Below the pieces are notes generated by a model, which made no database searches, had not been told where the DNA came from, and worked only from the letters and a program-made list of their open reading frames with translations. A stretch of 63,596 nt of DNA, counting the filler, from Octopus bimaculoides (lineage: Eukaryota): assembly GCF_001194135.2 (NCBI RefSeq). It is 8 parts of 8 records of this genome, joined end to end, with 100 filler letters (N's around TTAATTAATTAA, not from the genome) between each part and the next. Parts side by side here need not be neighbours in the genome. Positions count along the whole stretch, not along the records: positions 1 to 6,026 come from NC_069004.1; positions 6,127 to 25,386 come from NC_068996.1; positions 25,487 to 32,481 come from NC_068990.1; positions 32,582 to 36,092 come from NC_069010.1; positions 36,193 to 41,738 come from NC_069000.1; positions 41,839 to 53,950 come from NC_068987.1; positions 54,051 to 61,728 come from NC_068997.1; 1 more part is not named here. One strand, given 5' to 3'. Shown piece by piece: positions 1 through 63,596 of the stretch (the stretch's first letter is position 1; each line of letters opens with the position of its first letter). The translations under genes and the position numbers were made by a program.

Positions 1-42
<42 letters not shown>

Positions 43-44
<2 letters not shown>

Positions 45-797
45 AATAATCAGAAAATGGAGAAAATTTGATCAACAAACAAACAAATTGAACTACAGCG
101 GTTGATTATTTTTTAATACAAAACATGATATAACATTTCTTACGGCTGTTTCCACTTCCAATGTTAGTCGGAGCTTACAAAAGAAATTCTGAAAAGAATA
201 TTTGTCATCTTCCTATCACATTTGATGTACTACATGGAGCTTCATCAGAGTGAATAGAAATGCCTATAATAAAATGAACGAAGGGAAGAGGGAAGAAGAA
301 AGAACAGGGCCTTGAGAAGAGGCCAGAAGGCTCAATATATTAAAATAACATCATTTTTCAGCATGGAGCTTGAAGTCGATAAGCAAAAGAGTGAACGAGC
401 AGTGGTCTAGACCACTACTAGTTCACTCTTTTGGTCTAGTCCACTGCTAGGTCACTCTTTTCCCTATCAACTTCAAGCTCCACGCTGCAAGATGGTATGA
501 TTTTAATATATTGAGTCTTATGGCAAAGCCCTGTTCTTTCCTTTTCCCTCTTCCCTTCATTCATTTTATTACACACATTTGTATTCACTCTGATAAAGCT
601 CCATGTACTAGATCAAATGTACTATGAATATGATGACTATTATTTTCAGAATTTCTTTCATAAGCACCAACTAACACTGAAAGCAGAAATGGCTGTAAGA
701 AATTTTATGTCATGTTTTGTATTAAAAAATAATCAACCGATGTGGTTCAATCTGTTTGTTTGTTGATCAAAAGTTTTCTCCATTTTCTGATTATTTA
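43..797. mobile_element. ~755-bp foldback (long inverted repeat) made of two divergent Penelope pLTR-like arms
   Basis: 43-~414 is the imperfect reverse complement of ~432-797 (AAATAATCAGAAAATGGAGAAAA...TTTTCTCCATTTTCTGATTATTT). The arms carry hammerhead-like motifs. Confidence 0.85.
134..262 (-). ncRNA. Type I hammerhead ribozyme-like motif with a long loop 2
   Basis: Minus strand: CT-CTGATGA-AGCTCCA...(~70 nt)...TGGAAGTG-GAAA-CAGCCG-TA-AGAAATG. Both core halves are intact; stems I and II are imperfect. Confidence 0.55.
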
Positions 798-990
798 AAT
801 TTGATCCTTGACAAACTTTTGTTTCTTCTGTTCTTACCCTATGAGCATAGTGTGCCTGCACACCAATGCACAAAGATAGCACAGATAACTGATACCAATA
901 GTAAATACAGATAATATTATCCCTTAGACAGTTACAACTGCTAACTCTGCTTACCTTTCATATATATATATATATATATATATATGTAAA

Positions 991-1342
991 TATACTTTAT
1001 TGAAAAGCAGCAGAAATATCACAAAAACTGTTACTCAGAATTTCACATTCCTGTTCGTCGGACAATTAATGACAATATGAGGCTTTGAAAAGGCAGTTGC
1101 TCCCGCAAACCAAAATGGAATTTGGGATTTGCAAAGGGTCAAAATTGGCAACAAAAACAGGTCAGTGGAGACATGCAACAAACCAAACGAAAACAAACAT
1201 GGACGATGAATGAGAAAGTGAAACTCTGAGCAACAGATTTTGTGATATTTCTGCTGCTTTTCAATGAAGCATATTACTCTACCTCTAGAATTTGAGTACT
1301 ATTTTTTTTCACCTTGTTTCGCATTTATGTGCTTACTCCGGT
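991..1342. mobile_element. Penelope pLTR-like repeat with an inverted partial copy
   Basis: 991-1067 is the reverse complement of ~1196-1273 (TTGAAAAGCAGCAGAAATATCACAAAA / TTTTGTGATATTTCTGCTGCTTTTCAAT). Flanked by (TA)n. Confidence 0.7.
1026..1067 (-). ncRNA. Minimal type I hammerhead-like motif (U4C core variant)
   Basis: Minus strand AATTGT-CCGACGA-ACA-GGAA-TGT-GAA-ATTCTGAGT-A-ACAGTT: 6-bp stem I, 3-bp stem II with a GNRA loop, short stem III, GUA site. Confidence 0.6.
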
Positions 1343-1365
1343 GTATATATATATATATCACTGAA

Positions 1366-1600
1366 CCACGGTAGTAGCTGAATATATTCTTAAGTCCACC
1401 ATTTCGTCAATCGCAGCAGCTTCCAAGCTTCCCCACTAATTCAGTTATCAACTGAATTGCAAAGTGTTAACAGTTTTAAAGAGAACACCTCCTCAGCTAC
1501 ACTTTGGCATATATAGTTTGAGATTTGGTTCAGTAGAAAAAAGTTACATCAAAATATCTGCGACCTCAAGGGGGATAGTAAGGCACCTATTCACCTTCAA
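1366..1600 (-). pseudogene. Highly decayed RTE-like RT thumb fragment
   Basis: Minus translation with stops, LTIPLEVADIL...GSLEAAAIDEMVDLRIYSATT, resembles the RTE LTISLKKTEV...LGS...IDDEVxxRIAKAS region. Confidence 0.35.
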
Positions 1601-1832
1601 TTAACATAAACTTTTTAATTTCAAAATAAAAGTATACTTTTCTTAGGCTTAAATGATAGAAAAATGAATGAGGAGTTCAGAGTCATTAGTCGCATTGAAC
1701 AAAAATTAGTAGAAGAAAAGTTATGGGATGAAATGCCACGAAATTTCGGGTCAGTAAGTAAGAGAATAAGGAAGTAACGCTTAGCAGTAAGAATAAATAA
1801 AGAATATATTGCTAAAATGATGTTTATGTCCT

Positions 1833-1951
1833 AAGACGGTGAGCTGGCAGGAACGCTAGCATGCCGGGCGAAATGCTTAGCAGTATTTTGCCTGTGTTTA
1901 CATTTTGAGTTCAAATTCAACTGAGGTCGACTTTGGTTTTTATCCATTTCG
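1833..1951 (+). mobile_element. SINE family A (tRNA-derived), 5' part
   Basis: GGTGAGCTGGCAG...GAAATGCTTAGCAGTATTT...GAGTTCAAATTC B-box. Repeated more than 12 times in the window. Confidence 0.8.
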
Positions 1952-3071
1952 AATCTATTCAATTTGATGTACAAATTATTGAATTAATTTTTTTTTAACT
2001 AAACACTTTGAAACTTCCGATACTGGTACAATGTGTCACATACAAACAGGGTTTACTCTTAACATTTTTGACAAAATTTTGTATTTTAGAAGTTACTTCA
2101 TCACAAGTTACAGAGTGACAATGGACAAATTTGTGTTTGATAAGCGCCAATACACGAAACTCTCAGCTTTTGACTTACTCTCTAACTTCTGCCGATGATA
2201 TATATGCATATTATGCATATATGTGTAAAAAAATCTCATCATGCAATCAAACCAATGAAAGAGCCTCTATCTGGTCACTCAACACGCTAAAAATAGCAGC
2301 CAATGTATCCCCCTACCCAGTATTTTATAAGGTAAANNNNNNNNNNNNNNNNNNNNNNNNNNNNNNNNNNNNNNNNNNNNNNNNNNNNNNNNNNNNNNNN
2401 NNNNNNNNNNNNNNNNNNNNNNNNNNNNNNNNNNNNNNNNNNNNNNNNNNNNNNNNNNNNNNNNNNNNNNNNNNNNNNNNNNNNNNNNNNNNNNNNNNNN
2501 NNNNNNNNNNNNNNNNNNNNNNNNNNNNNNNNNNNNNNNNNNNNNNNNNNNNNNNNNNNNNNNNNNNNNNNNNNNNNNNNNNNNNNNNNNNNNNNNNNNN
2601 NNNNNNNNNNNNNNNNNNNNNNNNNNNNNNNNNNNNNNNNNNNNNNNNNNNNNNNNNNNNNNNNNNNNNNNNNNNNNNNNNNNNNNNNNNNNNNNNNNNN
2701 NNNNNNNNNNNNNNNNNNNNNNNNNNNNNNNNNNNNNNNNNNNNNNNNNNNNNNNNNNNNNNNNNNNNNNNNNNNNNNNNNNNNNNNNNNNNNNNNNNNN
2801 NNNNNNNNNNNNNNNNNNNNNNNNNNNNNNNNNNNNNNNNNNNNNNNNNNNNNNNNNNNNNNNNNNNNNNNNNNNNNNNNNNNNNNNNNNNNNNNNNNNN
2901 NNNNNNNNNNNNNNNNNNNNNNNNNNNNNNNNNNNNNNNNNNNNNNNNNNNNNNNNNNNNNNNNNNNNNNNNNNNNNNNNNNNNNNNNNNNNNNNNNNNN
3001 NNNNNNNNNNNNNNNNNNNNNNNNNNNNNNNNNNNNNNNNNNNNNNNNNNNNNNNNNNNNNNNNNNNNNNT

Positions 3072-3118
<47 letters not shown>

Positions 3119-3124
3119 TACATA

Positions 3125-3503
3125 TTCTTTTAATTGTTTCAGTCATTTGACAGTGGCCATGCTGGAGCACCGCCTTTAGTCAAACAAATCAACTCCAGAA
3201 CTTATTCTTTGTAAGCCTAGTACTTATTCTATCAGTCTCTTGACTGAACCGCTAAGTTACGGGGACGTAAACACACCAGCATCGGTTGTCAAGCGATGGG
3301 GGGGGGAGACAGACACACAAACATACACACACACATATATATATACGATGGGCTTCTTTCAGTTTCCATCTACCAAATTCACTCACAAGGCTTTGGTCGG
3401 CCCGAGGCTATAGTAGAAGACATTTGCCAAGGTGCCACACGGTGGGACTGAACCTAGAACCATGTGGTTGGTAAGCAAGCTACTTACCACACAGCCACGC
3501 CTG

Positions 3504-3505
<2 letters not shown>
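3125..3505 (-). mobile_element. SINE family B, near full length, with internal (CA/TA) microsatellite
   Basis: Matches the copies at 57858-58281 and 40030-40490. The tRNA-like head GGCTGTGTGGTAAG...GGTTCAGTCCC is on the minus strand. Confidence 0.85.
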
Positions 3506-3551
<46 letters not shown>

Positions 3552-4016
3552 CACATACATATGTATACACACACATACTGATATATATATATAAATACAT
3601 ATATACACACATACATATATATACTTGTATACATACATACATACATATACTTACATACACATACATACAGGTTTACTATTAATACTGATACAGATGTACA
3701 TAGATTTATGTGTTTCTTGTGGTAGTTTAATTTCAAAGTTAATGTTTAATCTTGCCTATGTTTAGATTGAATACTCTTGTTCATGGGGTAAATTTGTTTG
3801 AAAGTTGTGGGTTTCTTTTTCTTTTCTTTTTTTTTGTATGTTTGTTCCCAAACAACACTACTTTTAGTGCTGTTGACACCGCTGGACTGAATGGCACTGC
3901 CTAGGTGTCAAAACCATATTGATAACCATGAGGCAACTGATGATGGAGGTATGTTGGATTGTCGGTATGGCTGTTTTTATATATGTGGAATAGTGTTATA
4001 ACACATCCTTTTGAAA

Positions 4017-6026
4017 CATATATATATATATGGAAGTTGTCTACTCCTTATGCAGAGTTTGACCACCTCCTGTACCTACACCTTAGCACCATCATGGCAT
4101 CTGGTGTGGCTTTTTAAACCAGACAATGTTCTGGAAAGACACCCACATAGATTGCACCTCTGATTTGGACCACCAAGAGCTGCAGGAAAGTTCTGCTCTT
4201 TGTGGATCTCAAAATGTTTTTTGAAGCCTCCGCTGGATTTGCAAACATTCTGGCATACACTGCATTCAAAGGTGTGCACAGACTTATAGGCAGAATAAGT
4301 TAGTGGAGGTTTGCTTTCCATGCATTTGCAGATGAGATTTGAGGCCAGCAAAAGACAGGCATTGTCTGTCACAAACTGTGCACACAAAAAGGTCATTGTC
4401 ATTCACCTTCTCGATTGTTACATTCTTCCTTAGATCTCTTTTGAGTCTTACTTGTGTTATCTTGGCCTCTTCAAATGCTTTCCCTCCACTCCACACCTTT
4501 GTTCGCCATCCAACTCAAAGGTTTCTATATCTTCTGGAACCATTCCCAGTGACTTCATAGTAGTCCTTATGCCGTCCTTGAACCTTTTTTTAGGTTTATG
4601 CCAATAGCGTTTCCCCCCTGCAAGCTCACCATAAAACAGCTGCTTTGGCATGCATTCATCTGCCATTTGAACAATATGGCCACACCATCTCAGTTGGTTC
4701 CTCAAAATCAAAGCTTTAATTGAGGTGATGCCAGCAGATGCAAGGAGTGTTTGGAATAAAAGAACTCCATTTAATTTTTGAAATGCGATGGAGGCATTTT
4801 TGGTGGAATTGTTCTAACAATTTAAAATGCCTTTCATAACAAGTCCAAGTTTCACAGGAATACAACAGGGATGGTAAGACAAATGATTTGTAAAGAGCCA
4901 GCTTTGTATTCTTATTTATATGTCACTGGCACCAAATGCGTGACTCCAAGCCACCAAGTGCTTTTGCTGCCCTTTGAATTCGCAGCTGTATTTCTGTATC
5001 AAGATTTCCATCATTCTGAACAGAGCTTCCAAGGTAGACAAACGAATCGACAACCTCAAGTAACTTTCCCTTAACAAAAATTTTAGTGGGGTTACAAACA
5101 GCACCACACACAAGTTGATGCATTACAATTGTTTTTTTCAAGTTGATGGTCAAGCCAAAATCATCACACACCAAGTCAAATGCAGATACAAGAGATTGCA
5201 GACCTGTTTCAGAATGACTGACAAGATCGCAATCGTCAGCATACAAAAGTTTCCTAATGAGTGAAGTAAAAACCTTCGTTTTGAATTTCAGTCTGGTCAG
5301 ATTAAAAACATTCCCTGTTGTTCGATATTTTATGTAAATACCCACCTCAGAGTTTTGAAAAGCATGTGACAACACAACAGCAAAATATATTGCAAAGAGG
5401 GTGGGTGCATGAAGATCTCCTTGCTTTACTTCATTTTCCACAGCAAAAGATTCAGAGAACCTACCACCAAAATTAACTCTAGCTTTCACATCTTGATGCA
5501 AAGCCCTGATCATGTTTACAAATTTTTCTGGGCAACCTATTTTCCTTAGAATTAGCTACAGAGCATTTTGATTAACAGTATTGAATGTTTTGCTCAAATC
5601 AACAAAGCAATGGTATAGAGCAAGATTCTGTTTAATGCACTTTTCTTGTAATTGTGTGACAGTAAAGATACAATCAGCTGTGCCCCTAGAGGAATGAAAA
5701 CCACACTGAGACTCAGACACTATATTTGGAACTATAAAGGTATTTAAACATTCTAACAAAATGCGGGCAAGTACCTTTCCAACCACAGACAAAAGCAAAA
5801 TCCCACGAAAATTACCACACAGATCCTTTGACCCTGATTTATACAAGGAGACTAAAATGGCATCAATCCAGTCTTGAGGCACTTTCTCAGTTCTCCAACA
5901 GTGACAAATTAATATATTTAAGAGTTCAAACATTTTGTCACCTCCATATTTCAAGACTTCTGCACAGATTCCATCAGACCCTGGAGACTTATTGTTATTC
6001 AGTTTATTCACAGCTAAATAAATGTC
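4017..6026 (-). mobile_element. RTE-clade LINE, frameshifted, 5' end lost at the scaffold edge
   Basis: Consecutive ORF pieces: KSPGSDGI..NFRGILLLSVVGKVLARI..QCGF..FVDLSKTFNTV (5556-6011); VKQGDLHAPTLF..LLYADD..FVYLGS (4923-5513); QLRWCGHIVQM..PKQLFYGEL..PKKRFKD (4457-4711); C2H2 fingers; short 3' UTR with a (TA)n tail. Confidence 0.95.
4076..4496 (-). pseudogene. C-terminus of the RTE ORF with three C2H2 zinc fingers (one frameshift)
   Basis: FVCTVCDRQCLSFAGLKSHLQMH (4320-4388), FECSVCQNVCKSSGGFKKHFEIH (4202-4270), QRCNLCGCLSRTLSGLKSHTRCH (4094-4162). Confidence 0.85.
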
Positions 6027-6126
6027 NNNNNNNNNNNNNNNNNNNNNNNNNNNNNNNNNNNNNNNNNNNNTTAATTAATTAANNNNNNNNNNNNNNNNNN
6101 NNNNNNNNNNNNNNNNNNNNNNNNNN
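6027..6126. other. Artificial scaffold-joining spacer N44-TTAATTAATTAA-N44
   Basis: Identical 100-bp spacer with stops in all six frames, repeated at 25387, 32482, 36093, 41739, 53951 and 61729. Confidence 0.97.
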
Positions 6127-6618
6127 ATATATATATATATTAGTGTATATACATATCTGTATATGTGTGTATTACACATACACACGCACACACACGCATA
6201 CAGGCACTCACACAAAAACGCACGCATACATGTATATATGTACAGAAATACACTTACATACATACGTGTACTTACGGGGTTGTGTAGGTTGTGTGTGTGC
6301 GATTGTGTATTAGTATCTGCGTGTGTTTGTCTGTGACTCTTAAGTCTGCCTTCGAAAATCTGCCCACAAAAATTTTCGTTTAGGTTCAATTGCTTCTTAT
6401 TATAGCAAGGAACGTATGTTTCATCATGGCAAGGAGTTTTCTACCTTTGAAATATTTTCTTAACCTTTTTTCCATATTATATCGTCACCAGGCCATAAGG
6501 GTACATCCTCATTTATCAACAGATATGTTGATTTTAGCATATTGCGATTATTTAGACCAAAATATATTTTTAAAAAGAATATTAAGCTCATAATAACTAT
6601 TTGCATCTCTCTCCTTCT

Positions 6619-6651
<33 letters not shown>

Positions 6652-6670
6652 ACTTTATATNNNNNNNNNN

Positions 6671-6689
<19 letters not shown>

Positions 6690-6704
<15 letters not shown>

Positions 6705-6959
6705 ACATATGTATATTCACATACATGTATGCATTTATGTGTGTGTGTGTGTATGTACATATACAAATGTATTTGTATGTGTGCATATATATATATGTGT
6801 GTGTGCACGTGTGTACGTATGTGTGTATACATACATACGTACATACATACATACGTACATACATACATACATTCATGCATACATACACACACATATACAT
6901 ACATACATACATACACACATACATACATACATACATACATACATACATACATACATACA

Positions 6960-6991
<32 letters not shown>

Positions 6992-6992
6992 C
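6690..6992. repeat. Compound (TA)/(TG)/(CATA)n microsatellite
   Basis: Direct reading; long (CATA)n at ~6830-6990. Confidence 0.95.
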
Positions 6993-7313
6993 ATCTGAGT
7001 TATCTGTCCAACAGGCCAAACGTAGTTTGAAATGTATCAAAATGTATAGAAATACCATACAAAACATTAAAACAGAATTCTATTATGAAGCTACTCCTGC
7101 AAACAGCCCAGCTTGTGGTGTTGTCATCTTCAAATGAATAACGATGTGGTCGATCTAAATTTGTTTAAATTAACTTGCGATGTTAAGAAGATCGCGCAAT
7201 TTGGAGAAAAACGTCGAATGCCCATATTTTCAGTTGTAATTAGCACATCAGAGTCCACCAACAAATATTGTCAATCTTGAAATATGTAGCCTATGTTGTT
7301 GCCCGATAAAACT

Positions 7314-7468
7314 GTGTGGCTGTGAGATAAGTAGCTTGCTTACCAGCGACATGGTTCTGGGTTCAGTCCTACTGGTTGGCACCTTGGGCAAGTGTCTTCT
7401 ATTATTGCCTCGCGCCGATTAGAGTCTTGTGAGTGGATTTAGTAGACAGAAACTGAAAGAAGTCCGTC

Positions 7469-7471
<3 letters not shown>
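7314..7471 (+). mobile_element. SINE family B, 5' half ending in (TA)n
   Basis: GTGGCTGTG..AGTAGCTTGCTTACC..GGTTCAGTCC..GGCACCTTGGGCAAGTGTCTTCT..GAAACTGAAAGAAGTCCGTCGTATATA. Confidence 0.85.
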
Positions 7472-7518
<47 letters not shown>

Positions 7519-8885
7519 GCTTACGTGCGGACAGAAGAGCTTCCTGTGGTTAGTGCCGCCACAAATATAATACTTGACCGACCTTATTTTTAACACATAT
7601 CGCAATGGATCCATACTCATTAAAAAAATTAGGCTTCTTCGGTTATTAGTGGCCGTTTTAAGTTGAATGCAAAAACGCAAATGTCTAAAAGTAGTCTCAA
7701 TTTTTCTCTTCCACTATAGAATAAATATTCATAAATGTCCCAGAAGAATTCTCCGAAGAAGTTATTTGCTAATCAGCTACGATTGCTAAAATTTTCTTTA
7801 GAAATTAACTATTTGCTGATCGTAATGTTCTTTGCAACACACTCAGCAAGCAACGAAATGCAACATCAGAAAACTAGGTACCTTGTCAACTAGGTACATT
7901 TTAGAACTTCTCATCAACGCTTCGAGTATGACGTTATTGCATGCTATTTTGGATGACGACATCCTAATTAGTTTACTGCATTTGTTATTCTTGTTTAGTT
8001 TTAGCTTAATCCTAATCAAGCAGCCATGTGTTCAAGTATGTTTCATCCTTGACCGTACACTTTATTTCGTCTAAATTATCTTTCTCCTTTCTTGTTGATG
8101 TTGATGTTGCTGTTAACCACAGTTTGACCTTGGTCAGACAGCCATATAATCAAAGTTATTACAAAGATCCTCATCACATTTTTTGTTCATACACTATATC
8201 TAGAATTGAAATATCTGTTAAGTTGGTATGATTTAAATTGGGAGAGATTTGGCTGAAATTACTAACAAGTCTTAATAAAGTTGAGCAGCGAGACTAGTGC
8301 GACTGTAAGTCTATTCCGCTAACTGTGCAGTAAACTGTGCAGTAAACGCGTATCAGATTTGTTTCCGTCGTATTTTGCAGTGCGTCAATGAGCCAACAAC
8401 GTGTTAATATAAACATATCCCCATATCCAAATGCTGATTTCTACTTAAGATATATAAGAGCAACAATATAGAACATCGAATAACATGACAAAATATAAGA
8501 TTCTTTTTAAGTTAAGTGTTCAACTATTGAAAATATCCACAAACCTGAAAAACTGCATGTGATTCCATCGATTTTCTTGGTTGGGTCACCTCTAAAATGC
8601 TACGACAGGTTCTGTTATCATCAGACGAATTATCTTTTTATACATTCAACATTAATATTGCAACATACAATACTAACACATGTGAGACTATCGAATTTAC
8701 AAAACGACTCTAGAGAATCAGCATGCTGCTAACGTAAGAGACGTGCTGCAGCGCAGAGTAAGTGGTTCGCATATCAGCAATCATTGATCTTGTTATAAAT
8801 ACCATATCAAGAGGACACCTGTGGATTTTGAAGTAAGAATGAAAAAGAATACATCCACGCGCGCACGTGCAAACATACGCGCGCG

Positions 8886-8920
<35 letters not shown>

Positions 8921-10228
8921 GCACAAATATTGCTCATATAAAAGTAGCTTCGATATCATTTGCACTTGAAATGCGGTCTCGCATACAAGTGTGCAATGAG
9001 TTCAGTTTTACTTCTCTGTCGCCACACTTGAATCGTCAGACATCTAATATCAGACATTGATCAACTTGTATCATCTGCACTCTTCTGCATTGGTTTATAT
9101 CCCAGTTGCTGAGTGTTAACAGATATTTGTTGATTTCATTGCCAATGATAACATAAAGTCTTTTTCCTTTTTTCCAGATAAAATAGGTCTTCATTTCTGT
9201 TTTAAATAGTTACATATATGTCCAGAACAAGTTATACCGTTACAACCTTCCTTGATTGATGTGGGTATTAAATATATAAATACAGATTTTTAAATTTACT
9301 CCTTGTTGCTTTTCATTAGGGTTGTATAATGTATATGTATTCATGTACTTACTTGTGTGTTTGTCCGATAGATGTGTAAAAACCCGTGCAAAGGAAATAC
9401 GTTATTCTGTTCACCACACCTTGCACAACCAAACAATTTCCTATATTAAGTCTTGCACAAGGCGTTAAAATAAACAGTTGCGACTGAGAGCTTAAACAAC
9501 GAGTGGAATAATGCCAAGCAAATGCCATTTAACCGACGGTGGCCTATGATTATGGCATTTAGCATGATACCGAAAAAAAAAAAGCATGAACAAAAAAGAA
9601 TTTGGAAATGTTTACGACATATTCTCAGAGTATACCGGTGCGATATCGTTTAGATTTTTTCCCCTCCTATTTCTTTTGCTCTTAAGTTTTTTATTATAAT
9701 TTCGTCTGTCTCTTTCCATCTTTTTTAAACTTTTTTCACCATTTCTACTTTTTCTTTCCGTTCTCTTTCTTTTCTCATCCTTCTTCTCATCTTCTTTCCC
9801 TTTTAATGCTCTTTCATGATTTTTTTCTCCACAATTCTATTTCTTTAGTTTACCTAGCTCTAGCTAACAACTAATCTACCTATCTAAATATATATCTTTT
9901 TGTATATCTTACTACAAGCGATTTATTACAAGTGTTTAGTCAATTCCTGCTTATTTCTGTATATCTAACAGTTCAACCAGTTATATGTATATTTAATTAT
10001 TTATTATCTATTCATCTACAAATCCAGCTAATTTTCTGTAGATTAGTACCTAAATTTGATGAATTTCAAGCGATCTATGAATCTGTCTGTTTTTTCTAAT
10101 CAATTTGCTCTTTCTCTCTCTTCCTCTTTCTTTCTTTTCTCTCTCTTCTTCTTTCTTTCTTTTCTCTCTCTTTCTCTCGCTCTCCCTCATTCCTTCTCTT
10201 CTCTCACCTTCTCTCTCTCCCTCCCCCT

Positions 10229-10283
<55 letters not shown>

Positions 10284-10568
10284 ATATTATGATTTTCTTA
10301 TTTTTCTTGCTTCAAGTTCTTTTCATATTTGCAAAGAGAGACTGCGTCCCATACCCACACATGCAGACAAGAGAAACTTACAGATAGCAACCAAATCTCT
10401 CTCATTTGAAGTTCTACCATTTTAAATGAAAAGAAGTATATTGGTTGATGATATGCTAAGATATACAAAACTTAACTTGTTGATCATAACTCTCATTCTT
10501 CAAATCGTAGTTACATTTAGCCAGAGCTACAGTGAGACTAACCACAAACAGCTACCAGATATCTTTTC

Positions 10569-10677
10569 ATATATATATATATATACATACAAATATGTTT
10601 ATATGTATATATATATATATACATACAAATATGTTTATATGTATATATATATATATACATACAAATATGTTTATATG
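10569..10677. repeat. 36-bp tandem minisatellite (3 copies, runs into a gap)
   Basis: ACATACAAATATGTTTATATG at 10585, 10621 and 10657. Confidence 0.9.
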
Positions 10678-11651
10678 NNNNNNNNNNNNNNNNNNNNNNN
10701 NNNNNNNNNNNNNNNNNNNNNNNNNNNNNNNNNNNNNNNNNNNNNNNNNNNNNNNNNNNNNNNNNNNNNNNNNNNNNNNNNNNNNNNNNNNNNNNNNNNN
10801 NNNNNNNNNNNNNNNNNNNNNNNNNNNNNNNNNNNNNNNNNNNNNNNNNNNNNNNNNNNNNNNNNNNNNNNNNNNNNNNNNNNNNNNNNNNNNNNNNNNN
10901 NNNNNNNNNNNNNNNNNNNNNNNNNNNNNNNNNNNNNNNNNNNNNNNNNNNNNNNNNNNNNNNNNNNNNNNNNNNNNNNNNNNNNNNNNNNNNNNNNNNN
11001 NNNNNNNNNNNNNNNNNNNNNNNNNNNNNNNNNNNNNNNNNNNNNNNNNNNNNNNNNNNNNNNNNNNNNNNNNNNNNNNNNNNNNNNNNNNNNNNNNNNN
11101 NNNNNNNNNNNNNNNNNNNNNNNNNNNNNNNNNNNNNNNNNNNNNNNNNNNNNNNNNNNNNNNNNNNNNNNNNNNNNNNNNNNNNNNNNNNNNNNNNNNN
11201 NNNNNNNNNNNNNNNNNNNNNNNNNNNNNNNNNNNNNNNNNNNNNNNNNNNNNNNNNNNNNNNNNNNNNNNNNNNNNNNNNNNNNNNNNNNNNNNNNNNN
11301 NNNNNNNNNNNNNNNNNNNNNNNNNNNNNNNNNNNNNNNNNNNNNNNNNNNNNNNNNNNNNNNNNNNNNNNNNNNNNNNNNNNNNNNNNNNNNNNNNNNN
11401 NNNNNNNNNNNNNNNNNNNNNNNNNNNNNNNNNNNNNNNNNNNNNNNNNNNNNNNNNNNNNNNNNNNNNNNNNNNNNNNNNNNNNNNNNNNNNNNNNNNN
11501 NNNNNNNNNNNNNNNNNNNNNNNNNNNNNNNNNNNNNNNNNNNNNNNNNNNNNNNNNNNNNNNNNNNNNNNNNNNNNNNNNNNNNNNNNNNNNNNNNNNN
11601 NNNNNNNNNNNNNNNNNNNNNNNNNNNNNNNNNNNNNNNNNNNNNNNNNNN

Positions 11652-11870
11652 ACACCACACCACCACACCACACCACCACATCACATCACACACTACCACA
11701 CACTACCTTAACACAAGATACCATACATCCCCAAACCATAGAACCACAGCACACCACATCACACCACTCCGCACACACTAGCACTGACCACTTCCCAGCA
11801 CCCACATCATCATCCATACACCCACACGTCAAGGTCACCAACCCCTATCCACACGCATACATACGCTCTC
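11652..11870. repeat. Degenerate (CACCA)n low-complexity tract
   Basis: Direct reading next to the gap. Confidence 0.75.
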
Positions 11871-11944
11871 ACATACACACGCATGCGCACCTTCGTTTTG
11901 GGATCACCACAACTTTGTTATCTCTTCTTCCTAGCTTTCCTGTG

Positions 11945-12145
11945 TGACCCCGCTGTCAGGCATTCGCCATGATGGATCGCTAGCCAGTAAATCTTTTTTC
12001 TATATTCTCTCCCTGTGTATTTCTGTGCTCCTTTCTGTCGAAAAGCGTAGGCTCGAAACGTAAAGGACTTTCTCATCTTCCCGAGCGTTAATCTAATACA
12101 ACTGCTTGTTGTTTGCACACCTGTCTTCTTTTGTTTATTGTAAAA
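11945..12145 (+). mobile_element. Penelope pLTR-like repeat with a degenerate hammerhead motif
   Basis: CTTT-CTGTCGA-A-AAGC-GTAG-GCTC-GAAA-CG-TA-AAGG at 12031-12066. Confidence 0.5.
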
Positions 12146-12176
12146 TCCAACCATACACACAGACCCACACACACAG

Positions 12177-12263
<87 letters not shown>

Positions 12264-13301
12264 CGTATGTATGCATGTATGCATGTATGCATCTATCTAT
12301 CCACGATTAGCCAGAATCACGAAACAATGGTAATAACCTATTCACAATTCTTTACTTCAACTTGAATATGAAATCGAGATTACAGGTTACCCCGTCTATA
12401 ATTTCACTGCCACCTTCACATATTTACTAATTCCTTTCTGCTTATTAACTCGGTACAACACCTTTTATTATTTGTTCATACAATCCCATAATCCTAGACT
12501 AATCTTAGCCAATTTATCCTGTATCACTTCTTTCTCATCTGTGCATTCTTCTAAAGTATATCTAACTACAATATAATATATAACTCCTTTATTCCATTAT
12601 TGCGTGTCCTTATAGCATTCTGTATATTTTATTCACATTTATTTGTATGTCTAAAATTTCACAAGACAGTTTTGGCTGTGCAAAAATATATCTCGTGTAC
12701 ATTATCAATTGTTGCGCCCTCTTCGAAACAGAAATAACCATAGTTTCAAAATTTGCTTACTAAATTTAAATGTTTATTTCAGTTTCTTCACCAGCAATGC
12801 ATTCTAATTTCTCCCACAATTCCTCACCCCCCACTGTGCATGTGCACGAGCGTGTGTCTATGAGCGGTATGTATGTGCATTAGGATTTTGATTTTTTGGA
12901 AGTAAACAATTTCCTGTATTAAAAGTCGATGAATAATTTCATATAAATAAGGAAAATAACTTTTTTGTAAGTTTTTTTAAATAAATGTCACCCCAACTGA
13001 AGAAATCTAACACCACCTCTGACCAAAACCATGCAAAATTCTAGTGGGGTTCATAATCCCTACCCAAGATTTTACCAAACTTGGTATGCTAACTTAATGC
13101 AGTGCAGAAGCAGTATATCTCAAAATTCAGCTTTCAAGTTTAAGTAGTTTAGGAGTAATAGAGTTTTTAATTTGTTACCACGTAGGTCCTACTTTAGGAG
13201 ATATCTTCTTCCTCTCCTTTTTATTTCTGTGACGCAAAAACCTCTGACTACATTAACTGTTTTTCAGAATAGCAGGCGTATCCAACTAGAGTATCTAAAA
13301 T

Positions 13302-14300
13302 AATGTCTCATAAGAGAAGTGTCACTCAAAGAAACAAAAAAATTAGGACGAAGACTCTCGTGCAATTTCAAGACTCACATAGGAAAAGAAGACCTGTTCC
13401 TTTAGAAGAGCATTCTTTGGAAAACAACTGCAGGATACCAGTGAAACTTCAAATTTTCTGTAACTGACTGTTCCTTGACGGTACCATCAAAGGAAGAAAA
13501 GAAAGAACAAAGGAAATTTCGAAAGAAGTAACTTTTTTATGGCAAAAGAAATTAAATTTCCCATATTTATCAATTCAAAATGTGAAAGCAAAAGTAGAAG
13601 AACTGCTGAATACCTACGAAAAATGTGTAAAACGAGGAAAATACAATTCATTGAAAGGAATTTTTGACATCACAAACGAAAACGGTGAATGACTGTACAG
13701 TGAAGATAGAAGGTTATATTATCTTCAAATTGAAAGCAAGGGATAGGTTAGTTATGGAACTGGAAAGGCAGCCAGTTCCAAAACTTTCCATCCATCCAAA
13801 AGAAGAAAAGTGTCCTTAATGCCAACTTCAACCAAAGCAACTCCAGTGGCATCGTAGCGTCTGAAGCTGAGACAGACTGAAAGTGAATATTAAGAGTCCG
13901 AAAAATCAGATGAAGAATCCACACAAACAAGGAGGAAGTATAACAAAACTAGAACTGCAACCAACTTAGTAATATCTTCCAAGCTATCAACTCAAAGAGC
14001 GGCAAAACAGTTTATCGACAATTATCTCAAGATGGAATGAATGTCGAGACTTCTTTCCAATCTGGCATTTACAGATCGACCATCAAAGAAGCTGTTGAAC
14101 TTAAAAAGAAAATGAAAATAATGCTACTTTTAGAAAACTGGTCATTGCATTTTGATGGTAAACGTATTGATGACCAGAATATCAAGTGCTAGCTTAAAGA
14201 ATGAACATAGAAAAGTTAAGTTAGAAGCATTCCAATTATCCAACGGAGAAGCCAATAATACAGAGAAGTTCAAAACACTTGAGGAACTCCAACGAATACA
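13302..14300 (+). pseudogene. Decayed DDE-type DNA transposase remnant (superfamily not assigned)
   Basis: Broken frames give KEVTFLWQKKLNFP..KVEELLNTYEKCVKRG..HPSKRRK..QSGIYRS..ENWSLHFDGK (14139-14162). The HFDGK motif resembles the first catalytic Asp region of HWDGK-type transposases. Confidence 0.6.
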
Positions 14301-14455
14301 AAAATTCGACGAATGAGATTTATGTCCACATTTCAAAAAATACATATTTTCGAAAATTAAAAGTCGACTACCAGATATTTAGTAAACCATTCACATACAG
14401 CTGGTTTACTTCTGCTTGACATCGAGTTATTATAACGTTGATTATCTCCCTTGTG

Positions 14456-14459
<4 letters not shown>

Positions 14460-14531
<72 letters not shown>

Positions 14532-14665
14532 TTATGTTTGACTTTTGTTTTGCATCTGTACAAGTTGGATCCAAGTCTCACCCAGAGACCTCAAGAGACA
14601 ACAAGTTAGAAGTTCATGTAGGTGTTATGCCTAGGGTACCATATATTTGGATTTGTACAGTTTCG

Positions 14666-14760
<95 letters not shown>
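14460..14760 (-). mobile_element. Probable LINE 3' UTR fragment embedded between two (ATT)n arrays
   Basis: A ~135-bp unique core (14531-14665) ends on the minus strand in CAAAAGTCAAACATAAA(ATA)n, with (ATT)n on both sides. Clade not assignable. Confidence 0.4.
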
Positions 14761-14762
<2 letters not shown>

Positions 14763-14955
14763 TACTTCTTCTCCTTCTTCTTTACGAGCGTTTCTTGTTT
14801 AAACGTCATCTACTCAAAAAATAACTGGAAAACGGTCTTGCTTTCAGCTTGATAAATGGCAGAATAAATTCTTCTTTCGATCAGGAAACACTGGATAGCT
14901 ATCTGCAAGATCTGTGTTTTTTGTTTTTTAATTTAATTTAAGATTATCTTTGCTC

Positions 14956-15014
<59 letters not shown>

Positions 15015-16451
15015 GTATGTATGTATGTATGTATATATACATGCATGTATGTGTACAGAACATAAAAAAACGTAGACAGAATGAGAAACGAAAACATAGA
15101 AAACAAAAACTTTAAAAAAAAATTTTTCGAACAACGAAAATAAATAAACAGAGAAAAGAGACATGCAACATAAAGAACATTTCTCTCCATCAGTTTTCCC
15201 CTGTTTTATCTACTCCGCGTTTCGAAGGCAAGGACAAGACGATACTTCGTTAAAACAGTCCTTCCCGCAAAGCAAATTAAATAAAACGTTGGATTTTTTT
15301 GCGGAGGGTGAAAGTGGTTACAAAAACAGGACAGTGAGAACAAAATAGTAAAAACACACGGTGAGGGCTGTTAAGCCAAGACGATGGGAAGTGGTGAACG
15401 CTGAAAAAACGAGCTTTGAGAAGAGACAGATAAAAGCATGTCTTGTCTTTACGAATGAAGTGGAAAAAAGATAGATGAATGGCCGTTGGTCACATATGAG
15501 CGACGAGAGGGTATATACTCTATTTTTGTATATACTCTATTTTTGCCCAAACATTTTTTACCTTTTCTAATTTCGTTTTTTGCCTTTATCAAAGGACTCA
15601 TCAACCTCTGACAACCTCCACCTCCACCACCACTACACTTTATTTCCGATATGTAATGTGTAGCATTAAACCATTCATTCACCCCTTCTTATACCTTAAC
15701 TTTTATATATATTTCAGCGATTTATATTACATCAATTGCGGTACACGTACATATCCAAAGATTGGGAATCCCATACAACTTTATTCAAGGTGTTGACTAT
15801 TCGGGTGGGTGAAGCGAACAGAAAATTCAGTATTACATATAGGTTTCTAAAATATACTCTCGGTGTGGGTATATAAAATGTTAGGACAAAAAGACAATAT
15901 AGATAATAGTGGAAAAAGATATGTCCAGAAAAATGCTTTTTGCATTTTTTAAGGGTCTAGGTTTTCCTATTTCTATTTAAAAAGGACATGCTATTTCCAT
16001 TAAAAAAGGACAGTTAAATTTCTAGATATTAGTTTAGATTTAGGTATGGGACGATATTAAACGTATCAGATGCCTAATAACAATTTTAAATACACAAGTA
16101 CAAATTCAAAAGCATCCCAAAAATATTAATTTTATCGTTAAAAATACCTATCTTTGTATATTATGTGTCTCTGCTAATGAAAAAACAAATTCAAAAGTAA
16201 TGGAAAATGCTACAACCATTCTCTAACTGAAGCTGAATATAGAGATGAAACTTTCTATATTCCTAAAAATAGAATTAAAGAACCTAGCAATAAAATTAAT
16301 GCTGTGAATTCTATAAATATTCATAATGAGAAAAATAAATAGAATAGAAAGTCACTTATACAGCAAAAACACGTGTCGGAAGGCAATATAAAAAATGCGT
16401 TTTAATAAATAATTTCATATATATTTCCATAAATATTAACTAAAACACTGC

Positions 16452-17480
16452 AAACGTTACTTAGATAACCAGCTGGTTCTGTGGACATACGCATTTAACC
16501 AGTTTATTGATTTCAAAAACCTAATTAACAATATAAACAAGACTAATGACTTCATCAAGGAATACAATAAGACGCAACTCTCATTCTTGGACATTATAAT
16601 CATCAAAACAGACAAAAACATCGAAACAGATATTCATTAAAAACCAACACATTCTAAATAATACCAGCTGTTCTCTTCATGCCATTCCAAACATACGAAG
16701 ACTAATAATACTTAGAAGAATCTGCACAATTGTTTCAAAAGCTAAAACTCGTAATAAAAGACCCCAGGAATTAAAACAAACACTGCTTGAAAGAAATATT
16801 CGTTAATGTTAATAGACAACGGAAAACAGAGCGTGCCACAGCAATAGATATTCAAGAATTACGAAAAACAAAAACCACGTCAGCTTCATCTAGTACTCGA
16901 CCTTTTATTACAACACACAACACCAAAACAGAGGGGTTCACAACATAATCCATCAGAACATTCCACTAATGAGACAAGACTCAAGGATGAAATAAATACT
17001 TGAAATACACAAAATGATCACCAGCAGACTATCAAAATCCCTGAAAGATCTACTAACCAATGCTAAATCACCCACAACAACAGTCAAAAAGTGTAGCCTC
17101 CATAACCGCGGGACTTGTATCAACTTCATTGAAGACAAGAGATGTACATTTAAATCAGAATACGTTTTTACCATAAAAAAATCTTTTGCCTGTTTGTTAA
17201 AAAATTTCAGTATATTTCATTAAATGTACAGAATGTAATGAAGATTACATAGGTCAAACAAAACTCGCTCTCAGAAATAGACTAACTATTCATCGTCAAC
17301 AAATACGAGACCCAAGTCCTCGACAGATCCCACTGAGTTGACATATAGACATATGTGCAAAATATAAGTTTCTGAAATTCCAAGTGTTCCCACTTTACGT
17401 CTGCTCAGTCAATACCACAGACCAAGACAGAAAAACAAAGAAAATATATTCATACAAAAATACAAACCAAGACTGAATAA
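16452..17480 (+). mobile_element. Penelope-like element remnant (RT C-terminal half plus GIY-YIG endonuclease)
   Basis: KRYLDNQLVLW (16452), LSFLDI..IETDIHxKPT..SCHSKHTK, LKDLLTNAK..VKKC..RGTC, VYFIKCTECNEDYIGQT..LRNRLTIHRQQIR (from 17210). Several stops and frameshifts. Confidence 0.9.
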
Positions 17481-18030
17481 ACTTTAACATAGTACATTTA
17501 CCAACAACTATCTATTTACATATAAACACAATCTATCACTTGGCGTGTTGAATTTATGCGGCTTTTACCCATATGACACTAACGCACAAATTTTGTGAAG
17601 AAAATTTTATGCCTACGTGTATACATACAAATCATAACTATTCAGACACTGGGCTACATAGAAACAACTCCTGTCCACTCTACCACTTGACAGATTAGAT
17701 TCGGAGAGCTTTGATCGTGTAGGACTATCACGAGACACGTTAACTCAACTGTGATACCTTTAACTTACGGTGCCAAACATATTGTCACATGGCATTAATG
17801 AACGGACATAGGGGGGAGCTTATAAAAATTTGAAAACCTAATCATGTGATCATTCTCAGCCAATCAAATCATATGCAAAATAGAGAATAATCTGAGTCAT
17901 GTTCTTTCTATACAAACGAGAGAATTTTTTAACTCCAATCTGAAGCAAAACAGTTTCAGCATAACTCCATATCTTTCTATCTCAACTTTTGAAAAAACTG
18001 AGAAATCTGCGAAACTGGTTATCTTTAAAG

Positions 18031-18093
<63 letters not shown>

Positions 18094-18298
18094 TAAATAA
18101 ATAGATAGATACATACTTACATACATACATACTTACATATGTACAAACATACATTGGTTTATGTATGTATGTACACATTATGTTTCATATTCCGTTACTT
18201 TCTTTTCTATCATCATTCATTTAATTATATATATATATTCATTTTTTCCTTAATTTCCCATACTACTTTCTTTTTTCTATGGTTGTCTCTTATCCGTT

Positions 18299-18360
<62 letters not shown>

Positions 18361-19531
18361 AGTATATATGGCTTGGCCTTTCTTTACTTGCTTATACTTC
18401 TTTATCTCTCACTATTTCTTTCTTTATATCTCTTTGTCTTTTTCTGCTAATCTCTTTTTCCCTTTCCTACTTTATCATTTATATTTATTTTATTTTTCTT
18501 CCTTTGTTGTATTCTTGACTCAGCTGTTCGTTCCATAGCTTCTACGAAATACTGCCAAAAATTCCCCGTCTTTTCAACAAAAACTGGCACAAGCGTGTCT
18601 CCACCCTTTACAGATGGTCTTATATGAATAAACAGAAGCTATGATACCCACACCTACTTTATAAAGCAGGATGTTATACATTGCCTTAAATTCAGACCAC
18701 TATTTTCCCTTTATTTTATTACTTGTTATTTGCACATCTTTAACCACTGCAGTAAAGCTGATAAGTGTAAGAAATAGCAACCAACTTCTCTCCTCAAAAT
18801 GGATTGTTGTTGGTGGTTTGCTAAAAATAAAGCGCAGTACAAGCTTCCGTGTTATTCTTCAAAATGTCTCATTAAAACAAACTATGTTATGATCTAACCT
18901 TAGATTCACTTTAATATTTATGTATAAAAAGAAAAGGAGACAGGATAGTTGCCGCTTGAATGCTTGTGATCATGTCTGTTTTATCAACGGTGATTTGGAA
19001 ATAATCAACAGAAACAACAATGGCGAAAACCCTCCGACAAACATATATGAGAATCATATTAATCAGAACCTGAATATCCATATCACTTAAAGATATTACC
19101 TAAGCATATTTTTATATAAAAGGGGGAAATATGTATAGGTTAAATATTGGTATGACAATAAGTATGCTTATATGTTGCATGATAGTTCTGGTGCTGTTAT
19201 AAAATATGAACATAATAATCAATAGTGATAAAATTATTTTCTCTCGTAAAGTATTCTTAACAAGAAAAATAATTAACAAATAGTGCGTGTGTGTATAATT
19301 TAACGGTATATTTCGATGCTAATACAACAGCAAATAATAGTATAATACCAATGTTAATTTATTGATGTATTTGGGCAGGTCTACGTTTGTATCATCCGAC
19401 AATTGCAAAAGATGTTTTCACAAATTCAAAACTATGCAAAAAAAACGGTACAAATTCGTCATGGTTCAAAACGTTGCTTACTTTTTACTCAACCTGACAT
19501 AATCTATAACTTATATGCCAGTTCCTCAAGT

Positions 19532-19897
19532 GGAGGTGCAATGGCCCAGTGGTTAGGGCAGTGGACTCGCGGTTCGATTCCCAGACCGGGCGTTGTAAGT
19601 GTTTATTGAGCGAAAACCCTTAAAGCTCCACCAGGCTCCGGCAGGGGATGGTGGCGAACCCTGCTGTACTCTTCCACCACAACTCTCTCTCACTCTTACT
19701 TCCTGTTTCTGTTGTGCCTGTAATTCAAAGGGTCAGCCTTGTCACACTGTGTCACGCTGAATATCTCCGAGAACTACGTTAAGGGTACACATGTCTGTGG
19801 AGTGCTCAGCCACTTGCACGTTAATTTCACGAGCAGGCTGTTCCGTTGATCGAGTCAACTGGAACCCTCGTCGTCGTAACCAACGGAGTGCCAACAA
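19532..19897 (+). mobile_element. SINE family C, near full length
   Basis: tRNA-like head TGGCCCAGTGGTTAGG..GGTTCGATTCCC. Pieces recur at 49530-49631 (-) and 61312-61410 (-). Confidence 0.85.
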
Positions 19898-19917
19898 CCA
19901 GTTCCTCAGTGTGTGTA

Positions 19918-19948
<31 letters not shown>

Positions 19949-20339
19949 ATATTTGTATATATGTATGTATGTATGTACGTATGTATGTATGTACGTACGT
20001 ATGAATGTATACGTCTAATATATGGCACATTGAATTTCACTAAGCTTTGTACAAAATGAACTTCAAAGCCACGGTCATTAAAATCTTACGTTTTACTTTT
20101 GAGTTATATTTTCAGTTGACGCTCTCAGACCTTCTTCATATAAAACCTGCTTTAATGTCTGCCCGCCTTTATTTTTCTATCGTAATTTTTCTATACTCCA
20201 TTCATTGTATTTGTTTATGCCTACCTTTCTATCCATTTCTTTCTTGACGCGTCCATTCCCACTCTTTTCTCTGTACCACCTTTACTGTCCCCGCGCATCA
20301 TTCTTTCTCTCTCTCTCTCTCTATCACTCACACACTAAC

Positions 20340-20361
20340 TCTTGCTTTCTCTCACTCTGTC

Positions 20362-20439
<78 letters not shown>
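20340..20439. repeat. (CT)n microsatellite
   Basis: Direct reading. Confidence 0.95.
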
Positions 20440-20744
20440 NNNNNNNNNNNNNNNNNNNNNNNNNNNNNNNNNNNNNNNNNNNNNNNNNNNNNNNNNNNNN
20501 NNNNNNNNNNNNNNNNNNNNNNNNNNNNCTCTCTCTGTCTCACTCTATCTTGCACTCTCGCTTTCTGTCCATCTCCTTCTCTCTCTATCTCACTTCCCCT
20601 CCATTATTTATTTTTCGCCCCTCGCTTATTCTTTTGGCACCGACTGTTCTCATGGTGAGACCTTTCTCTTGGTTTTTTTTTCCAGCTCCTAATCTGTCTA
20701 CGATTTAATTTTAGTTCCAGCTTCTGGCTTGCTTTTGCTCATAT

Positions 20745-20792
<48 letters not shown>

Positions 20793-20954
20793 TATTATTA
20801 TTTTCTATATACATCTTTCTAAGCCCGAAAGAATCCCTACCTTTCCTATTGCGTTACTTTTTCATGTACACCCGAAAGTTTCTTTAAGTATACAAATATA
20901 TTACTACTGTTCCTTTTATATATATACAAATGTATATACAAATTAAGATTCATT

Positions 20955-21312
20955 AAATGGAGGTGTAGCATTAATATAATTTATTAATTGCAAAAATTCA
21001 ACATATCCTCTTACTGTTATTTCGATTGTGCCCAAAGAATTAAAGTTCAATGATTACAAATATTATAGTGGGCAAAATCTCATCAGAGAAGTAGAAAATA
21101 CCGTTAGGTTATTAGATCCTATGCTACCTACCAAATCATCTCAACTTGGTAGCATAACATCTAATAACCTAACGGTAGCATAACATCTAATGACCTAACT
21201 ATAATGTTTTTAATTACTGGAATTTAATTCTTTGGACAAAATCGAAACAGCTGTAAGAGAATATGTTGAAGTTTTGCAGTTAATAAATTATATTAATGCT
21301 ACATCTCCATTT
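20955..21312. mobile_element. ~360-bp foldback with ~115-bp inverted arms (Penelope pLTR-like)
   Basis: AAATGGAGGTGTAGCATTAATATAATTTATTAA... / ...TTAATAAATTATATTAATGCTACATCTCCATTT. The centre has a 26-bp unit once inverted (21103-21128) and twice direct (21148-21199). Confidence 0.85.
21007..21091 (-). ncRNA. Type I hammerhead ribozyme motif with an intact catalytic core
   Basis: Minus strand CTTCT-CTGATGA-GATTTTGCCC-(36 nt)-GGGCACAATC-GAAA-TAACAG-TA-AGAGG: 5-bp stem I, 9/10-bp stem II closed by G-C, GUA site. Confidence 0.75.
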
Positions 21313-21442
21313 TCTGAATTGTAATTTAAATATTTATAGACCAAGACTTATACTAAAAACTATTATTTTATGAATATTACTATTCACAAAAAAAGAAATA
21401 GGTAATGAACCAATAGTTCATTGGGTAATTTAAACCTTTATT

Positions 21443-21486
<44 letters not shown>

Positions 21487-21769
21487 NNNNNNNNNNNNNN
21501 NNNNNNNNNNNNNNNNNNNNNNNNNNNNNNNNNNNNNNNNNNNNNNNNNNNNNNNNNNNNNNNNNNNNNNNNNNNNNNNNNNNNNNNNNNNNNNNNNNNN
21601 NNNNNNNNNNNNNNNNNNNNNNNNNNNNNNNNNNNNNNNNNNNNNNNNNNNNNNNNNNNNNNNNNNNNNNNNNNNNNNNNNNNNNNNNNNNNNNNNNNNN
21701 NNNNNNNNNNNNNNNNNNNNNNNNNNNNNNNNNNNNNNNNNNNNNNNNNNNNNNNNNNNNNNNNNNNNN

Positions 21770-21840
<71 letters not shown>

Positions 21841-21989
21841 TGTGCTTGCTTATTCGTTTCTTTGGTTTTATATATTTATCCTTTCTACCGTTGTAGAGCC
21901 TTCGCATTTTCTTCTTAACGTTCTTTCCCGTGCTATCGTTCATCTACACTCATTTATAACTCAGTAGACATCTTTAAATTAAACTACAT

Positions 21990-24590
21990 TGGCGCAAGGA
22001 TTCGAAATTCTGTTGAATCTTGCGCATCATCAACCAGATTATTAATAGCATGCATGAACCTCTTCGTTAACACCTTGACAATAATTCTGAATTCAGCGTT
22101 CAACAGAGTTATAAGCCGAAAATTGTCTCTATTATTTGAATCCTTTCTCGACACCACCACTGCTACTACTCACCTCACAGAAATGGAAATCCTTCCGTTC
22201 TGCTGCCAGTTGAACGGGATATCTTCCAAGAGAGTTGAAACCTAGTCTGGTATACGAAAGTAAATCCCGTAGAGCAGGCCATCCAAACCAGGTGATTTGG
22301 CTGCTGTTCTACTAAAAATAGCTTTCTATATTTCACGGCATTTATCGATTTTTCGTAACACTCAACCTGTCACGCAGAAAATAGCAACAGACCATCAAGG
22401 TAGGAACTGAAATCAAACCATCGTTCAATCTTGCCATTCGCCCGTACAGTCGACCAAAGTACTGCTGAAAATCCATATACACCTGCTTAGGGTCGGGTCG
22501 AGTAGCAGACTATCATCATGATCCACAAAAGACAGAATTGTAACTTTGTTATTATGCTTCACCTTTGTCACTGGGGTCCATCGAACGGCTTTTGTCACTT
22601 CTTGCCCTTAGAGCATGCACCTTAGCTCTGACAATAAAAAACTAGTCGTGGATCAATCTCGCCGCGATCACACATTTTCAATGCCTTTCGTAAGCGCCTC
22701 TTCTAAATTTTTAAGTTTACAACTAATTCTCATAGTTCTTTTTTTCTCTATCATTATGAACGTAGTAAACATTATTGATTCTATTCTAATCGCCCTTTTC
22801 AAGGCGAACCACCAATGCTTGTTAACAATTAAGCCGTCAAGGCCTCTTTGAATTATTCGCTAATCCGCTCTCTGTATGCTTTGTGCTCTGGGTGCGAGGC
22901 GTTCAACTTCCATCAACTATGTCTCTGCCCATGAAGCTTGTCAAGGTTACCCATGCAGAAAACAAATTTTTCGTCAATGTAGCCGATGATTTTAAAATAT
23001 GGATAACCTATATTACTCTTATTTACTGACCTATAGAATATTCTATCTAGATATGATCTGGATGGTTGATTCGGTGTGCTCATGCCCACATTAATACATC
23101 TGGGAAATCCAGTTGGTACCTATTAGAAAGTTATAAATGATCGAGCAATTTTACAAGGCTTTTGCACTCCTTCTCTAGTTAGCTAGTCACACACAATCCA
23201 AATGTACATCCAATATAGCGTTTCTGTAACCCGCTAGCACTAAAGAGCAGGACGTTCTTGGGAAAAAAACCTCAAGACGCCTGAAGAAATCTAGCTGCCT
23301 TTTCCTTATCTGGGTATACACAGTTTCTTGTCCGAAGGTAAACTCTTCGAGGGCTAAAACAGCTTACTGTTTTTATCCAAGAACATGGTCCATATCGCAA
23401 GGCTCTGATCCTTCTGAAACAACAGAGTAGTTCTACCTCTCAGTTCCAATTGACTCTGAGATAAGTATAGCTCGTATCCACCGGAAATGGGTAAAATGAC
23501 TAATGGATCAAGAACTCTGGTCTTGCTGATGACCTGCAGCAGTTGAACAGGTGGCTCTGCTTCGAAGGTGACCCTAGACCATATGCATTTAGACTGCCGA
23601 AACAAAGGTCATGATTGACAGAAAATGTATGTGAGAAATGGACCACTTACCTTATTCGCTGGATGGGACAGGTGTTTCGTCCACCCCTTATATGTTTCTA
23701 TAAGCAGGTTTATTTTTGTTTATTTCATTTATATTCTCTCTAAAGTCTCCTACTCCATCGAGGTATTTTTTTATAGCGTTGAATGCACCTTGATTAGAGT
23801 AGATGATTTTTGCGTGTGCTGGTGTCTCATTGGTGGATGTGATGAAATTATCCTGCGTAATGTCTGTATTTCGTTCTGTAGTTTTTTGTTGCTATTTGCT
23901 TTCTTCTCCGTCCTCTTTACTACTTGACATGTCCGAGTTGTTCCAAGTGGGGAGGGACATGTCTTGTAGATCATTGTCTGCGTCACTTCACAAATGACAG
24001 CAAGGCTTTCTACCCACAACAGAAGCGTATATTTTTTATGCCACCAGGCAGATTGATCAGGTTTAGTATGGATTCCACACTCCATCCGTTTGAAATATTA
24101 GCTTCGATCCTTTGGCCAAGCAATTTTGTTTCTGAAACTCTTTGATCCTAAAGAGTGTTATTTATATCCTGCACCTCCATAAGGACCACTACCACAAACC
24201 AGCAAACATGTACTTCTGCTCGCACATCGATAATTTTTATCTTTATTACATTACTGCCAAGGTAGACTGTCTGAAAACACATTCATCCATCTTTAATGTT
24301 ATTGTGGAACGCTTTCTAGTCACATCCTCTGTCGTGAACCTCACCACTGGCACACCATATTTAACCCCCGTAACAGCGAACCTTTTATGCTCGAGATTGC
24401 TCGTGTTCATTTTCCTATTTGCTACTGAATGGCTGGCTGTGTTGACCGGCTTTTCATTCCTATCGTTTTAAAACCTACACTTTTCCGACAGATTAGTTTC
24501 TTGTCGGATAGATTCTGGAATGCTTAATTTTTAGCCTTTTTAATTCTTTAATCGTTACTTTAGTTACTCCCTCCTCTCACATAGCGTTTG
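21990..24590 (-). mobile_element. Decayed Tx1/L1-clade LINE (ORF1, APE endonuclease and start of RT)
   Basis: AKSPGLDGL..NWQQNGRI..NFRLITLLNAEFRIIVKVL (21990-22301); YIDEKFV..DKLH..WKLNAS (~22870-23010); endonuclease N-terminus GYELYLS..TTLLF..IWTMFLD (23354-23605); degenerate zinc-knuckle region ~23930-24080. Confidence 0.8.
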
Positions 24591-24639
24591 CGGAAATAGT
24601 AATTTTGAATTTATTAATTATTTTGATTTATATTTGCGT

Positions 24640-24835
24640 TGCTGTTAGTGGTGGTGGTGGTGGTGGTGGTGGTCCTTATGCTGCTGCTGCTGGTACTGGT
24701 GCAATTTTTAACTGTGTTGAAGTAACAGCTTGGTTTTCTTCTTTCTATTTTACACCCACATTGTTGTTTTTGTTGTTGTTGTTGTTGTTGTTGTTGCTGT
24801 TGCTGTTGTTGTTGTTGCTGTTGCTGTTGTTGTTT
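24640..24835. repeat. (GGT)/(GCT)/(GTT)n trinucleotide tracts
   Basis: Direct reading. Confidence 0.9.
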
Positions 24836-25301
24836 CGGACAGCTCTGGAGGTAGCAGGTGTGGTGTTCCATTTTTATGCTTTTTTTTTCTTTCATTTTTG
24901 TAGTTTTCGTTGGTGTCATTGTTGTTAGTGTTGGCATTACTGTTGTTGTTGATAAATGCTCTGTTAGCAGGTAATAGAGGGAAATTAGGAATTTATTCAT
25001 TGTTCGGTTAACGTAACTGGCCTCGACATTTACGAAACCAATTTAGTTCTTTTTTTAATACGTAACTTCGCTATGGAATTGCATCAAAATTCACCCGAAA
25101 GGAACAAAGGTTCCACAGGGGCTACTACCTTCTGAGGATGCTCATTGACTTAATAACAAAATGGTACCAAACAAACCAAATTTACTTTCTAATCGATTTT
25201 ACGGGCAATTCAATGACGTCTTTCTCAAGCAAACTCAATAATAATTGTTACTAATTTTAGCACAAGGCTAGCAATTTTGAGGTGAAGTGTTAAGCTGATG
25301 A

Positions 25302-25332
<31 letters not shown>

Positions 25333-25386
25333 AAGAAGAAGAAGAAGAAGAAGAAGAAGAAGAAGAAGAAGAAGAAGAAGAAGAAG
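25302..25386. repeat. (GAA)n microsatellite
   Basis: Direct reading. Confidence 0.97.
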
Positions 25387-25486
25387 NNNNNNNNNNNNNN
25401 NNNNNNNNNNNNNNNNNNNNNNNNNNNNNNTTAATTAATTAANNNNNNNNNNNNNNNNNNNNNNNNNNNNNNNNNNNNNNNNNNNN

Positions 25487-25529
<43 letters not shown>

Positions 25530-26347
25530 CATATACATATACATATGCATATATATACACAAACGCTGAATACACGCAGCAGACATACACCTATATGCAT
25601 TCGAAGTAATACATATAACGCTCTCATATAGTGAAGCATACACAATATAACATACTTCTACACAAATGCCTGTGTGTATGTGTGCGCGCGCACGTGTGTG
25701 TCTGTGCGTGTCTGTGTGTGTGCATGGGTGTATGTTAGTGTGTGTGCGTGAAGACTGGCAAATAAACACACAAACAATCCACTTTCAAAAGATCGGCACA
25801 TTTTTAGAAAATAATTTCTCCCCTCCTTCTCCGACGCGCACACGCACATACACATGCACACACTCACGCACGTACGTTCACACTCTTGCACTCTTACACA
25901 CTTATACACATTCTTTCATGCGCACCTCGATGTTATAAATTGCTGCACATACAAACACACACACGTTAATGTACTCTTCATACTTATAAATTGCCATACA
26001 CAAACACACAAGCACACAAACATATATTCATGGACATCCAAACACACATAACAATTGTGTGTTCTTTGATTTTTTGTCGTCATTGTTTGTGTTTTTTTTT
26101 TACTTTCAACCCAACTTCTCCACCCATAGCGCACCCCCAGCTTCAATACAAATCTTTTTTCTCTCTGTCAGTTTTTTTTTTTAGATTACTCCGTTGTTTT
26201 TCTTTTTTCTTTCTTTCCTTTCTTTTTTGGAAAAGTGAGGGTTCCATTTTATTTCAACTGTACATGCCTGACACTATTTTAGGCATTCGTACAGAATTTC
26301 ATACACACACACACAAACATTTACACATGCACGCACACACACGCGCG

Positions 26348-26395
<48 letters not shown>

Positions 26396-29300
26396 NNNNN
26401 NNNNNNNNNNNNNNNNNNNNNNNNNNNNNNNNNNNNNNNNNNNNNNNNNNNNNNNNNNNNNNNNNNNNNNNNNNNNNNNNNNNNNNNNNNNNNNNNNNNN
26501 NNNNNNNNNNNNNNNNNNNNNNNNNNNNNNNNNNNNNNNNNNNNNNNNNNNNNNNNNNNNNNNNNNNNNNNNNNNNNNNNNNNNNNNNNNNNNNNNNNNN
26601 NNNNNNNNNNNNNNNNNNNNNNNNNNNNNNNNNNNNNNNATATATATACATATATATATATACATATATATATATGCACACAAGCATACATACATTTACT
26701 ATAATGCAGATAGATGCATCATTCAAAATGATTGTTTCTTTCCTATGATTCTTCAATCTCAACCATAACGTCAAACAAAATAAAAGTACAAAAAAAAATA
26801 ATACAAACAAATTGACAGGCAGCTATTTTTTATTCTCTCCTGCCCATTCCAAGTAGCAATCGTTTATTTGTCTTCAAAATTCAATTCCACCGTCCATTCT
26901 ACAATTTTCTGGTCACTACCTTACCAATATGATGTAAAGGAAAACAACCAAAAAAATATCCCATTCTTTATTTTTGTTTTCGAGATATTTTTCGCTTTCA
27001 AAACCATTATTTTTGTTTTGTTTTTTAGTGATTGTTGTTCTTATTGTTATCACTGTTTTCATTGTTGTTGACTTTGTTGTTGATGTTGTTTTTTTTCTTG
27101 TTATTCCTGTTAATCTTGTTGTTTGGTAACCATGTTGTGCTCTACTTCTGCAGACCTATGTCACGTAGTTAGCCAGTTGAATACCTAAGAAATAATTCCA
27201 ACGTCTTGTTCCCATCGAACCACCAGACATGCCCGAGACAGAATATCTGAGATATCAGCACTGGGCTGATATTCAATGCCTGATCTGCCATTCTGTGGCA
27301 GGCAGGCATGCAATTTATAAGAGATTTCTATAACTTCAAATATTTTGGTCAAATTATTTTAGTAAATAGTTCGCTATTTGCAGTTTGGAGATTTACACAG
27401 AAAAGTACGTAGCTTGAAGAACAACGAAGAAGTACTTTCTTTTTATCTTGAGAGATGTGATACGATTGAGCTAATGTTATTGTTATGCAACCCCAAGATA
27501 AAGCTTAATTCAAGAGACGTATAAACTGTGATATTCCATCTGTGATTACATTGTTGAATGCGATGTTATTATTTTAAAATATTACAGTTGGTCTGAAAGA
27601 ATTTTGAAGACTGTATCTGTTTGACCCATGTATCATGTAGAGACATTCCACATTTGCTTATTGTGGTGAAAAGTTATATAGCGTAGCTAAATGCAACAAG
27701 TCTGGAGCTTCTGAAGTTTTGTGGGATTTTGGCTCTGAAACTAAAAATGGGTAGAATCCTCGGCATAATAATGAGTGAGATTTCATTCATTGAAAATCAA
27801 GTTTTCCATGCATAAATTTCCCTCTTCCATGCCAACTCTGCAATATACGAAAAAAGACAAACGCGAGTACAGCGTTGTCACCGGGGTTGCTGCTAAAGCA
27901 CAGAGCCAGAAGAGAAAACACAATGCACCTTGTTCAACAACAAATCTCACTACCAACGATCCATGAAATATTAGTGACGTACATGCCTGGTATGTGGAGT
28001 TGGACGCCTACCACTGAAAGAAACCAGTACGCTAAAATCATGTGATCTGGCAGTCCCAGTGCCCATATCAAACCTTTCTCGTCCACAACGATATATATAT
28101 GTGTTCTTAGTACCGTATGTCAATTTGAGAGAACTTCACACACACACACACACACACACACATATGTAGATTCACAAATTTGTGCATTCATATTTATATA
28201 CGCATATAAAAATGTGAATTTTTGCTGTCTAATTAATAAACCAATTAGAAAAGAATTCTACTTAAGTTGTAAAGCTTTATAATGGCTGAATAAAGATATG
28301 GACACTGTATCACCAGCAGAAAATGGATGTAAAATAAATGATAATGTTCGTGAGTGCCTGGTCATTGTTGATACTTACATCACACGGAATGAGGTTATAA
28401 ACAAAGAAATGCATGTTCAGCCATAGTTATACAGAACAACTCAATCTTTTAATCTTGGAAAATATGCTAATATATTTTGAAAATATATTGTTGACACTAA
28501 ATGATTTTTAATTTATTTTGCTAATTTTATAGTAGTACTTGCATTTAGTAACTGGTAACTGACTTGTTTATATAAGTGTCCATTTTACTCATGGGTATAT
28601 TATAATTTAATGCCGCAATTATAAAAGAAAATCTAATTAAAAACTATTATAGGGTAACATAGAGTATTAGGAAGTATGTAATGTTTTATTAATCTAGAAA
28701 ATACAGTAAACAACCCCTTCTGGATGTTTTGGTGTTAACAAACCTCTTCAGTGATGTATTGCTTCCACAGTGAAGCATTAAACTGTTGTTCACAAACTGG
28801 CATAAAAGGTTAATATAATTTGGAGAATAAATTTTCCATAGAAATTTTTCATTCATGCTACCTTCATGAAAAACAATTTATTCTCTCATGATGTCTCTAA
28901 TGGATTCTTTAGTGTTATAATGGAAATTATTTTAAAATTGAACTCTGATATAATCTTTAAACATTTCAAAATTTACACTCCAATTTCATCCTAGCTCTTT
29001 TCTAACTGCTTCCGTAGTTTTTTAATAGAATATTTTAGCAACTGTAGAAACTAACCGACTTCACACTTTGAACTGGCTTCACAGTATGACAGAGCTCATA
29101 TGTTTTATTAGTTTTATTTTTTTATTGGCTTCACCATTCTACAGGTTCACATTACAAGCTAATTTCACATTTCTAGAGATCAACATTCATAAATGCCTGA
29201 ATATTTGTACAGACTAATACCTTCAAATAGCTTTCGAATTCTACAAACTCGCATTTCCACTTGGCTTCACATTTCTTTAGACCTAGAGTTCTATATATTT

Positions 29301-32210
29301 TTACTGATTTTATATTTTTAATTGATTGCTTAATTGCATGTTTGATAACTTACATTACTAATTCAGTTCAATTTTTTTACAAGCAAACAACTTTTCTAAA
29401 CGACATCACATTTCTGCACATGCACATTAGCTTCAAATTTGTACTAACGCACTTTTCTAAATGTCATCACTATTCTAAGTGGTTTTCTAGGTTTTCGAGT
29501 GCTGCATTATCAGTGTTTCATTATTTATTCGATATTTTATTTCTAAGTAATTTTATACTGGAAAGAATGGCATCTTCCTGTTGTCTTTTCTTCTAAAATT
29601 CCAATTCTGATTAATTCTCCATTTCTGTATTAGTATATTTCTAAAAAAATATATCCATTTCTACTTTTATTCCCCACAACACTAACAATGCATTATGTTT
29701 GCTAAGTGAATGTTCGTAGCTTCAATCAAACAGTCATTTTAGCATGAGTGAATAAAGAATAACTATTTCAAATATATCTAAATCATTATTTGTATTTAAT
29801 TTGTACAGAAACAATTTTTATTCAATCATGGAAAATTTAGCTTTTTATATAATTATATTTGTCTGTAAAAAATGTATGTAGTTCTTAATTTGGTATAGAC
29901 AATCCCGACATTAATATATAAATGAAATTTAAAAGCGTGTTGACTTTGAAAACTTATCATTCTTCAAACATAATCCAGAGCTGTCATTTGTTATTATTCC
30001 ATAGAATTTTATATCGCATCTTAAAGCGCTGTAAATAAAATTAATGGTAATATCATACGTAGTTCACACATCAGATATGCATTATAAATTCATCAGAGAA
30101 ATATGTTTTCTGTTGATGATTTAATTTTCAACACAATTGATACTGATTTATTGAAAGAATGTCAACTGAATTTTGAGAAAAACAACACTATAATTTGGTT
30201 TTGTATTTATATGGTAATCTATTGCTAAAGTTCCAGGACAGGTTGAAGTTTTGGTTAAGTGAATTTAGTTATATTTTTATAGCTTGCTAAAATTGGTAAG
30301 AAGCATTATAACAAAAATATTCCAGTATGGTCCTTATGGATGCTGAATAAATGTTAACTCGATTGAGAAATAACTGAAACAATTCCCCAACTATAGAACA
30401 ACGCTGTAATTCATTTGAAAGTTAAAAGTCTACTGGCGTTCCCACTTATTCTAAATAAATGAAATATTGCATATAAAGAAAGACTGACATTTGATTATTC
30501 AGATAAGCTTGTGATTTCTCTTTCATATTTCTTTCCTTTTTGTTTGAATTCATCTCATACAAAGCATATTTATTCAAAGGAGTCCGACTGGTTGTACCTG
30601 TCTATACATAAGTAATCATGTTAAAGATTCATTCGGTCAATGTTTGAAATGTATAAGCAAGCATATTCTTATCTGGCAAAAGGGAAGGGAAGTAGCGTCA
30701 ACTGTTAATTTTTCCTTTGACATTTTTTCCCATTGGGGAATTGTCGAAATATGATGTACAATTTGGCCTATTACACTGTCCAGAGAAAAGGTCAAAGAGT
30801 AAACTTGGAGCATATTGAGTTCATATATAACTGTAAATACATCACTTCCCTAGAGGAACAAATTCAAAGAGGAGTTTACTGCCAGAACAATATGATTTTT
30901 ATTCATATCATGCTGTACCAGGTTGTTACTAATATATATGCATATGCATATATAACTGCATGAAAGCACTACCCATGATCGTAGACTTATGACCAAGTCA
31001 AAGGTAAACGGACAGAAGTTATAAATCATGTTGTGCTGACGCTATCCTTGCACACAATGATTTTTCTTCCCTCTTTATATTGATTGCTTTTTATTTTTAT
31101 ATTAATTTCGTACTTCTTGGTTTTTTTTTTTTACAAATTAGAAGAAACTTACAGCTTGTCTTTCAGTGCTGCCATTATGTACAAAGAGACGGAAAACTTT
31201 CAAAGTATGGATGGAATGTGGTTATAGCAACTTGCCTTTCCCGGTACTTGTTTGAAAGCGGAAAGATGACTAACAGATAATGAAATTAGAAAAAAAATTT
31301 GGAATTGTTGACAATGCTGCTCTATGAGGAATATATATAACGTGGTTGGATTTTAGATTGCCTCATTTCTTTGATATTCTTTCATTAAAGCGAAGCCAAA
31401 TGTTAAGGGTCGGTGCAAAAGACTTTTCAATTTTACTTTTGAGCAGAAGACAGTGGTGGACATAGTTTCTCTTTTATTTTTCTGCTCTTGCAACGGGACA
31501 TGGTTGGATTTCAAATACATTTACATACATATTTATATGCATGCATAGTTTACAACAGCGTGCATAGTACAGGAATAAATAAATAATTATATATATATAT
31601 ATATATATGTGTGTGGGGGGGGGGTGCGTGTGTGTGTGTGTGTGTGTGTGTTTGTGTGTGTGAAAGGATGAATGGCTGGGTGGTTGTTGGTTGGATGAGT
31701 GCGTATGTATATATATTTGTATATATTCCCATAAGCGCAGGCATGGTTGAGTATTTAGGAAGTTCGTTTCGAAGAGACGTGGTTTCAAGTTCGATTCTTG
31801 AGTAAGGTACACGAAGCAGGTGTCTTCTACTGTTATGTTGCATTAAAATGTGTTGTAAGTGAAATGAGGCGCACATACACACACATTCATAGATACACAT
31901 ACACACACATGCACACATACACGTATACAAACACAGGCTCATACCTATAAATGATTGCTTTATGTGATGTATACAAAACTATTTAACCTGAAACTGAAGG
32001 ATTATTCAATTCATTTTAGAGAACATTTATCAATTTCGCAGGATAAGTTCGAGAGAGGCTTCAAAGTTATGGATGCTCAACTTCATCAGACTAGCCTCAT
32101 ATATATATATAATTTAAATAATAAGGCTGATAAATTGGATATTAATTTAATTAATACCAATTTAAAACCAGTGGCCTAGCATAAAGAAAATTCTGAAAAT
32201 TCAGAAGAAT

Positions 32211-32477
32211 TATATTACATACATATGAGAAGGGATGACCACTAGGTGGACATCCTTAATGCTAGAGATAGACTATCTACGGTCAAACGACAAAAGAAAA
32301 GAATGTTCTCTAGGGAAATTCAGCGCACACCAGAACATGAACGGGCAAAACAAATGAAAATATTCAAAGTAAAGAATTCTTTACTTTGAATATTTTGTGG
32401 TTTGACCGTAGATGGTCTATCTCTACCATAAAGGATGTCCACTTAGTGGTCAACCCTTCTCATATGTATGTAATATA
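32211..32477. mobile_element. Foldback/MITE-like element with ~85-bp inverted arms and an internal perfect 40-bp palindrome
   Basis: TATATTACATACATATGAGAAGGG..GGTCAAAC / GTTTGACC..CCCTTCTCATATGTATGTAATATA; palindrome at 32357-32396. Confidence 0.8.
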
Positions 32478-33254
32478 TATANNNNNNNNNNNNNNNNNNN
32501 NNNNNNNNNNNNNNNNNNNNNNNNNTTAATTAATTAANNNNNNNNNNNNNNNNNNNNNNNNNNNNNNNNNNNNNNNNNNNNTATATATATTGATATATAT
32601 ATATATTGATATATACATATATACATATTGATATGGCGTACGACTTCTCGTTGTCACTGTTATATCTGAACTGTTGTAATATCAAACGTTCCTGATGTTT
32701 TCTTATGACTCTCCAACTGTATATCCTCAACAAGTAGGTTAAACTTGGATAACTCTTTGTGCGTGTTTATTGTTAACAGCTTGGAACACTATATATATGT
32801 GTGTTGTATGGGGAATCTGTACACCCCTCTGATTGGCTAAGTGAACTATACTAGTTAATATAAATAAGTATGCGCAGAACAGCCTGAAAAGCTGTCATAT
32901 ACGCCATTTTGGAGGAATCAATAATATTAATATGCTAACATCTTTTTGTACGTACGTGCGTACATGGGGTGTGTGTCACACTCACTTCAAAGGAATACGT
33001 GAATGGCAAAGCGATAGAGAGGGGGACAGAGGGACAGTAAGAGAGAAATAGAGAGAGGGTGAGAGAGAGTGAAAGTTACAGTGAATGGTGATGGCATACG
33101 TTTTGTTTTTTTAAATGAGAGAGGAGATATGTATATATATATATATATATATATNNNNNNNNNNNNNNNNNNNNNNNNNNNNNNNNNNNNNNNNNNNNNN
33201 NNNNNNNNNNNNNNNNNNNNNNNNNNNNNNNNNNNNNNNNNNNNNNNNNNNNNN

Positions 33255-35793
33255 CTTCCCATCGCACGTAACTTAGCTCTGGCAATACTTCCCATGTGTT
33301 GGGAATAGACTCATATTTGATGGTTCTTTTTAAGGCATACCATTTGTTATTAATGATGGTACTGTTAGGGCATACCATTTGTTATTAATGATGGCACCTG
33401 TTAATGCCCGCTGTATCAACATCTCTCTATCCGCCTTCTGCATTCCTAAATCGCTAAAAGGGACGTATTGAGTTTCCAGCAGCCAGATCCCTGACTATGT
33501 AACTTATTTACCGTCAGTTTACAGGTAACCATCTTGTGGTCACTGTAGCTGACTAGAAAAAACTGTGGATACTCGGCTATTGACTTATCAGTTTCTCTAA
33601 CTAAAATCTTATCTAGATATGTTCTGGAAGTCCCGTCACTATTTGACCACGTCCAGTGTGGAGTGTTCGGGTGTTCCAACCTATATGGATCTGTTAGCTG
33701 AAAGTGACTTAGCAGATCCCGTAAGCCTGGGTACATTTTCTGTTCGTGTTCGAGCCAACACAATCTGAGTGTGCGTCACATATTGTGTTAAAGTCTCCTA
33801 ACAATACTAGCGAATGCGACGTGGCCAGGAACTTGCCAAGGTCACGAAAATATTCACTTTCCGGGCCCATAATATTGGGTGCATAAATAGTAACTAGCCT
33901 GATTATCTTGCCACAACNNNNNNNNNNNNNNNNNNNNNNNNNNNNNNNNNNNNNNNNNNNNNNNNNNNNNNNNNNNNNNNNNNNNNNNNNNNNNNNNNNN
34001 NNNNNNNNNNNNNNNNNNNNNNNNNNNNNNNNNNNNNNNNNNNNNNNNNNNNNNNNNNNNNNNNNNNNNNNNNNNNNNNNNNNNNNNNNNNNNNNNNNNN
34101 NNNNNNNNNNNNNNNNNNNNNNNNNNNNNNNNNNNNNNNNNNNNNNNNNNNNNNNNNNNNNNNNNNNNNNNNNNNNNNNNNNNNNNNNNNNNNNNNNNNN
34201 NNNNNNNNNNNNNNNNNNNNNNNNNNNNNNNNNNNNNNNNNNNNNNNNNNNNNNNNNNNNNNNNNNNNNNNNNNNNNNNNNNNNNNNNNNNNNNNNNNNN
34301 NNNNNNNNNNNNNNNNNNNNNNNNNNNNNNNNNNNTAATCAGGGCTGCCCTGTGGAGAGGGACCCTCCACCTTTTCTTGATATGGGGTCGGAGGTGGCAG
34401 GTCTTGGAAAATAGATTGGTTAAAATTCAGTCTCATTACTGACACAGACTTTCTATAAGAATTTAATAAAATATTATGAGTTATTTTGTCCATTTCATAT
34501 AGTTCATAATTTTTGTATTTGTCCGACAGTTCTGCTATCCTGGTGGCTAATTTTTTTGTTTTTATCTCTCATTATATCCTCATTTTTACTATGTAGTTCT
34601 ACAATCCCTCTGTCTGCTACTTCTTTACTTGTAATTTTTGGTTGGACAAATTTTGCTGTTTTTTTGGTCGTGGTTCTACATGTTTTGGTTGGTTTACATT
34701 TTCCATTTTTCTTTTACTAGTAACTTTCTTTTCTGTTTCTTTTTCTTCCTCCTCATCTTCGGATTCCTCCTCGCCTTCCTTACAATATTTTTTATATGGC
34801 CTAGCTGGCCACACTGAAAACATCGGGGTTTACGCCCCTCGACAAAAACGTTCAGGAACTCCTCCCCAACTTCTATTTTTTCTGGAAGCTGTTCCAATAT
34901 AGCCTGTTCTGTTTGATTGAACAGGCGGGCCGTGTGGCCGGTCCAATTTGCCTTTTCTGAAACGGTAGTCTGAAGTATTTTTATCTCATCTACTATTTCT
35001 GATAAGACTGCCGCCATCAACCACATAGGGTCGACTTTTGGATGTCTTCATACCCATGTATATTGCTATTAAAATTACGTCTTGTTTCCAAGGATTTCAC
35101 CGAGTGCAATTGTGCTGTTTCAATGATTTTTAGGTGTACCTCGATGGTACCGAACTTTTTCCTTCTGGCTTGATATATGATATCCTGCCAGATGGGCTTT
35201 AAACATTTCTTTACCTTCTCCTCGCTTACTCGCTCGATTTTTCTTTGTTTTTGCCAGTATGTCTTGAATATAATAGTTTTTTTCTTCTCTGTCAGTAAAA
35301 ACTCTTCTGGGGGTTGAACCTTGACAACGCCGTCTTGAATTATAATCATTAACAAATCACTTTTATTCGTCGAAAGTTGGCGAATTCTACTTCCAGCTGC
35401 AGACGCCAAAAATTCTTTTCTGTTTACCTCCGTTTCAATGCTTTTCAATTCGATGTTCCTCCTTGCAACGGGAGTTCTCGACAATGGTGGGAAATCGTTT
35501 TCAGACGAATCTGTGACATCTCTCAATAATATTTTTTCAACATTTTTGGTCTCTACATCTATCGAATCTTCATCAGATGAATACAGACTTTTTGGTATCT
35601 TGCCAGCAATGAATGTTTCCCCCCACAGGGGAAAACACAATAGTTTTTGAACAAAAACTATTATATAAATTTAAACAGGTACAGCAAATAAAACAGGCAA
35701 CAACACGGTAACAGCCAAAAGAAACTACACTTACTATATAGACGAAATTCGGTAATAATACCAACACTTCAAAATCACAGAGACGAAATACCA
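33255..35793 (-). mobile_element. Tx1/L1-clade LINE, 5' portion (ORF1 with CCHC knuckle, APE endonuclease); RT not assembled
   Basis: ORF1 pieces 35017-35640 and 34694-35026 (VFVEGRKPRCFQCGQLGHIK, with KYC in the shifted frame); endonuclease 33446-33763 (PHWTWSN..RTYLDKI..SDHKMV..WKLNTSLL); 35-bp tandem duplication at 33334/33369. Confidence 0.9.
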
Positions 35794-36092
35794 ATTTCTG
35801 TATTGCCCACGAGGGGGCTAAACATAGAATGGTACAAAACAACTGATTGGGATCAATAATGCGAATGGCTTACATAAAATACGACTTTAAAAATTTTATA
35901 AAATATAAAAAATCGAATGATATTAACATTACGTCAGACAACACAAATGAAGCGATGATCAGGCCACGCTCCGACCACACAAGCCCCGATCTATCGCTGG
36001 CACGTTTTTTTTTTCTTTTTTTCCGTCTATTCACACGGTTCCTTGCACGCACAATACTCGTGCAACATGCTTCCATCTCTTTTGGAACGTAC
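35794..36092 (-). mobile_element. 3' end of an upstream Tx1-like LINE copy
   Basis: TFQKRWKHVARVLCVQGTV* (36090-36031) resembles Tx1 ORF2 C-termini. The 3' UTR ends in TTTAGCCCCCTCGTGGGCAATACAGAAAT. Confidence 0.65.
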
Positions 36093-36194
36093 NNNNNNNN
36101 NNNNNNNNNNNNNNNNNNNNNNNNNNNNNNNNNNNNTTAATTAATTAANNNNNNNNNNNNNNNNNNNNNNNNNNNNNNNNNNNNNNNNNNNNTA

Positions 36195-36520
36195 TATATA
36201 TATATATATATATATCTTTCACTTGTTTCAATCATTGCACTGAATAAATTGACTTATTCGATCAGTTGATTTTGCCGAACCGCAAGCTTATGGAGACGTA
36301 AACGAACCAACACTAGTCGGCAAAGACATACAAGCATTTACATATGCATTCACACATACGATGGGCTTCCATACGGTTTCTGTCTACCAAATTCACTCAC
36401 AATGTTTTTGTTGGCTCGGGATTATAGTAGAAGATGCTTGTCCAAGGTGCTGCGCAGTGGGACTGAACCCGAAACCATGAGGTTGCAATGTGAGCTTCTT
36501 AACCACGAAGCCATACTCTT
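36195..36520 (-). mobile_element. SINE family B (diverged)
   Basis: Similar to 57858-58281. Confidence 0.75.
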
Positions 36521-36609
36521 ATTTACATCGCAGGATCATATCAAGGTGATTCGTCACCTATCATGTCCTCTTCTGGCCCTTATTAAAAAAGAAAAAATAT
36601 ATCAGTTTA

Positions 36610-37069
36610 AAATTTGGCTCAAGGCCGACTTCGGTGTAGGGGTGAAATCGATTATATCGACCCCAGTGTTCAATTGGTACTTATTTTATCGAACCCTCAA
36701 AAGAACGAAAGACAAAGTCGACCTCGGTGGAGTTTGCACTCAGAACGAAAAGTCAGAAGAAATGTCGCTAAGCACTTTTTCCGGCGTGGTTGCAAATGAG
36801 GCCAGCTCGCCGCCTTAAATATAAATAACGATATTGACCATGGTAAATATTGATATCAAATTTTGGCACAATGCCAGCAAGTTCGGGAGAGGGAGTAAGT
36901 CGATTACATCGGACCCAGTGTTCAGAGGGTGCTTATTTTATTGACCCAGAAAGGATGAAAGGCAAAGTCGGCCTCGACGGAATTTGAACCGAAGGCGTAA
37001 TGACGGACGAGATACCACCGCTAAGGATTTCACCCAGGCAAGCTAAAGATTCTGCTAGCGCGTCGCCTT
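36610..37069 (-). mobile_element. Two tandem SINE family A copies (36610-36816, 36857-37069)
   Basis: Reverse complement of the family A head, B-box and tail, occurring twice. Confidence 0.85.
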
Positions 37070-39110
37070 GACCGTAGTAAATATTACAACTCCTCTCTCT
37101 CGCTCGATCTTTCTTTCTTTATCTTCGTCTCTCTTTCTTTCTTTCTTTCTCTCTCTCTCTCTTTCTTTCTCTCCCTCTCTCTCTTTCTTTCTTTCTTCCT
37201 TCCTCTCCCTCTCTATTTCTTTATCTTCCTCTCTCTTTCTCCCTCTCTCTCCTCTTTCTCTCTCTCTCACACACACACACACACACGCATACACCTCCTG
37301 TTTGAAATGAACACAAGAAGCAAACCACGAAGCCAACAAGTATTTTTTTTTCTTTTCGTATTTTATTTTGCAGACCACATCTCTAAGTCGTATATTTTAA
37401 CGTGTGGCACTCAATTCATATATCTTAATATATGACATCTCCCCAAGTCATATTATAATCTATAATACTTACCCAAGTCATATATCTTAATCTACGACAC
37501 TCGCTTAGTCATCTTTAATAATCCGTGACAATTCGTAAGTATTATAGTAATATATCTTAGTTTTTTTATTCTCCTTCGTTAATTTTCTTTTGCAACTTCT
37601 AGAAATGTGTTTTTGTCTATAGTTTTTTTTTTCCTTCAAGTGCTCCAAAGCTATAGTAGTATCTGGTAGTCTAACGTCTCGTTGCTAACAACTGCACAAA
37701 TAACTTAAATCATCGGTTTTCAGACAATGCGACACGACACCGGCATGTTTGTCATGAAAATAACAAAAATTTAAAACAGCCGTCTATGCGTCCTACTTAA
37801 TGTATGCTTGATGTCGATAGGCCAGTTATTGTCACATTCGTCCTGAGATGGCATCTATTATGAACGCAACAAATATCAAGAAACAAAAATTCGCTCCAGT
37901 ATTTGGACTTTTTCAATGGTACATACTCGCAGCCGACCATATGCTTGGACGAGAAATCGTCGCCTTTGCTAGTGGAAAAAGTGACTAAAACATTCACTGA
38001 TGTTGGGAAGAACCGCCCGGCTGAATAAAAATTCCGTATACGCAACTAAGACAGTATTAAATTAAAATAGCCATCTATGTATCATACTTAATGTATACAT
38101 ACTATCAATAGATCAGTTACTGCGGTATTTGCCTTGGGATAGCATTTCTTATGGTCATATAAACTGAAATACAACATACGATGCCTTGATAACTATGTTC
38201 TTAGAACATTTATTGAATAAATGAGTTAGTACTTAATAATTTTCTGTTGTTAAAATTGTATTTGTTTATGGGCTAAAATATATAAATACCACTTTTCAAA
38301 TTAGTGATCTGTATACATAAAGTGTGTATATGTTGAAAGCCTTCTAAACTGCGATATTCGTCTTAAGAAAGTATCTCTTACAGACGTATAATGTTAAAAG
38401 CACAGAAAAATATCACCAGCAGGCGTAGGTTACCCAGTATTGGTGGTGAAATTGTTGGACCTAGATTTCTGCTTGTTAGCTTCGTCAACAGCAAATATCC
38501 ACGTCACCTCGTGTAAACATTGGCTGCTAGCTGATATAGCTAAATAGTAATTGAAATGGCACTGATGTCGCATTTAGCCTGATTTTCCTTTTATAATTTA
38601 TGTACAAAGTGCACCAAGATATTTCAATCTGTCCTGAAGTGTTTGTTATATATGTTTTTTTTTTTTTAATGGTAATCGCGGATTAGACATTAAAAGCGAA
38701 CAAGACTAATTCAAAAATTAACAAAGAGTGAATGAGGCTGTCTGCTTCCTGAAATATTATCTACACATGAAACTTTGTTCGGAAATGATTGGTTAACAGA
38801 ATAACTATTTAAAAGTTGTCTGCAGAAGAGACCAAACGAGAAAGCAAAAAGAAAGAGCACGTTATGTAAACGGTAGGAAAGAGTGGGTGTGAAGATTCAG
38901 AGAATTAGAAGTGAACTTATGAAATTAGAATCCGAACAGTGAGTTGATGATGTATTTGAAATTCAAATGTCCTTCTTTTCTAACTGAACAAATTCGCTTA
39001 CTGACATGGGAATATGAGAGGCCACTTGACCGACAAACAATTTCCAGAGTCAGTTAATCTCGTAAAACTTTGATTTATGTTTGACATACAACGTTTCGAA
39101 CGAAGGAAGT

Positions 39111-39326
39111 GAAGGCGCGTGACTCACTGGTTAAGGTATTCGGTTTACGATCGTAACGCGTGAGTTCGATATCCGACCGCGCATTGTGTCCTTGAGTAAG
39201 ACACTTTATTTCACAGTGCTCCATCCCACTCAGCAGGCGACAATGAGTTGTGCCTGTAATTCAAAGGGACAGCAGCCTTGCCACGTTCTGTGTCACACTG
39301 AATCTCTCTGAGAACTACGTTAAGGG
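39111..39326 (+). mobile_element. tRNA-derived SINE sharing its 3' domain with family C
   Basis: Head GGCGCGTGACTCACTGGTTAAGG..GAGTTCGATATCC; middle GTGTCCTTGAGTAAGACACTTT; 3' TGTGCCTGTAATTCAAAGGG..GAGAACTACGTTAAGGG shared with 19725-19785. Confidence 0.7.
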
Positions 39327-39708
39327 GAGGCGTCAGGAGAGTAAAGAGGATGAGACAAAACTTCCATATCTAGTACTATAATCTTTTCCTGAGCGACTTA
39401 AGCAATATGCTGTCTTGCGTTATCATGTAAGATTGTAACAATTAATGCTTATTTTATACCTAAGTACTTAAAAACATTATCCTCAAAATGATCATGTCAA
39501 AAACGCAACAAGATTTCCTTTCCATCTCAATACTTTAATTCCTACAAAGGACACTCTACTCCAAAAGTATACTTTAATCTGAAAATGAAATGCAAACTGG
39601 ATGTAAGCTAAAGGATTTTCCCTCCAAGTCAACCCTAACTCTAGGTGGTGTGAACATCATGTTTTCTAAAGAGTATAGACCTTCAAACGTGTCAATGTGT
39701 TACACGCT

Positions 39709-39875
39709 TATTTCGTCTGTCTTTACGTTCTGAGTTCAAATTCCGCCGAGGTCGACTTTGCCTTCCATCCTTTCAGGGTCGATAAATTAAGTACCAGTTG
39801 CGTACTGGGGTCGACCTAATCGACTGGACCCCGTCCCCAAAAATTTCGGGCCTTGTGCCCAGAGTAGAAAAGAAT
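39709..39875 (+). mobile_element. SINE family A, 5'-truncated
   Basis: Begins TATTTCGTCTGTCTTTACGTTCTGAGTTCAAATTCC and ends AGTAGAAAAGAAT. Confidence 0.9.
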
Positions 39876-40029
39876 GTTTCACGCTTCTCTTCCAAGGCGC
39901 ATCGTTTCTCTGCTGAGCTTCATGTTAGTCAAAGTCCTTTAATTGTTTTAGCTTCTTTCCTCAAAATCTGAAACTCTTTCTTGTTTCTTTTCGCTCTTTG
40001 ATTTGCAGTCCTTAAAGCTTTCTGTCAAT

Positions 40030-40490
40030 TCTCTTTTTCTTTTACTTGTTTCATTCATTTGACTGCGGCCATGCTGCAGCACCACCTTAAAGGGTTTTAG
40101 TCGAATAAATCGACCCCAGAACTTATTCTCTGTAAGCCTAGTACTTATTCTATTGGTTCTCTTTGGTCGAACTGCTAAAGTTACGAGGACATAAGCTTTC
40201 CAACATCGGTTGTCAAGCGGGGGGAGGATAAACATACAACCCCCCCCACACACACACACACACATTTTTGCATAATTTAGACAATAGTTTATTCATCGCA
40301 CCCTGTATGTTTATACATACATACATATATACGACGGGCTTCTTTCTCCTTCCGTCTACCAAATGATGAGGCTTTTGCCAGCCTGGGGCAATAGTAGAAG
40401 ACACTTGCCCAAGGTGCTACGCAGTGGGACTGAACCCGGAACCATGTGGTTGGGAAGCAAGCTTCTTCCCACACAGCCACGCCTGTGCCT
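40030..40490 (-). mobile_element. SINE family B, full length
   Basis: Both halves plus the internal (CA)n linker are present. Confidence 0.85.
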
Positions 40491-40956
40491 ATCAATCCAC
40501 ATCTTTTGAATTTGTAAAACCCCTTTTTTTCCTTCTTTGTAGTCTTTTGTGTTATAATGGACTGAAGTTTCATCTGAGACGAAACCTTACATTTGTGCCG
40601 CTTTCATCTTCTTCATTTTGTTATTGATATGACATTGAGGTTTAACTGCTGAATATAAAATAATAGATTAGAAATTCAGTTCTTTTCTTTTTCAAGGTCA
40701 GGAAGCTTGCTTCCAAATCAAATGGTTCTGGGTTCAGTCCCAATGCATGGCACCTTGGGCAAGTGTCTTCTATTATAGCCTTAGGATCTTTCTAATTTGG
40801 CGGGCGCCACTTTTTATTTTTTATTTAGTGTGTTTTCTACCGAAACACTTTAAAACTTCGTATACTTGTATATTTTGTCTTATAGAACAGAGAAAAATTT
40901 TTGTATTCGAAGTTATTTCATGTTAAAAGNNNNNNNNNNCAACAACTATCGGCGAA

Positions 40957-41005
40957 GGTTAGGGTTGGGGTTTTAGTGTTAGGGTTCGGGTTTTAGGGTT
41001 AGGGT
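40957..41005 (+). repeat. Short degenerate TTAGGG-like tract
   Basis: GGTTAGGGTTGGGGTTTTAGTGTTAGGGTTCGGGTTTTAGGGTTAGGGT. Confidence 0.7.
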
Positions 41006-42463
41006 GTGTGTGTGTGTGTTTATTACACTTCGTGTCAGTGCTCCCGCACGGCCGCAATCCAATGACTGCCAAACCAGTAAAAGAGTAAGAAAATATGCAG
41101 TTGACTGTGATTCTAGCTCGAACTGAACATCTTGGCTGCACTCCGTGAACCTCTGAACCGGAACAGCAGTCAGACAAGACACATCTTTCTTCGCAGTAGT
41201 AGTAGCAACAGCAACTGCGGCGTCGTCGGCAGTAAACCAGAGAGAAAGAGAAAGAAAAAAAGAGTGGTGAGAGAGAGAGAATGAGAGAGGTTTATTATAC
41301 ACGTACGTATTGCAAGAATACCGACCCTGCTGATTCACACTTCTCGAAGAAATAAATAGATAAATAAATAAGTAAATAAATGTGCGTTTGTGTGTGTGTG
41401 TAAATAAATAAAAAGATTTGCTATCTAAACAGGCTTTCTTCTATCTTTATCTCTTTCACGCTTCCTACTTCCACTGAGAGACATGCAGTGTGTAGTAAAA
41501 GTGTTGCGTACGTAATGAGTGAGGGGGGAGGGATAGGCGAGAACTGGCGGCGGTGGTGGTGGTGGTGGTGATAGTACTGATGTTGATGGTGGTAGTGGTG
41601 GTGGTGGTGGTGGCGATGGTCGCCGTGGTCGTGGTGATGAAGGCAATGAGCGTGATGGTGGTGGTAACGGTTGTAATAAGGATGATGGTGTAAAATTGTT
41701 GTTGTTGTTGGTGGTGGTGGTGATGATGATGGTGTAGANNNNNNNNNNNNNNNNNNNNNNNNNNNNNNNNNNNNNNNNNNNNTTAATTAATTAANNNNNN
41801 NNNNNNNNNNNNNNNNNNNNNNNNNNNNNNNNNNNNNNTATACAGAATTAAATTTGAAAAAACAATTACGAACAAGTAATTATTATAGACAAATTTCTCT
41901 ATTTACATAATATCGAGGTTTCATTCATTCTTATTTTGTAATTTATTATTTTTATTAATATATACATATATGTGCGTAGATTGCCAAATTGATACCGATA
42001 GAGACGTACGTACAATCGCGATTTATGCATAAATTTCTAAGCTGATTTAAGTGTGCAAATATTTCGATATGTCGTAGAAGGAATAGTATTAAGAATAGAT
42101 ATTCACATCACAGCCTAGATATATACAGTATCCTATATCCAATTAGTGATATCCCCAATGGTATGTAGAGATCTTAAAGCAATAAAGCAAATGCTATGAA
42201 ATATAAATTCAATGTAATACAATAAATCGTAACAAAAATATCGAAGTTCAGATGTATTCTTACTTTAGATGAATGAGTAGTAGCACTGGTAGTAGTTAAT
42301 AATAATCAATATTAATCCGTCAGATAAATTAGAATAAGTAAGTGTGAACAGTTGATTAAATTTTCATAAGTATGGTCAGCTGAATGATTATCGATGTATT
42401 AACATGAAGCAATACGAAATTACTGGATCCTATTTGAAATCAATAATATTCTTAATGCTATTA

Positions 42464-42699
42464 CAGGTACAACATCGATTTTCCGGAACCTTTCCGGATT
42501 ACTGATTTTTCCAAACCAAGGGTGGTCACCTCGGTTAATACACTCTAAATTAATCAAACTTTCCTTAATCATTGACTTTCCTTAATCATTGACTTTCCTT
42601 AAATAATTAAATGAAATACAGGTTCCCATACATTAGCGTAAATTAGAAGGGATTAGAAATTCCGGAATATCAGTGACCGGAAATTCGGTGTTGTTCTTG
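42464..42699. mobile_element. Tc1/mariner-pogo (Tigger-like) MITE
   Basis: TA|CAGGTACAACATCGATTTTCCGG ... CCGGAAATTCGGTGTTGTTCTTG|TA: ~23-bp imperfect TIRs, TA flanks, internal 17-bp tandem ACTTTCCTTAATCATTG. Confidence 0.65.
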
Positions 42700-42720
42700 T
42701 ATTAATATTTGCATGTAAAT

Positions 42721-43121
42721 TAAGGCGACGAACTGGCAGAATCGTTAGCACACCGGGAATGCGGCATTTCGTACCATTTTACGTTCTGAGTTCAAATTCC
42801 GCCTAGGATGACTTTGCCTTTCATACTTTCGAGGTCGATAAAATAAGTACCAGTTACGCACTGGGTCGATGTGTTCGATATAATCCCTTTGTCTGTCTCA
42901 GTTTGCCCTCTTTATATTTAGCCCCCTGTGGGCAATACAGAAATAAATATTTAGCGGTATTTCCTACTATTTTACGCTCTGAGTTCAATTTCCGCCGAGG
43001 TCGACTCTGCCTTTAATCATTTCGGAATCAACTGGGGTTGACATAATCGATTTACCCGCTCGCCCCAAATTGCTGGTCTTGTGCCTTTAGTAGAAAAGAT
43101 TAATATTATTAATATTATTAA

Positions 43122-43169
<48 letters not shown>

Positions 43170-43381
43170 GGCGACAAGGTGACAGAATCGTTAGCACGGG
43201 AGCAAAATGCTTAGTAGCATTACGTCCGTCTAAACAATCTGAGTTCAAATTCCGCCGAGGCCGACTTTGCATTTCATACTTTCGAGATCGATAATATAAG
43301 TACCACTTGAATACAGAAATCGATGTAATCGACTTACACATTCCACGAAATTGCTGGCCTTGTGCAAAAATGTGAAACCAA
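42721..43381 (+). mobile_element. Chain of three SINE family A copies (42721-42947, 42950-43098 plus (ATT)n, 43168-43381)
   Basis: Three successive B-box GAGTTCAA(A/T)TTCC cores in the same orientation. Confidence 0.9.
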
Positions 43382-43506
43382 TATTTGTAAGTAGATTTGG
43401 AATATAACCACTTATATATACATAAGCACAAATTGCCTGTAATTAGTAATGTAGTACATTTAGTGGAGACCAATATAAATGATTAAAATCATTAAAGACA
43501 CACACA

Positions 43507-43551
<45 letters not shown>

Positions 43552-43672
43552 ACATACACATATATATATAATGTATATATATATTTATATATATATATAT
43601 ATATACGTGTATATATANNNNNNNNNNNNNNNNNNNNNNNNNATATATATATATATATTGCTTATATGTATG

Positions 43673-43719
<47 letters not shown>

Positions 43720-45283
43720 CTATCTGTCTACCATTGCAATGCAACATGTATATAATACTATCGTATTGCATTCTAACACTGATCATAATTATACTCTGCG
43801 TATAATGTGTAATAATTAAAAGTCAGTTCATACTTCCATTCAATTATATATTCGTTCCTTTTATTTGATGGAATTCGATTCCATCCTCTAATCTGTTCCC
43901 TTAGACTTTCATATTGAACATATTTTCATGCAAGAGATTTTGATTGCCTAGGGTTTGAATTTAAATGTTGGAGCACTTCAAAGCATTTCTAACAAAATGT
44001 AATACTTTTAATGAATTCAAATTTTGGCAGGGGAACACTAGGAATATTTCTATCGCTGAGGCATCGAAAATCTTATTGAATGATGGGAGAAAGTCGTAAA
44101 CTACAACGGAGAGCATATTATTGATTAATTTTTTGTAGTTGTTTTTTTTTTGTTTAAAATAAATTTGAAAAGAACGCTTATGAATTATTCCTCAACTCAA
44201 TACAAAATAATTTGAACGGAGCAATAGCTACAAGGTAAATATGTTTATCTTTTTCCCTATGAGTTAAATTTTCTAAATTTGGAGAGATTGTGAATAACTT
44301 GAAGAACACAAGATGAAACTAGTGACAGATGAAAGAAGTTTCATTACGTATAACACAGAGTGTAAAAGAAATTAACAGTCTCAACATAATCAAAGGAATG
44401 TAATATTTCTATTCTAGTCTTAAATTCGAATCGACGTTTCAGGTTTTACTGTAAAAATCCCGAAGGAAGAAGACGAAATCCACGTTTCCCAACGCAAGTT
44501 CATAATTTCCAAATTCTGGTTTGGCGCCTTCGTTAAATTATTACTGTGAATATCGTCAAAATTTTCAGAATAAAAGGCTGGAGAAGCCATCAGAAATTTA
44601 CGAGATCTGATCTAGATTCTTCCTCAACCTACAGAAAATGGTATTATATTTAATACCGAAATGAAAAATGCCAATATTTCTAGATCCGATTTCAGGTATA
44701 AATTACACTTCACAGAGCCGCTTTTCCCGGACGCTCGAATAACTTGAGGAATGTTCAAATAATTTTAATCTCGATTCTGTATTTTAAGAACGGAAGAAAA
44801 TAAATTCCAGACGTTTAACTTCTGGAAAATGTAAGTATTTCTGTTCACCCTTGGTTAAAACAAAAAAATTCAATTTTCAAAACATTTGATTTTTTTTTTT
44901 CATTCAGAATTCGAGAAGAAACTTCTTACGTAATAGTTACAGAAGAGTTTACTCTTAAGGTGTTTAAGACCAGCTGGCAAGAACGGAAGATACCTATCGC
45001 AATTGTTTGTTCTATCTCACCAATCATTTTCACCAAGATTATAAAGTAGATACTGAGAACTGTAAAATGCTACCAGCAAATAATTCTTCAACATCTTTCA
45101 ATACCATCAATATTGAATAAAAATATAGAATTCCGAAGTTAGAGAAAGAAAATTTGACTGCAAATAATAGGCAGGTGTCTAAATGTGCTCACATGTTCAC
45201 ATACGTATTATCAAATATACGTTTGAACATAGATATAACATACACACATATAATTCTACAATATACATACATGTATATACAAT

Positions 45284-45324
<41 letters not shown>

Positions 45325-45528
45325 CCTCTGTATAATAATACCCGATCAAAATGTTGGTTGGTTGGTTGGTTGGTTGATTCCTCTGGTCATGCTTTACATC
45401 ATATAAAGACAAAGATAGATAGAAAGAGAAAAATAAACGAGTAAGGGGCAAGATAAGAATACATATTAGGATTGGTGGCAGGCAATGGGTTAATGAATAC
45501 TACACACCAATGCGCGCGCACACACACA

Positions 45529-47189
45529 ACGAATTTTACGACTGTTACGGTAAAACAATCAAACATCTATTGTATATGGATGATCTAAAGCTATATGCTA
45601 CAAATGATAAACAGCTAGAAATATTACTACCGATAGTGCATGGATTTACCAAAGAAATAAACATGAAATTCGGCTTAGAAAAACGTGCGAAAGCAACAGT
45701 GAAAAGACAAAAAGTAGTTAAGGGTAACATTATCACGGTAGCTAAAGCAAATGAAGCAAGAGAACTAGACCAAAGCCAGGTATACAAATACTTAGGAATC
45801 AGAGAACCAGATACAGTTCAGCACACACAAATGAAAGAGAAGAAAGGAATTCTTTAGACGAGTTAGATTAATCCTTAAAACAGAGCTCAATGCAAAACAC
45901 AAGATAATAGGTATCAACACCCTAGCTAATCCAGTTGTAAATTACAGTCACAATATCCTTAATTGGACTCTATATGAACTTACCAAACTAGTCAGGAATA
46001 CACGTAAAATAATGACAGAATTTAGGATGCACCACCAAAATCTGACATAGAATGTTTATATATACAACGAATTGAGGGTAGTAGAGGCCTTATGCAACTA
46101 GAAAACTATTACAAAATAACCATGGTAGGATTTCGTACAGAAATATCTCATTGAGAAGCAAGGAAAACTGGTTCAAATTGCCGCAAAACACGAACAAAAC
46201 AAAAAACTGTTTTCTGTCTTTAAGGAAGCTCAAAAATACAAGAAAGATGTCATAGAATCTGACATTGTACGGAGAAAGAGGAAACAACAAAAGCTGTAAA
46301 TCAACTGAAACCCAAACTGAAAGTAGTGCAACAAAGTATCAGAATAAAACATTGGGAAGAAAATCCAGTACATGGCAGATACTGCGATAAGCTAAACAGA
46401 AGGTTAATAAACAAAATAAAATCCTAACAATGGTTTAAATGCTGAGGACACAAAGCAGAGACTGAAGGATTTTTAATTGTAACAAAAGATCAAAGCATTA
46501 CCACCAGAAACAGAGAATGAAGAAAAATACAGGTAACTGCAGAGTATGTGGTGATGGCGAAGAAAAATAAATCATTTTGTCTCTGGCTGCCCAATCTTGG
46601 CTAAGGAGGAATATATCCACAGACATGACAGAGTTAGGAATTGTATACATTGGAAGCTAGGCCAACATTATAGAATAGCAAACAGAAAAAAGATGGTATG
46701 GGGACACCCCAGAAAAGGTTTCAGAAAATGACAAATTAACAGGAGATATGCCAATATACACAGATAGAGAAACCTGATATAATTGTCAGAGATCATGAAA
46801 AAAAAAAAAGATGCTTTCTAATCAATGTATCAATACCAACAGATGACGATGTATCTCTAAGAGAAACAGAGAAACGTTCAAATACAATGATCTGGAAATA
46901 GAGTTAACCCGAATGTGGAGCCTAAAAACAGAAGCAATCCCTATAATGATAGTTGCATTTGGTACGATTAAAGAAACATCAAATAATAACATAACCAAAA
47001 CACTACAATTTACGATTAAATACACTTGTGACATAGAAAATAGCACTACTAGGCGCAGCACACACCTACGTAGAGCACATTCAACACAATGAAATTAACT
47101 GCACCACATTAAACCACTGCGCACAACCAAAGCACACAGAGCTGCACTCGATAGTGTAGTGAAAGCACGTGATAAAAATAAGACTACTG

Positions 47190-47244
<55 letters not shown>

Positions 47245-47263
47245 GTAATAATGATAATAATAA
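45529..47263 (+). mobile_element. R4/Dong-clade non-LTR retrotransposon, 5'-truncated and decayed
   Basis: HLLYMDDLKLYA (YMDD 45573-45584), MKFGLEK, YKYLGI, GSRGLMQLE, CRVCG..H..SGCPILAKEEYIHRHDRV, RLE-like FLINVSIP..ETEKRSKY..MWSL, (TAA)n tail from 47192. Confidence 0.9.
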
Positions 47264-47478
47264 TCCTTTCTATTATAGGCGCAAGGCTTGAAGCTTGTGA
47301 GGGGAGAAATAGTCGATTATATCAACCCTGGTAATTTACTGGTACTTATTTTATCGACACTGAGAGGATGAAAGGCAAAGTCGACCTCGGCGAAATTCGA
47401 ACGCAGAATGTAAAGAAGAGTGAAATGCCGATAAGAGTTTTCTTCGATTCGCTAATGGTTCTACCAATTCACTGTCTT
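47264..47478 (-). mobile_element. SINE family A
   Basis: Reverse complement of family A; its (ATT)n tail is the adjacent (TAA)n tract. Confidence 0.8.
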
Positions 47479-47479
47479 G

Positions 47480-47582
47480 ATAAAAACAACAATAAGAGCA
47501 ACAATTACAATAACAACAATAGCAATAATAATAATACTGATAACAATAAAAACAGTAACAACAACAACAACAATGATAATAG

Positions 47583-47651
<69 letters not shown>

Positions 47652-47760
47652 CAACAACAATAACACAATCTTCATCATCAACAACGACAACAACAACAAC
47701 AAAAACAACAACAGCAACAACAACAACAACAACAACAACAATAATAATAATAATAGTAAC

Positions 47761-47803
<43 letters not shown>
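47480..47803. repeat. Compound (AAC)/(AAT)n microsatellite
   Basis: Direct reading. Confidence 0.95.
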
Positions 47804-47805
<2 letters not shown>

Positions 47806-48469
47806 ATTCTGCTTTTGCGAGTTGTATTATGTTGCTCCCTCATAAGATGTATTTTATAGCTGACTGGAATGATGGTGTCGAGTCGCAGAATATAGATTCT
47901 ATTTACTCATTGGCATGAAGCTTAGATCACATGACACATGGCTTCAGAAACTGATATACTGAAACGAACAAACGCAAACGTACATAGGCACATGCACAGA
48001 AACAAATAACCACATAGACGCATACATTGACAAGTCTGTAGCAATGAGTAAGTATAAGGAAAGGAAATGATGTGTGAATTACACCAAAGTCATTTATATT
48101 CTATAGAAAAGAATGGAAGGAATTCCGGAGAGTTATTCTAATGATAAATTGAAACTGATGAAGTAAACGAATTCAGTTTTCCTTAGTTGAACCCAGAAAT
48201 AAACGGCAATAATACTGAAACACTATGTGCCACAGCGGCACTTCTTGACGCCCTACAGCAAAAACGTTAGATTTAAACATGTATTTTATCTTTTATTTTT
48301 TACTTGTTTCAATCATTAATCTGCGATCATGCTAGGGCTGAACGAATACATGGTAGGGCATAAAGATCTCCCACATTTGGAAGCGGTACCGTGGGGACGT
48401 AAACAAAAAGTAGAGACAAGTGACAAGTCTCATTTGGAAGGGTAAAATCTACCATTTTTTTGTATTTGG

Positions 48470-48628
48470 GAGTGGCTGTGTGGTAAGTAGCTTGCTTAAC
48501 AATCACATAGTTCCGGGTTCAGTCCCACTGCGTGGCACCTTGGGCAAGTGTCTTCTACTGTAGCCTCGGGCCGACCAAAGCCTTGTGAGTGGATTTGGTA
48601 GACGGAAACTGAAAGACGCGCTTCGTAT
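48470..48628 (+). mobile_element. SINE family B, 5' half
   Basis: GGAGTGGCTGTGTGGTAAGTAGCTTGC..GGTTCAGTCCCACTGCGTGGCACCTTGGGCAAG. Confidence 0.9.
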
Positions 48629-49052
48629 ATATGTATATATATATGTGTGCGTGCGTGTGTGTGTGTGTGTGTGTGTGTGTTTGTTTGTTTGTGTGCATGT
48701 GTTTTTCTTTAGGATTTNNNNNNNNNNNNNNNNNNNNNNNNNNNNNNNNNNNNNNNNNNNNNNNNNNNNNNNNNNNNNNNNNNNNNNNNNNNNNNNNNNN
48801 NNNNNNNNNNNNNNNNNNNNNNNNNNNNNNNNNNNNNNNNNNNNNNNNNNNNNNNNNNNNNNNNNNNNNNNNNNNNNNNNNNNNNNNNNNNNNNNNNNCA
48901 GAAACATAATAAATTTGTTCTTGGATGGTTGTGTTCTCTTTTTAAACCCATTTCCAATGTGGAAAAACTTCATGCTCCACCCTGTCGTACTTACTTGTTT
49001 TTAAAATATGTTTAATTTCTGCCGGTATTTTTTTTTTTAAATACTACGTGAT

Positions 49053-49090
<38 letters not shown>

Positions 49091-49119
49091 ACACACACAC
49101 ATACACACACACTTACATA

Positions 49120-49280
49120 TATACGACAAGCTATTTTGAGTTTCCGTCAGCTAAAACTATTCTCAAGGCTTTGGTCAACCCGAGATATCGTATAAGACGC
49201 TTGCCCAAGGTGCCATGTAGTGAGACTGACCACGGAAACATGTAGATGGAAAGCAACGTTCATACTAGACAGCCACGCCC
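49120..49280 (-). mobile_element. SINE family B, 5' half (diverged)
   Basis: Reverse complement of the family B head. Confidence 0.7.
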
Positions 49281-49529
49281 TCACCTTCCTATGGGAAAAC
49301 ATCGAGAAAACAAGCACTGGTATTGCACATACCCGCTCGGCCGAATGAAAATTTGCTCTCAATTGAAATTTATTGTAGGAGTCTGACTTTTATCACGTTA
49401 TTTTTCGTTAAAAAAAAAAGAACAGGTGCGATCAGAAAATTTAGTGGGTTGATGTAATTGACTAAAACGATTACCATCTGTATATTGTCATGTGCGCGAA
49501 TGAGAAATGGTCCATTGAAAATACCATCA

Positions 49530-49631
49530 CTCCATCGTTTACGAAGACGTGGAGACCAGTTGACTAGATTTATGGAACAACCTGCACGTGAAATTAACGT
49601 GCAAGTGGCTGAGAACTCCGCAGGCACGCAT
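49530..49631 (-). mobile_element. SINE family C, 3' fragment
   Basis: Reverse complement of GAGTGCTCAGCCACTTGCACGTTAATTTCACG.. Confidence 0.7.
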
Positions 49632-50167
49632 ACCTAAAAAATGTATATACAACAATCATATATGCACTTTAGGTTATTCNNNNNNNNNNNNNNNNNNNNN
49701 NNNNNNNNNNNNNNNNNNNNNNNNNNNNNNNNNNNNNNNNNNNNNNNNNNNNNNNNNNNNNNNNNNNNNNNNNNNNNNNNNNNNNNNNNNNNNNNNNNNN
49801 NNNNNNNNNNNNNNNNNNNNNNNNNNNNNNNNNNNNNNNNNNNNNNNNNNNNNNNNNNNNNNNNNNNNNNNNNNNNNNNNNNNNNNNNNNNNNNNNNNNN
49901 NNNNNNNNNNNNNNNNNNNNNNNNNNNNNNNNNNNNNNNNNNNNNNNNNNNNNNNNNNNNNNNNNNNNNNNNNNNNNNNNNNNNNNNNNNNNNNNNNNNN
50001 NNNNNNNNNNNNNNNNNNNNNNNNNNNNNNNNNNNNNNNNNNNNNNNNNNNNNNNNNNNNNNNNNNNNNNNNNNNNNNNNNNNNNNNNNNNNNNNNNNNN
50101 NNNNNNNNNNNNNNNNNNNNNNNNNNNNNNNNNNNNNNNNNNNNNATATATATATATATATACATAT

Positions 50168-50325
50168 ATACGACGGGCTTCTTTCAGTTTCCGTCTACCA
50201 AATCCACTCACAAGGCTTTGGTCGGCCCGAGGCTATAGTAGAAGTCACTTGCCCAAGGTGTCACGCAGTAGGACTGAACCCGGAACCATGTGGTTGGTAA
50301 AGAAGCTACTTACCACACAGCCATC
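50168..50325 (-). mobile_element. SINE family B, 5' half next to a (TA)n gap
   Basis: ACGACGGGCTTCTTTCAGTTTCCGTCTACCAAATCCACTCACAAGGC..TTACCACACAGCCA. Confidence 0.9.
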
Positions 50326-51083
50326 CTACCTTAACAATTTCTAAATGTACCCTTGATTTTGAGGTGTATTGTAATAGCAAAGACTGGAATTTCTAGTCGT
50401 CCTTGATTTAAATCAGCCATAGTGTTCTATGCATCTCGTTTCTACTCTTAATATTTTCAAATTGCATTTTGAAATGTTTTAGTAAACAATTTACAGTGTG
50501 AAATGGAAACTTTAAGTCGAATACGGTTCACAGTACACATCTGAGCCAATGAATGCAGCAACAACTCCATTACTTTTAAGATACTTAATGGCTAAACTGT
50601 AAGGAAGAAATCTCCTGAGGGGATCGTAGTAGATGAAAGTAAGTTAAATTACATACCTTTACCGTACAACTTAGCTTTTACTATCTACACTGATTTCTAG
50701 AATTGAGAAGTAGTAACCGAGATATTTAAAGAGAAAGAGAGAAATGGGGATAACGAAAAAGGGAGAGAGAGAGTGGGGGGATGTATGTATGACGAAAATA
50801 GGCAGAGTTAGAGTGTGAGCTGCAAATTTTCAAGAAGTGTGCGTAGAGTTGTTTTCGCTGCGTTTTGAAGATGTTTCTGTCATAATGACAAACTTTCCTA
50901 AACACATTATTGGCTTTCAGCCCAATTCCATTCAGCCGCTAACTTCAGGGACTTTTAGAAGACGGAACCCAATTATCCCAATAGGCATTAAGAGCTTTTC
51001 ATCTTTCATTTAAAACAACATGTACTTACGTTACTCCAAACGCTTATTTACCTTTTCAAAATAGCTTTCTTTTACACACACAT

Positions 51084-51143
<60 letters not shown>

Positions 51144-52248
51144 TCTCTCTCACGCNNNNNNNNNNNNNNNNNNNNNNNNNNNNNNNNNNNNNNNNNNNNN
51201 NNNNNNNNNNNNNNNNNNNNNNNNNNNNNNNNNNNNNNNNNNNNNNNNNNNNNNNNNNNNNNNNNNNNNNNNNNNNNNNNNNNNNNNNNNNNNNNNNNNN
51301 NNNNNNNNNNNNNNNNNNNNNNNNNNNNNNNNNNNNNNNNNNNNNNNNNNNNNNNNNNNNNNNNNNNNNNNNNNNNNNNNNNNNNNNNNNNNNNNNNNNN
51401 NNNNNNNNNNNNNNNNNNNNNNNNNNNNNNNNNNNNNNNNNNNNNNNNNNNNNNNNNNNNNNNNNNNNNNNNNNNNNNNNNNNNNNNNNNNNNNNNNNNN
51501 NNNNNNNNNNNNNNNNNNNNNNNNACAGACACAAGGACACACACTCATAGGTATACATACATACATACATACATACATACAGAGGGCGAGTCGAAAAGTA
51601 ATACAAATAAAAATTGCAATACTTTTTTTATGACCCTTGTGTGTTTCCGTCTACCAAATCCATTTTGGTCCTACGATATAGTAAAAGAGTCTTGTTCAAT
51701 GTGGCAAGCAGTAGGACTAAACTCGAAGCCACACGGTAGCGGAACGAGTTTCTTAACCACACAGATATGCCTGCGCCTATATTTACATTTTCCGTAAGAT
51801 TCATCCATTTTTGTTCCTACATTTTTATTTTTCTAAGCGACCCCTGAGATTTTAATCTAAATTCTTCTCAACAAATAACTAAACACTAAAAAAGACATTG
51901 TAAAGATTCTACTCAAGAGAACGACATCAAGTGTTCCAAAATGTTTTCTTTCGAAATAACACTTTCAAAAAAAATCCCTCAACCCTCCTACATCAATGCT
52001 AAACATGCTATAGAAATCCCAGCAGAAAATGAATATATAACTGCCGTATTATAAATAGTCTTAGCCAGTGGTTCTCAGAACAGGAGCAGCGCCATCTTGA
52101 ATGGTGCATTCAAGATGTAACTTGGTGCATCGTGAATTATTAAATAAATGATTTCAGGATTTAGAATATTCATGCTAACAAGAAATAAATAGTCTTAACT
52201 ATGGATCAAAATCAAAGCCATTATCGATAATAATATTCTGCTTTTGCG

Positions 52249-52436
52249 AAGGCGGTGAGCTTGCAGAAACATTAGAACGCCGCGTGAAATGCTTAGTGGT
52301 ATTTCGTCTGACGTACGTTCTGAGTTCAAATTCAGCCGATGGGGTCGATAAATTAAGTACCAGTTGCGTACTGGGTGGATCTAATCGACTGGCACCCTCC
52401 CCCAAAATGTCGGTCCTTGTGCCTAGAGTAGAAAAG

Positions 52437-52513
<77 letters not shown>

Positions 52514-53075
52514 GACGCCGAGCAGGCACATTCCGCCGAAGTCGACTTTGCCTTTCATCCTTTCGGGGTCGATTAAACAAGTACTAGTTACGCACTGGGG
52601 TCGATATAAGCGACTTAATCCGTTTGTCTGTCCTTGTTTGTCCCCTCTGTGTGTAGCCCCTTGTGGGCAATAAAGAAATAAATAATAAATAAATAAATAT
52701 AAATATATATATAATAAATAAAAAATAAGAAACTTTAGAACGTTCTGAGTTCAAATTCCACCGAGGTCCACTCTGCCTTTCATCTTTCCGGGTCAAAATA
52801 TTAAGTACCAGTTGCGTACTGAGGTCGATCTAATCGACTGGCCCCCTCCCCAAAAATTTAGGGCCTTTTGCCTAGAGTAGAAAAGAATATTTTAAAGGTG
52901 GCGAGCTGCTTAGCGGTATTTCGTCTGTCTTTACGTTCTGAGTTCAAATTCCGCCGAAGTCGACTTTGTCTTTCATCCTTTCGGGGTCAATACATTAAGT
53001 AGGTGCTGCGTACTGGGGTCGATCTAATCGACTCTCCCAAAATTTTGGACCTTGTGCCTAGAGTAGAAAAGAATA
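52249..53075 (+). mobile_element. Chain of four SINE family A copies (52249-52437 plus (ATT)n, 52511-52683, 52740-52887, 52893-53075)
   Basis: Four successive family A bodies in the same orientation, with internal deletions. Confidence 0.9.
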
Positions 53076-53397
53076 TTCTGCTCTTGCGCTACGGTAATAT
53101 TTTGACAAATCTTAATATTTCACTTTCTCTCTCACAGTCTCTCTTTTCAACCAATCACGGCACAGCGTCACTCATTTAATCTTAACGTATTATTATACAG
53201 ATGCATTGGAGTCTTCAGTCTTCAACGACGGTTCATATACAATTGTATAGGGGGAAAAATGTATGTCTGTAGGCGGTGTACATATGGAAAAATTTTAAGG
53301 TAATAGCCACGCAAGGCACATCCGTAATATAGTTATACACATAACCGCTTTCATGCTTTTATCCGCTTCTTTTGTGGCAGAGATTACTCCACAGTTT

Positions 53398-53562
53398 GAT
53401 GATGATGATGATGACGACGACGACGACAATAATGATGGTGATGATGATGATAATGATGATGATGATGATGATGACGACGACGACAATGACGACGACGATG
53501 ATGATGATAAAGACGATGATGATGATGATGATGATGATGACAATGATGGTAATAATAATGAT
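53398..53562. repeat. (GAT)/(GAC)n microsatellite
   Basis: Direct reading. Confidence 0.95.
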
Positions 53563-53887
53563 GACAACCGAAGTATTTCACTGTCAGTGTATAACATCAC
53601 AAATGTGGCAATAATAAGATTGGGATTCAAGAGTTTATGATACAGAGTTTTCGTTTGAACATATCACGTCCAGTTTTATTGCGCTCCAATAATTTCTCTA
53701 TCTCAACGTGACATTAAACTTATAAAGAATAAGCGATTCAGTGCAGTTTATTCCCTTGAAATTACATGACAGGTTGCTATCTTCGTCTGGAAACCTCATC
53801 AAAAACGCCAGCGGACAAAATTGGTACGAAGATGTTGTACATTTTTCGTTAACATGGAGTTATATATTTCTTCTCAAATGTTTGTGG

Positions 53888-53950
<63 letters not shown>

Positions 53951-54050
53951 NNNNNNNNNNNNNNNNNNNNNNNNNNNNNNNNNNNNNNNNNNNNTTAATT
54001 AATTAANNNNNNNNNNNNNNNNNNNNNNNNNNNNNNNNNNNNNNNNNNNN

Positions 54051-54354
54051 TGTGTCAACAATAAACAAGATGAGGACAAATATCCCTCAATTGTAAATAA
54101 TGTAAATAATGTACAATATTCCTCATCTCTTAAATATAGAACTGTATTATCTAATCGGTACGGAGCCGACATTAGACTTCAATAATAATAATAATAATAA
54201 CATCGAAAAATACCTTAGGAATGAGAACCCAGGTTCGAAATTCCCTCAAGACACCTGAAAAAGGTTGGAGGGTATATCAGCCGAAACGTTGTGTTAACAA
54301 CAAACAAGATGAGGACAAATATCCGTCAATTGTAAATAATGTAAATAATGTACA
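54051..54354 (+). mobile_element. Two tandem copies of a Penelope pLTR-like repeat with a hammerhead-like motif
   Basis: 54051-54115 recurs at 54290-54354. ACAC-CTGAAAA-A-GGTTG-GAGGGTATAT-CAGCC-GAAA-CG-TT-GTGT at 54251-54294. Confidence 0.65.
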
Positions 54355-54587
54355 TTAGCATGATCATCACAAACAATTTAACAATTGAACCAAAAAAAAA
54401 AAACCAGAGCCTATATGTGATCGCTCGATTTGCTAGAAAGTGCAGCTAGCCCCTACAGTCTTAAAAAGGAGGTCGCCTTATATAACGAGGTCCTAAATTT
54501 CCTGCTCATGAGGGAAAAACTGGATGGCTACTGCTGAAATGTCTTTCATCAAAAGAAAGTTCCTTTATGATTCACTAAGCGCTAGTC

Positions 54588-55007
54588 TGCTGTTTCTATT
54601 GTTGCCTGAAATAATGATTCCTTACTTTGGCATAAGCACACATACATTTGCTATAAAGGAAGACACTTGCTCAAGGTGTCACACTATTGGGTTGAACCCG
54701 AAACCATTTGGTTGCGATGCGTGCTTTTTAACCGCACAGCCATGCTAGCGCCTACATTCAAAGTTTTGAAATTTAACTTTAAAATATTGCATTTATGATA
54801 TTTTAAGCCTCGGGTTCAAATTTCGTTGTAAGTCATCCTCGACTCTCGGATCCTGTAGGACTGGGACATTCTGCACCCGGGTCGATTCCGTCGAACTTAT
54901 ACAAAACCCAGCCTCCACCAACATCTTTGTTCCTTTGCCCTGTACACATTTATGTGAGCTTATGCCAAAGTAAGAAATCATTATTTCAGGCAACAACAGA
55001 AACAGCA
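54588..55007. repeat. 63-bp inverted repeat pair enclosing SINE fragments
   Basis: 54588-54650 is the reverse complement of 54945-55007 (TGCTGTTTCT..TTGTTGCCTGAAATAATGATT..TTACTTTGGCATAAGC). Confidence 0.8.
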
Positions 55008-55145
55008 TCAACAAAAAAGAAAGAAAGAAAGAAAAGCGACAACAACAACACCAACAACAAAAATAGCAACAAGCTACAAATCATTATCTGGTCCCACGGC
55101 CGTCACTTATCGTTATTACCATCAGCGCCCTTGAGTATCCACAAC

Positions 55146-55213
<68 letters not shown>

Positions 55214-56181
55214 CAACAATGCAGCAACAACATTAACAATAACAATAACGACAAGAAGAGTACACTAATAAATCTAATGCCACTGTTTTGTTGACATCGT
55301 TTTTTAGACCGTCCTCTAATGCCGTTATCCAGTGAGAAGAAACATGCTATATATATGTGTGTGTGTGTGTGTTTATNNNNNNNNNNNNNNNNNNNNNNNN
55401 NNNNNNNNNNNNNNNNNNNNNNNNNNNNNNGGGGGGAATATTGAGGGAGCCCTTTTCTATCCTATCCCCCAGCTGCCACTAAGCTGTTTTCATCTTTTCG
55501 TGTTGCAAACCGAACTGAACAATCATATTTTTGACCCGTGAACATAATTCATATTATTGCTTGGAGCAGACGACGTTTAAGGGAAGAGCTACAAAATAAA
55601 AAAAAAAAGCAGACGATAGGAAATAAATACATAAATAAATAAATATTTTTTTAAAACAAATTTACAATAAATGATAAACAACAGCGAAGACAATAACAGC
55701 TACAAAGTACCCTCACCAAAAAAAAAAAAAAAAAAAAAAAAAGAAAAAGAAACAGAAAGGAAAAGAAAAGTTAATGGTAGAATGTATCAGATAATAAGAG
55801 TTTCAAGAAAATCAGCTTAAAATATTCTTTCACGTCACGAAAAAATTTATTTCTTATTCTTTCTCTATTTTTTCTCTATCTTCTGTTCCTCACTTTATAT
55901 ATATAATCTTATTTTGCTTTCTCCTTATCTTCCTCTCTTACTACTACTACTACTACTACTTCTACTACCAGCATCGTGATCACGCAGAGCTACCGCGACC
56001 ATCCCGTGTCTTCTTGAACTAAATAATATAGCATGTCCATTGTTCATTACAAAGACAGATATCCTAAGATATATATGTGTGTGTGTGTGAAAGAGAGAGA
56101 GAGCGAGAGAAAGAGAGAGAGAGGGAGAGAGAGAGAGAGAGAAAGAAAGAGATGAGAAAGGAATAAAAGATTATCTTATGA

Positions 56182-56268
56182 ACTTCATTAGCTTACAGCT
56201 ATTTCTGATATAAGACACACAAGACTCCACTGCCGCTGATAGCAGAAACAGCTGTAAGCCAATGAAGT
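56182..56268. repeat. Mini-foldback with 30-bp arms carrying GAAACAGCTGTA
   Basis: ACTTCATTAGCTTACAGCTATTTCTGATAT / ATAGCAGAAACAGCTGTAAGCCAATGAAGT. Confidence 0.75.
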
Positions 56269-56418
56269 CCATAAGAGAATCGTTTACTCCTTTGCCTTCT
56301 CTTTTTCTTGTTACCGCTCTGTACTCGACTAACGACTCGTTCCGAAACATGTGTATATTAAGTTCTACACTAGGTTATTAATCGTGCAATGCCTAAGCGA
56401 AATATAGCAGCAGCAGCA

Positions 56419-56453
<35 letters not shown>

Positions 56454-57189
56454 AGTGATGGTGTACATTCTCATCTTTGGCATCGGTACATGTGTCTTTA
56501 GCTTAGGCTGGCGCACTCTGTTGTAGGAGAAGGGTAACATGAAAAGCGGTAGATTCTTGGAATATTTTACACTCACTTTGTGCTAGCGACAATACTATAC
56601 AGAAATTGTACGGATAGTTGATGGGCCAATGAAACTGATGTATGAATTATCCAATGAAATGTGCGTGTGTGTATGCATATATATGTGTATGTATGTATAT
56701 GTATATGTATTATATTACATATAATATAATATACATACATATATATGTATGTATATATATATGTATGTATGCATGTATGTATGTATGTATGTATGTATGT
56801 ATGTATGTATAGGATATCAAAAAAATTCAGGTGATATGAGATAGATATATTTATTTTTTCACAAGTTGATATCCATAAGGTGACGGCCGTTTGACAGCCA
56901 AGACCATGCAAAAATAAATTTTAGTGTATAATAAATTATTTTACAAGTCTGCTTCAGTGTGTATGTTAAAAATTGCTTGTTACTATTGTATATTTTACAA
57001 ATGAATGCAGATATCGGAGGCTAACTCTTCACTAACTCTTCAGAATATCATGGTCATATAAACTTTATATGTATGTATGTATGTATTTCTGGTTGGCTAC
57101 TTTTCCTTTCTCTGCAACACTCAGCAATCTGGGATGTGAAAGCAGAGTCAGTACTGAGAGAGGCTGACGAAGAACAGCATATTATAAAG

Positions 57190-57244
<55 letters not shown>
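57190..57244. repeat. (GATA)n microsatellite
   Basis: Direct reading. Confidence 0.95.
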
Positions 57245-57857
57245 CAGTGGGTTTGCAGAATCGTTATAGTATCACGCATACAAAACCCCTGGGGTATATA
57301 TTTCCGGCCTATATGTTCCCAATTTAAATCCCGTCGAAGTCTGCTTCATGTTTCATCTTTCTGGTGTCTATCAAATAACGTTCTCGTGAAGTACATGTTC
57401 GATGGCATCGAGTGACGCTGGTGTCCTTGTCATTTCTTCAAGCAACAGAATGCGTTCAAAAATCTTGAAGAATTCTTTTTTAGTATCGCTTATCCTTTAA
57501 GGGTGGGCGAGTGAAACTATAAAACCTAACATCAACTGTATTTTTGAAACCCTTGGTACTATTAACACTGTATTATCAACATGGTAGAACAATACCACAC
57601 ACATTTTGTAATTTATGTGATGGTGTAGTGCGCCCGTCATCGTGCCCGACGCCAGTCGACAGGAGGAAGAAATATGTACGTACGCCTGTGTGTGAGCGTA
57701 TATTGTATGCGTTATGTTGTGAGCGTGGGTTTGAATAAACAACAGTGGATATTTATAGAATGTTACATTTATCATTGTACGAAGTTATGTCAGTGGTTGT
57801 TGTGCTTTTGTATCTTGGTACGTTTCGGATGCCTTTTTTTAGTAAATATATACGCTC

Positions 57858-58084
57858 TTTTACTCTTTTACTTGTTTCAGTCATTTGACTGCGGCCATGC
57901 TGGAGCACCGCCTTTAGTCGAGCAAATCGACCCCAGGACTTATTCTTTGGAAGCCTAGTACTTATTCTATCGGTCTCTTTTGCCGAACCGCTAAGTTACG
58001 GGGACGTAAACACACCAGCATCGGTTGCCAAGCAATGTTGAGGTGACAAACACAGACACGCATACACACATACATATATATGTA

Positions 58085-58121
<37 letters not shown>

Positions 58122-58281
58122 GACGGGCTTCTTTCAGTTTCCGTCTACCAAATCAACTCACAAGGCTTTGGTTGGCCCGAGGCTGTTAGTAGAAGACACT
58201 TGTTCAAGGTGCCACGCAGAGGGACTGAACCCGGAACCATGTGGCTGGTAAGCAAGCTACTTACCACACAGCCACTCCTGC
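57858..58281 (-). mobile_element. SINE family B, full length
   Basis: Best-preserved copy, with the two halves joined by a (CA)/(TA) linker at ~58050-58120. Confidence 0.9.
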
Positions 58282-60865
58282 ACCATGAGTGCAAAATCTT
58301 AACAACTAGACCACGATCTTTCACTTCCTCATTGAACAAAAGGATAGAAACATAACAATGACAAGATCACAGAGGAGCTAACAGTGCGTTACAAGAATAA
58401 TTTTGGAAGAACATAAGAATGATTTAAGAACGATACTTGCGTATATCACGCATTTGAAAGTTCGTGTTGTATTCAGCCCATATTCAATGTAAAGACTGCA
58501 GAGGGAAAAGTCACTGCCAGACGGACTAACCTAAGGCACATACATAGTTCTGTTAAGTTGGCTCTGAATTACACAAAGACCATATCCTACCCGATCCTTT
58601 ACGTTTCAGCAAGGCTGTGTTTAAAATGTTCATTTCGTAACCACGTGGTCCTGAATCCGAAACCTCTGCACAGCACCTCGTAATGTTGTATTTATATCTG
58701 TGCTGTGCGTGCGTGTGGGGGAGGTATGTATATATACATTCACCCATACATACACACACATTTATATAGATATACATGTATATACATTCATGCATACATA
58801 CATACATGAATATATACATACACACACAAACACACACGCGTGTATGTGTGTGTGTATGTATGTATATATAAATATATATATATATATAATATATATATGT
58901 ATGTATGTGTGTTTTTGCGCGCGCGTGAGTATGCATATACATATACGTATATACATATATATTCTCTGGTAATTTCTTTTGATGTTTTATTTCATATTGA
59001 TTTGTATTCATAAATAGTAAATTCATTTCGTTGTGTGATATGGGGATACGCTGGCTTTTACATTCCGGAAACAACAGGAATGAAATACATATAAAAAATA
59101 ACAAAGATACATGAAAAAAAAACAAACAGAGAATATAGTAGTAATACCTACTACGCGAATTATTATTAATATTATTAAAAAATTATCATGTTTGTTTTTC
59201 CTCTAGTTACACAAATAGTTAATCAGATTTGCAAGTCTCTTATATCGTGTTCATCAAAAGCAGACTAATTTAATATTAAAACAAGATGATGTAACACATC
59301 TATACATGATTATGTAACATATAGCAGACGCAACTATATATATTTAATGTGAACACATACATGTGTGTGTTTGTGTGTGTGTATACGTTATAACTGTGGG
59401 GTACTGTTGACAGAATATGCTGATATAATAATAATGTTTGTTTTGTTTTTCCCCTCTGGAGTTCTGGTCTTTGTTTGAAGACCACTTAACCCTATCATCA
59501 CACTGTCCAAATATGGCTCCTATTCTTCCTAAATTGGTTAATAAAGTGATCAAGCTTACTCACACAGGGTATTAGCTAGTTCTGTTATTTTTTTGATACG
59601 TTTTATTGATATTCTTTTACGATATCTCTGTTGCTGATACCTCAAGATTAAAACTCATTTATAAAGAGAAAATGGAGGATAGTGTCGAACTAATAATATC
59701 AGATTGACACCGAACACTATTTTCTTTTGATCAAAGGATCTTATCCCCGAAATATCTAAGTATAATGTTATATAAAGTGTAAATTGTTGCATTGTCTCCT
59801 TTGCTAATGTCTTCACTTCCTTTTTCAAATTTCAATTGTATTAGATTCCAAAGAATTTTACCTACTCAATCAATGTTTAATTTAACCTACACTACGCTCT
59901 CCTTCTCAACCCTACGTATGTATGCATCTGTTGGTGGATGTATTTAAACAATAACTACAAAGAAAACAATTACAACAGAAGCAACAATACAGCGCCGTTA
60001 TAGCAAGAATAGCAGAACTATATCAAAGGAAGGAGCGTCTACCAGGTTCTTCGATCTGCTAGAAATAGCAACCAAATCTCCAGTTGCTTACTGTTGGAAC
60101 CTCCTCCTTTGTTTATATTACTCTTCAGGCAAACCTTGCATACAGCAGCAAGAATATAAAATACTTCACGGAATTTTGTCTGGCGCTCTGACGATTCTGC
60201 CTGTCCACCATTTTAAACAATATTACATAGTATTAATGACAATATACCTACAAACATCACCAGACCACATAACCAAGACAGTAACAACACCAACAAAGAC
60301 TACACCATCAACAACAATAATGGCGAAGTAAATACACTGAAAACCAACACATACTAAACAAGCTAATATAGCTACTACAGTTACCCACCAATATTGTTCA
60401 TATCAATGTCTCATTGTACATTAGTTATCTCTTGTTACAACTAAAATTCCTAACGAATATCCTAGCTAGACATAAGTTCTCTTCTCGTTAATCATTCTCT
60501 TACATACATCTCATGTGTTAATTTCTTTGGTTTATTTTTTAAACATAGATTTGTTTTTAGCATTACGTTATTTTAGCGATTTTTTTCTTGTTCATTCGTT
60601 TGCTTTTTCTATCAATTCTCTCGTTCTTATTCGTAGCTGTTCATGTTATCGTTATTGAAACTACTTCTGTCGTCGTCGTCGTTGCTGTTGTTGTTTTGTA
60701 AGAATGCTGTTATTATTACGGTGTTATTTTACTGTTCTTATTTTTCTGTCTTGGTTTTATTTTTCTTGTATTTCTTATTGTTATAGAAGTAGTAGTAATA
60801 GTTCTTGTTGTTTTTGTAATAGTAGAAGCAGTACTAGAAGTAGTTGTAGTAGTAGTGGTAATTTT

Positions 60866-61024
60866 GGTTTCAAATTTTGGCACAAGGCCAGCAATTTTGG
60901 GAGAGGGCGTAACTCTATTACATCGAGCCCAGTGCTCAACTGTTACTTATTTTATCGATTCCCACGGACGAAATGCCGCTGAGCATTTTGCCCAGCGTAC
61001 AAACGATTTTGCCAGTCCGCCGCC
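60866..61024 (-). mobile_element. SINE family A with an internal deletion
   Basis: TTTTGGCACAAGGCCAGCAATTTTGGG..GGACGAAATGCCGCTGAGCATTTTGCCC. Confidence 0.75.
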
Positions 61025-61311
61025 ATATCTACTAGTAGCAGTATTACTTGTTGATGTTCTTTTTTTTTTACCTTTTAGTATATTTATTTATGTTATGTTA
61101 TATTAACACAAATACATCCCATGTTTATAGTCGTAACAATTGTTATAGATGTCGATAGCAATACTGGATATAACGATGGCCGCGTGGTGATGCCCATGGT
61201 GAAAACGCTGGTGGTGATACTGCTGATGCTGGTGGCGGTGTTATGATAGTTATAATTATATTGGCATAGAGCAAAGTCGTTAGATATCAGACGACATGGA
61301 GCTTTAGGTGT

Positions 61312-61410
61312 TTCCGCTCAATAAACACTCACAACGCCCGGTCTGGGAACCGAAACCGCGATCCTATGACCGCGCGTCCGCTGCCCTAACCATTGGGTCG
61401 TTGCGTCTCC
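61312..61410 (-). mobile_element. SINE family C, 5' head
   Basis: Reverse complement matches 19532-19630. Confidence 0.8.
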
Positions 61411-61697
61411 ACATATATACATATGCACACACAAGTATAAGCAAATAAATGCAAAACAAGGCGGAAAAGAAAAGTACTCGAATACCATACTTATATACAT
61501 ACATACCATACATATATTATATATTTCATATAACATTTATATATATTATGTAGTAAATACACACGTGCGTACATAACAAATATGCACACAAACACAAGCA
61601 CAATAGTTAACATACACATACTGAGACAATATCAAAAATTAGACATGATTGCATATATACGCATTCAAAAAAATAATACGCACACAATCTCTCAACT

Positions 61698-61728
<31 letters not shown>

Positions 61729-61828
61729 NNNNNNNNNNNNNNNNNNNNNNNNNNNNNNNNNNNNNNNNNNNNTTAATTAATTAANNNNNNNNNNNNNNNN
61801 NNNNNNNNNNNNNNNNNNNNNNNNNNNN

Positions 61829-61882
<54 letters not shown>

Positions 61883-61907
61883 GTATATATAAAGATATTA
61901 TATATAT

Positions 61908-62095
61908 ATTCTTTTATTCTTTGACTTGTTTCAGTCATTTGACTGCGAGCGTGCTGGAGCACCGCGTTGGTAAATTTTTTAGTCGAACAAATCGGTTTCT
62001 TTTGTCGAACTGCTAGATTACTGGGACGTAAACACACCAGCAGAGGTTGTCAAGCAGTCAAGCAGTGATGGAGGTACAAACACAGGCACAGAAAC
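61908..62095 (-). mobile_element. SINE family B, 3' half
   Basis: TTGTTTCAGTCATTTGACTGCG..GCTGGAGCACCGC..GGGACGTAAACACACCAGCA. Confidence 0.8.
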
Positions 62096-62123
62096 ACACA
62101 CACAGATATATGCATATATATAT

Positions 62124-62157
<34 letters not shown>

Positions 62158-62209
62158 TTATAAACGTATATATTTATATATGTATGCATCTAAAACTAAG
62201 CTTGCACAC

Positions 62210-62244
<35 letters not shown>

Positions 62245-63039
62245 AAAATGTGCACACGCATGTGGGTGTATATGTGTGTGTGCTTGTATTTCTACAGACA
62301 TGCATAGATGCACGCTCAAGCACACATACATAAACAAACACACGTGCATGCGCAGACCGCATGACTCTATAAACTATTTAATCATACAAACGTTCTCTTA
62401 AAATCTATTAAGACCTTCTTCTTGCCTCAACACACATTCTCAATTCGTTCTCGATCGTGCATTACATGTATGTAACGGAAGACATACATTTCTTGGCTAG
62501 ATTTGTAACTGATACACTCAATTGACACAACTTATATGACTTTCCTTCCTCTAACTTTCATATTCTAACAGCCTGAATATATTTGTCAAAATCAGGTTTT
62601 GTAATTTAACACATTAAACCTGCTGAGCGCCTTCCGCTATTAATTGTTAAATTTATCTTTATAAATGTTTTAGAAGGCGCAGGCTTCCCGACCACATGGT
62701 TCGGGGTTCAGTTCTGATGTGTGTGGCATTTTGGTCAATTATCTTTTACTATAGCCTGGGGTCGACCAACGCTGTTCTTGGTTGATTTTTTATTTTTATT
62801 TTTTTCCAAATCCGAAACTTCTTGATATTGGTGAAAATAAATAGAATCCTGTCTTCACAAAAAAGGCAAAAATGCAAAAACGTGTGCAATTACACAAAAT
62901 CTTATCACCATGATCCAAACTATGTAAGCAAAATACATGTTAATTAAAAAATTTTGAATAAGCGGGCTGTGACCAGCCGAAATCCTTGATTGAGCACATA
63001 CAAATTACGGATATCCAAAATGTGTAACTTCACAGGTTG

Positions 63040-63063
63040 ACGGCAATAATAATAATAATAATC

Positions 63064-63140
<77 letters not shown>

Positions 63141-63172
63141 AAGAAGAAGAAGAAGAAGAAGAAGAAGAAGAA
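63040..63172. repeat. (TAA)n followed by (GAA)n microsatellite
   Basis: Direct reading. Confidence 0.95.
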
Positions 63173-63463
63173 GAAACCAAACTATGCTGGATCATAGATA
63201 TATCAAGCCCAGCTGACAACAAGGTATGCGATAAGGAAGAAAGAAAAGTCGGTAGGTATGACTGGTTAGCTTGGGAGGTAAAGCAGTTGTGGTCGATGAA
63301 AAAGGTAGCAGCAGTACCAATAACTGTCGGAGCCCTGGAAACAGTGAGTAAAAATCTTGAGAAGTACATTGAACAAATAGGGGTTGCAATAAGGGTGGAG
63401 CATTTGCAGAAAACAGCACTGCTTGGAACCACTCGAATACTCCGGAAGGTGCTCGAAAAATAA
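63173..63463 (+). mobile_element. R4/Dong-clade LINE fragment: C-terminal restriction-like endonuclease, open frame
   Basis: ETKLCWIIDISSPADNKVCDKEERKVGRYDWLAWEVKQLWSMKKVAAVPITVGALETVSKNLEKYIEQIGVAIRVEHLQKTALLGTTRILRKVLEK*. Confidence 0.9.
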
Positions 63464-63465
63464 GA

Positions 63466-63510
63466 GTATTTCGGCTGGCGTGCTAGCGATTCTGCCAGCT
63501 CGTCACCTTC

Positions 63511-63511
<1 letters not shown>
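63466..63511 (-). mobile_element. SINE family A, 5' head fragment
   Basis: Reverse complement AAGGTGACGAGCTGGCAGAATCGCTAGCACGCCAGCCGAAATAC. Confidence 0.8.
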
Positions 63512-63550
<39 letters not shown>

Positions 63551-63596
63551 TGATGATGATGATGATGATAATAATTTCAAAATTTTCAGTGTTCAA

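Follow-up and report, generated by a model that had tools for sequence, protein, structure and literature searches.

Head-to-head foldbacks with hammerhead-like motifs in Octopus bimaculoides DNA: probable footprints of truncated Penelope-like element insertions

Penelope-like elements (PLEs) have been described as inserting with an inverted 5'-truncated copy, a one-sided tail and (TA)n targets (PMC8557442, Fig. 2 legend), with head-to-head being the most frequent PLE arrangement and the junctions carrying palindromes of 18-38 bp (PMC3846280). Two start sites make the PLE tail and both strands are cut (PMC11167929), with the sealing step of insertion still left open by published accounts (PMC8557442; PMC11167929). 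Dual minimal hammerheads on opposite strands, 100-700 bp apart, have also been reported, with most motifs coming from truncated PLEs (PMC4209133).

The window analysed here, the whole stretch of 63,596 nucleotides joined from eight parts of the Octopus bimaculoides assembly, had been presented in a preliminary description as a multi-family foldback system; this layout is already published (PMC4209133; PMC3846280; PMC8557442) and is therefore not a new system. The insertion architecture is known, while the unnamed families are new here, and Repbase and Dfam may already hold them. All four inverted structures of that description are present as inverted arms in a self-comparison of the repeat-masked window (E 1e-17 to 1e-87), although the "hammerhead elements" ascribed to them were loosely named, with two of the eight arms passing a type I descriptor, and a fifth foldback (32211-32477) had been missed. 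The features are:

45-381 and 465-795, inverted: foldback 1 arms, 80% identity in the self-match
43-416, minus: foldback 1 inverted, tail-less arm, outer end at (TA)n 1-42
134-262, minus: hammerhead-like region of foldback 1, containing CTGATGA (248-242) and GAAA (152), with the would-be cut after 141
404-461, plus: centre of foldback 1, where a 29-nt unit occurs twice in direct orientation (18/20 at period 29)
433-797, plus: foldback 1 direct arm, core with G8A
798-957, plus: foldback 1 one-sided extension, family sequence, then (TA)n 959-985
989-1050 and 1214-1275, inverted: foldback 2 arms, 90% identity in the self-match
989-1067, minus: foldback 2 inverted arm, carrying a minimal type I hammerhead at 1067-1026
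1068-1203, no strand: foldback 2 centre spacer, derived from another repeat, of which a diverged copy lies at about 15230-15400
1204-1275, plus: foldback 2 direct arm, starting inside the hammerhead core
1276-1342, plus: foldback 2 tail (about 68 nt), then (TA)n
12029-12067, plus: solo minimal hammerhead-like motif, core CTGTCGA (A6U), first stem II pair broken
20948-21067 and 21200-21319, inverted: foldback 3 arms, 86% identity in the self-match
20948-21129, minus: foldback 3 inverted arm, type I hammerhead at 21091-21007 with canonical core
21148-21333, plus: foldback 3 direct arm, 26-nt unit doubled at its start, 5' half of the hammerhead (CTGATGA) lost by deletion
21334-21446, plus: foldback 3 one-sided stretch, before (TA)n
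32110-32477, no strand: foldback 5, arms at about 32211-32315 and 32375-32477, 92% alike, (TA)n at both ends
54250-54295, plus: minimal hammerhead-like motif with G8A, predicted fold a hammerhead
56164-56286, inverted: foldback 4, 78% identity as one self-match, 55 aligned nt per arm, both arms with just the 3' half of the hammerhead, left end in a (GA)n tract

The five foldbacks belong to five unrelated families within 59 kb of called sequence, with no family-level similarity among them on sequence comparison and, for four of the five families, no other copy within the window. Their arms, 55-375 nt in length and 83-92% alike, are joined 5' to 5', the join of the inverted copy being head to head in all four orientable foldbacks. 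In keeping with the preliminary description, hammerhead-like letters read outward from the centre in 4/4 cases, and the string GAAACAGC(T/C)GTAAG said to be common to three structures occurs exactly three times (152 minus, 21244 plus and 56245 plus). Tracts of (TA)n, inside which a target-site duplication is unreadable, lie at both outer ends of foldbacks 1, 2 and 5 and near both ends of foldback 3, with foldbacks 1 and 2 adjoining one common tract. Beyond the mirror point a one-sided stretch of 68-160 nt is found in foldbacks 1, 2, 3 and 5, being family sequence in foldbacks 1 and 2 and running for about 100 nt on the left of foldback 5. The extension of foldback 1 is likely its tail, as is 21334-21446 for foldback 3, judging from position only. 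Foldback 2, earlier taken to be symmetric over 991-1342, has arms that end at 989 and 1275 with 1276-1342 as a one-sided extension.

The foldback centres hold no (TA)n remnant, containing instead palindromes, 26-29-nt restarts or a captured piece of another repeat. In foldback 1, a 16-nt perfect palindrome (401-416) forms the inner end of the minus arm and the 29-nt repeat is a short restart ahead of the full direct arm, while foldback 5 has a 40-nt perfect palindrome at 32357-32396. At foldback 2, 32 X14 contigs run on past 1203 with one consensus. The arms have decayed by ordinary mutation, differing by 60 transitions and 45 transversions, with 14 of 30 foldback 1 transitions at CpG and no strand bias of G-U pairs (25 vs 35, p = 0.25). 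Other close inverted pairs at 40387-40780 and 48468-49280 are copies of a repeat with many window members and were set aside; a further close inverted pair lies at 54588-55007.

The foldbacks are most probably the footprints of single, old, severely 5'-truncated PLE insertions from several unrelated families, and the mirrored arm was probably made afresh in every insertion event. Published PLE work suggests, by analogy, the following mechanism, in which the PLE origin, the enzymes and the sequence of steps are all inferred. A PLE enzyme would nick AT-rich DNA, here (TA)n, on both strands, with reverse transcription beginning at two nearby RNA sites, one giving the tailed arm and the other the tail-less arm. 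Synthesis of both cDNAs would end prematurely, in many cases close to the structured hammerhead, after which snap-back or template jumps would join the inner ends head to head and leave palindromes, short duplications or captured filler between the arms. Such an insertion would be a dead product, having one sense hammerhead per strand, and therefore no tandem partner for a short stem III, with the antisense arm transcribed first and predicted to pair with it. This reading draws on the geometry, the one-sided extension, two 3' ends, the inward fall in depth, a near single-copy foldback 2 junction, differing junctions in other copies and arm decay. PLE hallmarks seen here are the one-sided tail with two 3' ends (family 2), type I hammerheads with a short or palindromic stem III and (TA)n targets, foldback 4 adjoining (GA)n instead. 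Counting against the PLE reading, a scan of 150 of the 358 filtered window ORFs gave no RT or GIY-YIG frame linked to the arms, although truncated copies would not be expected to keep one; the RT and endonuclease pieces that it did give were LINE-type and lay in other parts of the window. Foldback 5, moreover, is devoid of a hammerhead core, and the extensions are longer than published PLE tails.

Hammerheads were called with a type I descriptor on the eight arms of the four foldbacks noted earlier and on the two solo motifs. The arms that pass are 21086 minus in foldback 3, the best motif in the window (canonical core, 10/11 stem II pairs, 5-bp stem I), and 1061 minus in foldback 2, in which the core is CCGACGA (U4C) with a 6-bp stem I, a 3-bp stem II and a would-be cut after 1032. 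With thresholds chosen after the fact, comparable matches were reached by 0/150 and 3/150 shuffles, respectively. The isolated motifs fold no better than shuffles (z -1.2 to +1.6), and folding energy is therefore no evidence here. On the minus arm of foldback 1, 89 nt separate the two halves of the core, a proper stem II is missing and the descriptor is not passed; a nearer CCGACTA was considered as the true core and dropped, G8 being missing on both arms and stem I not forming. Both direct-orientation motifs reported earlier are present (12029-12067 and 54250-54295), but neither passes the descriptor; the downstream part of the second is repeated directly 239 nt upstream. Likewise, the proposal that the minus arm keeps the better core in the three larger foldbacks is true of 3/3, but with p = 0.25, and in foldback 4 it is the plus arm that is better (3/4, p = 0.63). 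Most of the self-cutting RNA motifs of the foldbacks are broken. Of 176 Rfam matches with E up to 5, the best 150 included no hammerhead family and were microsatellite-driven miRNA noise instead; the shared motif pattern had 0 matches in viral contigs, and its 50 matches in metagenomes were nearly all stemless chance, with likeness to the window arms limited to one 18-nt match.

Read and contig data cover 43-1542, with foldbacks 3, 4 and 5 known from anatomy alone, and public runs aligned to this region place foldbacks 1 and 2 in genome-wide repeat families. Against a single-copy contig depth of 47.9 (X1) and 28.4 (X2), the arm ends of foldback 2 reach depths of 354,503 and 667,635 (X1). Three DNA runs give summed depths of 106, 67 and 66 at the 1204 junction; in the two that have a single-copy reference, this equals about twice the single-copy depth, with the caveat that hairpins interrupt Logan contigs and that summed depth does not measure copy number. 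Depth declines from the family 3' end inward, with the 5' part of the family 2 hammerhead at about 2,900 copy-equivalents vs about 21,000 for the 3' part. Other copies are joined elsewhere, at 1045-1314, 1056-1312, 1057-1272, 1059-1310 and 1064-1267 among the matches listed (the best 15 of 190, plus a further joint table). Foldback 2 recurs as a product and not as a propagating unit, because place 1204 is near single-copy, the arm ends number thousands and other copies join at different positions. The earlier view of foldbacks as a recurrent product is thus borne out, both by these further head-to-head joints and by the five unrelated families in the window, while for foldback 2 the suggested self-propagating unit is not. 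One organism B contig over place 1204 is consistent with an old shared insertion.

Family 2 has two alternative 3' ends about 68 nt apart (1274 and about 1342), each before (TA)n, with 14 contigs in each of X1 and X2 ending at 1274 and then (TA)n, and 82 (X1) and 68 (X2) ending at the tail end. In each DNA run the match of about 100 contigs breaks off at the outer edge of hammerhead stem I, beyond which their letters are unrelated, and U4C is present in the window and in two other copies seen. It is conceivable, if unlikely, that family 2 represents a mini-Penelope parasite of 150 nt that lacks an ORF, has left some 20,000 stubs, carries a U4C core and has a full unit starting exactly at the stem I outer edge. 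Its enzyme-made foldbacks, of which some are transcribed, would then account for much of the near-perfect dsRNA that underlies the exceptional hyper-editing of the host.

At foldback 1, the centre bin 393-442 has depths of 755, 421 and 673 in three DNA runs, which corresponds to about 15 copy-equivalents (X1 and X2); within 30 nt of the centre the figure is about 80, and some units may therefore have moved whole. Depth remains high until near the centre and the palindrome marks a defined inner end. Together with the ability of pLTRs alone to carry unrelated DNA in trans (PMC3846280), this would suit at least one family, most plausibly that of foldback 1, being a self-propagating foldback unit copied whole by PLE enzymes in trans or as a TA-targeting transposase MITE. 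Such a unit is improbable, given the asymmetric ends with family sequence in the extension, over which depth falls from 17,167 to 1,764 (X1), and a foldback 1 centre spanned by none of the contigs listed. At foldback 2 it is further opposed by the near single-copy junction, a spacer taken from another repeat and the differing joints of other copies. Three of the six listed opposite-strand joints of foldback 1 are non-mirror (168-254, 698-753 and 703-754), each at single-copy depth, in contig data that do not give joint direction. Joints 134-716, 269-577 and 335-510 were dropped as junctions, being mirror positions between the foldback 1 arms.

Very unlikely is the proposal that the host retains the foldbacks for use as RNA devices, in which the ribozyme acts as a switch and long dsRNA feeds ADAR or small-RNA pathways. 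The predicted hairpin of foldback 1 reaches -435 to -465 kcal/mol over 758 nt, with predicted helices of up to 24-41 bp in the larger foldbacks, and the family 2 joint 1051-1219 was found in 56 RNA reads, which indicates transcription of one foldback of the family elsewhere in the genome. Heavy editing of Penelope repeats is described for lizard (PMC5625713) and Xenopus tropicalis (PMC10636886), and the proportion of loci that can form dsRNA is high in octopus (PMC5625713). Set against this, the arms have diverged by 8-17% with many transversions and G-U pairs without strand preference, and being edited would not demonstrate function. In weak tests on 6% of one ordinary RNA run with paralogues mixed in, 0/1,910 reads were at least 99% alike to the locus and no read begin or end pile-ups occurred at the predicted cut sites 141, 1032 and 1232, an ordinary run of this kind being no gauge of circular RNA or catalysis. 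An index look-up listed no RNA run for 43-1345, a blank that carries no weight as evidence. The A>G plus T>C share in RNA vs DNA, likewise a weak test in one run, was 77:65 vs 97:114 (p = 0.13), no clear excess, giving no support to the A-to-I editing link drawn earlier. The preliminary description also expected self-cleaving RNA together with long dsRNA. In read-through transcripts the ribozyme comes after the antisense arm, which is predicted to pair with and block it, the pairing probability of the hammerhead stems dropping to 0.0 once that arm is present; cutting and long dsRNA would therefore be mutually exclusive and are unlikely in one molecule.

It is highly improbable that each pair arose by chance when a single family inserted twice, independently, into a shared (TA)n hot spot. 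Such tracts draw repeated insertions, foldbacks 1 and 2 adjoining a common tract and the 54251 family having two direct copies at a distance of 239 nt; yet the scarcity of other window copies, the consistent head-to-head orientation and the absence of (TA)n from the centres argue against it. Rough odds of 1e-5 and 8e-4 per copy on random placement, which hot spots would raise, refute the chance pairing that the preliminary description had named as fatal to its case. An assembly artefact from fold-back chimeric reads, conceivable in a short-read draft with many gaps, is almost certainly not the explanation, as the arms differ by 8-17%, runs of four organism A studies contain 20-77% of the stretch's sampled words and place 1204 is covered in three independent DNA runs.

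Read as truncated PLE insertions, the foldbacks indicate that the known insertion pattern persists down to arms of 55-375 nt, and their centres, with palindromes, restarts and a captured repeat piece, record how PLE insertion is sealed. A hairpin made in one insertion could raise the dsRNA load of a genome without host selection.

Among described systems, MITEs and palindromic Harbinger repeats (PMC8969392; PMC5625713) are likewise short, non-coding inverted structures with the potential for long dsRNA, but have symmetric ends and a common centre. The window foldbacks have asymmetric ends and, in the tested foldback 2, a locus-specific centre; a MITE or foldback DNA transposon is disfavoured by family sequence that continues for 68-160 nt beyond the mirror point on a single side, in place of symmetric terminal inverted repeats, and, at foldback 2, by the roughly two copy-equivalents at place 1204, in place of a centre common to many loci. 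The literature search found no report of MITE-like palindromic PLE units. Metazoan non-LTR retrozymes (PMC7761336; bioRxiv 10.64898/2026.07.22.740005) are similarly non-coding, 150-400 nt long, likely PLE-derived and equipped with a type I hammerhead. Retrozymes are direct tandem repeats with at least two same-strand ribozymes, whereas the foldbacks have one per strand in opposite directions; a retrozyme was rejected in the absence of direct tandem units with complete hammerheads, the foldbacks being inverted and the 54251 locus a partial direct repeat with one G8A motif. The minimal type I hammerheads of metazoan PLEs (PMC4209133; PMC6765202) share the short or palindromic stem III, an extra base before stem II, dispersed families and opposite-strand pairs 100-700 bp apart, differing in that foldbacks 1 and 3 have 89- and 56-nt inserts replacing the short stem II and that family 2 carries U4C and the 12031 motif A6U. 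In contrast to published insertions of endonuclease-bearing PLEs (PMC8557442; PMC3846280; PMC11167929), the window foldbacks are without any ORF remnant and their extensions exceed the published 30-40 bp tail, but they share with them the head-to-head copy, junction palindromes, one-sided extension, two 3' ends, (TA)n and strong 5' truncation.

The inverted structures of the window are probably the known footprint of Penelope-like elements (PLEs), here in several new families, and the preliminary description was largely right in its observations. The window (63,596 bases with N = 4,573, about one third G+C and rich in microsatellites) was masked and compared with itself, which recovered all four inverted structures already described and a fifth at 32211-32477.

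Foldbacks, with arm identity over aligned arms, one-sided run-on of one arm before (TA)n where listed, and centre
43-797, foldback 1: 86%; run-on ~160 nt; 16-nt palindrome and 29-nt restart
989-1275, foldback 2: 86%; run-on ~68 nt; 136-nt piece from another repeat
20948-21333, foldback 3: 83%; run-on ~113 nt; 26-nt duplication with deletion
56164-56286, foldback 4: 86%; short spacer
32211-32477, foldback 5: 92%; run-on ~100 nt; 40-nt perfect palindrome

In every orientable foldback the 5′ ends of both arms face each other and one arm ends against a microsatellite. Outside a 14-nt motif and one block common to foldbacks 1 and 3, the five cannot be aligned with one another, so the term multi-family is correct. 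The common block (14-28 nt, at 743-792 and 21304-21331) contains CTCCATTTTCTGA and its depth in foldback 1 lies far above that of the remainder; its position near the arm ends would suit a conserved region in which reverse transcription starts. A 63-nt inverted pair without a hammerhead (54588-54650 and 54945-55007, 92% alike) flanks a copy of a common short repeat.

The 14-nt motif occurs three times in the window, as had been reported, and corresponds to the 3′ half of a type I hammerhead whose stem III consists of the palindrome ACAGCTGT, intact or decayed. Judged by a type I descriptor (core, stem II of at least 3 bp, GAAA, UH, stem I of at least 3 bp), the claim of hammerheads in all arms is overstated: two of eight arms pass, neither solo motif (12029-12067, 54250-54295) does, and remnants prevail. 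The motif at 21086 on the minus strand passes outright and is predicted to fold alone into a three-way junction, while that at 1061 (minus) passes once U4 or A6 may vary. U4C is known from natural hammerheads and is much less active in vitro (PMC3088659). The proposed minus-strand bias for the better core is not statistically significant. The cleavage triplet and the bases following it read GTAAG in three families:

139-143, minus strand, GTAAG
21253-21257, plus strand, GTAAG
56254-56258, plus strand, GTAAG

GTAAG is also a splice-donor consensus, and introns near the hammerhead occur in PLEs.

Outside any foldback, 7749-7870 (plus) holds a candidate type I hammerhead with core CCGAAGA (U4C), a 3-bp stem III and a 95-nt stem II insert closed by 9 of 10 pairs; 0 of 150 shuffles gave a comparable match at a threshold set afterwards, and the predicted fold of this stretch does not contain the candidate. 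Around the 54251 motif, 54051-54345 is a direct repeat of period 239 with an upstream copy interrupted by an assembly gap and longer at its 3′ end, which could be a partial tandem or else two insertions.

Copies of foldbacks 1 and 2 were sought by aligning 43-1542 at 80% likeness with three DNA contig sets (X1, X2, X14) and one RNA read set (X21). Depth of locus-identical contigs served as a rough single-copy unit (47.9 in X1, 28.4 in X2), summed depth not being copy number and hairpins tending to break contigs; the figures for joints draw on 15 of 190, those for between-letter rows on 12 of 77 and those for loose ends on 24 of 1,886. Among the joints listed, other family 2 copies pass from inverted to direct arm at 1045-1314, 1056-1312, 1057-1272, 1059-1310 and 1064-1267, and joint 1051-1219 is found in 56 RNA reads; with foldback joints thus at other points in other copies, the foldback is a recurrent product. 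Family 2 contigs also have two end points, one at 1274 and one where the extension stops, both followed by (TA)n, as in the two-ended tail pattern. Among the loose ends listed, 103, 97 and 113 contigs cease to match at 1064, where stem I has its outer edge, and the letters beyond agree to no more than 51-54%. This hints at a shared 5′ boundary of the family, a reading weakened in that the window's own arm also ends at 1064.

The further proposal of a self-propagating unit does not hold for foldback 2, in which the junction of spacer and direct arm at 1204 has ~2 units (organism B, a second organism among the runs, gave one contig across it) against 7,000-18,000 at the arm ends, the 5′ part of the hammerhead reaching ~2,600-2,900 in total. 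Foldback 1 may yet be such a unit: the arms have ~80-270 units, with 900-1,400 in a block close to the arm end and 31-37 in the far extension, and the centre bin, at 15-16 units, is above single-copy, which counts against its being a by-product. The foldback 2 spacer (1068-1203) has a diverged repeat copy at 15180-15400 (minus), matching the spacer over ~15230-15400, and 32 X14 contigs extend beyond 1203 with one consensus resembling the flank of that match. The copy continues into a GAAACGCG stretch, which may be a decayed hammerhead half. On the minus strand, 61438-61483 carries an isolated 46-nt fragment with 85% likeness to the foldback 2 tail.

In ~6% of run X21, 1,910 reads aligned to 43-1542, none at least 99% alike and 43 at 95-99%; most derive from other copies. 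Read ends piled up at 108 and 514; in this sample, mostly of other copies, none of the predicted cleavage positions (141, 1032 and 1232) had a pile-up. Of the transition-type places, A>G and T>C together made up 77/142 in RNA, compared with 97/211 (p = 0.13) and 94/208 (p = 0.10) in DNA, which neither demonstrates nor rules out editing; the preliminary argument from editing presupposes an octopus-like cephalopod as the probable host. The arms seem to have diverged by ordinary mutation: CpG sites have been lost, and G-U pairs favour neither strand. The joint yield of self-cleaving RNA and long dsRNA meets a predicted structural conflict. A transcript across a head-to-head pair always yields the antisense arm before the sense arm, and at predicted equilibrium the pairing probability of stem II in 21086 is 0.76-0.88 for the isolated motif and 0.0 for the foldback, whether complete or nascent; for stem I in 1061 it drops from ~0.7 to 0.0. 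Short-stem-III PLE hammerheads are reported to require a same-strand partner (PMC4209133, PMC6765202), which the foldback does not provide.

The best-fitting mechanism is a PLE insertion stopped early, for which we infer the steps from published PLE work to the window. The PLE enzyme would cut both strands of AT-rich DNA, reverse transcription would begin at two adjacent RNA sites and so leave a tail on one side, and an early stop would give a short foldback. Such cutting, and tails produced from two adjacent RNA start sites, are described in PMC11167929, in which hammerhead cleavage was dispensable in vitro. No parent PLE open reading frame was found among the 150 of 358 filtered window ORFs scanned; the ORF domain scan gave broken LINE-type fragments, in which zinc fingers, part of an endonuclease and a zinc knuckle were also recognized:

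4079-6026, LINE-type fragment, Pfam RVT_1 (reverse transcriptase) at 4926-6026
33446-35670, LINE-type fragment
45423-45854, LINE-type fragment, RVT_1 throughout
63113-63460, LINE-type fragment

Papers on PLEs describe insertions with an inverted 5′-truncated copy, a one-sided tail and (TA)n targeting (PMC8557442), head-to-head as the most frequent arrangement, with palindromes at the junction (PMC3846280), and dual minimal hammerheads on opposite strands 100-700 bp apart (PMC4209133). A metagenome contig (L041, 9-490), unrelated in sequence to the window, carries two divergent hammerhead-like motifs ~400 nt apart with an inverted match of 76 nt at 89%. Retrozymes, as characterized in PMC7761336 and bioRxiv 10.64898/2026.07.22.740005, are by definition direct tandems, whereas the foldbacks of the window are inverted.
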